From Prorocentrum cordatum (lineage: Eukaryota), in the NCBI GenBank assembly GCA_963575745.1, contig CAUYUJ010000202.1, positions 1-64,000 on the forward strand: a stretch of DNA of 64,000 bases. Reading direction: 5' to 3'. The notes beneath the pieces are model-generated. The model did not search any database, had not been told where the DNA came from, and worked only from the letters and a program-made list of their open reading frames with translations. Shown piece after piece: positions 1-64,000 of this stretch (position 1 is its first letter; each line of letters opens with the position of its first letter). Position numbers and translations under genes: made by a program.

Positions 1-199
1 AATTCTTTACGCTTCGCGTATCCCCACCAGCCCATCTCACAGCAGCAACTCTTGCGAAGCATGCCGACAGTCGTGTTTTTCAGGCGTGTGTCCGCTTGGC
101 CCCGCATATCTCCCCTGTTCCTCCTTCCTCCCGCCTCCTTGTACATCCTCCTTGTGAGGGGAGCGGGAGAAGGACGAGGCGGAGGAGGAGGGAGAGAAA

Positions 200-610
200 G
201 CGCTCCTCGTGATTTGAGTCGTTTGGGGTTTCTTGTCCTGGTGTGAGTCGTTCGTGCCCTTCTTCCTGGTGTGAGTCGTTCGGGCTCTTCGTGGTGTGAG
301 TCGTTCGGGCTCTTCGTCCTGGTGTGAGTCGTTCGGGCTTCTCGTGGTGTGAGTTGTTCGGGCCCCTCATCCTGGTGTGAGTCGTTCGGGCCCCTCCTCC
401 TGGTGTGACTCGTTCGGGCTCCTCGTGGTGTGAGTCGTTCGGGGCCCGCGTCGTGGTGTGAGTCGTTCGGGCTCCTCGTGGTGTGAGTCGTTCGGGCGCC
501 TCGTCCTGGTGTGAGTCGTTCGGGCCCCTCCTTGTGGTGTGAGTCGTTCGGGCTCTTCGTGGTGTGAGTCGTTCGGGCCCCTCGTCCTGGTGTGAGTCGT
601 TCGGGCTCCT
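200..610. repeat. Minisatellite of ~26-29 bp units with core GTGTGAGTCGTTCGGG (about 14 copies)
   Basis: Directly visible tandem units. Confidence 0.9.
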
Positions 611-1282
611 CGTGGGGCCTCTTGGGGGCCTCTTGGAGCCTCTTGGGGCCTCTTGGGGGCCTCTTGGGGCCTCTTGGGGGCCTCTTGGGGGCCTCTTGGG
701 GCCTCTTGGGGCCTCTTGGGGGCCTCTTGGGGGCCTCTTGGGGGCCTCTTGGGGCCTCGTGGGGCCTCTTGGGGGCCTCTTGGGGGCCTCTTGGGGCCGC
801 TTGGGGGCCTCTGGGGGGCCTCTTGGAGGCCTCTTGGGAGCCTCCTGGGGGCCTCTTGGGGCCATCTTGGGGTCTCTTGCGACCTCCTCAGAAGCGCAAA
901 TGAGAGCTGCCCCCTGAGAAGGACGAAATGAGCCCAAAACCTTCGTAAAATCAATGATTTTGCTACGAGGGAAGATGAGCGCGGCCCCCTCAGAAGGCCA
1001 AAATGGGGCCAAAACCCTCGTAAAATCAATGACTTCTGCTTCAAAGACGAGCAGAGGGGCCAAACTCGGCCCCCCCGTCGGGGCCAGAATCCTCGTGAGG
1101 GTCGTCGTTTTTTGGCCCTCCCAGGAGTCGAAATGGACCCCCCTGAGAACGCTCGGCCCGCCCTCTCCAGGTCCAAGGGAGGGGGTAGGGGGAGGGGTAA
1201 ACCCCTCCCCGAAGGGGAAGAAGGGGGGTTGAGGACAGAGCGGGCTCTCTAAACCACTCACGCCCAGAGGGCTGGTGGGATT
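611..1282. mobile_element. Dispersed element family B: (GGGGCCTCTTG)n array plus conserved end CGCCCAGAGGGCTGGTGGGATT
   Basis: Related copies at ~35195-36013, an end fragment at ~12630-12713, and a probable inverted copy at ~26460-27010. Confidence 0.7.
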
Positions 1283-1860
1283 TCTGGCAGGGGGAGGGGG
1301 GAGGGGCAGCCTCCCACGTGGTCCTCCCGGCTGCTCTCTCGCCGCATCCGCCGATCTCGTCCCCTCGGCCTGCAGCTTCGCGGGAGCTGGGAGCATGAGG
1401 CTTCGCGGGTGTTATCGTGCTGGGTGCATGAGGCTTCGCTGTAGCCCAGCTGAGCTCAGCCGGCTCAGCCAGCTCAATTCAGCCCACCTTCAGCGAGCGC
1501 TCCGCATGGGTCAGCGTAGTTGGGCTCATCTGAACCTCATCTCTATCCTCAGGCCCACCTGAAGCTGCACGTCTCAGTGATGTCTTGAGAGATGTAGGCT
1601 CGCGTAAGACTTGCAACTATCACAGGTGGTTAGGTGGCCAACGTCTCTGATTCGTTGACCACCCAACCCCGCGTTGTACTGCAACGCCCTCGCGTGTACT
1701 AGCAGGGAGGGGAGTGCGATGGTGGGAATGATTATGCCGATGCTGCGGATGAAGCATATGATGGTGGGTGTAAGTATGATGCGATTGTTTTAGGACAGGG
1801 ATGGCTGCGGTGACGGCGATCAGGGAGAGTGTAGAAGGAGAGTATTGCGAGGAGGAGAAG

Positions 1861-1866
1861 GACGAC

Positions 1867-1948
<82 letters not shown>

Positions 1949-2864
1949 CTGATGATGATGATGATGATGATCATCATCATGACGATGATGCTGATTCGTG
2001 ATGGTGGTGATGATGATGAGGATGATGATGCTGATGATGCTGATGATGATGTTGCCGGCGATGACGACGATACTGAGGACGGCGACGATGATTATAGTCG
2101 TTATGTCAGGGCGCATGATGACGACGACGACCACTTCGACGATGTCAACGACGATGGGTGTGATCCTGCTGATCATCATGTTGATTCTGATCATGATTGT
2201 GACACTGATATCAGCGACGCTTATGCTGTCGCTGCTCAGGATGATGGTCAACGCGATGGGCGGTGGTGATGATTCATATGAGCATGTTGCGGATGATGAC
2301 CACGACGATAATTTTGGTGACGATGCTTGTGCTGGCGACGATGACGGCTGTGGCGACGATGATGTTGATGATGATGATGGTGATCATGATGATGACGATG
2401 ATGATGCTGCTGCTGATGATGATGATGATGATGCGGATGATGTTGATGATGCTGATGATGCTGCTGATGATGATTCGGAGGATGACGATGTTAATGAGGA
2501 TGAGGATGATGATGATGCTGATGATGATGCCGATGATGATGACCATTCTGCTGATGCTGATGCTCATGATGATGCTGATGAGGATGAAAATGATCATGAT
2601 GATGAGGATGGTTCTGATGACGAGGATGGCGGTGGTGGTGGCTATGCTGCTGATGGCGATTACTACGACGATGATGACGGCGAAGACATTGTTGATGATC
2701 ATGGTTCTGGCGATGCTGCTGATGATGACGACGAAAACGATGGCGAGTCCGATTCCAATGCATATGAGGATGTTGATGGTGCTGATGGTGATGCTGTTGC
2801 TGCTGATGGTGATGATGGTGGTGATGACGATGATGATGGTGACGATGATGACGATGTTGATGCT

Positions 2865-2907
<43 letters not shown>

Positions 2908-2908
2908 T

Positions 2909-2965
<57 letters not shown>

Positions 2966-3000
2966 GGATGCCGATCATGCTGCGGATGAGGACTACGACG
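1861..3000 (+). repeat. Degenerate (GAT)n microsatellite
   Basis: Direct observation. Confidence 0.97.
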
Positions 3001-3283
3001 ACGCGGTTTATGCTGTTGGTTGTCTGCTGACTATGGCGATGCGATAGAGGACCACGACGATGAGGTGGTGAAGGACGGCGACGGCCCCTCTGCCCGCGAG
3101 GCTGTCATTCCATGCCGTGCTGACCGGGGTGCTCGTGCGGGCTATGGCCCGCGGCGGCGTCGGCGATGCCAATCGGGGCGTTAGTACCGCCGTATCTTTG
3201 AAGCTCTCGTCGAGCTCCAGCCGCAATGATGCACAGAAGGTTCGTCGTAGCCGTCGTTGTCCAGCTTCAGGTGGGGGTGTGTG

Positions 3284-3332
<49 letters not shown>

Positions 3333-4516
3333 TCGTCGCCATCGTCGTCGTCGTCGCCGTCGTTGTCGTCGTCGTCCATCGTCCCGTTTCTCCTCCTCCT
3401 CGTCGTCCTCCTCTTCCCTATTTTCCTTGTGCTTTCGCACGGTTTTGGGATTGTCCCATTTTGGCGAGGCCCTGTGAGGGCCCCCGAAGGCCTCCCAGCC
3501 ATGGGGGGGTCCTTGGCATCCCGCTGGGTGGGCATGGAGAGCCTTCGGTCGCCCGCGTCGTCTGTGTGTCACTTTGTCGAGGTTCCGCAGCTCTGAGGCG
3601 TGCGTCGCCCGTGGTTTCCGTGGATGTGCGCGATTGTCGCGATGACTTGCTCCGCGTGCGGCGTCGCGCTGGTTGCCGCCTCGTCGGGGGGCAGGGCTTG
3701 CCGTTCGCATTTGTCCTCGTGTCGGGCGCTGGCTTTTTGGCGACAGAAGTCCGTGCGCGTCCCGGCTGCGAACCGCGGGGGCTTCATCCGCGGCCCCATC
3801 GTCCTCGTGTTCGTTGGTTTTCTCGACGTTCGTTTTGGGTCCGCGTTGAGTTGGCGAGTGGCGCGTTCCAGGCTGAACACTCTCTCCGACTGACGGACGC
3901 TGATCCCAAGTATCACTTTATTCCGTGTGTGCGTGCTGCCTGCCGTGAGCAGACTGTCGTATCTTTCGGAACGCGTGCGCGATGTGTTGGTGATGGGAGC
4001 TTCGAATGCGCGGCCCTGTTGGTGACGGTTGTGAGTGGTGGCTGCTGGCCTGTGGCGATGGCGATTCTCTTGTCGATCAGTGGTGGAGTTGTTCGGCACG
4101 TACTTCTTTTGCGCATGGCATTGCCTGTGGGGTCACGTCGGACGGGCCAGGGCGTGCTGCAGACCTTGCAGCCCTTTTACCCAGGAGCCCCAGCACAAGG
4201 CACATACACCCGTGAACGAAGACAGTGCTGGCAGTGATCGTGCTCCGTGCGCGTGTTGCCATTGATGGAGGGCGGACGCGAGCCTCCACGTTTCTTGGCC
4301 CCGCCCATGCGCAGTTTCGAAATGTGGCAATCGTAGACGTGGTCGTGATGCCGCGCGACTTGTGCCGCCGCCGAAGGGCGCCCCTCCGGCCGCGGACGCC
4401 CGTCACAGGCGCCTGGCGCCTGCCCAAGCGCAGTGAACGCGCGCGGCTTCTGGCGGAGGCCCCCTTCACCCCCAATGGACTTTTTTTGCTAGAAATGGCC
4501 TGGGGGAAAAAAAAAT

Positions 4517-5117
4517 GAAGGAGGAGGGGGAGGGCGAGGAGGAGGGGGAGGAGGAGGAGGAGTGGAGGGGAGAGAGAGGAGGAGGAGGAGGAGGAGGAGG
4601 AGGATGAGGAGGGGGAGGAGGCGGTGGAGGATGGAGGAGTGAGGAGGAGGAGGAGGAGGAGGAGGAGGAGGAGGAGGAGGAGGAGGAGGAGGAGGGAGGA
4701 TACTGATACAAAACAGGAGGAGGAGGGGGAGGAGGAGGAGGAGGAGGAGGAGGAGGAGGAGGAGGAGGAGGAGGAGGAGGAGAGGAGGAGGAGGAGGAGG
4801 AGGTGGAGGAAGAGGAGATGCGGAGCTGAGGATCCCAAGAGCAGGTGGACCTCGGTCCCACCGCCCCGCCGCCGCGCTTCCCCCAGGGCACAGACGACGG
4901 AGACGTCAACCAGGAGGTCGACCCCACCTTCGAGGCCGCATTCCCCGCCCATGCCTTCGACGTCGTGGTCGTTGTCGTCGGCGTCGTCAGGATGGGGCGA
5001 GGCAGGGGGATGGAATGGTGTCTACGTCGCCGCTCTTTTGGAAGAGGGGCGCAGGAGCAGGAGGGGGGAGGAGCATATACTGGAGTCCATGTCGCCGTGG
5101 CCGCCGCCGCCGCCGCC

Positions 5118-5163
<46 letters not shown>

Positions 5164-5171
5164 GCAACGTT

Positions 5172-5224
<53 letters not shown>

Positions 5225-5237
5225 CGTAGTCGTCGTT

Positions 5238-5321
<84 letters not shown>

Positions 5322-5588
5322 CTCTCCACGGTCGCGCCGCCACCACGCGTCTTCATCGCCCGTTCGTGTCAGTCGGCGGTCCGCTGCGCGTCCCGCTCTT
5401 CGCGCTCCCCCCTCGCTGGGGTACTACGGGCTCCGTGCCGACCTCCGTGGGCCTCTTGCAATCTCCGGCACGGTGTGTCCGGACGAGCACCGTGGTCGGC
5501 GTCGCCGTCGTCTTCGCCATCGCCATCGCCATCTTCGTCGTCGTCGTCCTGGCACGTCGTCGTCCGCGCACGCTGGGTCTGGGATGGA

Positions 5589-5635
<47 letters not shown>

Positions 5636-6049
5636 GAGGGCCGTGCTGGCTCTGGATGATGGCCATCGTGGCCCTGTTGCTCCAGCGCCGTGGTGCTCAG
5701 GGGGAAGCACCGACAGCCAAGGAGATCCTTCAGCGGTCCAGCAGCACCCACCACCATCGTCGAGTGTATTGTCAGCGCTGCTGGTCGCTTTGCTTCTGAA
5801 GGGCCCGATTGGTTGTCTGTTTGGTCCCCTCCTTCTCAGATGGCAGGGCCGCGAGGGGGAGGAGGAGGAGGAGGAGGAGGAGGAGGAGGAGGAGGAGGAG
5901 GAGGAGGAGGAGGAGGAGGAGGAGGAGGAGGAGGAGGAGGAGGAGGAGGAAGATGGAGGTGGAGGATGAGGAGGAGGAGGAGGAGGAGGATGGAGAGGAG
6001 GAAGAGGAGGAGGAGGAGGAGGAGGAGGAGGAGGAGGAGGAGGAGGAGG
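4517..6049. repeat. Cluster of (GAG)n and (GTC)n microsatellites
   Basis: (GAG)n at 4517-4815 and 5853-6049; (GTC)n at 5119-5320 and ~5598-5634. Many more (GAG)n/(CTC)n tracts occur across the window. Confidence 0.95.
4887..4934 (+). CDS. Candidate micro-exon (GTDDGDVNQEVDPTFE)
   Basis: CAG|G acceptor, GAG|GC donor, phase 0-0, GC3-rich island between microsatellites. Confidence 0.3.
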
Positions 6050-6757
6050 ACCAGAGCTAGCCCAGGATGCATCAACGATGCTGCAGTACACCTTCCCGCC
6101 CGAAGCCCCCTCTCGACAATCCCTGCAAGCATTCGTTTCCACTTCGGGAAGCGCTCCCCCTCGTATGACGAGCGCCTGGTGGACCTGCCACGCAAGCGGG
6201 ACTCCGGTCTGTGAACGATCCCCCCTCCATCTCCCAGGCCCCAAGCCGCACAGACAGGACGAGAAAGTTCAGCGAGGCATCCAGATAACTAACTATTCTC
6301 CCTTTTGGGTAATCCGTGGAAGAGTTGCACAGTTTTGGAGCCATGGTCGTACGCATGCCTGTAATCTCCACCGAGAGTCCCATTTAGGAAATGCGCCGCC
6401 CTTCATCCGTGTTGCTTTCGACGAGGATTTCTCACACGAGATCCCCATGATGAAACTCAATTTGCCTCCATCTTGGTAGCTGTGGGACACTTTGAAATCG
6501 CATGTGGACAGCGCGAATTCAAGAGCTGCAGTTGGAACGCGATTTGCCTCTTATCCTTGTCGCGGTTAGACACGTTTGGAACGACTGTGCGCGACGCTAA
6601 GGCGAGAGCCGTATTCTGGACATGTGTAGTTCTCCATCTTTGTAGTTGTTTGGGTCTTTTGAGTTCAGGAGTACGTATAACTTGACAGGAAGTCTCCAGT
6701 GGTCTACGGACACGTCCGGTGGTGCGACAGGGGGAGTTGCCTATAATACAAATTATT
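6050..6757. mobile_element. (GAG)n-anchored element family R, copy 1
   Basis: Begins ACCAGagctagcccaggatgcatcaacgatgctgca directly after (GAG)n; homologous ends at 8826, 12952 and 58510. Confidence 0.7.
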
Positions 6758-6867
6758 TGAGGACGAGGATGAGGAAGCGGAGGGCGAGGAGAAGGATGAC
6801 GAATGAGGATTACAGGGAGGAGGAGGAGGAGGAGGAGGAACAGGAGGAAGAGGAAGAGGAAGAGGAA

Positions 6868-6917
6868 TACTACTGCTGCTGCGACGATTTCTACTATTAT
6901 TACTACCGCTACTACCG

Positions 6918-6992
<75 letters not shown>

Positions 6993-6999
6993 GTACTAG

Positions 7000-7077
<78 letters not shown>

Positions 7078-7148
7078 CACTACCACCACCACTACTACTA
7101 CCACTGCTACTACCACAACAACAACAACTACTACTACTACTACTACGG

Positions 7149-7218
<70 letters not shown>

Positions 7219-7285
7219 GACTACTACTACTACTACTACTACTACTACTGCTACTGTTGTTACTACTGCTACTACTACTGCTACA
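6868..7285. repeat. (TAC)n microsatellite
   Basis: Direct observation. Confidence 0.97.
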
Positions 7286-8152
7286 ACCACTCGTACTCAC
7301 ACGAATAATCATTACAATCGTCGTAGTAGTTGCGCTAAAGAGAATCATAAACATACTTTGCATAATACTAAGTAGAGGAGAAGAGTGAGAAGGAGAAAGA
7401 GGAGGAGGAGGAGGAGAAGGAGGAGGATGAGCAAGATTCTGAAAGACATGGGTGAGGAGGAGCAGGGGGAGGAGGAGCAGCAGGAGGAGGAGGAGGAGGC
7501 GGAAGAGGAGGAGGAGGAGTTGAGAAATGGGGGGGAGGAGGTGGAGGAGGAGGAGGAGAACGAAAACGAGGAGGAAGAGGAGGACGAGGAGGAAGTGCGG
7601 GACGAGTAGCTGGGATGGAGGTGCCTGCGGAGTGCCCGCGGCAGGCGTTTGTGCAGAAGCTCGGGCTGACCCGGGAGGCGCAGCGCCGGCGCCCTCACGC
7701 GCTCCCTCTCGGCTCGTCCGGGCGCGCGGCCCTCCCACCCCCCCGGCGCCTCCGGCTCCTGCTGCCCTCTTCTCTCGGGAACGGGGGGTGAGCCGGAAGG
7801 ATCGAGGGATCGAGGACGAGGAGGTGCGATCGAGGATCGAGGGAGGAGGGGGTGGGGGATCGAGGATCGAGGAGGGAGGAATCCAGGATGGAGGCCGAGA
7901 GGGGTGGAGGGATCGGGGATCGAGGAGGGGGAGTGAGGACGGATCGAGGAGGGGGAAATGGGGGGTCGAGGTTTTCTGGCGTTCTTGGCCCTCCTTGGGC
8001 CTCCAGGGCTGGTGCATCCCCAGGCGCGCTGGGGGCCCGCAGGGCCCGGGAGCGCGCTGGGGGCCCTCGGTGCGAAGTTAGCGAGGATGTCTCGAGCGAG
8101 GGCGCCGGATTGGGACACGCCCGGTGCCCAGAAATGGAATGATATGGAATGG

Positions 8153-8355
8153 TCGGGGGCGGCCAAGAGGGGGGTGACGCTTGGGAGGGGGTGGATATCA
8201 TGGCGGGGGCCATGATATCTCCCCGGATTTCATGGCGCCTCTTCTTATTCCACCATTACGTCCCTGGCCCCCCCCCCCGGGCCGCGCACATGCCGCCGGC
8301 CATGATTTGCGCCCCCCCCCCCCCTCCTGGACGCCCCCCTCTGGGCCGCTCCCGA
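8153..8355. mobile_element. MITE with ~22-bp TIR and 5-bp TSD AATGG
   Basis: TCGGGGGCGGCCAAGAGGGGGG ... CCCCCCTCTGGGCCGCTCCCGA; AATGG at 8148-8152 and 8356-8360. Confidence 0.8.
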
Positions 8356-8825
8356 AATGGGACCAGTGACAATCAAAGTGGAACTCTGCAGGGTACCCCT
8401 GTCCTAATCCTCTGGAGATCAGGGATCGCTTCTCGAAAGCACAGCATCTGACTGCAGGGGAGCGCCGCACGATCAGGATGGTCGCCTCAAGAGGTATTAT
8501 CAAGCCACACGTGCCGCCCGCTGCGCACAGCCACTTACACAGAGCAGGGCTATCGCAAAATACCCAACGATCATTCGAGCGAAGCAGTGCCATGATAGTG
8601 AGGGCGACGAGGAAGAAGAGGAGAATGAGGAGGAGGGGAGGAGGAGGAGGAGCAGGAGCAGGAGCAGGAGCAGGAGGAAAAGGAGGAGGATGAGGATGAG
8701 GATGAGGAGGATGAGGAGGTGGAGGTGGAGGAGGGGGAGGAAGCGGAGGAGGAGGATAAGGAGAAAGGAGGAGGAGAAGGAGGATGAAGAGGAGGAGGAG
8801 GAAGAGGAGGAGGGGGAGGAGGATG

Positions 8826-9344
8826 ACCAGTTCAAACCCAAGAGTCATCAATGATGTTGGAATTAACCCTACCTTTTCGCTCCCTCTTATAGGCCCCTAC
8901 AACGGATCATTTCCACTGAGGGAACTGCCTCGTTGGAAGACAACCGTTCGAAGACCCTGAAGCATGGCCAAAACATTGATCTCGGGATTCCAACGCTACG
9001 GATCAACCTGGCTGTTGCGTCTTGACGATCCTGAATCGAGTCAGAACGTCATTCCTGGGACTTCAACACCGCGAATCAACATAACTGTTGCACCCTCCTA
9101 ATCCTGAATCTTTCCAAAACACCACTTCCGGTATGCTGGTCATGGGGATCCTTGAAACCCTCGCAAATATTAAGAACTAATGTGCGCGGCGCTAGGGCGA
9201 GATCCACGTTTCGAAAAGAAGACGCCCTCAATCCGTGGAACCCTTGCAATTTTTAACAACTAATGTACGTGGTGCTAAGGCGAGAGCCACATTTTGAAGA
9301 CGGCGCCCTCCATCTGTGAAGTTCGTGCCAATTTTCGCGCTTCA
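8826..9344. mobile_element. Family R, copy 2
   Basis: ACCAGttcaaacccaagagtcatcaatgatg end; contains GCCCTCCATCTGTGAAG units; (GAG)n on both sides. Confidence 0.7.
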
Positions 9345-9918
9345 GGAGGAGGAGGAGGAGGAGGATGAGGATGAGGATGAGGATGAGGATGAGGAGGAGG
9401 AGGAGGAGGAGGAGGAGGAGGAGGAGGAGGAGGAGGAGGAGGAGGAGGAGGAGGAGGAGGATGGAGGAGGACGGAGGAGGACGGAGGGGGAAAAGACATG
9501 GGGGAGGAGAAGCAGCGCGCCCCACGCGCGCGCTCCGCGCGCCAGGCGAGACGGCGCGTCTGGTTCGTGGTCGGTCGCGTGACTTCGAAGGCCCTCCGCC
9601 CCCCGCGCGCCCCGCGGGGACCCCTGCGCGGCCGCGGGGGGGGGGCCTGGCCGTTCGCCGTCGTCGTCCGTCGATGGCCGTCGTCGCTTGCCTCCTTCGC
9701 CGCCGCCGCCGTCTGGGGAGCCTCGCGGGGGTGGCAACGGGGGCGCCTCGGCCACGCGATTCTGGGATTTTTGTAGATTTTCGTAGATTTTCGTAGATTT
9801 TCGCGTAGATTTTCGTAGATTCGGCAACGGGTGGGCCTGGCTTCCTGGTGCCACCACTCCTGGATAGCACGGTGGGAGTAGCAGCAGGAGGAGCAGGAGA
9901 TGGAGGAGGAGGAGCAGG

Positions 9919-10279
9919 ACGATGATGATGAGGATGCTGGTTATGATCGGGACTGTGATTATGATGATGCTGGTGATGTTGATGATCATGATGATGATGC
10001 GGATGCTGATGCTGATGCTGATGATGTTGATAATGATTATCATGACGACGATGAGGATGACGATGACGATGACGCTGACGATGATGATGATGATGACGAT
10101 GATGATGATGATAATGGTTATACTGCTGATGATGACGATGATGATGATTATGACGATGACGACGATGACGATACTGATGATGATGAGGAGGATGGTGATG
10201 GTGGTGGTGGTGATGATGATGATGCTGATGCTGCTGATGATGCTGATTATGATGATGATTATGATTATGCTTATGCTGG

Positions 10280-10317
<38 letters not shown>

Positions 10318-10789
10318 CTGATTGTGATGCTAATGATGTTGATGTGGATGATGCTGAGGATAATGATGCTGATAATGATAATGATAGTTATGATGGTGCT
10401 AATGCGGATTCTGATTCTGAATGGTGATTATGGTTAATATTCTGGTGATGATGATGGCGATGTCGATGTCGATGATGATGATGATGCTGATCATGATGAT
10501 GATGCTGATGATGATGATAGTGATACTGCTGCTGATGATGATGATGATGATGCTGATGATGATGATGATGATGATGATGCTGATGATGGTGATGACGATG
10601 CCGATGACGATGTTGGTGATGATTATGCTGGTGATTCTGACGATGATGATATGATTTTGATGATGATGCTGATGTCGATTATGATAGTGGTGATGGTTGT
10701 GGTGGTGATGATGATGCTGATGCTATTACTGCTGATGCTGCTGATGATGATACTACTGCTGATGATGATGCTGATGCTGATGCTGATGC

Positions 10790-10822
<33 letters not shown>

Positions 10823-11341
10823 CGATGGCGATGTTGGTCATGATGATGATGCTGACTGAGATTCTGATTATAATGAATCTTGTGATGATGAGGCTGATGC
10901 TAACAATATTGATGATGATGCCGATACTGATGATGATGATTAGTATGATGATGGTGATGATGGGGGTGCTGATGGTGTTGATGATGATGACGATGATGCT
11001 GATGATGATGATGATGATGATGATGGGGATGACGATGACGATGACGATGACGATGTTGGTGATGATGATGATGATGATGATGATGGTGGTGATGGTGCTG
11101 CTGATGAGGATGATGATGAGGATGATGCTGATGCTGATGATGCTGCTGATGATGATGATGACGACGATGATGATGATGCTGATGCTGCTGGTGACGACGA
11201 TGATGACGATGGTGATGCTGAAGATGGTGATGGTGGTGATGGTGGGGACAGTGATTATTATGATGGTGCTGATGATGGTGATGATTACGATGATGATGAT
11301 GATGCTTATGCTTATGCTGATGCTGATGATGATGATGACGG

Positions 11342-11400
<59 letters not shown>

Positions 11401-11633
11401 CTGATGCTGATGATGATGATGATGCCGCTGCTGCTGATGCTGATGCTGATGATGATGCTTATGCTTATGCTGATGCTGATGCTGATGCTGTTTCTGATGA
11501 TGATAATGATGCTCATGATGGTGATGATGCTGGTGACGACGATGATGACGATTGTGATGCTGATGATGGTGATGGTGGTGGTGGTGGGGGCGGTGATGAT
11601 GATGGTGATGATGATTGTGATGATGACGATGAC

Positions 11634-11697
<64 letters not shown>

Positions 11698-11731
11698 CTG
11701 ATGATGATGATGATGATGATGATGCTGATGC

Positions 11732-11817
<86 letters not shown>

Positions 11818-11883
11818 CTGATGATGATGATGATGCTGCTGCTGCTGCTGACGATGATGATGCCGCTGCTGCTGCTGCTGATG
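9919..11883 (+). repeat. Degenerate (GAT)n microsatellite
   Basis: Direct observation. Confidence 0.97.
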
Positions 11884-13090
11884 AGGAGGAGGAGGAGGAG
11901 GAGGAGGAGGAGGAGGAGGAGGAGGACAACGAGGAGGAGGAGGAACACCAGGCGGAGGAGTAGGAGGAGGAATAGGAGAATGAGGAGGAGGAGGAGGATG
12001 CACAGGAAAAACAGGTGTTCTCTGGTGCTACCTGTACCGCGTAGACGAGACTTGGCGAGGCCGTCTGGGGCGCTCACTCCACAGGCCCACCGCAGTTGGG
12101 TGCCAGCCCTTCCCCAGACATCATCGCGCACGCAGCTGAAGGATCAACCATCGTGCCGACACGACGAGGCGCACGCCCCCCGTCGCACGAGACCAGGAGG
12201 CTGCCGCACGACGCTACGACGGCGGACGGTCTCAGGCCCGAGGGAGCCCGCGCCACGAGCCCGTCCCCCGTGCGGGCGGCAGACCAAGCGAGGGGTCTGG
12301 GGGGCCCCGTGCTGCAGGGATCCCCCCCCAGCTCGGGGGGAGCCCAGGCCCCCTCTTCCTCCTCCTCCTCCTCCTCCTCCTCCTTCCTCCTCCTCCTCCT
12401 CCTCCTCCTCCTCGTCCTCCTCCTCCTCCTCCTCCTCCTCCGCCCTCCCTCGATTCTCCCCCTCCCGCTGCTGGCCCTCGCTGGCGGACGAGGGGCAGCG
12501 AGGGCGCCGCACAGGGGACCAGGGCGCCCGGCCCCCCCCTCCACCACCCTCCGCCAGTCCTGCGGGCCACGGCTGAACTTCCTCCCCGCCGAAGCAGGCG
12601 GCGCAGGAGCAGGAGGGGAAGGAGCAGTTTGGGGGTGAACGTTTTCCCGACGGGAGAAGGCGGTTGGAAAAGGATGCGCCTCAAACAACTTCCGGCCAGA
12701 GGGCTGGTGAGATGTTTCAGGCTTCAGGCCCTGACCGATAATGACGGTTCAGCCGAAACGCCCGGCTCGCACTACCGACGCGTCTTCTAATGGCGCGGCC
12801 AGGATGAGTGTTCGAGGGCTCGAGCAGGATGACCAGCAGAAACGTGATGGGGCAGGGAGAAGGCAGAAAAGGAAAGAGCAGTTGGGGGAGGGGATGGAGG
12901 AGGAGAAGGAGGAGGAGGAGGAAGATGATGAGGAGGAGGAGGACGAAGGGGACCAGGGTAAACCAAAGATGATATGCGATGTCGCAACACGCTCTCTGGT
13001 CCCGCGTCCCCTCCTTGCACAGCCCTGCGCGTCCCCGTTTTTTCGCTCCCGCTTCGAAGGACCCGCATGGGTGAGCCCGCCAGTTTGGCG

Positions 13091-13237
13091 CAGGGCTGGA
13101 CCTAAACGGTGTTTTTGGTGATTTCTTGGGCCGTTTGCGTTTCGACCTCGTTTTGCGGCAAAGGCGGACTCGAGACACGCGCGAGGGAGAACGAAAACAG
13201 CACGGAGACGAACACACACCGTTTGGGTTCAGCCCTG
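13091..13237. mobile_element. hAT-like MITE with perfect 8-bp TSD GTTTGGCG
   Basis: CAGGGCTGGACCTAAACGGTGT ... ACACCGTTTGGGTTCAGCCCTG; TSD at 13083-13090 and 13238-13245. Confidence 0.9.
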
Positions 13238-14446
13238 GTTTGGCGAGGGATGCCCGCTCTGACGCGGAAGTGCCTTGCATCTTTCTGGCGCGCGGTCGGG
13301 AGTGCGAGCCGTGAGGATCACTCGCTGGAGCGAGGCGTCGAGGAAGGGCCGCTCCCCCGTCCGTGCAGCTGCTGTGCACGGGTCCCGCACCGATGGGCAC
13401 GACCGTCGACGAAGTCGTGTGGCAGCTCCGTTTTGGAATAGAGCCGCCACGGATCCGTGCATCGATACATGCGCTGAAGCTTCGGGCTCTAATCTCAACG
13501 AAGTCTCGGGCGAGATCTTCCTCGTGGAGAGGTGCAATCCTCCATCCTGGTGAACGTTGCGTTCGAAAAACGGAATGTGCGCGGTGCTGAGGCGAGAGCC
13601 CCATCTCGGCCAGCCCAGACTCCAGATAGATCAGAAGACTGAAATGAAGTGGACACGAGCGGACTGAAATGGACTGGACTGGAATAAACTGGATTGGACT
13701 GGGTTGGACTCAACTTCATTCCACTCCGCTCTACTCTCCTCTACTCTACTCTACCCGAGTCTACCATCAACCCTACTTTATTCTACCCTGCCCTACGCTG
13801 CACTCTGTCCTCCACTCTACTCGGTTCCACTCTACTCCACCCCAACCTACGCCACTCTTTCCTGATCTACTCCATTCTACTCTACTCCACCCCTACCTTC
13901 TATTCATTATTGGATTCGACTCCCACTCTGGCACAGCACCGGCCGATAGCAACTCAGTCTGGGTGGTCCCATCATACCCGTCAAGAGACAATGCACCATT
14001 CATGTGGTAAGTTTCAGCATCGGCACTCTGTCGTCCACATTGCAAACTGCGCGGCGGGAATGGGAGGGGCGCACATCCCGCGCGAGCAGCCGACGTGGCG
14101 CTCGCGCCTCGACGCCGCGCTCATACATATCTAGAGAGTCGGGCTCCGCGTGGGCGCGGCGCACATGTCTCGCACGCAATTTTGGCCCACGCGCGACGGG
14201 ACGACAGAGTTGCTCTCGCCTCGGCGAGGAGGAGGAGGAGGAGGAGGAGGAGGAGGAGGAGGAGGAGGAGGAGGAGGAGGAGGAGCTCCCGTTTCGGCGC
14301 GGCGCGTGCTGCGTTGTCGTCGCGCCCCTCTCGGAAGCCGTGCCGCCCCCCACGCCCCTGCGGCGGCCCGTGCAGCTTCCGGAGGGGAAGGAAACACGCA
14401 GAGACACAGTGAGTCGTCGACTCCCAGGCAAATATATGGGAAAGTA

Positions 14447-14629
14447 CCCATCGGTCGTTGAAAGTAGGTCTTTTTGGATTCCCAGATTCCAGTCTACTTT
14501 CAGCGCCTTCCTACTTCAAGAGTCGAGTGGTTTTCCCTCTTCCTTCCTCTTCAGGAGGCGGGCGGAAACCCAATCTATTTCCAACGCCTTCCTACTTTAT
14601 GTTTCTACCTACTTCTTCCGACCGATGGG
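14447..14629. mobile_element. MITE flanked by TA (Tc1/mariner-like)
   Basis: TA-CCCATCGGTCG ... CGACCGATGGG-TA. Confidence 0.75.
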
Positions 14630-15615
14630 TATGGGAAGTGGGGGGGAAGGCAAAAACCCAAAAAGGACGGGACAATATGGGGAATCTTTTATTTGTGTGT
14701 GTATCTATTTGTGTGTCCCAGGGCCCCTTCAGAGTTCTCCCTCCGCCAGGTCGGCGGAAGCGGGGCCGCACGCGAGCGCGCTTCGGCCTGCGAGGTGCGG
14801 GCGCATGCCGGTCGGAGTATCGAGTTGTGCCACTCTCGATTCTGATGTCGTGGTCGAGAGGGTGGGAACGGGTGGGGGCCTCCGACTCGCTCGACTCGGC
14901 TAATCTGACGCCTCCTACGTCTCTACTCTGCTCTATGATATTCTGCTCTGTTCTACATCACTATACGCTGCTCTATTCTGGCTCGCTCTGCTCTGCTCGT
15001 ACATGATTTTTCTAGATCAGCGTGCGCTACACTACGTTTTTTCAGGTTATATCCGACTCTACCAACTACACCGCTATGCTCTGCCCTGCCCTACATCACG
15101 GCTCTACTTTACCTTACCCTGCCCCACGATACTCCAACTCTATCATTGTTGTGCCCCACCCTGCTCCCGTGCTCAATTTTTCAAGCGGTTGCCAGATTTT
15201 GAGACGAACGTTCGTGTCACTAGTCAGAGCCCCACTTTAAAAAAAAAGGAGCCGCCCTCCATCCGTGAAGCCCGGGCGAACTTGTGGAATTGATGTGCCG
15301 CGCGCTGAGGCGAACATTGCATTTCGAACATGGGCCTTTCCCGTCTGTGCCTTCGCTGCCAGCTTTCGCGACCAATGGTCACCCTTTGACGGCGGAAAGG
15401 TACATGTTGAAGGCGGTCCCTCTTGCATAGCAGCGAAGCCGGTGCACAGCTTGCAGGCAGAACGCGCTCGGCGCTACTACGAGAACCGCATTTCGAACAC
15501 GCCCCCCGTCAATCAGGGAAACTGCTGTCCACGTTCGAACGATCGTGTTCGGCGCCGACGCGGGGTCTACGTTTTGAAAAGGGGCCGCCCTCCACCCGTG
15601 ACATCTGCTCTGAAG

Positions 15616-15777
15616 GACAAGGATTCCGAGGTTTACCAGCTGATCCAGTCCGAATACGACCGGCGCGCCGACGAAACCTTCTCCTACAGGGCCAAGCTGC
15701 GCCCTCTTACAGCCGCAGAGTGGGCAGCCGCCTGGCGCGATCTGGTTGTCGACTCGGACCAGACGTGGACCATGCAG
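15616..15777 (+). CDS. Candidate exon of an unknown protein (DKDSEVYQLIQSEYDRRADETFSYRAKLRPLTAAEWAAAWRDLVVDSDQTWTMQ)
   Basis: AAG|G acceptor, CAG|GC donor, 54 codons, phase 0-0, GC3-rich. Family not recognised. Confidence 0.45.
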
Positions 15778-16798
15778 GCGGTGCACATTTTGAAACGAGT
15801 CTGCGCAGCGTTAAGACCAACGCCACATTGTGAAATCTATTACCGCTCCATCCATCAAAGGGGCAGGATGAGGACGTTCAACGCGGCATCCATCTGTTAC
15901 AGAGTTTTGAACACATCCGTGTAAGAGTTGCCAACTCTCAAGATTACTGCAATACGAGTGGCAGGGATCTCAACCGGTAGTCTCACTTTATAGAAGGATT
16001 CGCCCTTCATTCGTGTAGGTGTAGCTGTTGCACACAGTGGATCGTCGGATCATCCATTCTGTGGAAGTCCCAGTCGGAATCCCCATGGCGGGCATACATT
16101 GGCTTCAATCTTGGCAGTTGCTGGACGCTTTGAAAGCGAATGTCTACGGCAATGCCGCGAGAACCACATTTCGGAAACGATTCGCCCTACATCTTTGAAG
16201 CGATCGGACACTTTTTGAATTTGAGACGAATCTGAAACTGTTGCTAATTTTTAAGGCGAATGTGCTGGGCGCTCAGGCGGTAATCATATTTTGACTTCAC
16301 CCTCCATCCTTTATCGGGTTTAAGTGTTCAAGCTTTCGGGTCTTACATTGTGTGGAAGTTTCAGGTGAAACGCCTGGCCCTCTCTGTCGGCACGCCAGGG
16401 GGTGTGACAGGGAGGAAATGCTCATAACGGCACGGGGTTGAGGACTGGGCGGACGGGGTGTGGGAGGGGGGGGGGGGAAGGGCGGGCAGGGACGGGTGGG
16501 GTGGGCTATGGGGTGAAGATGGGGAGGATGCGGTGGCACCTTGTGCTCCCGCCGAAGGAATGGCCCCCCGCAGGTCTCCTGACCTGAGGTCCCCAGAGGC
16601 CTCTGACCAGCGTGGCGGCGCGTAGGGCTTTATCGGAAGGGTGGACAGGGGGCACCGGCGGCACAGTCGGCTCCCACCCGCTGCCCCTCGCTCTCCGACG
16701 GCAGACGGCGAAGGCTAGAAAAAAACTTGAAACAACGTCGACCCTCGATGGTCTGAGCCATGGCCGGGCGCAGGAAGAGCGGGCCAGGAGGACGAGCT

Positions 16799-16960
16799 TT
16801 AAGTCGGGCCTATCCCTCTACAAGGAGAATATTCAAACTGGTCAAAAAATAGTCCAGGGACTTGTTTTTTGAGTATATCTGGGCATCTTTTGAGTATTTC
16901 TTGATTTTTTTTTTTTTTTTTCGTCCAAAATCCCCCTGTGGGGGGACAGGTCCGCCTTGC
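16799..16960. mobile_element. MITE family A, copy 1 (8-bp TSD GACGAGCT/GACGAGCG)
   Basis: About 28-bp TIR, consensus AAGTCGGGCCTGTCCCYCTACAGGGGGA; AT-rich interior; six copies in the window. Confidence 0.88.
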
Positions 16961-18279
16961 GACGAGCGGCGAGCGACGAGCGGCGAGCGCCTTCGGAGCT
17001 GCGCATCGCGCGCGCCCGGAGGCCGACGTGGAAAGGGCGGCCATCGCCTCGAGCAGGCGCCGCCCGTGCGCGCCGCCCGCGCGCCGCCCGGCCCGCGCGC
17101 GCCGCCCGCGCGCGGAGCTGCCGCCTGAGCGCGCGCGCCTCGTTCTTCTCCTCCTCCTCCTCCTCCTCCTCCTCCTCCTCCTCCTTCTGTTCCTCCTCCT
17201 CTCCTCTTCCTCGCGCCTTCTTCTTCTCCTCCTCCTCCTCCTCCTCCTCTTCCTCCTCCCTTCAGTGCCCCTCCTCTTCCTCGTCCTCCTCCTCCTCCTG
17301 ACACGACAGAGGGAGTTGAGACGATCTCTGAACATAGGATTCAGCGAGGAGGAGTACCACAAAGCACTGGAAGGTCAGGCAGATGTGACGGGTTTGTTTC
17401 AAATAGTGAGGGAGGAGCAAACACGGGTACAGCTGGCTCAACATATAATATGGGCAGCTCATGAAGCCTCCACCTTTGCGTAGATGCATCGAGTCAGGAT
17501 TGCTTTCAATATGAACGGACGAGGGCCAAATACTCGGATGGGTGGATGGGTGTTTGCCTAGTTCTTGTGTGGATGAGGAAGATGGGGAGGAAGGAGTATG
17601 CGTATGAGTAGGAAGAGGAAGAGGGAGATACCTCTCTTCCTTCCCCGTCCTTCTCCCGTCGTCCCCATTACCTCTTGTCTCACTCTTCCGCCTCCTCCTC
17701 CTCCTCCTCCTTTCGGAATGCTGTATAAGAGAAGCACCACAACTTGTTTTTTGGTGGACAAACGCGCAGCCCCAAAACACAGTTAGCAGTCGAATGCAAT
17801 ACCTGCAGGCATGTTTAAGACATCGAGGAAGTCACCGCGCATGCAAACATCCAACTGACGTAGTCCGTCACGTTCGGAATTCAGCGCGCGTGTCCTGCCA
17901 AAGAATCTGGCGCCGAAGCGACAGCACGGTCCATGGTGGAGGCGTAAGGTTGTCTCAGGTGGGAGACGCGTGCAGTAGTGAGTTGTCAGGCAACCACAAG
18001 ACAGCGCTGTCGGGAGGGAGGGCATGACGTCGACAAAGCTTCCCTTGGTTGTCGTACCTCGAGATTTGGTGTTGGTGGTAATTGTTAGGTTGCCTTATAG
18101 CAGATTTGTCCGTAAGGGCTTCGCCCCCTGCCGCCGGCCCCCTCTCGGAGAATGGGCCATGGGAGAGCGAAGTCATGAGGCTTTGGCTTCACCGTGAAGC
18201 AACGTCGGAACTTCATGCGAAGACGATGGGTGTTTGGCAAGACGAATGGAGATTGCGAGTCTATTGTTGTACTCGCTGT

Positions 18280-18866
18280 TGTATGAATTTCAGAAATGTG
18301 GCAAATCCGTTGTGTTTTTGGACCCTGACCCCGCCGGTCTATGTGAGGGGTGTCACCGAATTTTGCAACATGTGGCAAATCCTCTGTGTTTTTGGACCCT
18401 GACCCTGTCGACCTGCGTGAGGGGTGTAACCGAATGTCAGAAATGTGGAAAATCCTATTTGTTTTTGGACCCTGACCCCGCCGATCTGCTTGAGGGGTGC
18501 CACCGAATTTCAGATATGTAGCAAATCCGATGGGTTTTTGGACCCTGAGCCCACCGATTTGCGTGAGGGGTGCCAGCGAATTTTAGAAATGTGGCAAATC
18601 CCATGTGTTTTTGGACCCTGACCCCGCCGATCTGCGTGAGGGGTGTCAGCAAATTTGAGAAATGTAGCAAATCCCACTTGTTTTTGTTCCCTGACCCCGC
18701 CGATCTGTGTGAGGGGTGCCAGCAAATTTGAGAAATGTTGCAAATCTCATATGTTTTTGGACCCTGACCCCGCCGATCTGCGTGAGGGGTGCCACCTAAT
18801 TTGAGAAATGTGGCAAATCCCCTATGTTTTTGGACCCTGACCCCGCCGATCTGCGTGAGGGGTGTA
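18280..18866. repeat. About 73-bp minisatellite, 8 copies
   Basis: Unit TTTTTGGACCCTGACCCCGCCGATCTGCGTGAGGGGTG...GAAATGTGGCAAATCC. Confidence 0.93.
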
Positions 18867-19644
18867 AATTTTTACCCACCCCAGCAATTCAGAGCACACG
18901 CTCAGAGGGCGTGCTAAACCTGCGCGTTTGGGCCTCCCCCCCCTCGCGCGGTCCATCAACAAGGCACAGTAAGCAGCAAGAAGCAGAACTGTAACAGTGG
19001 AAACTGGAAGCTGCAACTGGTACAGGAAACTGCGACCCTTCGGCCTGCAGCCTGGTGGCCCCACAAGGGGGCCGGCGGATTACCACCAACACCGGTTACC
19101 ACCAAAGGCTTTTGGGTTCGTGCCACTTCTTGCGGCTTACGCTGTTTCTCTCCGGCCTTCGGCAGTGGTTCGCAGGGTAAGCGAGAGCGTTCCTGCATCT
19201 TCGCAGTGCTCCCTCTGCTGGGGTCGGAGAAGAGGTTCGGGGCTGATCGCCAAAGTGCGCTCATGGCAGTTGCTTCCCATAGGCACCCGCGGCCAAGGAA
19301 GCCAATCCCAGTGCGCATCCGCGCGTGTGTGGATCGACATTAAGGCGCAGAGTGGCCGCGAGGTGCGACAAACGGACGTTGCATTTTTTCGGCCCCGGTG
19401 TTGGTGGTACTGTATAGGCCTCCCATCCTTATCCCTGTACTCTTCCTCCTGCTCCTCCCGCCCCTCCTCCTTTTCTCTCATCCTTCTCCTCCTCCCTCCT
19501 CCACCTTGCTTCTCCTTTTTTCCCTACCTAGGCTCTGCCTAGAGGGGTTCTTACTCGGTATGCTTAAAGGGCCGGGCAGTGCAATTCGCCCCGGGCGGTT
19601 CCCCCAGTATCCGCCCCGCGGTTCCCCCAGTTACGTCCCCTTCG

Positions 19645-19998
19645 CTTAGCGTTGCTTATCTCATCTTAGCTTAGCTTATTTCATCTTAGCTTAGCTTAGC
19701 TTAGCATAGCGCAGCGCTGCATTAGCATAGCATATCATAACATAGCGCAGCATAGCATAGCATACCATAGCATAGCATGACCTTGCATAGCATAGGATAG
19801 CGCAGCTTAGCATAGCATCGCATATCATAGTGCAGCTTAGCATATCATAGCATAGTATATCATAGCTTAGCATAGCACATCGCAACATGACATATCATAG
19901 TTTAGCATAGCATAGCATATCATAGCATATCATAGCGCAGCATAACATAGCATATCATATCATAGCATAGCACAGCATAACATAGCATAGCATAACAA
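19645..19998. repeat. (GCATA)n/(GCTTA)n pentanucleotide repeat
   Basis: Direct observation. Confidence 0.95.
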
Positions 19999-20331
19999 CT
20001 AATGCTGCTTTCCTAGGGGCTCCAACTTCTAAGTAGGGTCGCACTGGGGTAATTTTTCTCCTTCCACCTTCCTCCTCTTCCTCCTCCTCCTCCTCCTCCC
20101 CCTCCTCCTCTTCCTCCTCCTTCCTTTTCCCCCGCCTCGGTTCCCAAGTCTCCAGCAGCACCGCCCTGTGCCGACGACGCGCGCGCGGCCCCACCAGTTC
20201 CGCTTCGGACCCCGCCCCGTGCACACAGGTGGCGCCCTTTTTCTCTCGGCGTCGTTGTCATTGTGCTCGTGGTCGTAGTGGCCGCTGCCGCCTCCGCCGC
20301 CGCCATCGCCGTCGTCGTGTCGTCGTCTTCA

Positions 20332-20366
<35 letters not shown>

Positions 20367-22059
20367 CTCTCTCTGTCCCTCTGTCTCTCAATCACCATCT
20401 CTCTCGCTCTGTCTCTTTCTTCCGCTCTTTCTCTGCTGCGTGGTGGGCCCACCGGACCTACCCCCCACCGGCTTCGGTGCCGTCCCTCACGAGCCACCAC
20501 GGACAGCACGCGCGCCATGCCGTGCTCCCATTTTGCGCCGGCAGCCTTCGATCGACAAAAGGCGCTTCGAGTACAGTGCCGTTTGTAATACATGCTCCGC
20601 GTGCGGATCATGCATCAAACATGCAGGGATTTAGTATTAAAACAACGATGAGTTCATGCATACATGTATTCATACATTAATCATGTATTAAGAATCCTAT
20701 ATAACAATCCCATGTCTTAAAACCTGCCCTGTACCTCGTCCTGGACGTTTGTCTTGAGCAGGGCGGCCGAGGATCAGAGAGCGCCTCCCCCTGCAGGACC
20801 ACCAAGAAAGGGACGTCAAGGTGGGCAAACGCCTCGCCAGCGAAGCCGACGAAGGTGTGCAAAATCGAACCATTTGCTTATACTCAAAGTTCTGGCTTGA
20901 CGCCTGGTGTGGTGCATCAATTTTAGCTTGACTCAACAGGTTGGTTGCTCCCCTTGACGTCCGTTTGAGGTGTTCTGCAGACCTGACCCCCCAGCCCTAC
21001 TCAACGTTTGTCTCACCTTTCCCTCCACGCAGCTTGCCCATCCGACACGGTCGCTGTGCGGCGAGAGTTCTACGCCGACCAACGGCGGTACGTGCATCCG
21101 TAATGGGGGGGCCGTTCACCGCCGTTGGCTCGTACGAGCGGCCACCTCTACGGGAACCCTTCGTCTGTATGCGACAGCTCGCGATGTGCGTCCGGACCAA
21201 CTTCCGGCACTGGTACAAGCATCGGTCACTCAGCACGACGTGCGTCGATGGCAGTAGCTCGACGGCCCCCCCGCGGCCGAGAGGCCGTCTTCTTCATTAT
21301 CATATTTTCCGACCGCCTCTCCGGCCAAGAGATCCATCCTGGCGTTGTGGTGGGATGGGCATTGGACCCTGAGCTTCATGCTCTGGTGGCCAGCTTCACT
21401 CTTCGCGGTTACCAGCTTGAGGTCCAGCCCAAGCTCTAGCTGGGTCGGCTACTGGCGAGTGAGGCTCGCTTCGCCCGACGCGTCCCTCGAGTCGCAGGTG
21501 GATGCGTTATGAGGACTCCATCCGGATATTTGCAGAGATCGGTGGTTGGGGGACTGGCAACCTTTTGCTGGAAGCTCAGATGAGTGGCGAAGTCCAACCT
21601 CAGACGTTCTTTCATGCTTGGTGAAGACGCATCCTGACCTGAGGGCTTCACGTGGGGTTCTGCCCCTTGCGGGCCACCTTCGGACGGGGCTAGCGGCTAG
21701 GACGAGGATGAATCCGTTCCAGAGCGTTCCGCAACGCTCTCGGAGCGTTCCAGAACGCTCTGAGAAGGCCATGGCGCCCGATACATCCTCCAGAGCTGGC
21801 GGATCTCAGAGATTCTCGATTTTGTCCCCACTCGAAGCGATCCTCGTCCTGGCATCGTCTTACACCTTGACAGGACTTCCATCCCATTCTTTTCCAGCCC
21901 AACCTCTAGCTGGTCGGCAGCTGCAGTCAACCCGCACAGCAAGGACGGGCAACCTTCCCAAGGTAACTGCCTCTGCATCCCTGCCCCTTCGGCCCATCCC
22001 GGGCCAAAGTCGTTGGCCACGCCCCGCTCGAACAGCTTCGAAATGGGCGTCCGGGGCCC

Positions 22060-22440
22060 TTGTATTAGGATGTTCCAACCTACTTTAGCTTTGACCGCTA
22101 GAAAGGATTTCGAGCACCAAGAAAATACCGAAACTTGAGGCTTTCCACATGTCGGGCCCTGGGAGACACTCGTTCGACACCATTTCGACACTTCCCCTGG
22201 TGCTCGAAATTATTTCTGGGATGGGGTCCTTGAGGGCGACGGGAGCAGCAGCACCCTTGTACGGTAGGTTTGCGTCGTGTCGACCAGCGGCGACCCCAGC
22301 GCGGGCGTTCAAGGTTGAACGCCGCCGGCGACCCAGAATCGATCGATGTTGAACGATCGGACGTTGCGGCAGCGGCCGATCGTTCAAGGTTGAACGATCC
22401 CTGCGGTGTCAAAAACCAACGCCGGGGTCGGCACGATACG
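22060..22440. repeat. Dispersed repeat; second copy at ~32345-32600
   Basis: Shared GATGTTCCAACCTACTTTAGCTTTGACC ... TGCTCGAAATTATTTCTGGGATGGG. Confidence 0.8.
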
Positions 22441-22582
22441 AACCTGCCGTATCCTCGCTGCGCATCCTGGCGCTAGACGGGTTGACTGCAGCCGGCCGGC
22501 CGCCGCGCCGGCGGGCCCTGCGGCCCCCCCGCGAGCGGAGCTCCACCTGGCCGCCACGGCCGACGCGCGCGACCTCCTAGTC

Positions 22583-22743
22583 TTAAGTCGGGCCTGTCTC
22601 TCTACAGGGGGGATATTCAAGAATAGTCTGAGAAATAACCAGGGGACGATGGTTGGACTATTTTTGCCCATTCGGGGGGTGTTTTTGGAGTATCTCTTTT
22701 CTTCCGCCCCAGATCCCCCTGTCGGGGGACACGCCCGACTTCA
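22583..22743. mobile_element. MITE family A, copy 2 (TSD TCCTAGTC/TCCCAGCC)
   Basis: Same TIRs as copy 1. Confidence 0.88.
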
Positions 22744-23098
22744 TCCCAGCCGCGACCCGCCTCCCGCCTCTCGCGCGGCCCTCCTGCCTCGGAGGTGGAC
22801 AGACCTCCTACCCTGACACGTCGATTAAGAAACTGGCCGTTTTCGGTTCGCGAGAGGGCGTCGCGGCCGTCATTTTTGCGGGTCCAGGTCCGTCGGTTTC
22901 GGCCCCAGGCCGTTTTCACTCAGGGGAGGTCTACTAAAGGGAGGTTTGTCCACCGCCGACCGCCGGCGCCGAGCGGTCCGCTCCCGTGGCCGCCGGGCCC
23001 CGCGCACCGCCCTCTGGCCTGGACGTCCCTGCGGGCCCCCCCTTGTCCGGGTGCGCTCACGGCCGCGCCCTCGATCTTGGGGCCGCGACACGAGGTCA

Positions 23099-23423
23099 GA
23101 AGGCGAAAATCCCCCCCACCCCCAGTCCCTCCTCCTCCTCCTCCTCCTCCTCCTCCTCCTCCTCCTCCTCCTCCTCCTCCTCCTCCTCCCCCTCCCCCTC
23201 CCCCTCCCCCTCCTCCCTCTTCGGAAGGCGCAAACCCACCCCCACCCCCAGTCCCGCCGCCCATTCCCCGAGCCGGCGATTCAAGGGGCCGGGACTGGGG
23301 GTGGGGGTGTGTTTTCTCCAGTCCTGGACCCCGAGAACCCACCCCCGCCCCCAGTCCCGACTCCTCGAATCGCGGGTTTGGGGATGGAGTCGGGACTGGG
23401 GGTGGGGGTGGGTTTTCGCCTTC
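23099..23423. mobile_element. Foldback/MITE-like element with nested inverted repeats
   Basis: CCCACCCCCAGTCCC and GGGACTGGGGGTGGG occur repeatedly in both orientations; outer ends GAAGGCGAAAA ... TTTTCGCCTTC. Confidence 0.7.
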
Positions 23424-23981
23424 TCACAAGGGGAGGCCCATCGTCGCCGTGCGCCGCCAGTGCCGCCGAGACGCCGACCTCGCGGCTGTTGCTTCGCACG
23501 TGCGCCGCGCACTGGGTTGCGTTGGAGGTGGCACCATCGGGTGCCGCTTCCAGCTGTTTCTCGGCTTGTCTCGGCCTGGCTACGTTCGGTATCCTCGTCT
23601 GGGAAAGCTCCAGGTGCTCAACCTGCCGGGCTGCCCTGCCGCACCTGCTCCGAGCCTACTTAAACAAAAAAACGAGCTTCTTGTCGCAACGTGGGCCGCG
23701 AGCTGCGCGACTCGGATTCGCTTCAGGCAGTCCCCCAGGGACTGGGCATGCAGGTCACCACTTGGCTGGCCCGCGCGTTGGGCAGAGCCGAACCCACCAC
23801 GCGGAAGCGCGGCCTCTTGCCCAGCAGGGGAAGTCACGGGCCCGAGTGTCTGCCGACGCCACCCTCGTCATATCGATGGTGCGGCCTGGAGGAGGAAACC
23901 ACGGAGCACGCGGTGCGGCGATGCGCCTGCTTTAATCCTCAGCTGCTGGCCCCGACTCCACGGCTCCAGGGGTCGCAGTTT

Positions 23982-24230
23982 GGGGGCCGCATGCGAACCC
24001 TACCCCTGCCCCCCACGATTTCTGAGGGGGAGGGTGGGGTTCATCAGAGGCCAGCAACATATGTACACGTACGCGGTTAGCTTCCCCTGGAGGGCATTTG
24101 AACGAGGACGTTCGTGCACTCAAGATCGCGGAGGGCGTACATGTACATATGTCGTTGCTCGCTCAGTTCACTTCGCTCGGGAGCTCCCGAGCGAAGTGAA
24201 CCCCACCCTCCCCGTCAAACATCGTGGTCT
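23982..24230. mobile_element. Palindromic element family H (centre GGGAGCTCCC) carrying a nested MITE
   Basis: Homologous to ~31930-32345 and 42583-42737. Confidence 0.8.
24044..24165. mobile_element. Nested MITE with 5-bp TSD GTTCA
   Basis: Inverted repeat ACATATGTACACGTACGC / GCGTACATGTACATATGT. GTTCA at 24039-24043 and 24166-24170; the uninterrupted H copy at ~42643 has a single GTTCA. Confidence 0.82.
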
Positions 24231-24688
24231 TGGCGAGCTCCGGCGTTCTTCGGGATGCCTCGGAGGTCGGGCCCTCCCAGCTTCTGGGGGTCAGGAACCT
24301 TGAAGGACACCTCCTCTTCCGCTTCCTGCTCCTGCTCCTCCTCCTCCTCCTCCTCCTCCTCCTCCTCCTCCTTTCTCTTCTCTTCTCCTCCTCCTCCTCC
24401 TCCTTCTCCTCTTCTCCTCCTCCTCCTCCTCCTCCTCCTCCTTCCTCTTCTCCTCCTCCTCCTCTCCTCCTCCTCCTTCCTCCTCCTCCTTGTCGTCCGA
24501 GCCCGCCCTCGGTGAGCTCGCCGCGTGCGGGCCCTGAGTCCGGGCCCGGCCCGTGCGCTGCCCAGTGCAGGGCGCGGCGGGGCACCGCGCTCCCCCTCGG
24601 GAGGGTTTCTCGGAGGGAGCCTCCTCGATGCCCGAGGTTTGGTCACGGGGCCAGCGGCGTTTGTCTGCCGAGCTTCATAGGACCCCGT

Positions 24689-24888
24689 GAGGGGAACGAA
24701 GGATGACATAAACACAAAAGCTCGGAGGTCCGCGCGGATTTCTCGGATCCGCGCTGGGGTCCCCTTGGCGGCGCCTCCGGCGCCGCCCCTGGCGCGCTCC
24801 GCGCTCCAGGGAGGGTGGTCCAGCGCGGATCCAAGAAATCCGCGCGGGCCTCCGAATTTTCATGTTTCTGTCATTTTTCGCTCCCCTG
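24689..24888. mobile_element. MITE family C (~70-bp TIR)
   Basis: CTCGGAGGTCCGCGCGGATTTCTCGGATC arms; homologous to 45402-45599. Confidence 0.85.
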
Positions 24889-25269
24889 GTTTGTCTGGCC
24901 GAACTTCAGATGACCCCGTGAGCTTGTTCATCTGCTCAGTCATCCTGCTCCTTCCCCCCCTCCCTCCCGGCAGACATGGGCGGCTGTGCGGCAAAGCCCT
25001 CCGAGTGCCCGCGGAACAGCGTGAGGCGCTTCCGCCTGGCCTCGTCGCAGCTCCCTCGAGCAGCCTGCCTGTCATCGTCATCGTAGTCGTCGCAGTCCTC
25101 GTCGTTGTCGTCGTCGTCGTCCTCCTCCTCCTCCTCCTCCTCGCTTCGTCCTCCACCTCCTCCTCGATCTCTTCGGGGAGAACTTGGCGAAACCATGTGT
25201 GCAGGCATGGAAGTAGGTCTAACTGTATGCGTGCACATGTACACTTAACTATTAGTTGCAGGTGTCACG

Positions 25270-25464
25270 TACATATACATTCATTCAGCCATACATTCAT
25301 TCATACATACATACGTACATACATGCACATACATACACACATACACATACACATACATACATACATACATGCATACATGCATACATGCATACATGCATAC
25401 ACACATCCATACTTACACACACATATACATACATACATACATACACACATACATACATACATAC

Positions 25465-25519
<55 letters not shown>

Positions 25520-26383
25520 TTCACATACACATACATACACACATACATACATACATACATACACACATACATACACACATACATACATACACACGTACAT
25601 GCGTGCATACATATATACATACACACATACATACGTACATCCATACATACACATATGCATACATACATACACACATACATGCATGCACACATGCATGCAT
25701 GCATGCTTACATACATCCATACATACACACATACATACAACTATACATAAACACATACATACATACATGTATACATACGTACATACATACATATACACAT
25801 ACATACATACAACCATGCACATGTGCATACATACATACATACAAACATACGCATACATTCACACATACATACATACATACATGCAAACATACATACATAC
25901 ATACATACAAACATACGTGCATACACACATATATGCATACACACATCCATACATACACACATACATACATCCATACATCCATACATCCATACATCCATAC
26001 ACACATACACACATACATACATACATACATACATACATACATACATACACACATACACATATACATACATACATACACACATACATACATACATACATAC
26101 ATACATACACACATACATACATACATACATACACACATACATACATACATACACATACATACACATACATACATACATACATACATACTTACATACATAC
26201 ATACATACATACATACATGCACACACATACATACATACATACACGCATGCATGCATACATACATACATGCACACATGCCTACATATACATACACACAGAT
26301 ATACATGCATACATACATACATGCATACATCCATCCATACATACATACATACGTACACATATAACTGTATGTATCTACGTGTG

Positions 26384-26450
<67 letters not shown>
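25270..26450. repeat. (CATA)n/(CA)n/(TA)n microsatellite
   Basis: Direct observation. Confidence 0.97.
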
Positions 26451-26452
<2 letters not shown>

Positions 26453-26459
26453 GAGTAGG

Positions 26460-27010
26460 CCGGGGGAGGGCCCAGAACTGCGATTTCTGGTTTGCACGGG
26501 GGCCGGGGGGGGCTTGAGGGCTCAAGAGGGTTCAGAAGGGGCCCTGGACCCCTCCAGAGGCTCCCAAGCTGGCCCAAGAGGCGCCCAAAGCGCCCCAGGT
26601 TGTCTGGAAGGTGGCTGACGAGCGCACTGAGATGGCTTCCGGACGGGCCACGAGCGCTCGAAGACAGCCCAAGACTGCCCCTAGACGGCCACAAAGGCAC
26701 TCAAGACGGTCCAAGAGCGCCGAGAAGGCCCTCCACCAAGGGCAAAAATCGAGCATTTCCTATGAAAAAGCATATATTTCCCGGATATTTGCTTTTCAGT
26801 CCTACCAGCGGCCGCGACGGCCCCAGAAGCTCCCAAAATGACGTGCGAAGAGTGCCCCGGAACGGCCGAACTGGGCTCCCAGAGGTCCAAAAAAGGCCTA
26901 CCAGGACTCCCTGAAGACGGTCCAGGATGCCGCTGAGAAGGCTCCCGGGTGCAAACAACGAGAATTTCCTATGGAGAAGCGTACATTTCTAGGATGCTCG
27001 CTTCTTATAG
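26460..27010. mobile_element. Family B-like copy, opposite orientation
   Basis: CCAAGAG-type units with a similar internal AT-rich segment. Confidence 0.5.
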
Positions 27011-27090
27011 GGGAGGAGGAGGAGGAGGAGGAGGAGGAGGAGGAGGAGGAGGAGGAGGAGGAGGAGGAGGAGGAGGGGGAGGAGGAGGAG

Positions 27091-28527
27091 GAGTCGCAAT
27101 TTGCCGTCAGGACACCGACGGGCTTCACGCAGCTTCACAGAGTGGCGCCCTCGGTACTTTAACAGGGCCTCCTTTTTTCCAGGCTTACACTTGATGGAAA
27201 GATGGAGTCTCTCAAAGACCCCAAAAAGCTGCTCAAGCAAAACATCGATGGCCTTGTCTAGGGTAGCCCCAGACGCAGACATCAGTACAAATCATTCATC
27301 GTCGACAAACGCCGCATCGACTACCGAAATAGTCTCAGGATCATACACTAAGGCCTCTGGAGGAGCCCAAAACGGGGACTCAGGAACAGGAAGACGGAGA
27401 GTGATATCTGCACGCTCGAGAGTCCACGACATCAAGTCGAGAGCAATCGAGTATACTGCATTGAACGTGAGCGCGCCAAGCTTACAGCCTTGTCTCCCTC
27501 CCGTCCGACTCGCCACCCGACTCTCCACCACCGACATTCCGAACCACGCACCAGCATGCAGTGACTGGCATAAGTCCGCAACACCTGGGTCAACATTCCA
27601 CTGGGCAAAAATGTGTCCGCGCTCATCCCAATACTGGAGGATCCAGTCGCTTGCGCCATCGGCTACGCCGAGCTTCTTCAGGTGCGCCACACGAGCAGCA
27701 CGGTCGGGGGGAGGGTGGGGCCCCCATCCGAACACTAGTTCACGCAGCACTCGGTCAAATGCTCTGACCAGATCAACACAAAGCACCACCACAGAGAAGT
27801 CGCGCAAGTGTGCTACCTCCATGGCTGCACGAATGAGCAACGTCGCTACATCTGTCCCTCGCTTGGGGACAGCGCCAAACTGTGTGAGTGGCATGCGGTC
27901 AACATACGTGGGGTCTAGATGGGCCTTAAACATCCCAGCCAGGCCCTTACCTGAGTGGTCGGCCAACAAGATCCCACGACTACAATCAGGGTCTCTGGGG
28001 TCCCCTTTCTTTTTGTACACTTCCTGGATGCGGCCTCCACGCCACTGCTTCGGCCAAGAGCCGTTCTGCAGCACGCGCAAGTTGACCGTCGCAAACTTAC
28101 AGGCGAGCGCATCGCCACCTGCCTGGAGAAGCTCCGCTGGGATCAGGTCATAGCCAACACCTTTGTTGCGGCCAAGAGCCTTGAACGCTATGCGGGTAGC
28201 CTCTGGACCAACATCCAGGGCTGAGAGGGCATTCCTCGGCGTGCGCTCAGGCTCCTGGAGCTCGGCCTCGCTGATTGGAGCACCTCCGAGGACATCAGTG
28301 AAATGCTCGAGCCAGCGCCGTCGAACAGCAGGGGGGTCTGACACCACCGAGCCGTCCTTTGAGAAAATACATGGCGTAGCTCGATGTCTAGTGCCGCTCA
28401 GAGCTCTCACAATCGCGTAGGCCTGCCTCGGATCATGCTCACTGAGAGCAGATGAGGCGGCCAGCGCCATTGAGTCTAAGAAGGCAGCACGGTCACGCTC
28501 GAGGATGGGCTTGGCGCACATCTGCAA
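27091..28527 (-). pseudogene. Non-LTR retrotransposon (LINE) reverse transcriptase, truncated, with an in-frame TGA at 27292-27294
   Basis: Motifs KGVGYDLIPAELL, YKKKGDPRDPDCSRGILL, QFGAVPKRGT, VDLVRAFDRV, GRQGCKLGALTFN and FVDD (the YADD equivalent). The same frame continues after the stop to KPGKKEAL, then is cut by a (CTC)n tract. No endonuclease domain seen. Confidence 0.93.
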
Positions 28528-29513
28528 CCAGAAGATCGTAGCATGGGCTCTGGCGCCCTGCCAACGGTATCTAGATACCCGTCACCGTGCCCCGAGGTCG
28601 TCGCTGGTCGTCGTCGCTGGCGTCGTCGTCGTTGCCCTCCTCCCTGCTGCTGCTGCTCCTCGTCGACGTCCTGCTTCCGTCCCGCGCGTTAAGGAGGGGA
28701 AGTGGGGTTGGATGAAGAGGAGGAGGAGGAGGAGGAGGAGGAGGAGAAGGAGGAGCTTGGGGAGACAGGAGGGGTGGAAGCGGAGGATAGTTAGTGACAT
28801 TGTGTCTATGTGCACGACCTGAGAGGCATGCCAGTGCAACGTTCCCTCGACTCCAGCAGGCAGGGGCACAGTCGGTTATCGAGTTTCATATTGTAACCAG
28901 GTCCGATCGCCTCCATATACCAGCACAGGCCTTCCCGGGTCTAGCAAGAGGAGGACGATGATGCTGACCAGTGGAGTTGATTGATATGTACCCCCGCTTG
29001 ACCCCGCGTGCGCCGTTTTCTCGATGAAGACCCTAAGATATTCGCGTTGGAGACATGCTCATCCACCTTCCCCAGAACGATGGATTACCATTGGTACACT
29101 GGCAATTCCAGGGACTTGAAGCCACACGAGTGGCTACAATTCGCGCCCATTTCTAGCCTTTTTGAGCGCGAGAGAGAGAGACGACGGACCTCACCCTGGT
29201 TCTCCTTCTCATTCTCATCCCGCTATCTTTTTCCGGTAGCCCCCGTGCGTTCCCTTAACAGCCGATGCAACCGTTGGATACCAGACAAGGCCAATCTCAA
29301 ATACATGACGAAGGGCTTCCTCTTCTGTTTCTTGTTCCTCATCGTCGTCCTCGTTCTCTTCTCCCTTCAGCGCCCCCTCCCCCATGAAGTGGATGGGGAC
29401 ACGACCTGACCTCTGCCTGCATCTCGGCCTCCCCATCTCCTCCTCCTCGTCCCCTTCGCACCCTCCTCGCAGGCGGCTTTTCCGAGATGCGGGCTCACCT
29501 GGGAGGCCTCTTG

Positions 29514-29671
29514 TTACCAGCCTGGAACATATCCCTATCCCTATGCTGGGCACCTCCTCATCACGATGCCAATCTTAGGGATTCCCCTAGTTTTCCAGGG
29601 CGAATCCCTGAGATTGTCATCGCCTTTTGGCGCGTCAATCCTAGGGATCGGGATATGTTCCAGGCTGGTAA
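29514..29671. mobile_element. MITE with 22-bp perfect TIR and 5-bp TSD TCTTG
   Basis: TTACCAGCCTGGAACATATCCC ... GGGATATGTTCCAGGCTGGTAA; TCTTG at 29509-29513 and 29672-29676. Confidence 0.88.
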
Positions 29672-29931
29672 TCTTGGGGCCCTGCCTGGGCCCTCTCGAG
29701 GCCTCTTTGGGGGGGCGGCGGCGCCCGTCGCGCCGGCGGCGCCGGCGGCGCCGGCGAGCCCGGGCAGGGCCGGCAGCGGGCACGGCCGTCTTCGAGGCTC
29801 TTCAGGCGGTCCGATTTGTCGTTGCCTCTTCGGCACCAGGGCCAGCCCCGCCTCCCCTGCTGCTCCTCGGCCTCCTCGGCTCCTCCTCCTCCTCCTCCTC
29901 CTCCGCCTCCTCCGCCTCTTCGGCACCAGGC

Positions 29932-30022
29932 TTTTGTCGGGCCTGTCCCCCTACAGGGGGAATACTCAAACATAGTAACGAAAATAGTCTGGGGACTATT
30001 TCCTGACCATTTTTGAACATTT

Positions 30023-30081
<59 letters not shown>

Positions 30082-30128
30082 GATATTTTCGTCCACAATC
30101 GGCCTGTAGGGGGACAGGCCCGACTCAA
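29932..30128. mobile_element. MITE family A, copy 3 (TSD CACCAGGC/CACCAGGG), with internal (GTT)n
   Basis: Same TIRs as copy 1. Confidence 0.9.
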
Positions 30129-30206
30129 CACCAGGGCCAGCCCCCGGGGCCTCCAGGAGGTCCCCTGGTTGGTCCCCGGGCGGCCACGTTGGGGCCGCCT
30201 CGGAGC

Positions 30207-30271
30207 ATGGCGGAATCGGAGGCCCGCGGTGACGTTCCCGATGCGCGTGGACTCTCAGCAGCGCGCGAGAC
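30207..30271 (+). CDS. Candidate first exon of the kinase (MAESEARGDVPDARGLSAARE + AC)
   Basis: gcATGG start context. Ends at AC|GTAAGG; phase 2 joins the G at 32969 to give ACG CTG CAC (T-L-H). No homology support. Confidence 0.25.
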
Positions 30272-30594
30272 GTAAGGAGTGTCTGTATGTCTGTATGTCT
30301 CTATGTCTGTATGTCAGTATGCCTGTATGCATGCATGCATGCATGCATGCATGCATGTATGTATGTATGTTCGGTTTAATTCGATTTCTCGAAATTTAAC
30401 CATTCGTGAGAGCTCCAGTTTTTTTTCCCCCATCTTCGATCTTATTCGCGCTCGCCATCTTAATCTCAGCTCGATCGGGTACCTATTACTGTCAAAAAAC
30501 ATGTGGGCGGGATCGGCTGTTCAGTGCCATCTCGGCAGGTGCTGTCGGTTTTCTGAACTTAACTCGAGCTGCAGATGAGCTACATATGGATGGA

Positions 30595-31182
30595 TGTATG
30601 TATGCATGCATGCATGCATGTACGTACGTATTTATGTATGTATGTATGTATGTATGTATGTATGTATGTATGTATGTATGCACGTATGTATGTATGTATG
30701 TATGAATGTATGTATGTATGTATGTACATATAGTTACATGCATGTATGTATGTATGTATGTCTGTCTGTATGTCTGTCTGTCTGTCTGTCTGTATGTATG
30801 TATGTATGTATGTATGTAGTTTGGTATGTATGTAGGTCGGTATGTATGTATGTATGTATGTATGCATGCATGCATGCATGCATGCATGCATGTATGTATG
30901 TATGTAGGTATGTATGCATATATGCAGGTATTGTATGCATGTATGTGTGTATGTATGTATGTATGTATGTATGCATGCATGCATGCATGCATGTATGTAT
31001 GTATGTATGCATGCATGCATGCATGCATGCATGCATGTATGTATGTATGTATGTCTGGTCTGTATGTATGTATGTATGTATGTATGTATGCATGCATGCA
31101 TGTATGTATGTATGTATGTATGTATGTATGTATGTATGTATGTATGTATGTATGTATGTATGTATGTATGTATGTATGTATG

Positions 31183-31216
<34 letters not shown>

Positions 31217-31385
31217 TGTACGTAGGTAGGCAGGTAGGTAGGTAGGTCGGTAGGTAGGTAGGTAGGTAGGTATGTATGTATGTATGAATGAATGAATGAA
31301 TGCATTAATGAGGTAGGTATGTATGTATGTATGTAGGTAGGTAGGTAGGTAGGTAGGTAGGTAGATAGGTAGGTAGGTAGGTAGG
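30595..31385. repeat. (TATG)n/(TAGG)n microsatellite
   Basis: Direct observation. Confidence 0.97.
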
Positions 31386-31929
31386 GCGTAGTAGTGCGTT
31401 GTGGTTTTCGTGTGGGTTTCGGATGTGTCGGGCCTGCTCGGAGGGCCCGGGCCCCAACCCAGGGACAAGGAGCCCGCCAGATCACCCCCCAGAAGTGCCC
31501 GGAGCGTCCTCCCCTGCTGCACCTCGCCCCCGCCCATGGCTCCCCCCGCTTTTTCCTCCCTCCCCCCCTCCCCTCCGGAAGTTACTGTCTGACTTGACTT
31601 CAGGTGCCCGTGCAGAGTTTGCGAGCTTCGCCTCTTAGCACAGCCACACGAGTTGACTGTGCTGACTGCCTCTGCTAGCTGCAGCGCCGCCACTAGCTGA
31701 CAGGCCATACGCTTCATCAGCAGCGCAATCCAAAAAAATCCCTCCCCTCGAGGGGCCGCATCGCTTCTGCCTTGCTCTTTTCCCCCCCCCCGTCTTCTCG
31801 GGGCCTCGCTCGCTTCCCGCTCCAGCAGCTGTAGGCGTGCGGCAGGTTCGCGCCGCGGCGGCCCCGCCGCGGGCGACCCCGAGGCGGCGCGGCGCGCGGC
31901 TGGCGACCTGGCGATCGGAACGCCGCCGA

Positions 31930-32345
31930 CTGGGGGGGGGGGCACGTGCGGACCCCTACCCCTACACCTTAGGCGATGGTTAAGAAAACTTAAGTTTTCG
32001 GCCAGAGTCTTGATTATTCTTAATGTTTCAATGTAAGTCCTAAGGTTTTGATAGAAGTTCTGGGTTTTTATTCAAGTTCTGAGACTATGAATTTCTTAAC
32101 CCATGGTTTCTTAAGCATTTCGCAGGGTGTACCCCCCACGACCTCTGAGGAGGAGGAGGGTGGGGTTCGCTTCGCTCGGGAGCTCCCCCACGCGAGCCCT
32201 GCCCCTCCCCCCCACGACTTCTGAGGGGGAGAGGGGGTGGGGTTCGCTTCGCGCTCGGGAGCTCCCGAGCGAAGTGGAACCCCGCCCTCCCACTCAGAAG
32301 TGGGGGGGGGGGGGCAGGGGTCGGGCTCGCACGTGTGGCCCCCTA
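31930..32345. mobile_element. Family H copy with a nested AT-rich inverted-repeat insert (~31977-32104)
   Basis: Family H motifs present; insert ends ATGGTTAAGAAA ... TTTCTTAACCCAT. Confidence 0.7.
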
Positions 32346-32968
32346 GCCTTATGATGTTCCAACCTACTTTAGCTTTGACCACCCGAAAGAATTTCGAGCA
32401 CCTGAAAAGTACCCAAAAACTCTGCGGTTTTCATGTGTCGGGCCCTGGGAGACACTGTTTCGACATTCTTTCGACACTCTTTCGACACTTTTCCGGGTGC
32501 TCGAAATTATTTCTGGGATGGGATCAACATAACCCTAGCCGATCGTTCCAGGGTGGACGATCCAGCGCGGTGTCCGAAGCCAACGTCGGGGTCGTCACGG
32601 CGCGAGCCTCCCGCGTGGGAGTCTTCTAGCGCCTGCCCATCTGGCCCATGTCCAGAGAGATTCTCTTCCCCTCGCGATGGCACGACATGCGCTTTTGCGG
32701 AGGTCGGCCTTTTGTGGTCGTGGCCTTTAGTGGCAGGTCGTGGCCTTTTGTGGTTAGTGGCCTTCTGCGGAGGTCGTCGTGGCCTTTTGTGTGGCTCGGC
32801 GCCGTGCGGCGCCTCGGACGCTGCCCCTTGGTGCGTGCCGTGCGGCAGGCAGGGGACTTCACAGCGCCGACCAGGGAGCTTCGCGCGAACCTCGGAAAGT
32901 GCGTCGAAAGAAAATCGAGGGGGCGAGGACGGGATGGACGGGATGCCGGCCGTACCTCATCGCCCGAG

Positions 32969-33017
32969 GCTGCACACCGAGCTGCTGAAGGAGGTTCAGG
33001 ACGGCGGCTTCGGCAAG
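32969..33017 (+). CDS. CDPK exon ([16 protein letters not shown])
   Basis: AG|G acceptor, AAG|GC donor, GC3-rich codons; joins in frame to AQLILD. The 5' boundary is uncertain. Confidence 0.7.
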
Positions 33018-33866
33018 GCGCATCCCGTCGTCGCCTGTCCCCAGGGATCGAGCATTTAGGCTTAGGGGTCGAGGTTTTGGATGTTTCTGGGCCCTTTTGG
33101 GCCTGGGGGACACCTTCCGTCGTCACGGCTGCATCCGCCTCGAAATTTTGGTGGGAATGTGCTCCAGGAGATGTTGGGAAGTCGCCATCCTCGTCATCGT
33201 CGTCGTCGTTCTCCTCCTCCTCTTCTGTCGGCCCTTTGATCCGAGTTCTTCGCCGTTTCGGGACCCAGGACCCTCAGGCATGGATCCGTCTCGAGAAGCC
33301 CACTATCAAGATGGGATCGGCCCGTGTCCTTCTCCTGAGGGATCGGTTCGTCTCCTCCTGCTCCTCCCTGAAGCTCTCATGGAGCGCGTTCTGCCCAGGT
33401 TTTTCAGGCGGTTCCAGCCATGGTGCCTGCCCAGGAGGTGGACGAAGGCAATCCGGGAGGACCACAAGAAGGCGAAACGCGTTGAAGGATCGGCAAACAA
33501 TTTCTCAAGTGCTTCCCCTCCTCCCTCCTCCTCCCCCTTCTCGACTTCGGGAAGGCGCAGCTCATCCTGGACAAGCTTGACAGGATCCAGGACCGGCGGC
33601 AGGATGAGGATTTCGTTGAGTAAGAGCGGGAAGCGAGAGAAGGAGGTGGAGGAGGAGGGAGAGGAGGAGGAGGAGGCGGAGGAAGAAGAGGAGGAGGAAT
33701 ATGGAGACTGTCTGAGCACCCTTGGTGGTGATATCGGTGTGTCGTAACAAGTTCAGATCGCACCATAAGTAAAAGGGTGGCATGGGGAATAGCGAGACGC
33801 CGTCGCACTTATTCATAATAGGTGTGGATGGAGTTTCCCAGAAGGATGGTAATGGTGACGATGATT

Positions 33867-33943
<77 letters not shown>

Positions 33944-36900
33944 GATGATGATGATGATGATGATGCTGATCCTGATGATGCTGATGATGGTGACGACGAT
34001 GCTGATGATGGTAATGATGCTGCTGCTGATGACGATGATGATGATGGTGGTGGTGGTGATGATGCTGCTGCTGATGATGATGATCATAATGACGATGATG
34101 GTGATGGTGATGGTGATACAGATGGTGATGATGATGGTGATGGAGACGGTGGTTGTGATGGGCTATTACGATGACGATGACGATGCTTATGATACGGATG
34201 ATGATTATGATGATGATGGTGATGATGGTGATGATGATGAAGACGAATAATTTAATGATGCTGAGGATGCTGATGAGGGTGATGATGCTGATGATGGTGC
34301 GTCGTTCTGGCGGCTATGTTGCCGCCTTCGCCGCCCCGTCGCCGCCCTGTCTCCGGGCATCGTCTTGACCTGTGCGTCGGTTTGGCGGCTATGTTGCCCG
34401 TGTCGGCGCCCCGTTTCCGCGTGTACAGTGAACTGCGTAGATTCTCCTTGCTGACACAGTATTCGGACTTACCCCCCCGGGGTCCTCGGCTACCTTTTCG
34501 TACTGCAACTTGCATTTGATTCTGCCCCATCGTCCATCCTGGACATGAATTCGTGCCATCCCAGGCAGGCCGGTATCGCCCCCCCCCCCCCCTTCATCTT
34601 ACGCGAACAATGTTATGCGCGCACATTCGTTTAACAAAAACCAGCAGTTTTCAAAAGCCCTTCAAAGCAACGGGACGAAGTGCACATGATGGCGTCGTTG
34701 CGTGCCGAAATCCTTCAAAAAGCTAAGGTTTCGTGAGGATTTCACCATCGAGAGTCACGAAATCATGCAAAGCACATTATTTCACAACAACTGTTTTCAA
34801 GAACAATCCTGCGCCCGCGCTCTTGAGAATTCTTAAGATCACCATCGGCTTCAACATTTCCATACCATGCTACCAAACGGGCCTTTCGCGCGCGCAGGTC
34901 GAAATCGTTCGAACGCCCTTGCGCGCGTGTTGTCGCAATAATCCTTTGCAAACAATGGAACGACGTGCGCACGCGCGCGTCGTCGCGTGCGCATGCCGAA
35001 CTCCTTGAAACACTTGGTTTCGTAAGGATTTTCAGAGCGACTGTCTCGAAAACGTAACAAAGCACATGGTTTGTAGCATTAGTTTTTAAACCAATCCTGC
35101 GCTTGCCGTCCTGCTGATTCTTTAGACAACCATCGGTTTTCCACCATTTCCATTACATTCTTGACGCTTCGCGAAGCGGCCAGCACACAAAGGAAGGTTC
35201 CCTCTTGGAGCGCTCTTGGGTGCCTCGGGGAGCCTCTTGGGGCCTCTTGAGGGTCTCTTGGGAGCCTCTTGAAGCGCTCTTGGGTGCCTCGGAAGCCTCT
35301 TGGGGCCTCTTGGGGGTCTCTTGGGAGCCTCTTAGGGCCTCTTGGGCGCCTCTTGGGGCCTCCTGGGCGCCTCTTGGGGCCCCCTTGAGGCGCTCTTGGG
35401 CGCCTTGGGAGCGCTCTTGGGGCCATCTTGGACGAGCTCCAGTAACGAAGGGGGGGGGTCCTTAATTCGCCTCCACCCTCGGAAGCTCCCAATATCGCTT
35501 CTTTGGAGCGCATTAGGGGCGCTCTTGGGCGCTCTTGGGGCCGTGGTGGGGCTCTCTTGGGCCTTTCCTGGAGCCCTGTTAGGCTGTCTTGGAGCCATCT
35601 TGAGGCCTCGAATGGCCATCAAGAACGAAAAGAAGAGAACGCGATTATTATTGATTTTCCGTAGGCTTTGGATGGATTTGGGCATCCTCGGGGCCTCCTT
35701 GGGGAGCTCTTTGGCCACTTGGAGCAGTCTTGGAGCGGTCTTGGGGCCTCTTGCAGCATCCTGGGTGCCATCTTGAGGCATAGCGGATATCTTGAGCCGT
35801 CTTGGAGCTCACCTTGGGCTCTCCGAGGTGCTCTTGGAGCCATCTTGGGCCATCTTGGTCGCTCCAACCTCTCAGGGGACCCCCCGTCCAGGTCCAGGGG
35901 TGGGGTGGGGGGGGGGGGTGGGGGGATGGGCAAACCCATCCCTGAAGGGGAAGAGGGGCAGATGGAAGACAACACACGCTAGACCGCCTACGCCCTAAAG
36001 GGCTTGTGGGATTCTGCCACACGGGCCTCTCGCGCCGCATGTCGAACTGCTTCGGACGCCCTTGCGCGCGTGCTGGGGTTGGGGGTGGGGGCGCGATCCG
36101 TATCAACCAATACCACCCTGGCCACTCGCGCGCGTCGGCCGCGCGCGCATGTCGAACTTCTTCAATAGCCTCCATCGCCGACGCGAGGAGATCGTCATCG
36201 TTATCGGCGGACGCGATCAACGTCGGCGCCGTCATTTGCCCGCCCGTCGTCATCGCCACCATCGTCACCATAATCGTGTCTACCGTTGTCGGCGTCGCCA
36301 TGATACCGCGCCCGCCCAAGTCACCGACTCGCGCTGAAGTGCCAGCTAGGAAGTGCCCAGCGGTCAGCGCCACCGCGGCCGCGTCGGTCGCGCCAAACTA
36401 GGTGGCCGCCGTGCGCGCGAGCATGCGCGGGCTAGCGCGGCCGCAGAGATGCACCAGCCAACGCCAAGCACTCATCTCACTCGCCGCCGCATGCTTTTGC
36501 AAACTAAGTTGCGGGTGGGTGGGTGGGATGTTTGCAAGGGCATGGGGTTTGTCAGCCCAGTGTAAGAATCAATTGCGCCGCGTGGATTCTCCATTCTCAT
36601 CGAGTAATAGCTTCGGCCCCCCGCAAACTAACGACGCCCATTTACGTATAGCAGTTTGCATATAATGGTGCCCCACCGCCCGTCCTGAGGATGAATTTGT
36701 ACCATCCCAGCCCTGCCGATATCGACACCTCTCGATGCAACAAATGATATGCGCGCTCTCTTGTTTATCAAAAAACCAGAAGGCCCATGGATTTTTGCAT
36801 CACATGGGACGAAGTGCGCGCGCGCGTCATTGCGCGCGCGCATGCCGGAATCCTGGCAAAACGGTTTCTTCCAGAAGAGGTCCAAATCAAGTGTCACGAA

Positions 36901-36988
36901 ACAAAAGGAGACCAACATGGTTTTGCAACACGAATTTTCAAGACAGGTCTGCGTCCGTTCTTGCGAATTCTTAAGTTTTTTGTTTAAC

Positions 36989-37019
<31 letters not shown>

Positions 37020-37090
37020 TGTATGTATGTATGTATGTATGTATGTATGTATGTATGTATGTATAGGTATGTGTATATATATATATATAT

Positions 37091-37125
<35 letters not shown>

Positions 37126-39741
37126 AACCGCATTTTCGCAACGTGCTTGCTCTCGCGCGTGCGCGTCGACATCGTTCGAACGCTCTTGCGCGCGTGCTGT
37201 CGCGAGGAACCCTTGCACACAATGGGGCGAAGTGCACGCGCGCGCGTTTTCGCGCGCGCGTCGAAATCCTTGAACACACACTCGGTTTCGTGAGGGTTTC
37301 AACGCCGAGTGCGCCGAGCACATATCAAACCACACGGTTTCCCAACGCCAGTTTTCAAAACATCTTTCGCTCGCGCCCGTGCGGATTCTTGAGGAAACGA
37401 TTGGTTTACCAACATTTTCATAAGCTTCTGCCAATCGGGCCTCTCGCGCAGCATGTCGAACTGATTCGAACATCCTTGCGCGCGTGCTGGGGGGTCCATG
37501 TCAAATAATGCAACGCGGGCCACTCGCACGCGTCGGCCGCGCGCGCATGTCGAAGCCTCACAAGAACCTGCATCGTCAACGCGAGGACATCGTCATCGTT
37601 ATCGGCGGGCGTGATCAACATCGGCGCCGTCGTTGGCCTTGCCGTCGTCATCGCCGCCTTCGTCGCCATAATCGTGTCTACCGTTGTCGGCGTCGCCATG
37701 ATACCGCGCCCGCCCAAGTCACCGACTCGCGCTGACATGCCAGCTAGGAGGTGCCCAGCGGTCAGAGCCACCGCGGCCGCGTCGGTCGCGCCAACTGATT
37801 CGAACGCCCTTGCGCGCGTGCTGGGGTTGGGGGTGGGGGCGCGATCCGTATCAACTAATACCGCGCTGGCCACTCGCGCGCGTCGTCCGCGCGCGCATTT
37901 CGAACTTCTTCAATAACCTCCATCGCCGACGCGAGGAGATCGTCATCGTTACCGGCGGACGCGATCAACGTCGGCGCCATCATTTGCCCGCCCGTCGTCA
38001 CCGCCACCATCGTCAACATAATCGTGTGTGGAATTATTGGCGTCGTCTAGTGCCGCGCCTGCCCAAGTCATCGGCTCGCATTGAAATGCCGTTGGGAAGT
38101 GTCCAGCGGTCAGCGTCACCGCGGCCGCGTCGGTCGCGCCAAACATGCGTTGGCTAGCGCGGCCGCGGAGGCGCGCCAGCCAACGCCAAGCGCTCATCTC
38201 AGTTGCCGCCGCGTGGGTTTTGCAAACCAAGTCGCGGGTGGGTGGGCGGGGTGTTTGCAAAAGAATGGTCAACTCGTCTGTAAACATAGTTTGCGTCACA
38301 TCGATTGCGCCGCGTCGGTTCTCTTTTCTAACGGTGTATTGAATTCTGTCTTCCCCTCCCCCCGGATATGACCGTTCCCCTTTTTTCGTTTTTCAGTTTG
38401 CCTCTGACTCTGCCCCGTCGTCCACTGTAGGTATGGAGTTGCACCATCCCAACCGAATCGGCAATGTGTCCTCCCCGCTTCCCTCAGCCCATGCACCAGA
38501 TATTATGCGCGCGCTCGTGAATCATGCAAACGGAGTAACAGGGATCCTTGGCAACAAATGAAACGAAATGCACGCGCGCGCCTCGTCGCGCGCATGCCGA
38601 AGTCTTTCAGATCATTAGGTTTCGCAAGTATTTCAAAATCGGGTGCCCCGAAAACATATAACCAACACGCGGTTCCACCACGAGTTGTCAAAACGAGCTT
38701 GTTTTTGCGCTCCCGCAGATTTTCAACAAGAGCGCCATGGGCTTCAAACTTTTTAATAACGTGTTTTGCAAGGATGACTCCCGCACAATATTTGCAAATC
38801 AAGTTGCGGGTGGGTTGGTGGGATGCTTGCGCGAGCAGTGGAGTTCACAATTCGTTGCAAACAAACATGGATTCTCCTTTCTCGGCCCCCCTTCCGGGTA
38901 TGTAAATCATGTACGATTGTGACCACATGTCCATTTTAACGGTGAATTTACATTATCCCAGGGGAACCGGTATCGCCCCCCCTGCGTTCCCCTATGAAAA
39001 AAACGATACGCGGGGACATCTTTTGTTCTAGCATAAGAGTTTTTTTCCACGAATTCTTTGCAACAAATGGGACGAAGTGCGCACGCGCGCGCCGTCGCGC
39101 GCGCATGCCGAAATCCTCCAACAACTTTGGGTGTCGGAAGGATCTCGTAATCGAGTTTCCCACACACATACAAAAAACACAGGGTTTCGCAACACTGATT
39201 AGCTAAAAAAGCTAACGCGCGAGCTCTTGTGAAACCGTAAGAAAACCACAGGTTGTTCAAGATTTTCACACAATGCTACCAAACGGGCTTCGCGTGCGCA
39301 TTTCGAAATTGGTCGAAAGGCCCTTGCGCGTGTGCCGTCGCGAGAATCTTCTGCAGCAGATGGGACGAAATCCAGACGCGCGCGTCGTCGCGCGCGCATG
39401 CCGAAATCCTTAAAAACCCATCGGTTTCGGAAGGATTTCAAAATCGTGTGTCCAACAAACCTACAAAAACACAAGGTTTCGCAACACGGATTTCCAACAA
39501 AAGCGTGCGCGCGCGCTTTTGCGTCGTCGTCGTCGTCGTCGCCGTCCTCCCTCTTCCCGCGTCGTCGTCGTCGTCGTCGCCTACGTCGTCCTTTGTCTTT
39601 CCTCGTGTTCGTCGTCGTCGTCCTCTTTGGCGTCGTGGTCGTTTCCGTCGTCGTTGTCGCCGTGGTCGTCCTTCCTCCTCCTCACTCGTCGTCGTCGTCG
39701 TCCGTCGTCGGCGTCTCGTCGTCGTCCATCCTATTTTGTCG

Positions 39742-39782
<41 letters not shown>

Positions 39783-41840
39783 GTCGTCGTCTTCCCTCCT
39801 CCCTCGTCGTTGTCGTCGTCGGCGTCGCCGTCCTTCCTCCTTCGTCGTTCGCGTCGTCGCCGTCCTCCCTCCTCCCTCGTCGTTGTCGTCGTTGTCGTCG
39901 TTTTCGCGAGCCTCGCTACTATCGTCATCGTGTCTACCGTTGTCGGCGTTGCCATGATACCGCGCCCGCCCAAGTCGCCGACTCGCACTGAAATGCCCGG
40001 TGGGATGCGCTAAGCGGTCAGCGCCACCGCGTTCGCGTCGGTCGCGCCAAACGAGCTGGCCGCTGCGCGCGCGAGCATGCGCGGGCTCGCGCGGCCGCAA
40101 AGATGTACCAGCCAACACCCAGCATTCATCGCAATCGTTCCCGCATGGGTTTGTCAAACCAAGTTGCGGGTGGGTGGGTGGGATGATTGCGCGAGCAGTG
40201 GAATTGACAACTTCAAGTTCGGCAAGTGAATTGCACAACGTAGATTGCATCACGCAAACTGAACCACGTCCATTGACCAAACATATTGTGCACCGCACGA
40301 GTGACTGGCACCACGTAAATTGCACCCCGTACACACAGACACACACGCACACATGTATGTACATGTACATACATACACAACACTTTCCAGATTGAGGGGG
40401 AGGAGGCCGAGGACGAGGAGGATGAGGAGGAGGAGGAGGAGGAGGAAGAGGAAGAGGAACATGAGGAGGAAGAGGAGGAGGAGGATGAGGAGGAGGAGGA
40501 GGAGGAGGAGGAGGAGGCGGTGGCCGCTCGCGGGCCTCGACCTTGGACGCGCGCTGCGGCCCTGAGCGCCCGCTGCCTCTTCTGCTCCGGCTGCCGCTTC
40601 GGCTCCGCATCCTTGCTCGAGCTCCTCTTTCTCATCGTTCCCCCTCACGCGTCCCGCCCCGTCCTCCCCCTCCTCCTTCCCCTCCTCCTCCTCCTCCTCT
40701 CTTCCTCCTCCTGCTCCTCCTCCTCCTCCCCCGTTCCCTCTCCCTCCTGTGGCTGCGTGTCCTGCAGTGGTTCCTTCGCCCCTCCCTGCAAGGACGTGTA
40801 CAACATGGAGAAGAAGAAACTCGGCGAGGGATCCTACGGGTCCGTGTGCAAGGCCACGCACAAGGCGCCCGGGAGGGAGCCCCTATCACTGCAGGAGACG
40901 GGGCGGGCAGGCAGCGGCAGGAAGCCAGTTGAGGAGAGGATACGTCGGGGGAGGGGGTTAGGAAGAGGCCAGCGGCGGAGGAGGAGGCGAAGGAGGAGGC
41001 GGAGGAGGAGTACGCAGGCGGACGAAGAGGAGGAGGGAAAGGAGGAGGGGGTGCTTAACGAGAGAAGGAGGGAAAACAATATTTGGCCAGCAGGAGAGGA
41101 GCCAACTTCTCGCGCTCCTCCCCTGTCCCCTCATCTCCTCTTCATTCTTCAAGCTGTCGCAACTTTCGTGGGCTCCTGGGAGGTCCAGAGGAGTGGGGTT
41201 GTACGGGGATCCAGTTCAGACCTCGCGGCTCCCTGGGGGGGGATGCGAAGTGAGAATCTGTCGCCACTTTCGTTGGCTCGTTGGAGGTCCAGCGGAGTGG
41301 AGTTGTACGTGGATCCAGTCGAGACCTCGCAGCTCCGCGCGGGGTCTGCGACGTGTTAAGTTGTCGCCACTTTCGTGGGCTCCTGGGAGGTCCAGCGGAG
41401 TGGAGTTGTACATGGATCCAGTTGAGACCTCGCGGCTCCCCGCGGGGTCTGCGACGTGTGAAGTTATCGCCTCTGTCGTGGGCTCCTGGGAGGTCCAGCG
41501 GAGTGGAGTTGTACGGGGATCCAGTTGAGACCTCGCGGCTCCATGGGGGGATGCGAAGTGTAAATGTGTCGCCACTTTCGTTGGGTCCTGGTAGGTTCAA
41601 CTGAGCGAAGTTCGGTGATCCACTTGAAACCTCCCGGCTCCTTTGGTGGCTGCAACGTGTGAATTTGTCACCTTTTTCGTTGGCTCCTGGGAGGTCCAGC
41701 GGAGTGGAGTCGTAAGGGGATTCAGTTGAGACCTCGAGGCTCCTTGGGGCTGCTGCGAAGTGCGAGCTTGTCGCCACTTTCATGGGCTCCTGGGAGGTCC
41801 AGCTCATGTGCACTGCGGGTCCTTCTTTGTGTGCGCGCGC

Positions 41841-41873
<33 letters not shown>

Positions 41874-44800
41874 TGTGTGTGTGTGTGTGTTTGTGTGGGT
41901 GGAGGAGTTCTTGTCGCGAAATCATTTTTTACATGTTTTCGGTGTACTCGACGTTGAAATCCTGACGAAGCTTCAGGTGTTTGAAGGATTTCGGCACGCG
42001 ATCGCTGGGATCTGGGCGGTGCGAACTATGTGGTTCGCTCTATATGCGGTGCGATCCACGTGGTGCCATGTATGGGGTGCAATTGGGCACCCTGCACCGC
42101 ACGTGACCACCTCCCATGCTCGTGCAAACAGCCCACCCTCCCACCCGCAACTCGGCCGGCATAGCTCATGATAAGGCAACGCCTGCAGGCCCGATGCGCC
42201 CCCGACTGCACGGCCGCGCCGCGCCGAAGGAGCCCAGGCGGCAAGACGTGCGGATGAGACCCTGGCGGCTCTGGAACCCCCCCATGGGGAGGGGTCCCTG
42301 CGAGCCTCCTCGCGCAATCCTCCAGAGCTCCAGTGAGGCGCCTGCGAGCCCCCCCAGACGGTGAAGGGAAGGCCAGCTCCCGACGGGCTCGGGGCACGGT
42401 ACAGTCGGCCCGGATTAGTAGGTCGACCCTGCCAGCTCAAGGGCACCCTTGCGTCCTGTGCCTCGCGACGCGTGCCTTCTTGCACTCCTGTGGCGATGTG
42501 GCCCTCGGAAGGGTCCTGTGTCCTCTCGCGTGTCCTGTCCAACCAAGGCCGACGGTAGGACGGGCTCCTCGAGTGCAGGCCTGTAGGGGGCCTCATGCGA
42601 ACCCTACCCCTACCCCCCACGATTTCTGAGGGGGAGGGTGGGGTTCACTCCGTTCGGGAGCTCCTGAGCGAAATGAGCCCCACCCTCCCCCTCAGAAATC
42701 GTGGGGGGTGGGGGTCGGGGTCGCATGGGGCCCCCTACAGGCCTGCACTCGAGGAGCCCGTCCTACCGTCGGCCTTGGTTGGACAGGACACGCGAGAGGA
42801 CACAGGACCCCTCCGAGGGCCACGTCGCCACAGGAGTGCAAGAAGGCACGCGTCGCGAGGCACGGGACGCAAGGGTGCCCTTGAGCTGGCAGGGTCCGCA
42901 TGTGGCCCCCTGGCCTTGCCTCGGGATCCTGCGGGCTGCTCTCGAGATCCCTCGTGTGCGGGCGCCTGGCCATGTATGGCAGGCCCCCAGCGAGCCACGG
43001 CGTGGAGCTCCCGCGACGACCTGGGCCCGCTGCCCCCCCCCCCCATGCGAGGAGGGCGGAGCGCGCGGAGGGGGGCGAGGAGGGAGGAGGCTCTCCTGCG
43101 CGCGGCGAGGGGCGAGGGCAAGAGGGGGAGGAGCGCGAGAGAGAGAGAGAGAGAGAGAATTGAGAGAGAGAGAGAGAGAGGAGGGAGCAGGAGAGAGGAC
43201 ACGGGAAGGGCCAGGGAGACAGAGGGGGGGGGACGGGAGGATGGAGGGGGCCAAGGGGACTCTGAGAGGAGGGGAAAGAGGGGAGGGAGCGACATCGGAG
43301 GAGGGAGGAGGGAGGAAGGGAGGACCGGAGAGCCACGCGGAGGGAGGGGACGATGGCACGCAGGACATAAGCGAGATAGAGATAGAGAGAGAGAGAGAGA
43401 GAGAGACAGAGGGAGAGGGAGGGAGAAGAGGGAGAGAGAAGAGGGCTCAGGAATGGACATGGAGAGGCGCAGTGAGAGACAAAAGGGAGGACGGAGGACG
43501 ACGCAGGACGCAACGAGGAGGGAGAGGAAGAGAGGGAGCGGCAGCGGAGAAGGGAGGGAGGGAGGCAGGCAGGACCGCGCAGGGGATGGCAGGGGAGGGG
43601 TCAAACTGGTGGCCCCTCGATTCCCCGCGGGGGAGCGGCGCGTAGGAAACAGAGGAGTGGCCACTCGACTCCCACAGGGGAATGACGCGCACCTGGCCCG
43701 CACGGTACTCCAGATTTCGTCATAAAAGGGAGGGGGTTTCAACCCTCCCAGACGAGAAGTTTTAGACCCCCCCCCGTGGGAGAACCCTCCAAAACATCGT
43801 CCCCAGACCCCCCCAGGCCCTCCAAGATAGCCTGGAAGAGACCCCCCCCCCGAAATGAGACCCCCCTCCCTTTATTACGAAATCTGGAGTATCTTTGGAC
43901 CGGGCTTCGTCCCAGGAGCTCCTCCCCTGTCTATCAACGCGTGCGCATCGCGTGTGATTTGCTCGACAGGGACCCGCGCCACAAGATCATCATCGATCAA
44001 CGCGTGTGGCCCGCATGGTTTAATTTGACAGGGGCCATGCCTCTGACAAGCACAAGAGGGCGTTGCAATAAATTCGGCATGCGCGCGCAAAGACCTCCGC
44101 GGGCAGGAAAGTTGAACAAGTATCGGTTTGCCAACGAATCGCAAGAGCGCGCGGGATGAACATTTGAACACTTCCTAATGAGCAGCCATTCGGTTTTTGA
44201 TGGTTTTATGCTGAAGTCGTGGCGAAAACAAATGGTTTCGGAAGGGTTTCGTTTGGCGCGCTCTCTTGTGGGCCGTCTGGTATTATGTGATCGGGATTCG
44301 TGCCACAAGCTCATCTTAAATCAACGCATGTGCACCGCATGGTGTTATTTGACAGGAATGAGGGGGTGCCGACACCGGCCTGGCTGGGACGGTATGAATT
44401 CATTTGGAGAACGATCAGGGAGGCACCATCATATGTGAATTGCAATACCCCTTGGGGGGGTCGGGTCGATAGGTCCGGGGGGTGATGGGGGTATAATCTA
44501 GTTTCTTGTAAGAAGGAAAATCTATGTCGAACAATCTATCTGGTGCAGTCTGTGTGGTGGATTCTCGGTGGTGCGATAAATGCGATGCGATCTACGTCGA
44601 GCAATCTATGTTGTGCGATCGATGTGGTGCAACCCACGCAGTGCAATCATGCGAGGCCGCGACGAGGCGGCGACGGGGAGGCGACGGCGACAACATAGCT
44701 GCCAGACCGACAACCAGGCCCAGACGACGGGCGCCCACGAGGCGGCGACGGACTTACGCCGGCGACAACACAGCCGCCAGACCGACAACCAAGCCGAGAC

Positions 44801-46955
44801 GACGGGCGGCGACGAGGCGGCGACGGGGCGGCGACGGCGATAGCGTAGTCGTCAGACCGACAACAAGGCCCAGTTCTTTAGAACTCCAAAGCACCGCAGA
44901 GCAAGACGCAGCAGCGCAAAGCAGTGCCAAAAAATACAAGGCAAGGAAAGCCAGTGCGAAGCAATCTGTGCGGTGCAATCTATGCGGCGACGAGGCGCCG
45001 GCGGGGCGGCGACGGCGACAACACAGCCGCCAGACCGACGCACAGGCCCAATTCCTTCTATTCCAGAAGGCCGAACCCCCGATCGCCCCCTGGGGCCCAG
45101 GAGGAGGAGGAGGAGGAGGAGGAGGAGGAGGAGGAGGAGGAGGAGGAGGAGGAGGAGGAGGAGGAGGAGGGGGAGGAGGGGGAGGGGGAAGGAGGGCTTC
45201 CTCCCTGCTTGCGCGATTTTCTCGGGGCCCATCCAGAGCAGGCACCCCTTGCCGCCCCCGACCGTGCCCCTTCCGCTCCGCTCTTCCCCCCTCCCCTCCC
45301 CTCCCCCGCCACGAGTCCACTGGCGTCCAGCGCGCAATCAAGACCATCGCGAAGACGAAGATGAAGAACATCGAGCGCTTCAAGAAGGATGGGGGCATGG
45401 GCAGGGGGACAAAAAGTAACATAAGCATAAAAACTCGGAGGTCCGCGCGGATTTCTCGGATCGGCGCTGGACCCCCTCCCTGGCGCGCGGAGCGCGCCAG
45501 GGGCGGCGCCGGAGGCGCCGCCGGGGGCCCCCAGCGCCGATCCGAGAAGTCCGCGCGGACCTCCGAGTTTTTATGTCTATGCCACTTTTTGTTCCCCTAA
45601 TGGGGAAGGGGGGGCAGGGGGCCTATGACGAGGGGCGGGAGGACGAGGAGGCGGCGATGGGCCGAGCAGGGAACACCAGCACGGGCATCGACTCGGAGGT
45701 CTGCGCAGGTATCCTGGGTCTGTGCCAGGGCCTCCCTTGCAGGAGGGGTGGCCCTGGCGGCCCTGGCGCCGATCCAAGGGATTCATGCGGGCCTTCGACA
45801 GTTGATGTTCATGCAGATCTTCTTCCTCTAGTGGAGGAAGCCTCCTCCTCCTCCTCATTCTCCTCCCCCTCCTCCTCCTCCTCCGCCTCCCAGGTCCGTT
45901 TTCGCCTGACAGACTCGCAGGCGCGCCCTGGGGAGGGAGGGCTGGGTCAGTGATCGGGCTCGGTGTTTGGCTTCAGAACCAGTGGCGGGAGGGGCACTGG
46001 CCACTGCCTTGCCCCCCCCCTTCCCCCTGGTTGCATCGAGGCCAGATTGAAGTCGGGGGCCCCCAAACGAGGAGGTGACCACACCGTGCGGTGAGTCGGT
46101 GGGGATTCGGGGTCACCGCACGGTTTTGGGACTTGAGGCCCTCTCCGAGGACGTCTCGGGCGACAAGGGCCTCCGGGGTCCCAAGACCGTGCGGTGACGG
46201 ACCGTGCGGTGAGGTCCCTTGGGGTTCCGAGGTCACCGCAAGGTCTGTCACCGCACCATTTCGGGACTCCAAATGAAGAAGGATGAGGGAAGTGGGTGCG
46301 TGGGAGGAGAGCAAGGGGATAATGAATGCGTCGAGGCGGCAGGAGAGTAATAGGGAATGTCGGGGGCAAGGATGAAATTGATAGTTCATGACTAACCAGA
46401 CCCCGCGGATAATGAAGCATCCCCCCTTAACCCTTGTATCTGTTTATCCATGAGATTGACTGTGGTTCACTTGCCACAGCCGGCGTGGAGGCCGAACTTT
46501 CTCATCCCCTCCAAAGTTCTTATCGTAGTTCAGATCTTCATCTCATGCATGGCACAATTAGTAACCCCTATTATCATATTTGTGAGGGTGTCTCAGGCGA
46601 AGCGCACAGTTTCACATCGATATTTTCGGGAGAACAGTTTTGTCTCCTCCCTGGACCCCGAACTTCACATTATCCCCAGAGGATTATTCTCACTGGCATG
46701 CGGTTTGACTGTCGTTGCTGCTTGCGGTGAGCACTAGGGCCGCGTGTGTGACCAGCATAATTTTGAGTTGTGCAATGGCGATGGCAAGGAATGTGACTAT
46801 TCTCCAACTAGGCTTGCCCTATAGGAGTCCTAGCTCAAACCTTACTAGTTGGTCCCCTGCCCCCCTAATTCCTATGCCCCTCTTGGTTCCTATGGCTATG
46901 CCTATGCCTATGCTGTTGCCTCCCCTAACTCCTATGCCTACGCCTATGCCTGTGC

Positions 46956-46987
<32 letters not shown>

Positions 46988-49900
46988 GCGCTTCCACGCT
47001 CGCTCGCTTGCCTGCTTGCCTGCTTGCCTGCTTGCTTGCTTGCTTGCTTGCTTGTTTGCTGAGTTGCGGATTCCAAGCATGCTTGATTCCTCCGATTCCT
47101 TGATTGTAATGGCCTCCGGCCAGTGCCGCCGATCCGGGGCGCTCCCGATGCGTGTGGGACGGACGATGACGACGACGACGACCGACGACCGGGTCAACGA
47201 CGGACGATGGTGACGACGACGTCCCTCCTCCCCCCGCTGCCCTCCCCGGTTTCTTGGACCCCCCCCCCGCTTGAGCTCGACCCCCCCGTCCGTCCCCGCT
47301 CTTGATTTGAGTCGTCTAATCCATTTGGAGCCAACGCTGGCTGATCTGATGAGCAGTGCCGAGCTCTTCGAGTCTGGGTGTCTTTGTTTTGAAGGCTACG
47401 AGGGAGGCACGCTTGTTCGAAAGTTGTCAGGCCCATCTCCCAATGTTCTCAATCACTTTGTGCCTCTCCGCCATTCTTCGACTGTGTGTTCCTCTTCCTC
47501 GTCTTCGGTGGAGTGCGGCGCGAACCCGTCGTTGTTCAGGCGTTGAGAGCGCGCACCCCCTCAGCTGAGTGAGCGCGTCGCCTCCGAACTGCATGTATGG
47601 CACCACATGGATGAACAGCGGGCGCCTCCGCGGACCTCTCTCTTCCCCTTTCCCTCCCTCCAGAGACCTCCAGAAACCTCGGGGAACCCGCCGAGGGCTG
47701 TCGCACAGCGACCGTAGATCTCCTACAAGCTCCCCTTCTCTGCTCCGCCCCCTTCCCTCCTGCTCCTCCTCCCAGATGCCCCCCCTCCCCTTCCTTCTTC
47801 CTCCCTCCTCCTCCCCCCTCCCTCTCCTCCTCCTCGCCCCACCTCCTCCCTCCCTCCTCCACCCCGTTGCCTCCTCCCTGGTGGTCTTCTTCGCCGTCGC
47901 CGCCGTGTCGTCTTCGCCGCCTCGTCGCCGCCTCCGTGGTCGACGCCGCCCTCGTTGCCGCCTCGTCATCGGCGCCGCCTCGTCGCCGCCTCGTCGCCGC
48001 CTCGTCGACGCCTCGTCGACGCCGCCCTCGTCACCGCCTCGTCGCCGCTTCGTCGTCGGCGCCGCCTCCGTGGCCGACGCCGCCCTCGCCGCCGCCGCCT
48101 CCGCCCCTCGCCGCCGGCCCTCGGCGCGGCGCGCGCGGCGCCGGCCGGCAGGAGATCGCGATCATGAAGAGGCGGCCGGCTGCCGCCTCGCCGCGGGCGG
48201 CCTCGTCCTGCTCAGCACGCCCGAAATGGGTACGGAGGTTTCCGGGCGGGGTGGGCTGTCGGGCCCCCATCTGGAGGCCGTGGGGCAGCACGGGGGCCGT
48301 GGCCAAGACTGGAGCCGGAAACATCGTTTCGATCTTGGCCACCGTCCATTTTGGCAAGCGTCACTCCGTTTTGGACGCCCGAAATGGGTACGGAAAGAAT
48401 GGGTACAATGCTCAACAACAAATGTTGTCCCAAACCAGCAGCGGCCGCTGTTGGGCAGGCGGTCTTCTGTCTCAAATGGACACAGGCCGCGGCGACACCG
48501 ACAGCGAATCCTGTTCAGAATGAGCAGGAACTGCTGTAGGGCATTGTGTACCCATTCTTTCCGTACCCATTTTGGGCGTCCAAATGCTCGTGCTCTGTCG
48601 TGCATGTCCTCCTGCAGGCGGGCTTTGGAGGACAAATAATTAAGGTGACAGTCAAGGCATATTCTCAAGTCGGGCTTGTCCCCTACAGGGGTATTTTCGA
48701 CGAAAAAATTTAAATACTCCAAACATAGTCAAACAATAGTCCGAACATAGTTGTTTTTTTGCTCAACTTTCGTCGAACATCCCCCTGTAGGGGGACATGC
48801 CCGACAAAAACAGATTCGGGCATGGCCAGACATAGTCAAAAACAGCATCGTCCCCAGACCATTTTTTTGGAGACCATCTCGGAGGGTCCTCCCTGCAGAG
48901 GGCCGTGCCCGACTTGCGCTCGTCCCCGTCCCCGTGTGGTCGCCGTCCCCCGCGCTTCTGCTCCGCCTGCCTGTCCGCTGCTCCCCTCTCCCGCCCCCGC
49001 CCCCTCGCCCCGCGGGCACGCTTCCGGGGCGCGCTCGTGCCTCGCTGGCCATGTGGCCCTTCGCCCTTCCGTGCTTCTGAGGCGCCGTTTTTCTTCTTCT
49101 TCTTCTTCTTCTCCTTCTTCTTCTTCTTCTTCTTCTTCTTTCTCTTCTTCTTCTGCTTCTTCTTCTTTTTCTGCTTCTTCTTCTTCTTCTCCTTCTTCTT
49201 CTTCTTCTTATTATCCTCCTTCTTTTTCTTCTTCTTCTTCTTCTTCTTCTTTGTGTCATTATTAGTTGTCTTTTTTATTAGTTTTCTTCTCCTCCTTATC
49301 CTCCTTCTTCTTCTTCGCTCCTCGCTCCTTCCTCATCCCTCCTCGTCCTCCTCGTCCTCCTCGTCCCTCCTCCTCCTCGTCCTCCCTGTCCCCATCGTCC
49401 TCGTCCTTCCTCGTCGTCGTCGTCCTCCTCCTCCTCCCTCCCTTGACCGCCCCACTTGACAGGGGCAGTGCCAAGACGGCTCTTGGATTTTCGCCTGACG
49501 CTCCTGGGTGGGGTCGGCGGGTCATGGACCACCCGAACATCATCAAGCTGTTCGAGACCTTCGAGGACGCATCAATTCGCAGCTACACTATTCACAGAGG
49601 GCCTGCCACCGTCCTTGCTGCCTCTCCGTGTCTCGATGCGAGGCCCCTCTTCGCGGCATGCACCTCCCGGGCCATTCTCTACACGCCTCCCCACTTCTTC
49701 GTCTGCCAGTCGGTCGGTGGGCCCGCCGGCTCGTTGGGCGGTGGTTCCTCTGGGTCTGCGCTTGTGCTGGTGTGTCGGTTTGCCGTTGCGTCGGTTCGCC
49801 GGGCCGCCGGTCGGTCTGTCGTTGGGATGCCCCGCCCCTCTGTCTGCCGCTGCCGTCTGGCCTCTCGGGCTGCGCGTGCCGAGAGGCCGGCGGGCGCGCC

Positions 49901-52900
49901 CCGGTCTCCCAGATCCCGACGCGTGCCGGGCCGCGTGCCGTCACTGGCCGTCTGTGCGCCCTTCTGCTGCAGTTCTCGCATCTTCTCTCCCCGTCTGGCC
50001 CTCCTATCCTCCTCCTCTCCCTCCTCCTATCCCTCCCGTCCCCCTCCCGTCCCCCTCCTATCCCTCGGAGGGATAGGAGGGACAGGAGAGACGAGGGAAG
50101 CGGGGGATAAGAAGGGATAGGAGGGACGAGGGAAGCAGGGGGATAGGAGGGACAGGAGGGATAGGAGGGACGAGGCAGAGGAGGGATTCCCTCCTCTTCT
50201 GTTCCCCTGCTTTCCTCGTCCCTCCTGTCCCCCATCCTTGCCCTTCGGCTCTGCGTCGCGTTGGCGCAGCGCGCGTGCCGCCCTGTCCTCGACGAGCAGG
50301 TGGTGTTGGGCCTTCGGAGAGCGGGCGCTGCAGCTGCGAGGAGATGTTGGGGGGCCTTCGCCCAGTTTCCCTTTTTGGGGCCCCCAGGGAGGCCCTCGTC
50401 GCCACCGCTGGATTCGCCCCGAAATTCTGGTCAGAACGCACTCTGGGAGAGGTCTGGGGAGTAGCGGCATCGGTGCTTTTTGGTTCCCCCAGATAGGGGG
50501 GGGGGGGGGCAGCGATGGCTGCCGGCAAGGGTGATTTCTCATAAGGTGCTGAAGGAGTCGTATAAATAACGACCTCCAATCTCTAGTCGGCATGGTTTAT
50601 GGTTAAGACTAGGACGGTATCTGATCGTCTTCGATCCCCTAACTTTCGTTCTTGGCCCCGAAGGGGCCTTCTGGGGCCCCAGATGGGGGCCTTGACGGCC
50701 CGAGAAGGGCACCTTTCTCCCCCCCCCCCCCCTCAGGCGATCGTTCTCCCCGCCGCCGGGCCCCGCTGGCCCAGGGCGGCGGCGGCGCGGCGCCCGTGCC
50801 GAGGCGAGGCGAGCGGCCTCTCCGAGGCGAGAGGCGTCGGGGCGAAGGGCAGATTGAGACGCCCAAGACTTGGCATCGCTCGGACGTGTGCATGCGTCCT
50901 CCGGCGAGGACCATCGAGGAGCATCCTTGATCGTTTGGCGAAGAAACCGCGCACGCAACCGAACAAAAAAACACAGGGAATGGACGTCCGAGCGATGGCC
51001 ACGCTCGGCGGCGCGACCCGTTCACCGTCGCCGAGCAGCGGCCACGAACTCGCTGCCCAGGCGATGCTCGGTCGCCGCAGGCCCCGCCCTCGCCCGACGC
51101 CCCTCGCCGGCACACGCGCGGCCGGCAGGGCGCCCGCCGGGCCGCCCCGCCTTGGAGGCCGTGGCGCTCGCCTCGGCGGCGGGGGCCCCGCGAGGCGCAA
51201 GGCCGCGGGCTCTCGAGGGCCCAGGGAGCACTTGGCATCGCTCGGACGTGTGCATTTTTTCTCGGCGAGAACCATCGAAGACCATCCTGGACCATCGAGC
51301 AAACAAAAACAAAAACACGCACGGAGCCGAAAAACGCACGGGAAATGGACGTCCGAGCGACTGCAAGAGCAGCGAGGGGCTCGAGGCTGCAGGCTCGCCT
51401 CCGAGGCTCGAGGCCCGAGCCTCGAGCCTCGAGGTCCGAGGGCCGCACTGGCCCGAGAGGCCTGGAGAGGGGCCTGCCCACGGTGAAGTCGGGCCTGCCC
51501 CTCTCCAGGGGGGATGTTCAGAAGTCATCAAGAAATATGGTCCGGGGACGATTTCTGGACCGCTTCTGCATACTTTGGGGTATCCTTTTTGGCTGTTCTT
51601 CACTTTTGGCCCCAAATCCCCCTGTGGGGGGACAGGCCCGACTTGAGCCCACGGGGAAGTCCCGGTCACCCGCAGGGTCGGGGGGCGTCTCGTGGACCGC
51701 CTCGCCGATCTGGGCTGCGCTGCGCGGTCTGGGCAGGTGCGGGGGGTTCTTCTCCCGGCCTGCGGCGGAGGCGGGGGCGCGCTTCGCGCGGGGCGGAGCG
51801 AGAAGTGGTAAATCTAGGGTTAAGTCGGGCCTGTCCCTCTACAGGGGGAGTATTCAAACATAGTCGGGGGACTATTTTTTGAGTATTTTTGAGCATGTTT
51901 GGTGTATTTTTTTTATGATGTTCACTTTTCGCCCGATATCCCCCTGTAGGGGGACAGGCCCGACCTAAGTCTAGGGCCAGGAGAAGGGATGATCAGTTCA
52001 GGGAAGTGATGAGTCTAGACGTGCTAAGCATCCTCTGCCTCTTGTCGGGGGGGGCTCGGATCGTTCTGGGAGCCACAGGTATTCATCCCCGTTGTCGATA
52101 CTGCTATCGACTAGTAGTCTGTAGAGCGTGCTATCAAGGTAAGACCGCCGCTGGCAGCCGGTAGCGATTGCTGGCAGACTTTGCTGAATTTGCATCGTGC
52201 GCGTTGATCTACGACCTGGGTTGGATCGCGACTGAATGAAGTTACGCAGCCGTCAGTGAGGAGCCGTCAATAGATGACGCCCAGCTTCAATCCGAAGTTC
52301 ATGCGACACATGTTCAGGTGCTGCTTAGCAGGCGTTGTATTGGTTTGAGCAGCGCTCTCGCGATAGACCAGGTAATGGAGCACCCCGCGCATCACCGCTT
52401 TCGCTTTCGGCTGAGAATATTGAGAATTTCTGAGGCGCCTCACGAGGAGGTGCTCTGGGACCTCACCCCCAGCAGTACATGGTCAGAGCTGCTGGTTTGC
52501 AGGCAAGACGGGCTACCGTGGCAATCTGGTTCGGAAAGTGGCACCGTCGGAGGCCGCGAGTCGACAGTGGGTCGCCTGCCTGCTGTGTGGCAGCGAAGCT
52601 GCACTCGCCGCGATCTGAGCCCATGGGCCCCTGGGGCCCGTGGGCCAGACTTGCTGGCTGCATGGGCAGGGGCAGCCCGTGAACGGGGCAGCGTGCGACT
52701 GGATCCCAGCGCTCGCAGCCTGCGCCCATGGCCGCCAGCAGCGCCCCCTTGCTGCCCTCGCAGGCCCGTGCTCCGTGCTCTCGTACCGAAATTCGGCCCC
52801 GCAGCGCCCCTCGGTCGCCTCGACTCACCGCCCACCAAACCACCCCAGCCCAACCCGAAGGCTCCGATTTGCCCTCCATTTCCAGTTGGGGGGGGGTCGG

Positions 52901-54527
52901 GGAACATGGAGAAAACACATATGAAGCCCGTACCCCCCCCAACCCGAAATTCGGGTCTTCGGGTTGGGTTGGGGGGTTTGGTAGGTAGTCATCGACTGCG
53001 GCTTGGTGCCAAGCCGCCGCGACAAACATGTTTGACGGTCTTGTGGCGGACCCGGTTTGATCATGTTTCAGGGTTCTGCTGCGCACGGTCACCAAGGAAG
53101 GCCACCCCTCGCGGGATGCGCCTGCAGGACCGTCGTCGTGGAAGCGTGCCGGGCGATCTCGGGCCAGTGCTCGCGAGCAGGAGCCCGACCCTCCCCGTGT
53201 GGACTGCGTCGGGCTCGTGGCGTCTCGGCGCGGCGGCAGCGCGGGGGTCGCAGGGGCCCCCCTTGTGGAGGACCCGCGGCAGCCTTCGGGGACGTCTGGC
53301 AACGGAGGCCAGGCCGTCGCAGGCGTGCCGTACCGGGGCGGCAACGGGGGAAAAGCGGGGCCCCAAGAGAGGACAGGTGGAGGCGTGCGGGAAGGGGGCC
53401 AGAAGGGGGCCCACTGGAGGTGCACGAATGGCGCACCTTCCCCTCCTCCCCGTTGATTGCCCCCCTCCCCCCCCGCTCCCCCCCCCTTCCCGTGTCGGCG
53501 GCGAGCCCATGGAGGGAAGTGAGAAGGGGTGGGCCTTCTCAGAAGGCTCGGAAGTCCCCTGGCCTTCCCAGAAGTTGAGCCTTCCCGTGTGATGCGGAGC
53601 ATCTGTCCGAACGCCGGGGGCCTTCTGAGAAGCCCCTCCGCTTCCTGAGAAGGCCTTCTGCTTCTCACTTCCCCCCTCGCTCACCGCCGACCGCAGACTT
53701 CCCGCTTCTCGATTTTGCCGAGGCACGGGTCCCCGACCTCGCAACGACTCCCCCGGGACCGGTTTCTCGCCCCGAGCCGTGTCCTGGCGGCCCCGACGCC
53801 CAGCAACGGGCCGCCGAGCGAGGCGCCGCACCCCCGACGCGACTTTGCCAGCACCTTCGATCTCTGGGCTCAGCAGCGCCCAGAGATCGGACGGTGCACG
53901 CGGTGGCCTCGGCGAGGCCCCTAGAGAGGCTCCCAGACGTCCCCACATATCATGTGCAGAAGGAACGGAGGAGGAGGAGGAGGTTGAGAGGAGGAGGAGG
54001 AGGAGGAGGAGGTGGAGGAGGAGGAGGAGGAGGACGAGGAGGAGGAGACCTGGCGGCCTCTCCCGCCCGGGCAGCCGGCCAGGCGCCCCGGGAGCGGGCA
54101 CCGCGCCCCTGTCGGCGCCAGCCCCTGCCCTTCCCAGCGCCGCCGCCCGAGCAAGGACCACCACAACATCTACCTCGCCATGGAGCTCGGGGGCGACCTG
54201 GGTGGGATCATGATGATGGTGATGGTGATGGTGATGGCGATGGTGATGGTGATGATGATGATGGTGATGGTGATGGTGATGGTGATGGTGATGCTGATGA
54301 TGATGGTGATGGTGATGGTGATGGTGATGATGATGGTGATGGATGATGATGCTGAGGATGATGCTGATGATGATGCTAACGATGTTGATGATGCTGACGA
54401 TGCTGATGCTGATGCTGATGCTGAAAACATGATGCTGCTGATGATGCTGATTTATGTCAGGATGTTGATGATAATGATGATGAGGATGCTTGCTACGATG
54501 CTGATGATGATGATGGTGATGATGATA

Positions 54528-54582
<55 letters not shown>

Positions 54583-54895
54583 GGCCGATTATCATGATAC
54601 TGGTGATACTGATGCTGATGCTGATGATGATGATGGTGGTGGTGGTGATGATGATGGTGGTGGTGATGATGATGTTTAGGATGATATTGCTGATGCTGAT
54701 GACGATGGTGATACGGATGATGATGACGACGGTGATGATTACCATGATGCTGGTCATAATGATGGTGATTTCAATCCTGATGGTGATAGAGATAATGTTT
54801 ATGATGCTCATGATAATGATGATCATTATTATTCTGCTGCTGATGATGCTGCTGTTGGCGATGGTGATGATAACGACGACGATGATTCTGATGAC

Positions 54896-54927
<32 letters not shown>

Positions 54928-55210
54928 CGATGATGAGGATGATGATGATGATGGTGATGATGATGATCATACTGATGCTGGTGCTGATGATGATGGTGGT
55001 GATGATGATGACGACGACGGTGATGGCAATGATGACGATAATGCTCATGACGACGGTGATGCTGGTGATGATGATGATGGTGATGATGATGCTGGTGATG
55101 CCGATGATGATGCTGCTGATGATGATGATGCTGATGATGCTGGTGATGCCGATGACGACGACGACGATGGCTATGATGATGCTGATGTTGATGATGGCGA
55201 TGATGATGGA

Positions 55211-55259
<49 letters not shown>

Positions 55260-56318
55260 CTGATAATGATGATACTTCTGATGACGATGATCACGATGAT
55301 GATTATTCTGGTGATGCTGATGCTGATGCTTGTGATGATGATGCTGATGGTAATGATGACGACCATGCCGACGATGCTGATGATGCTCATGATGATGCTG
55401 GTGATGAGGTTGGTGGTGGTGACGATGATGATGATGATGCTGGTGATCGTCATTACGATGATGTTGATGCTGGCGATGATGACGATGGCGATGGCAATGG
55501 TGATGGTGATGATGATGATGCTGATGAGGGTGGCGGTGCTAATGATGATCACTATGATGCCGACGACGATAATGATAATGAGGATGATGATGAGGAATAC
55601 TGGTGATGATGATGATGCTGATGGTGATGATGATGATGCTGATGGTGATGATAATGGTGCTGATGATTATGATGATGATGATGATGCTGATGATGATGGT
55701 GATGATGATGATGATGATGATGGTGGTGATGATGATCATGCTGGTGCTGATGATGAAGATGATGGCGATCCTGATGATGCTCATGATGATGGCGATGCTT
55801 ATTATGCCGATGATGACAACGATGATGCTGGTAATGCTGACGATGATGATTACAAGGGTGATGGTCATGATGGTGATGATGGCTGTGATGGTGATGATTA
55901 TGGTGATTGTGCTTCTGCTGATGATGATGGCGATGACGACGATAGCGATGATGCTGCTGCTGCTGATGCTGATGCTGCAGATGACGACGATGACGCTGAT
56001 GATACTGATGGTGATGACGATGTTGATGATGTTGATGCTGATGTGACTGATGATGCTGATGGTGATGATGATGATAATGATGATGGTAATGCTGATGACG
56101 TCGATGATGATGATGCGGATGCTGCTTGCGATGATGATGAACCTTCTGCTGATGATGATGGTGGTGATGACGATGACGACGATGGTGATGATGCTGACGA
56201 TGATGCTGATAATTATGGCGATGACGATGATGGCGATTGTGATTAAGATGATGATGATGATGACGATGCTGCTGATGATGATGGTGATGATCATGATGCT
56301 AGCGGTGGTGGCGATGTC

Positions 56319-56351
<33 letters not shown>

Positions 56352-56998
56352 AAGGTTGATGATGATGATGGTGCTGATGATGCTGATGATCATGCTGATG
56401 ATGCACATGATGATGACGACGATGATGATGCTGATGCTGATGATGATGATGTTGGCGATGATGATTATGATGGCGATGCGGATGATGTTGTCGAGGATGA
56501 TGACGACGATGATGATGCTGATTATGATGATGATGATGCTGATGACGATGATGATGATGATGCTGATGGCGATGTTGATTATGAGTGTGATGATGATGCT
56601 GATGATGCTGATGCTGGTGCTGATAATTTTGGATACTGATGCTGCTGCTGATGATGCTGATCATGATGAGGGATGGTTGTGATTGATGATGATGCCTGTG
56701 ATGATTGTGATACTGATGATGATGAGAATGATGACGATGCCGATGATGGTGATGAGGATGCTTCTGCTGGCGATGCTGATGAGGGTGATGATGGTGATGC
56801 TGATGATAGTGATGACGATGATAATGATGATGATGATGACGATGACGCTGATGATACTGATGGTGATGACGATGTTGATGATGTCGATGATGATGTGACT
56901 GATGATGCTGATGGTGATGATGATGATGATGGTACTGCTGATGACGGCGATGATAATGATGATGCGGATGCTGCTGGCGATGATGATGAACCTGCTGC

Positions 56999-57036
<38 letters not shown>

Positions 57037-57547
57037 GTGGTGATGACGATGACGACGATGATGATGATGATGCTGACGAGGATGCTGATAATTATGACGA
57101 TGACGATGATGGCGATGGTGATTCAGATGATGATGATGATGACGATGCTGCTGATGATGATGTTGATGATCATGATGCTAGCGATGGTGGCGATGGCGAT
57201 GATGATGATGATAATGATGATGATGCTGATGCTGATGATGGTGATGATGATGACGAAACTGATGGTGATGCTGACGATTGCGAGACTGATGGTGATGATG
57301 CTGATGCTGATGATGATGATGCAGCTGCTGCTGATGATGCTGGTGCTGATGGTGCTGATGATGATCCTGATGATGCGCATGATGATGCTGATGATGGCGA
57401 TGATGATTATGATGGCGATGCTGCTGATGATGATGATGATGATGATGATGCTGATGACGACGATGATGATGCTGATGATGATGACGATGGTGATGATGAC
57501 GATGATGATAATGATGATGCTGATGATGCTGATGATGATGATGATGC

Positions 57548-57587
<40 letters not shown>

Positions 57588-58014
57588 GATTATGAATGTG
57601 ATGATGCTGATGATGCTGATGCTGGTGCTGATAATTTAGGATACTGATGATGCTGCTCATGATGCTGATGATGATGCGGATGGTTGTGATTGTGATGATG
57701 ACGCTTGTGATGATGGTGATGATGATGAGAATGATGACGATGACGATGATGGTGATGAGGATGCTACGGCTGGCGATGCTGACGAGCATGATGATGGTGA
57801 TGTTGATGATAGTGATGACGATGCTGATGATGATGATGATGATGCTTCTGATGATGGCGATGCTGATCGTGGTGTTGATGATGATGTTGATGATGCTGGT
57901 GATGATCATGACGATGGCGATGATGATGCTGATGGTAATGATGGCGATGCTGCTGATAAGGATGATGCTTACGACGATGACGATGACGATGATCACGATG
58001 ATGTTTGGGACGAC

Positions 58015-58057
<43 letters not shown>

Positions 58058-58067
58058 ATGATGATGC

Positions 58068-58153
<86 letters not shown>

Positions 58154-60238
58154 GTGGTTGTGGTGGTGGTGGTGGTGGTGGTGATGATTGTGTTGCTGCT
58201 GGTGGTGATGACGGTGAAGGTGCTGATGGTAATGCCGATGATGCTGCTGCTGCTGATGATGCTGCTGCTGATGATGATGGTGATTCTGGTGGTGATGATG
58301 AGTATGGTGATGGTGATGGTGGTGCTGGTGATGATAATGCTTCTGATGATGATGGTGAGGAGGAGGAGGATGACGAGGAGGAGGAGGGGGAGGAGAAGGG
58401 TCATGAAGATGCCGAGGAGGATGAGGAAGAAGGAAGAGTATGAGCAAGAAGAAACAGAAGAGGAGCCATGATGAACAGCAGCAATAATACCAAGAGAACG
58501 AGCAGGAGCACCAGTGTAAGCACAAGGCGCATCAACGATGCTGCAATAAACCCTCGCACGTTTTTTTACCTTGATGAACCCCGTTGCCAGACAAGTGAGG
58601 GTCTGAGAATCCTCAGCAGTGCCAACATCGATTCTTTGGACTTCAATGTCGTGAATCAGCCTTCCTGTTGCGTCATGACAATCTTGAATCGTGCCAGAAC
58701 GCATCCCTGCCAGTTCATCACCGCGAGTCAACGTGACTGTTGCGCCCTGACAATCCGAAACCGTGCGGGAACATCATTCCCGGGACGTCAACCAGACGAA
58801 CCAATTAACTTGTAAACTTTGAAGGAGCATATACGCGGCGTTAACGCGAGAGCTACAGTATAAAAAAGAATGGTATCCATCCGTGAATCTCTTCTGCAGT
58901 TTTTAAGACGGATGTGCGCGGCGCTCCTCAGGCGAGAGCCACCTTTCGAACGTCATCCGCCCTCCATCCGTGATGCTCTTGCATGTTTTTGAGATGACTG
59001 TGCGCAGCGCTACGGCGAGAGTTCCATTATGATGACAGCCCGCCAACCATCCGTGAAACTTGTGCCAACGTTGAAGACGGTGCTAACGCGAGAGCCACAT
59101 TATGAAAAGGAGCCGCCCTACATCGGGGAAGCTCCTTGCAAACGTTTACAACGACAGTGCATGGCGCCAAAGCGAGGACCGCATATTGGAAAGGAACCGC
59201 CAACCATCCGTAAAGCTCCCGCAGTGTTTGAAGACGAAAGCGCGCGGCGCTGAGGCGAGAGCCACGTTTTGGAAACGGCCCGCCCTCCATCCGTGAAGCT
59301 CCTGTGAACTTCTAAGACGAATGGGTGCTGCGCTACGGCGCGAGCCACATGAAAAAAAATGCCCGCCCTCCATCCGTGAAACTCTTGCACACTTGGGAGG
59401 CGAATGTGCGCGGCGCTACGGCGGGAGCCGCAATTTGAAAACGGCCCGGTCACCATCTGTGAAATTCTTGCAAGCGTTTTAAGATGAATGTGTGCGGCGC
59501 TAACGCGAGGGCCAGATTTAGGAAAAGGCGACGCCCGCGATCCGTGAAGATTCAGGATCAGGAGGAGGAAGAGGATGCGGAGGAGAAGGAGGAGGAGGAT
59601 GAAGATCAGACAATCTAAGAGACGGGGGAGGGTACTGATGAGGAGATCGGCGAGGGGGCAGGAGGGAGACGAAGAGGAGGATCAACAGAGAAGCGTTAGA
59701 ATAGGACGGGGAGGAATCATAGGAGAACGAGGAAGAGGAGGAAGATGAGGAAGGGATGGATAGGCGGAGAGCGGCCACAACAACACACATGCCGCTGCTG
59801 CAGCGAACATGCCGTGTCGAACGGGGATGAGTACGGGAGGCTGAGGCTGCCCCCCTCCTCCCGCCTCGCCCTTTCCCTCCTCTCCTCCCGCCTCTTCCTC
59901 TCCTCCTCCCGCCCCCATCCTTCTCCTCCCGCCTCCTCGCCACCGCCCCCTTCCCATCCTCTTCCCCCTCCGACGACGGCGCCCCCCCCCTCCTCCGACG
60001 ACGATGCCCCGCCTCCCCGAAGCCTCTTCAAGTAATGAGGGGGGAAGGAGGAGGGGCGGGGACGGTTAGGGCATGGGGGAGGGGTGTATGTATGAGAAGG
60101 AGGAAGAGGGGGAAGAGTGACAGGGACGTGGCGGATGAACATGAGGAGAAAGGCGAGGAGCATCCCCCTTAGGAGCTGTGCGCGGGCGGGGAGCTTTTCG
60201 ACCGCATCATCGAGGCGAGCCACTTCAACGAGAAGGAG
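32969..60238 (+). CDS. CDPK: Calcium-dependent protein kinase (CDPK/CAMK-group) gene, N-terminal half of the kinase domain; 8 micro-exons, 3' incomplete
   Basis: The exons are collinear and splice in frame into kinase subdomains I-V: GEGSYG glycine loop, AIK catalytic Lys, alphaC Glu (EIAIMK), DHPNII, and hinge [14 protein letters not shown], as typical of alveolate CDPKs. EF-hands are not in the window, so CDPK versus another CAMK is an inference. Confidence 0.9.
33555..33590 (+). CDS. CDPK exon ([12 protein letters not shown]), 36 nt
   Basis: AAG|GCG acceptor, CAG|GA donor; fits the pre-kinase segment leading into DVY. Confidence 0.82.
33845..34298 (+). repeat. Degenerate (GAT)n microsatellite
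   Basis: Direct observation. Confidence 0.97.
34290..40350. repeat. Composite repeat block (family J) filling a CDPK intron; related sequence at ~41915-42160 and ~43920-45045
   Basis: Recurring GGGACGAAGTGC...CGCGCGCGCATGCCGAAATCC and GCCATGATACCGCGCCCGCCCAAGTC; near-identical blocks at ~36268 and ~37666. Confidence 0.8.
35195..36013. mobile_element. Family B copy
   Basis: CTCTTGGG arrays and end CGCCCTAAAGGGCTTGTGGGATT, matching 1261-1282. Confidence 0.7.
40793..40864 (+). CDS. CDPK exon ([24 protein letters not shown]), 72 nt
   Basis: Glycine-rich loop; AG|G acceptor, AAG|GC donor. Confidence 0.95.
41150..41805 (+). repeat. About 103-bp minisatellite, ~7 units
   Basis: GGCTCCTGGGAGGTCCAGCGGAGTGGAGTTGTAC recurs every ~103 bp. 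Confidence 0.88.
42425..42896. repeat. 472-bp near-perfect spacerless palindrome with a family H core
   Basis: The arms are reverse complements about GAG|CTC at 42660/42661. Confidence 0.95.
43708..43889. mobile_element. Tc1/mariner (Stowaway-like) MITE with TA TSD
   Basis: TA-CTCCAGATTTCGTCATAAAAGGGAGGGGG ... CCCCCTCCCTTTATTACGAAATCTGGAG-TA. Confidence 0.88.
45316..45387 (+). CDS. CDPK exon ([24 protein letters not shown]), 72 nt
   Basis: AIK motif; GAG|T acceptor, AAG|GA donor. Confidence 0.93.
45402..45599. mobile_element. MITE family C with 5-bp TSD ATGGG, 14 nt after a CDPK donor; degraded copy at ~45667-45830
   Basis: About 70-bp TIR; ATGGG at 45397-45401 and 45600-45604. Confidence 0.88.
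46071..46254. mobile_element. MITE-like element with ACCGTGCGGTGA motifs in both orientations
   Basis: Inverted termini; TSD not resolved. Confidence 0.6.
48152..48169 (+). CDS. CDPK micro-exon (EIAIMK), about 18 nt
   Basis: alphaC helix; CAG|G acceptor. The donor position is ambiguous (48168-48171). Confidence 0.85.
48370..48584. mobile_element. MITE with ~42-bp TIR
   Basis: TTTGGACGCCCGAAATGGGTACGGAAAGAATGGGTAC ... GTACCCATTCTTTCCGTACCCATTTTGGGCGTCCAAA; an extra partial TIR at ~48216. Confidence 0.85.
48665..48809. mobile_element. MITE family A, copy 4 (TSD GCATATTC/ACAGATTC)
   Basis: Same TIRs as copy 1. Confidence 0.85.
49090..49440. repeat. (TTC)n grading into (CTC)n
   Basis: Direct observation. 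Confidence 0.95.
49521..49565 (+). CDS. CDPK exon ([15 protein letters not shown]), about 45 nt
   Basis: DHPNII motif; GAG|GA donor. No AG at the expected acceptor. Confidence 0.92.
50869..51360. repeat. Two ~125-bp direct repeats (50869-50995 and 51231-51360)
   Basis: CTTGGCATCGCTCGGACGTGTGCAT ... TGGACGTCCGAGCGA; each copy has inverted ends. Confidence 0.75.
51484..51646. mobile_element. MITE family A, copy 5 (perfect TSD GCCCACGG)
   Basis: Same TIRs; TSD at 51476-51483 and 51647-51654. Confidence 0.92.
51820..51968. mobile_element. MITE family A, copy 6 (TSD ATCTAGGG/GTCTAGGG)
   Basis: Same TIRs as copy 1. Confidence 0.9.
52832..52985. mobile_element. MITE-like inverted-repeat element
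   Basis: CCAAACCACCCCAGCCCAACCCGAAG ... CTTCGGGTTGGGTTGGGGGGTTTGG. Confidence 0.65.
53512..53675. mobile_element. MITE-like inverted-repeat element
   Basis: GGGAAGTGAGAAG ... CTTCTCACTTCCC, with internal CCTTCT.AGAAG motifs. Confidence 0.6.
54156..54182 (+). CDS. CDPK micro-exon (DHHNIYLAM), 27 nt
   Basis: beta5 strand with Met gatekeeper; AAG|G acceptor, ATG|GA donor. Confidence 0.92.
54208..58355 (+). repeat. About 4.1-kb degenerate (GAT)n tract inside a CDPK intron
   Basis: Direct observation; contains an internal higher-order duplication. Confidence 0.97.
58510..59555. mobile_element. Family R, copy 4, with about 9 tandem ~83-bp units (58860-59550)
   Basis: ACCAGtgtaagcacaaggcgcatcaacgatgctgca end; CCATCCGTGAA-like motif recurs every ~74-87 bp; GAG-rich flanks on both sides. 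Confidence 0.75.
60173..60238 (+). CDS. CDPK exon ([22 protein letters not shown]), 66 nt
   Basis: GGELFDRI motif; TAG|G acceptor, GAG|GC donor (alternative GA donor after 60235). Confidence 0.93.
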
Positions 60239-60299
60239 GCCCCGCCAGTCTGGCGGCGCCGCGGCGATTCTGGCGGCGGTCGGACGTGGTTGTCGTCGA

Positions 60300-60369
<70 letters not shown>

Positions 60370-60587
60370 TCGTTCTCGTCGTCGTTCTCGTCGTCGTCGT
60401 CGTAGGTGGCGAAGACCCCGACCAGGATCCGTGAGGTAGGCCCTCCATGCTCGGACGAGGAGCCAGAGGATGGGCAGGAAAGGGGGCGATGGAGGGCGAG
60501 GAGGAGGAGGACCCGAGTAAACACAGTGTCGCAAACCACGGCGACAACGACGACGACGACGACGGCAAGGACGATGACAACGACGCG

Positions 60588-60664
<77 letters not shown>

Positions 60665-61090
60665 CGGGCGTTCTCACTGCGGGAGGCCCCCCTCGAAGGA
60701 CGAGGGCCATGTGGTCGTGCCCTTCGCCCTTCTCTGTCGGAAGGGCTCGCGAGTGGCACGGCCATGGCGTTTAGGACGTGTCCTGTGGGAGCATCGATTT
60801 TGTCGTCACTAGTTCTCCATCGATGTACAGTCCGACCGAGGTGTAAGCTCGAGGGCGGTTCGGGGAGGGTACCCAGATGTCTATCGTGTTTGTTGGGTGT
60901 TCGTGTGTATCCTGGGGGAGGGTACCCTCGAATGCTCTTAGGGTTTGGGGTGCTTTGGCTGGCGGAGGGTCTCATGTTCTTGTAGGATGTTCTTTTGGTC
61001 GGCCTAGGTCCGACTGTATGTTTTCGCACGGTTCAACCAGGTGCCAACATTGAGAAGCAATGACATACATTCGTGTATGTATGTGCACGC

Positions 61091-61135
<45 letters not shown>

Positions 61136-63234
61136 TGAACACATATACATACATGCATACGCACGCACATGTCGAGATGCGTGTACACATATAGGACAGA
61201 GGGATTGTTCGACATTGTGAGAGAGGGAGGGAGAGAGAAATAGAGAGAGAGAGAGTGAGAGAGGGCGAGGCGGGATCTACGAGCCGCGTTGGCTCTGGCT
61301 CGCGACGCCGAGTGGCTCCACCCCCGCGCCGCGCGCGCTGCCGCGGCAGGCGACGACCCGCCGCGCCGCCCCGGAGGCGCGCGCGCGGCACGCGGGTGGC
61401 GGCCCGCGCTGCCGCTGGCCTCCGTGCGGGCGCGCGCGCGCCGCGAGGCCCGGCGTCTCCCGAGGGCGGCTGAGGGCCTGGCGGGGGCAGCCGTGGCGGT
61501 CCTCGGCGCGCCCGCGGCCGCTGCTTCTGGTGATGGCGGCGGTGCAGCGCAGCCTGGTCCCCCTCCTCCTCCTCCTGCTCCTCCTCTGTCTTCTCCTCCA
61601 TCCTCCTCCTCCTCTCCTTCCTTCCCTTTTCCTCCTCCTCACTCCTCGTCGTCCTCCTCGTCGTCCTCGTCATCCTCTCCTCCTCTCCCCTCCTCCCCCT
61701 CACCCCCTCTAGCCTCCTCCTCCTCCTCCGCCCTCCCTCCTACCCCCTTCCTCCCTCCCTATCCTCCTTCCCCTGCTCCCCCCCTGCCTCCTACATCCAC
61801 CTCCTCCCTCCTCCTTCTCCTCCTCCTCCTCCTCCTCCTCCTATCCTCCCTTCCCTTCCCTGCCCTTCTCATCATCCTTCTCCCACCTCCATCCTCCTTC
61901 CCTCCTCATACTCCCTCTCCTACTCCTCTGCCTCCTCCTCCTCTTCCCTCCATGGAGAGGCGAAGGCGGGGAGGCGGCGGTGCAGCGCGGCCTGCTGCTC
62001 CCGCGTCGCCCACGCTGGGCGGACCACCCGGGCGCAGGGGGCGGCCACCTCGGCGGCGCCGTGCCCGTGGTAAGCAGGCGGCCTCTGTGCCGACCCAGCC
62101 AGGCGGTGGCAGCGTGGAGGTGGACGTCGGCGGCGGCCTCGAGGATGGTGCGCGGGCCTCCAGCTCGGCGCCCTCGGCTGCTCTTGCTACCTCCCCGGCC
62201 GCCGCGTCGATGGCCCCCGCCCGCTGCAGAGCTCGGCGCCCGTGGCCGTGGCGTCGGGGCTGAGCTGCGACGAGAAGGTTGCGGGCCGACCTGGTGGTCA
62301 TGAAGATCGCGCGCCCCTTCCGCTCCTGATGCTCGCTGGCGCCCCGGGCCTCCTCGGGACCTTGCACGGCATCCGCGGCGGCCCGCTGCAGGCGGTGGTG
62401 CAGGCCTCTCCGTGGGGGAGCGGCTGCGCCAGGGGTGTCGGCCTCAGGGTTCGGCCCCGCGCAGTATCCTCGTCGAGGTCAGCCGCCCCGGCGTGGTGAG
62501 AGATTCTGCGCAGGAGTGTCGGCATCGTGTTGCGGTTTCGTGTGGTGTCGGCTTCGGGGTGCGGCCACGGGCGCTGACCTCCATGGGGGAGGCAGTGCGT
62601 GGGGCGTCGGCCTCAGGGTGCGGCCCCATAGAAGTTTTCCTTCGGCACGGCGTTGGGGGGCAGCGCGGGGCGGGCGCGGGGGGGCTCCGCGGCCCCGCGG
62701 CGGGGATCGGCGCGTGCCGAGGCCCTTGTGGCCTTGGGACGCGTCAAACGGTGTGCGGAGAGACGGGATATTTGTGCGTGTATATATATATATATACACA
62801 CGCACACGTATGCATGTATGCATGTATGCTTGTACGTATGTGTGTTTACACAGGGGGAATGAGAGATGTATAGGTTTACCTGGTTGCGGACCCAACCTTT
62901 TCTCAACACATGACGAAATATACATACATACATACGTATACATATACATAAGGACGCATATATACATACATGGCTGTTCACTGCAAAGAAACATGTTGAA
63001 GGAACCGCAAGGCACACGAGCTCCTTGAAATACACGAACACATGCAGGTCTGTAATTAGCAAAGCAGCCCGTCGCGCTCAGCGAGGCAGGTGCACGGGGT
63101 GGCATGGCGAGCCAGAGGCAGCTGAGGATGGGGGGCCACGCGAACAAAAGACAACGCCACGCGCTGCGTGGCGCAGCGGTTCCCTGCGGACTGCGATGCG
63201 GCAGCGCCGAGCGCTGCGTGACGGGCCAGTGCTG

Positions 63235-64000
63235 CGCCGAGACCACGAAAGTAGCGGCAGTTGCGCAGTTAGCAGTCCCCCAGGGGAGCCGCGAGGTCCC
63301 AACGTGGCCTGCGTACCGCTCCACTTCGCTGGATCCCCCAGGCGCTCATGAAAGTGGCGACGCTTTTGCAGGCTGTGCAGCTTACTAGGGGAGCCGCGAG
63401 GTCTCCTCGGGGTCTGCGTACCACTCCACTCCTCCGGATTCCCCCCTGGAGCCCACGAAAGTAGCGACAGTTGCACACCAAGCAGCCCCCCCCCGGGAAC
63501 CGCGAGGTCCCGACGGGGTTTGCGCCCCACTCCGCTGGACCTCCCAGGGGCCCACGAAACTGGCGACACTTGCGCGCACGAAAATGGTGAGACAGTTGCG
63601 CACTTCGTTGCCCCCCCTACAGGAGCCACGAGGTCCCAACGGGGTCTGCTTACCAGGAGCCCACGATCTTGGCGACAGTTGCGCAATTCGCAGCACCCCT
63701 AGCGGAGCCGCGAGGTCCCAACAGGATTTGCGTAACCTTCCACCCCGCTGGATCTCCCAGGAGCTCACGACAGTGGCGACAGTTGCGCACGTCGCAGCAC
63801 CCCAGGGGAGCCGCGAGGTCCCAACGGGGACTGCGTGCCATTTCGTCCCATTGCACCTCCCAGGAGCCCACGATAGTGGCGATAGTTGCGCAGAGGGGAG
63901 CAGAGGCGCACCAGCGGGGTCTGTGTACCAATCCACTCTGCTGGACCTCCCATGGCCCTGCGACGCTGGCGACGGTTGCGTCCAGGGGAGCCGCGAAATC
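63235..64000 (-). repeat. Same ~103-bp minisatellite family, inverted; runs off the window
   Basis: CTGGACCTCCCAGG.GCCCACGAAA and GGAGCCGCGAGGTC are reverse complements of the 41150 unit. Confidence 0.85.

What the first reader, a model, noticed from the sequence alone, without database searches (positions are those of the whole stretch)
32969..60238. Kinase gene whose splice donors look like target-site duplications of the next exon (Introner-type architecture)
None of the eight exons has a GT donor. In 5 of 7 introns the first intron bases repeat the first bases of the downstream exon. The pairs (donor vs acceptor) are CTTCGGCAAG|GCGCA vs CTTCGGGAAG|GCGCA (14/15), AG|GAC vs AG|GAC, AG|GA vs AG|GA, CGAG|GAC vs CAAG|GAC, and G|GAGCT vs G|GAGCT. 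A sixth intron shares CAC(A/G)AG| upstream of the junction. All four clear GA donors precede exons that begin with GA. All resolved junctions are phase 0. GC/GA donors and Introner elements are established in dinoflagellates. My inference is that these splice sites were created from duplicated exon sequence at insertion, and the introns then swelled with nested MITEs and microsatellites.
Basis: partly seen in the sequence, partly recalled or inferred. Interest (0 to 1): 0.75.

Follow-up and report, generated by a model that had tools for sequence, protein, structure and literature searches.

The report
Dinoflagellate kinase gene with repeated intron boundaries
This is the front part of an ordinary dinoflagellate calcium-dependent protein kinase gene whose introns begin with the same few bases as the next exon, a real pattern that has already been described for dinoflagellates and explained by duplicated insertion sites.

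Summary
These align without a gap to cDNA-like contigs of related CDPKs (84% and 79% nt; dN/dS about 0.1). No donor is GT. In 6 of 8 introns the donor dinucleotide equals the first two bases of the next exon. Exact permutation within the gene gives p=0.007 for this and p=0.003 for summed match length. Intron 2 lies between 15-nt direct repeats (14/15).

The pattern is not new. It is the "identically repeated intron boundary" of Mendez et al. 2015.

Introner membership is not shown for these introns. 0 of 8 have terminal inverted repeats, and no intron ends resemble each other within the window. No genome or RNA run was available. Microsatellites and hairpin MITE-like elements do fill the introns.

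Two points stay open: intron 6 has no AG acceptor in any frame-keeping model, and a distant homologue has an intron 5 nt from intron 2. Verdict: real, well read, already known in kind; low interest.

The parts
24976..25025 (+). Exon 1 (start codon, MGGC... N-terminus); donor GTGAG|gcgc, phase 2.
   Evidence: 17/17 aa identical to P0001; the joined junction reads VR|LHTE as in L001; sequence.
25026..32968 (+). Intron 1, 7943 nt, GC..AG; boundary repeat GAG|GC (5 nt). Holds (ATAC)n and (TATG)n arrays and a palindromic repeat at 32130-32345.
32969..33017 (+). Exon 2 (…[16 protein letters not shown])
33018..33554 (+). Intron 2, 537 nt, GC..AG. It lies between 15-nt direct repeats at 33008-33022 and 33545-33559 (14/15). 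Both splice sites lie inside the repeat. No hairpin and no inverted ends.
33555..33590 (+). Exon 3 ([12 protein letters not shown])
33591..40792 (+). Intron 3, 7202 nt, GA..AG; boundary repeat AG|GAC
40793..40864 (+). Exon 4 (glycine-rich loop, LGEGSYGSV)
40865..45315 (+). Intron 4, 4451 nt, GC..AG|T; no downstream repeat. Holds a 103-nt minisatellite (41151-41803) and a 170-nt perfect-stem palindrome (42576-42745).
45316..45387 (+). Exon 5 ([13 protein letters not shown]…, the catalytic-lysine strand)
45388..48151 (+). Intron 5, 2764 nt, GA..AG; boundary repeat AG|GA. A MITE-like hairpin element lies at 45403-45598, 16 nt after the donor.
48152..48169 (+). Exon 6, 18-nt microexon (EIAIMK, the alpha-C glutamate)
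48170..49520 (+). Intron 6, about 1351 nt; boundaries unresolved. There is no AG acceptor in any frame-keeping model (GA..CG; GC..CG with a 5-nt repeat GGCGG; or AG..AG with 15 extra residues).
49521..49565 (+). Exon 7 ([15 protein letters not shown])
49566..54155 (+). Intron 7, 4590 nt, GA..AG; boundary repeat AG|GAC
54156..54182 (+). Exon 8 (DHHNIYLAM)
54183..60172 (+). Intron 8, 5990 nt, GA..AG; boundary repeat G|GAGCT. 54206-58373 is one (GAT)n-type array, about 70% of the intron.
60173..60238 (+). Exon 9 ([22 protein letters not shown]); donor AG|gccc. The gene runs on past the window.

Best explanation
The region holds the first nine exons (18-72 nt each) of a calcium-dependent protein kinase gene of a large-genome core dinoflagellate. 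The exons are separated by introns of 0.5-7.9 kb with GC or GA donors.

The likeness between the start of each intron and the start of the next exon is the dinoflagellate 'identically repeated intron boundary'. Its most likely origin is this. Each intron began as a piece of DNA inserted at an AG|GH site, and the staggered cut was filled in, which duplicated a few target bases. The upstream copy (GC.. or GA..) became the donor. The downstream copy stayed as the first bases of the next exon. A spliceosome that tolerates GC and GA donors removes the insert and restores the reading frame. In intron 2 the duplication is 15 nt and both splice sites lie inside it.

The introns were later enlarged by microsatellite arrays, minisatellites and hairpin MITE-like insertions.

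Shown here: the gene model, the repeats and their excess over chance, and the repeat content. Inferred: the insertion origin and the transposon nature of the inserts.
For: Gene model: the nine joined exons align gap-free over 435 nt to cDNA-like contigs L001 and L002, with dN/dS 0.10-0.11. P0001 and its relatives carry kinase and EF-hand Pfam domains.

Repeats: 6/8 donor dinucleotides equal the next exon's first two bases (p=0.007). The summed prefix match is 20 nt (p=0.0027) by exact permutation. With the alternative I6 model the sum is 24 nt (p=0.0009). The pseudo-site null gives P(>=2)=0.25, P(>=3)=0.065, P(>=5)=0.005. I2 has 14/15 identity against 2-10/15 in the 56 non-cognate pairs. In homologue cDNAs the codon after exon 9 is GCG or GCA, matching the GC donor of I9 (inferred for this gene).

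Literature: the boundary repeat of 2-9 bp, present once in the mRNA, is described in PMC5032977 (abstract and sections 11 and 15 read). [quoted passage not shown]

A genomic-like CDPK contig (L045, 61-64% aa identity) is uninterrupted across the positions of I3-I8.

Expansion: tandem arrays and hairpin elements with folding z-scores of -16.9 and -18.8.
Against: No terminal inverted repeats in 0 of 8 introns. No similarity between intron ends in the window.

At most 2 of 8 introns come within one mismatch of the Symbiodinium signature, which is a perfect tetramer plus CT or CC at +5/+6. These are I2, and I6 only under its alternative model.

I4 shows no downstream repeat, and I6 lacks an AG acceptor. 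The sample is eight introns of one gene. The junctions rest on homologues of 79-84% nt identity, not on this gene's own RNA.

L045 has an acceptor 5 nt from the I2 junction. If that is the same old intron, a neutral 14/15 relic would be hard to explain.
Confidence: 0.6

Rival explanations
1. The inserts were not transposons. The introns, or at least intron 2, arose when a staggered double-strand break was repaired with filler DNA, or by another non-transposon insertion. This duplicates the target in the same way.
For: I2's duplication is 15 nt, longer than the 3-8-nt duplications listed for dinoflagellate ILE classes. The 522-nt insert has no inverted ends and no hairpin (z -0.5). It has no copy elsewhere in the window, no spliced-leader relic and no A-rich tail (read). 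Intron gain with short direct repeats by break repair in Daphnia is recalled, not read here.
Against: Published genome-wide work assigns thousands of dinoflagellate introns with the same boundary architecture to transposon families. Old elements lose their inverted repeats. A single window cannot show copy number.
Confidence: 0.2
2. Chance. The AG|GH consensus on both sides, together with GC-rich phase-0 codons (GAC, GAG, GCG), produces the matches.
For: Non-cognate pairs can match as well as cognate ones: the I3 donor matches exon 8 over 4 nt, and the I7 donor matches exon 4 over 4 nt. Apart from I2, the 15-nt junction identity of cognate pairs (3-9) equals that of non-cognate pairs. 0/9 GT donors and 4/9 GA donors are not unusual against published frequencies (P 0.02-0.08 and 0.06-0.14, using Table 2 of PMC10666404).
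Against: Permutation within the gene keeps consensus and codon bias and still gives p=0.003-0.007. I2's 14/15 has P about 1e-4 even in a null inflated by interspersed repeats.
Confidence: 0.1
3. The boundary identity is functional. The dinoflagellate splicing machinery uses likeness between the donor and the start of the downstream exon to pair the sites, so selection keeps the repeat.
For: Mendez et al. found the repeat at every intron they examined. Under one model I6 keeps a 5-nt repeat GGCGG although its acceptor is CG, not AG. L045 has an intron 5 nt from I2, at the 3' edge of I2's repeat.
Against: I4 is presumably spliced with no downstream match. The repeated bases differ at each intron, so no fixed RNA guide could read them, and direct repeats cannot pair with each other. 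Roy et al. report donors mutating away from the exon copy (GA towards GC) while splicing efficiency stays above 99%.
Confidence: 0.07
4. The gene model is wrong, or this copy is a pseudogene, so the junctions are not real splice sites.
For: I6 has no AG acceptor. No RNA of this organism could be laid on the window.
Against: The alignment to two cDNA-like contigs is gap-free across all eight junctions. There is no stop codon. dN/dS is about 0.1.
Confidence: 0.03

Closest known systems
Identically repeated intron boundary (IRIB) of dinoflagellates (Mendez et al. 2015, PMC5032977)
   Same: A run of 2-9 bp straddling the donor is repeated in register at the acceptor and appears once in the mRNA. 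It usually contains AGG, and the rest is unique to each intron. The repeats here are 5, 8, 5, 2, 4, 5 and 6 nt for I1-I5, I7 and I8.
   Different: I2's repeat extends to 15 nt with one mismatch, beyond the 2-11 bp reported. The junctions here rest on homologous cDNAs, not on the gene's own transcripts.
Dinoflagellate Introner-Like Elements with a GHNN (4-nt) or AGGH duplication (Roy et al., bioRxiv 10.1101/2020.10.14.339549; Symbiodinium type and Polarella classes 4, 5, 13, 14)
   Same: The donor equals the first bases of the downstream exon. The donors are GC or GA. Exons end in AG (8 of 9). Phase 0 dominates (7 of 8). In I2 both splice sites lie inside the duplication, as in the AGGH classes.
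   Different: There are no inverted repeats ending at the 3' splice site. There is no CT at +5/+6. No family of similar introns was detectable. The introns are 0.5-7.9 kb and mostly satellite DNA.
Introner elements as scored in Amoebophrya and Prorocentrum (Farhat et al. 2021, PMC7789003; Dougan et al. 2023, PMC10666404)
   Same: Direct repeats of 3-5 nt overlap the exon/intron boundaries.
   Different: The definition also needs inverted repeats of 8-20 nt within 30 nt of each end. None was found here (0/8).
Calcium-dependent protein kinases of alveolates
   Same: An N-terminal MGxC motif, the glycine-rich loop, the lysine strand, the alpha-C EIAIMK and the DHPNI motifs. 124/145 residues are identical to a dinoflagellate transcript.
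   Different: Only the first 145 codons lie in the window. The catalytic loop and the EF hands are beyond it.

Membership tests
Dinoflagellate IRIB | Identical run of 2 bp or more straddling both splice sites in register, present once in the mRNA | tested here: met
   7 of 8 introns have runs of 2-8 nt. I6 has 1 nt or 5 nt depending on the model. The single copy in mRNA is inferred from gap-free alignment to homologous cDNA-like contigs.
Dinoflagellate IRIB | The repeat contains GG, usually AGG | tested here: met
   AGG in I1, I2, I3, I5 and I7; GG in I8; AG only in I4.
Dinoflagellate IRIB | Junctions confirmed by the gene's own transcripts | not testable with these tools
   No RNA holder was listed; no genome is held.
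Introner / ILE | Short target-site duplication, one copy of which supplies a splice site | tested here: met
   Tetramer identity between donor and next exon is 2,4,3,1,2,(0 or 4),3,4 of 4. The excess over permuted pairs has p=0.003-0.007.
Introner / ILE | Terminal inverted repeats next to the duplication (8-20 nt within 30 nt of each end) | tested here: not met
   0 of 8 introns. The longest exact inverted match is 3-7 nt, none above shuffles. Alignment of the 120-nt ends gave only low-complexity sequence in I3.
Introner / ILE | Many similar copies that form introns in other genes | not testable with these tools
   Within the window no two intron ends are alike. No genome is held. Notes of this scan hold no look-alikes.
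Introner / ILE | Intron absent at the same position in relatives (recent gain) | tested here: inconclusive
   L045 (61-64% aa identity) is uninterrupted over the I3-I8 positions. It has an acceptor 5 nt from I2. The organism and the age of the split are unknown.
CDPK (protein kinase plus EF hands) | Kinase subdomains I-V in order, with close CDPK homologues | tested here: met
CDPK (protein kinase plus EF hands) | C-terminal EF-hand domain in the same gene | not testable with these tools
   The gene runs off the window after exon 9. No further kinase exon was seen in 60239-64000.

The most novel reading that the evidence does not exclude
The boundary identity is not a passive scar. It is used or maintained by dinoflagellate splicing to pair a weak GC or GA donor with its acceptor. 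This would explain why intron 6 may splice at a non-AG acceptor while keeping a 5-nt boundary repeat. It would also explain why intron 2 keeps a 14/15 repeat although a distant homologue has an intron 5 nt away. A milder version: intron 2 is a young gain made by an undescribed insertion process with a 15-bp target duplication.
Probability: 0.08. Interest if true: 0.7.

Novelty: already known. Interest (0 to 1): 0.2.

Why it matters
The window gives a clean, hand-checkable example of two published dinoflagellate features: repeated intron boundaries, and donors that look like the upstream copy of a target duplication. It shows that the pattern can be seen in raw sequence of a large, satellite-rich genome. 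It adds no new principle.

Its practical value is for gene modelling. The boundary repeat pinpoints junctions of very short exons, including an 18-nt microexon, across introns of several kilobases. Two details could feed a genome-wide test of relic versus function: the non-AG acceptor of intron 6 and the 15-nt duplication of intron 2.

Tried and rejected
RNA evidence: no RNA holder was listed for window:40700-50600, so no reads could be laid.

Whole genome: none is held for this window, so no genome-wide junction statistics or copy counts could be made.

Earlier notes of this scan: nothing by place, by words or by sequence.

It was repeated with a longer window reference.

A null built from all AGG sites of the window was rejected because microsatellite arrays inflate it (P(15/15)=0.02). 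It was replaced by complexity-filtered sites.

Terminal inverted repeats: none. I2 as a hairpin element: no. Spliced-leader relic in the window, using a motif recalled from memory: 0 matches at up to 3 mismatches.

MITE arm in viral contigs: 0 matches.

Other genes in 1-24900 that could enlarge the junction sample: 130 ORFs scanned against Pfam, none above a curated cut-off.

A canonical-looking GTAAGA lies about 30 nt into I3 (read). It was rejected as the donor: using it would add 29 nt, while the homologues read RIQ|DVY without an insertion.

An in-frame ATG at 32934 before exon 2 was rejected as the start, because the homologues' N-terminus is encoded at 24976.
Full report
What is there. 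The window is GC-rich (about 0.43-0.66 per 2 kb) and full of simple repeats. A protein search seeded with the glycine-loop exon returned dinoflagellate calcium-dependent protein kinases carrying kinase and EF-hand domains. tblastn of the closest one (P0001) placed its first 146 residues on the + strand in eight pieces between 24976 and 60241. A motif scan found the missing EIAIMK piece as an 18-nt microexon at 48152-48169.

The model has nine exons: 24976-25025, 32969-33017, 33555-33590, 40793-40864, 45316-45387, 48152-48169, 49521-49565, 54156-54182 and 60173-60238. Joined, they give 435 nt. These align with no gap to cDNA-like metatranscriptome contigs L001 (84% nt, 124/145 aa) and L002 (79% nt, 113/145 aa). 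dN/dS against both is 0.10-0.11. The coding sequence has therefore been under purifying selection, and the exon junctions are placed correctly to within the sliding that the boundary repeats allow. No further kinase exon lies in 60239-64000.

The observation. The donors of I1 to I9 are, in order: GC, GC, GA, GC, GA, ambiguous, GA, GA, GC; none is GT. Eight of nine exons end in AG. The first bases of each intron repeat the first bases of the next exon over 2, 5, 3, 0, 2, 0, 3 and 5 nt for I1-I8. I2 additionally shares 9 of 10 bases upstream of the junction, giving direct repeats of 14/15 at 33008 and 33545.

Excess over chance. I shuffled exactly which exon start is paired with which donor, all 40320 orders. 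This keeps the AG|G consensus and this gene's codon and donor composition. The observed sum of 20 matched bases is reached in 0.27% of orders. Six dinucleotide matches are reached in 0.7%, and four matches of 3 nt or more in 0.7%. With the alternative I6 model the sum is 24 (0.09%). Against complexity-filtered AG|G[AC] and AG|G pseudo-sites of the window, a match of 2, 3 or 5 nt or more has probability 0.25, 0.065 and 0.005. A 14/15 junction identity has probability about 1e-4. Results against the reading: some non-cognate pairs match over 4 nt. Apart from I2, the 15-nt identity of true pairs (3-9) is no better than that of false pairs (2-10). The CAC(A/G)AG claim for I4 is not above background. 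Zero GT donors in nine and four GA donors in nine are within what published donor frequencies allow.

What it is. The pattern is described in print. Mendez et al. [quoted passage not shown] Roy et al. (preprint, parts 1-2 and passages read) explain it by Introner-Like Elements. [quoted passage not shown] Other classes carry 3-, 5- or 8-nt duplications, or an AGGH duplication that supplies both sites. They report a conserved GH after the 3' splice site, more GA donors among recent gains, and few intron positions shared with other eukaryotes.

Tests of Introner membership. The operational definition used for Amoebophrya and Prorocentrum needs inverted repeats of 8-20 nt and direct repeats of 3-5 nt within 30 nt of the intron ends. 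The direct repeats are present. Inverted repeats are not: the longest exact inverted match within 30 or 50 nt of the ends is 3-7 nt in all eight introns, never above shuffles. Local alignment of the 120-nt ends gives only a GAG/CTC low-complexity match in I3. No two intron ends are similar in a self-comparison of the window. I2 is not a hairpin. At most two introns come within one mismatch of the Symbiodinium signature: I2, and I6 under its alternative model. Copy number in the genome could not be tested. The architecture is therefore compatible with old, decayed ILE insertions, but membership is not shown. The 15-nt duplication of I2 points to an insertion with a longer staggered cut than the classes in print.

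Relatives. One genomic-like contig with a CDPK of 61-64% identity (L045) is uninterrupted across the positions of I3-I8. It has one intron further on with its own 4-nt boundary repeat (G|GTGC ... G|GTGT). Its coding match begins at an acceptor that places a phase-2 junction 5 nt downstream of the I2 junction, exactly at the 3' edge of I2's repeat. The upstream exon is off the contig. This may be an independent insertion nearby or the same intron annotated in another register. In the second case a neutral 14/15 relic would be surprising.

Swelling of the introns. Tandem Repeats Finder lists arrays in every large intron. Examples are (ATAC)n and (TATG)n in I1, a 103-nt minisatellite in I4, and a 4.2-kb (GAT)n-type array that makes up about 70% of I8. 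Two families of near-perfect palindromes lie in introns and upstream of exon 1. One is at 45403-45598 and 24690-24887 (86% alike, folding z -16.9). The other is at 42576-42745, 32130-32345 and 23982-24227 (folding z -18.8). None of them forms an intron boundary. The one in I5 starts 16 nt after the donor.

Open point. I6 has no AG in the 45 nt before the MDHPN exon. Three frame-keeping models exist. GA..CG gives a protein of the same length as the homologues. GC..CG has a 5-nt boundary repeat GGCGG and adds two arginines. AG..AG adds 15 residues. Mendez et al. state that the repeat has 'often', not always, AGG at the 3' site. Only RNA can decide, and none could be obtained.

Verdict. The interpretation matches a published model but is only half met by the tests possible here. 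The phenomenon is already known, so interest is low.

Noticed in passing
window 48170-49520: Intron 6 has no AG acceptor in any model that keeps the reading frame. One model keeps a 5-nt boundary repeat GGCGG with a CG acceptor and would add two arginines before VMDHPN.
   Followed up: partly
L045 300-330 and 900-1180: A genomic-like CDPK contig (61-64% aa identity) lacks the I3-I8 positions. It has an acceptor 5 nt downstream of the I2 junction, at the edge of I2's repeat. Its later GT-AG intron has its own boundary repeat G|GTG.
   Followed up: partly
window 45403-45598 and 24690-24887: Two copies (86% alike) of a roughly 195-nt near-perfect palindrome (DNA folding z -16.9). One lies 16 nt inside intron 5, the other 88 nt upstream of the start codon. 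No match in viral contigs.
   Followed up: partly
window 42576-42745, 32130-32345, 23982-24227: A second palindromic repeat family of about 170 nt (DNA folding z -18.8), matching in both orientations. It lies in introns 4 and 1 and upstream of exon 1.
   Followed up: partly
window 54206-58373; also 1840-3050, 9900-11950, 33850-34300: Long degenerate (GAT)n-type trinucleotide arrays, about 70% alike to each other. The largest (4.2 kb) fills most of intron 8.
   Followed up: no
window 41151-41803 and 63239-63991: A 103-nt minisatellite (6.4 copies) in intron 4 recurs in inverted orientation in the DNA after exon 9.
   Followed up: no
window 1-24900: No recognisable protein domain in 130 higher-complexity ORFs upstream of the gene. 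The stretch looks like a long repeat-rich intergenic region.
   Followed up: partly
window 32934-32968: An in-frame ATG without stop runs into exon 2. It would allow an alternative first exon, but the homologues' N-terminus is encoded at 24976.
   Followed up: no
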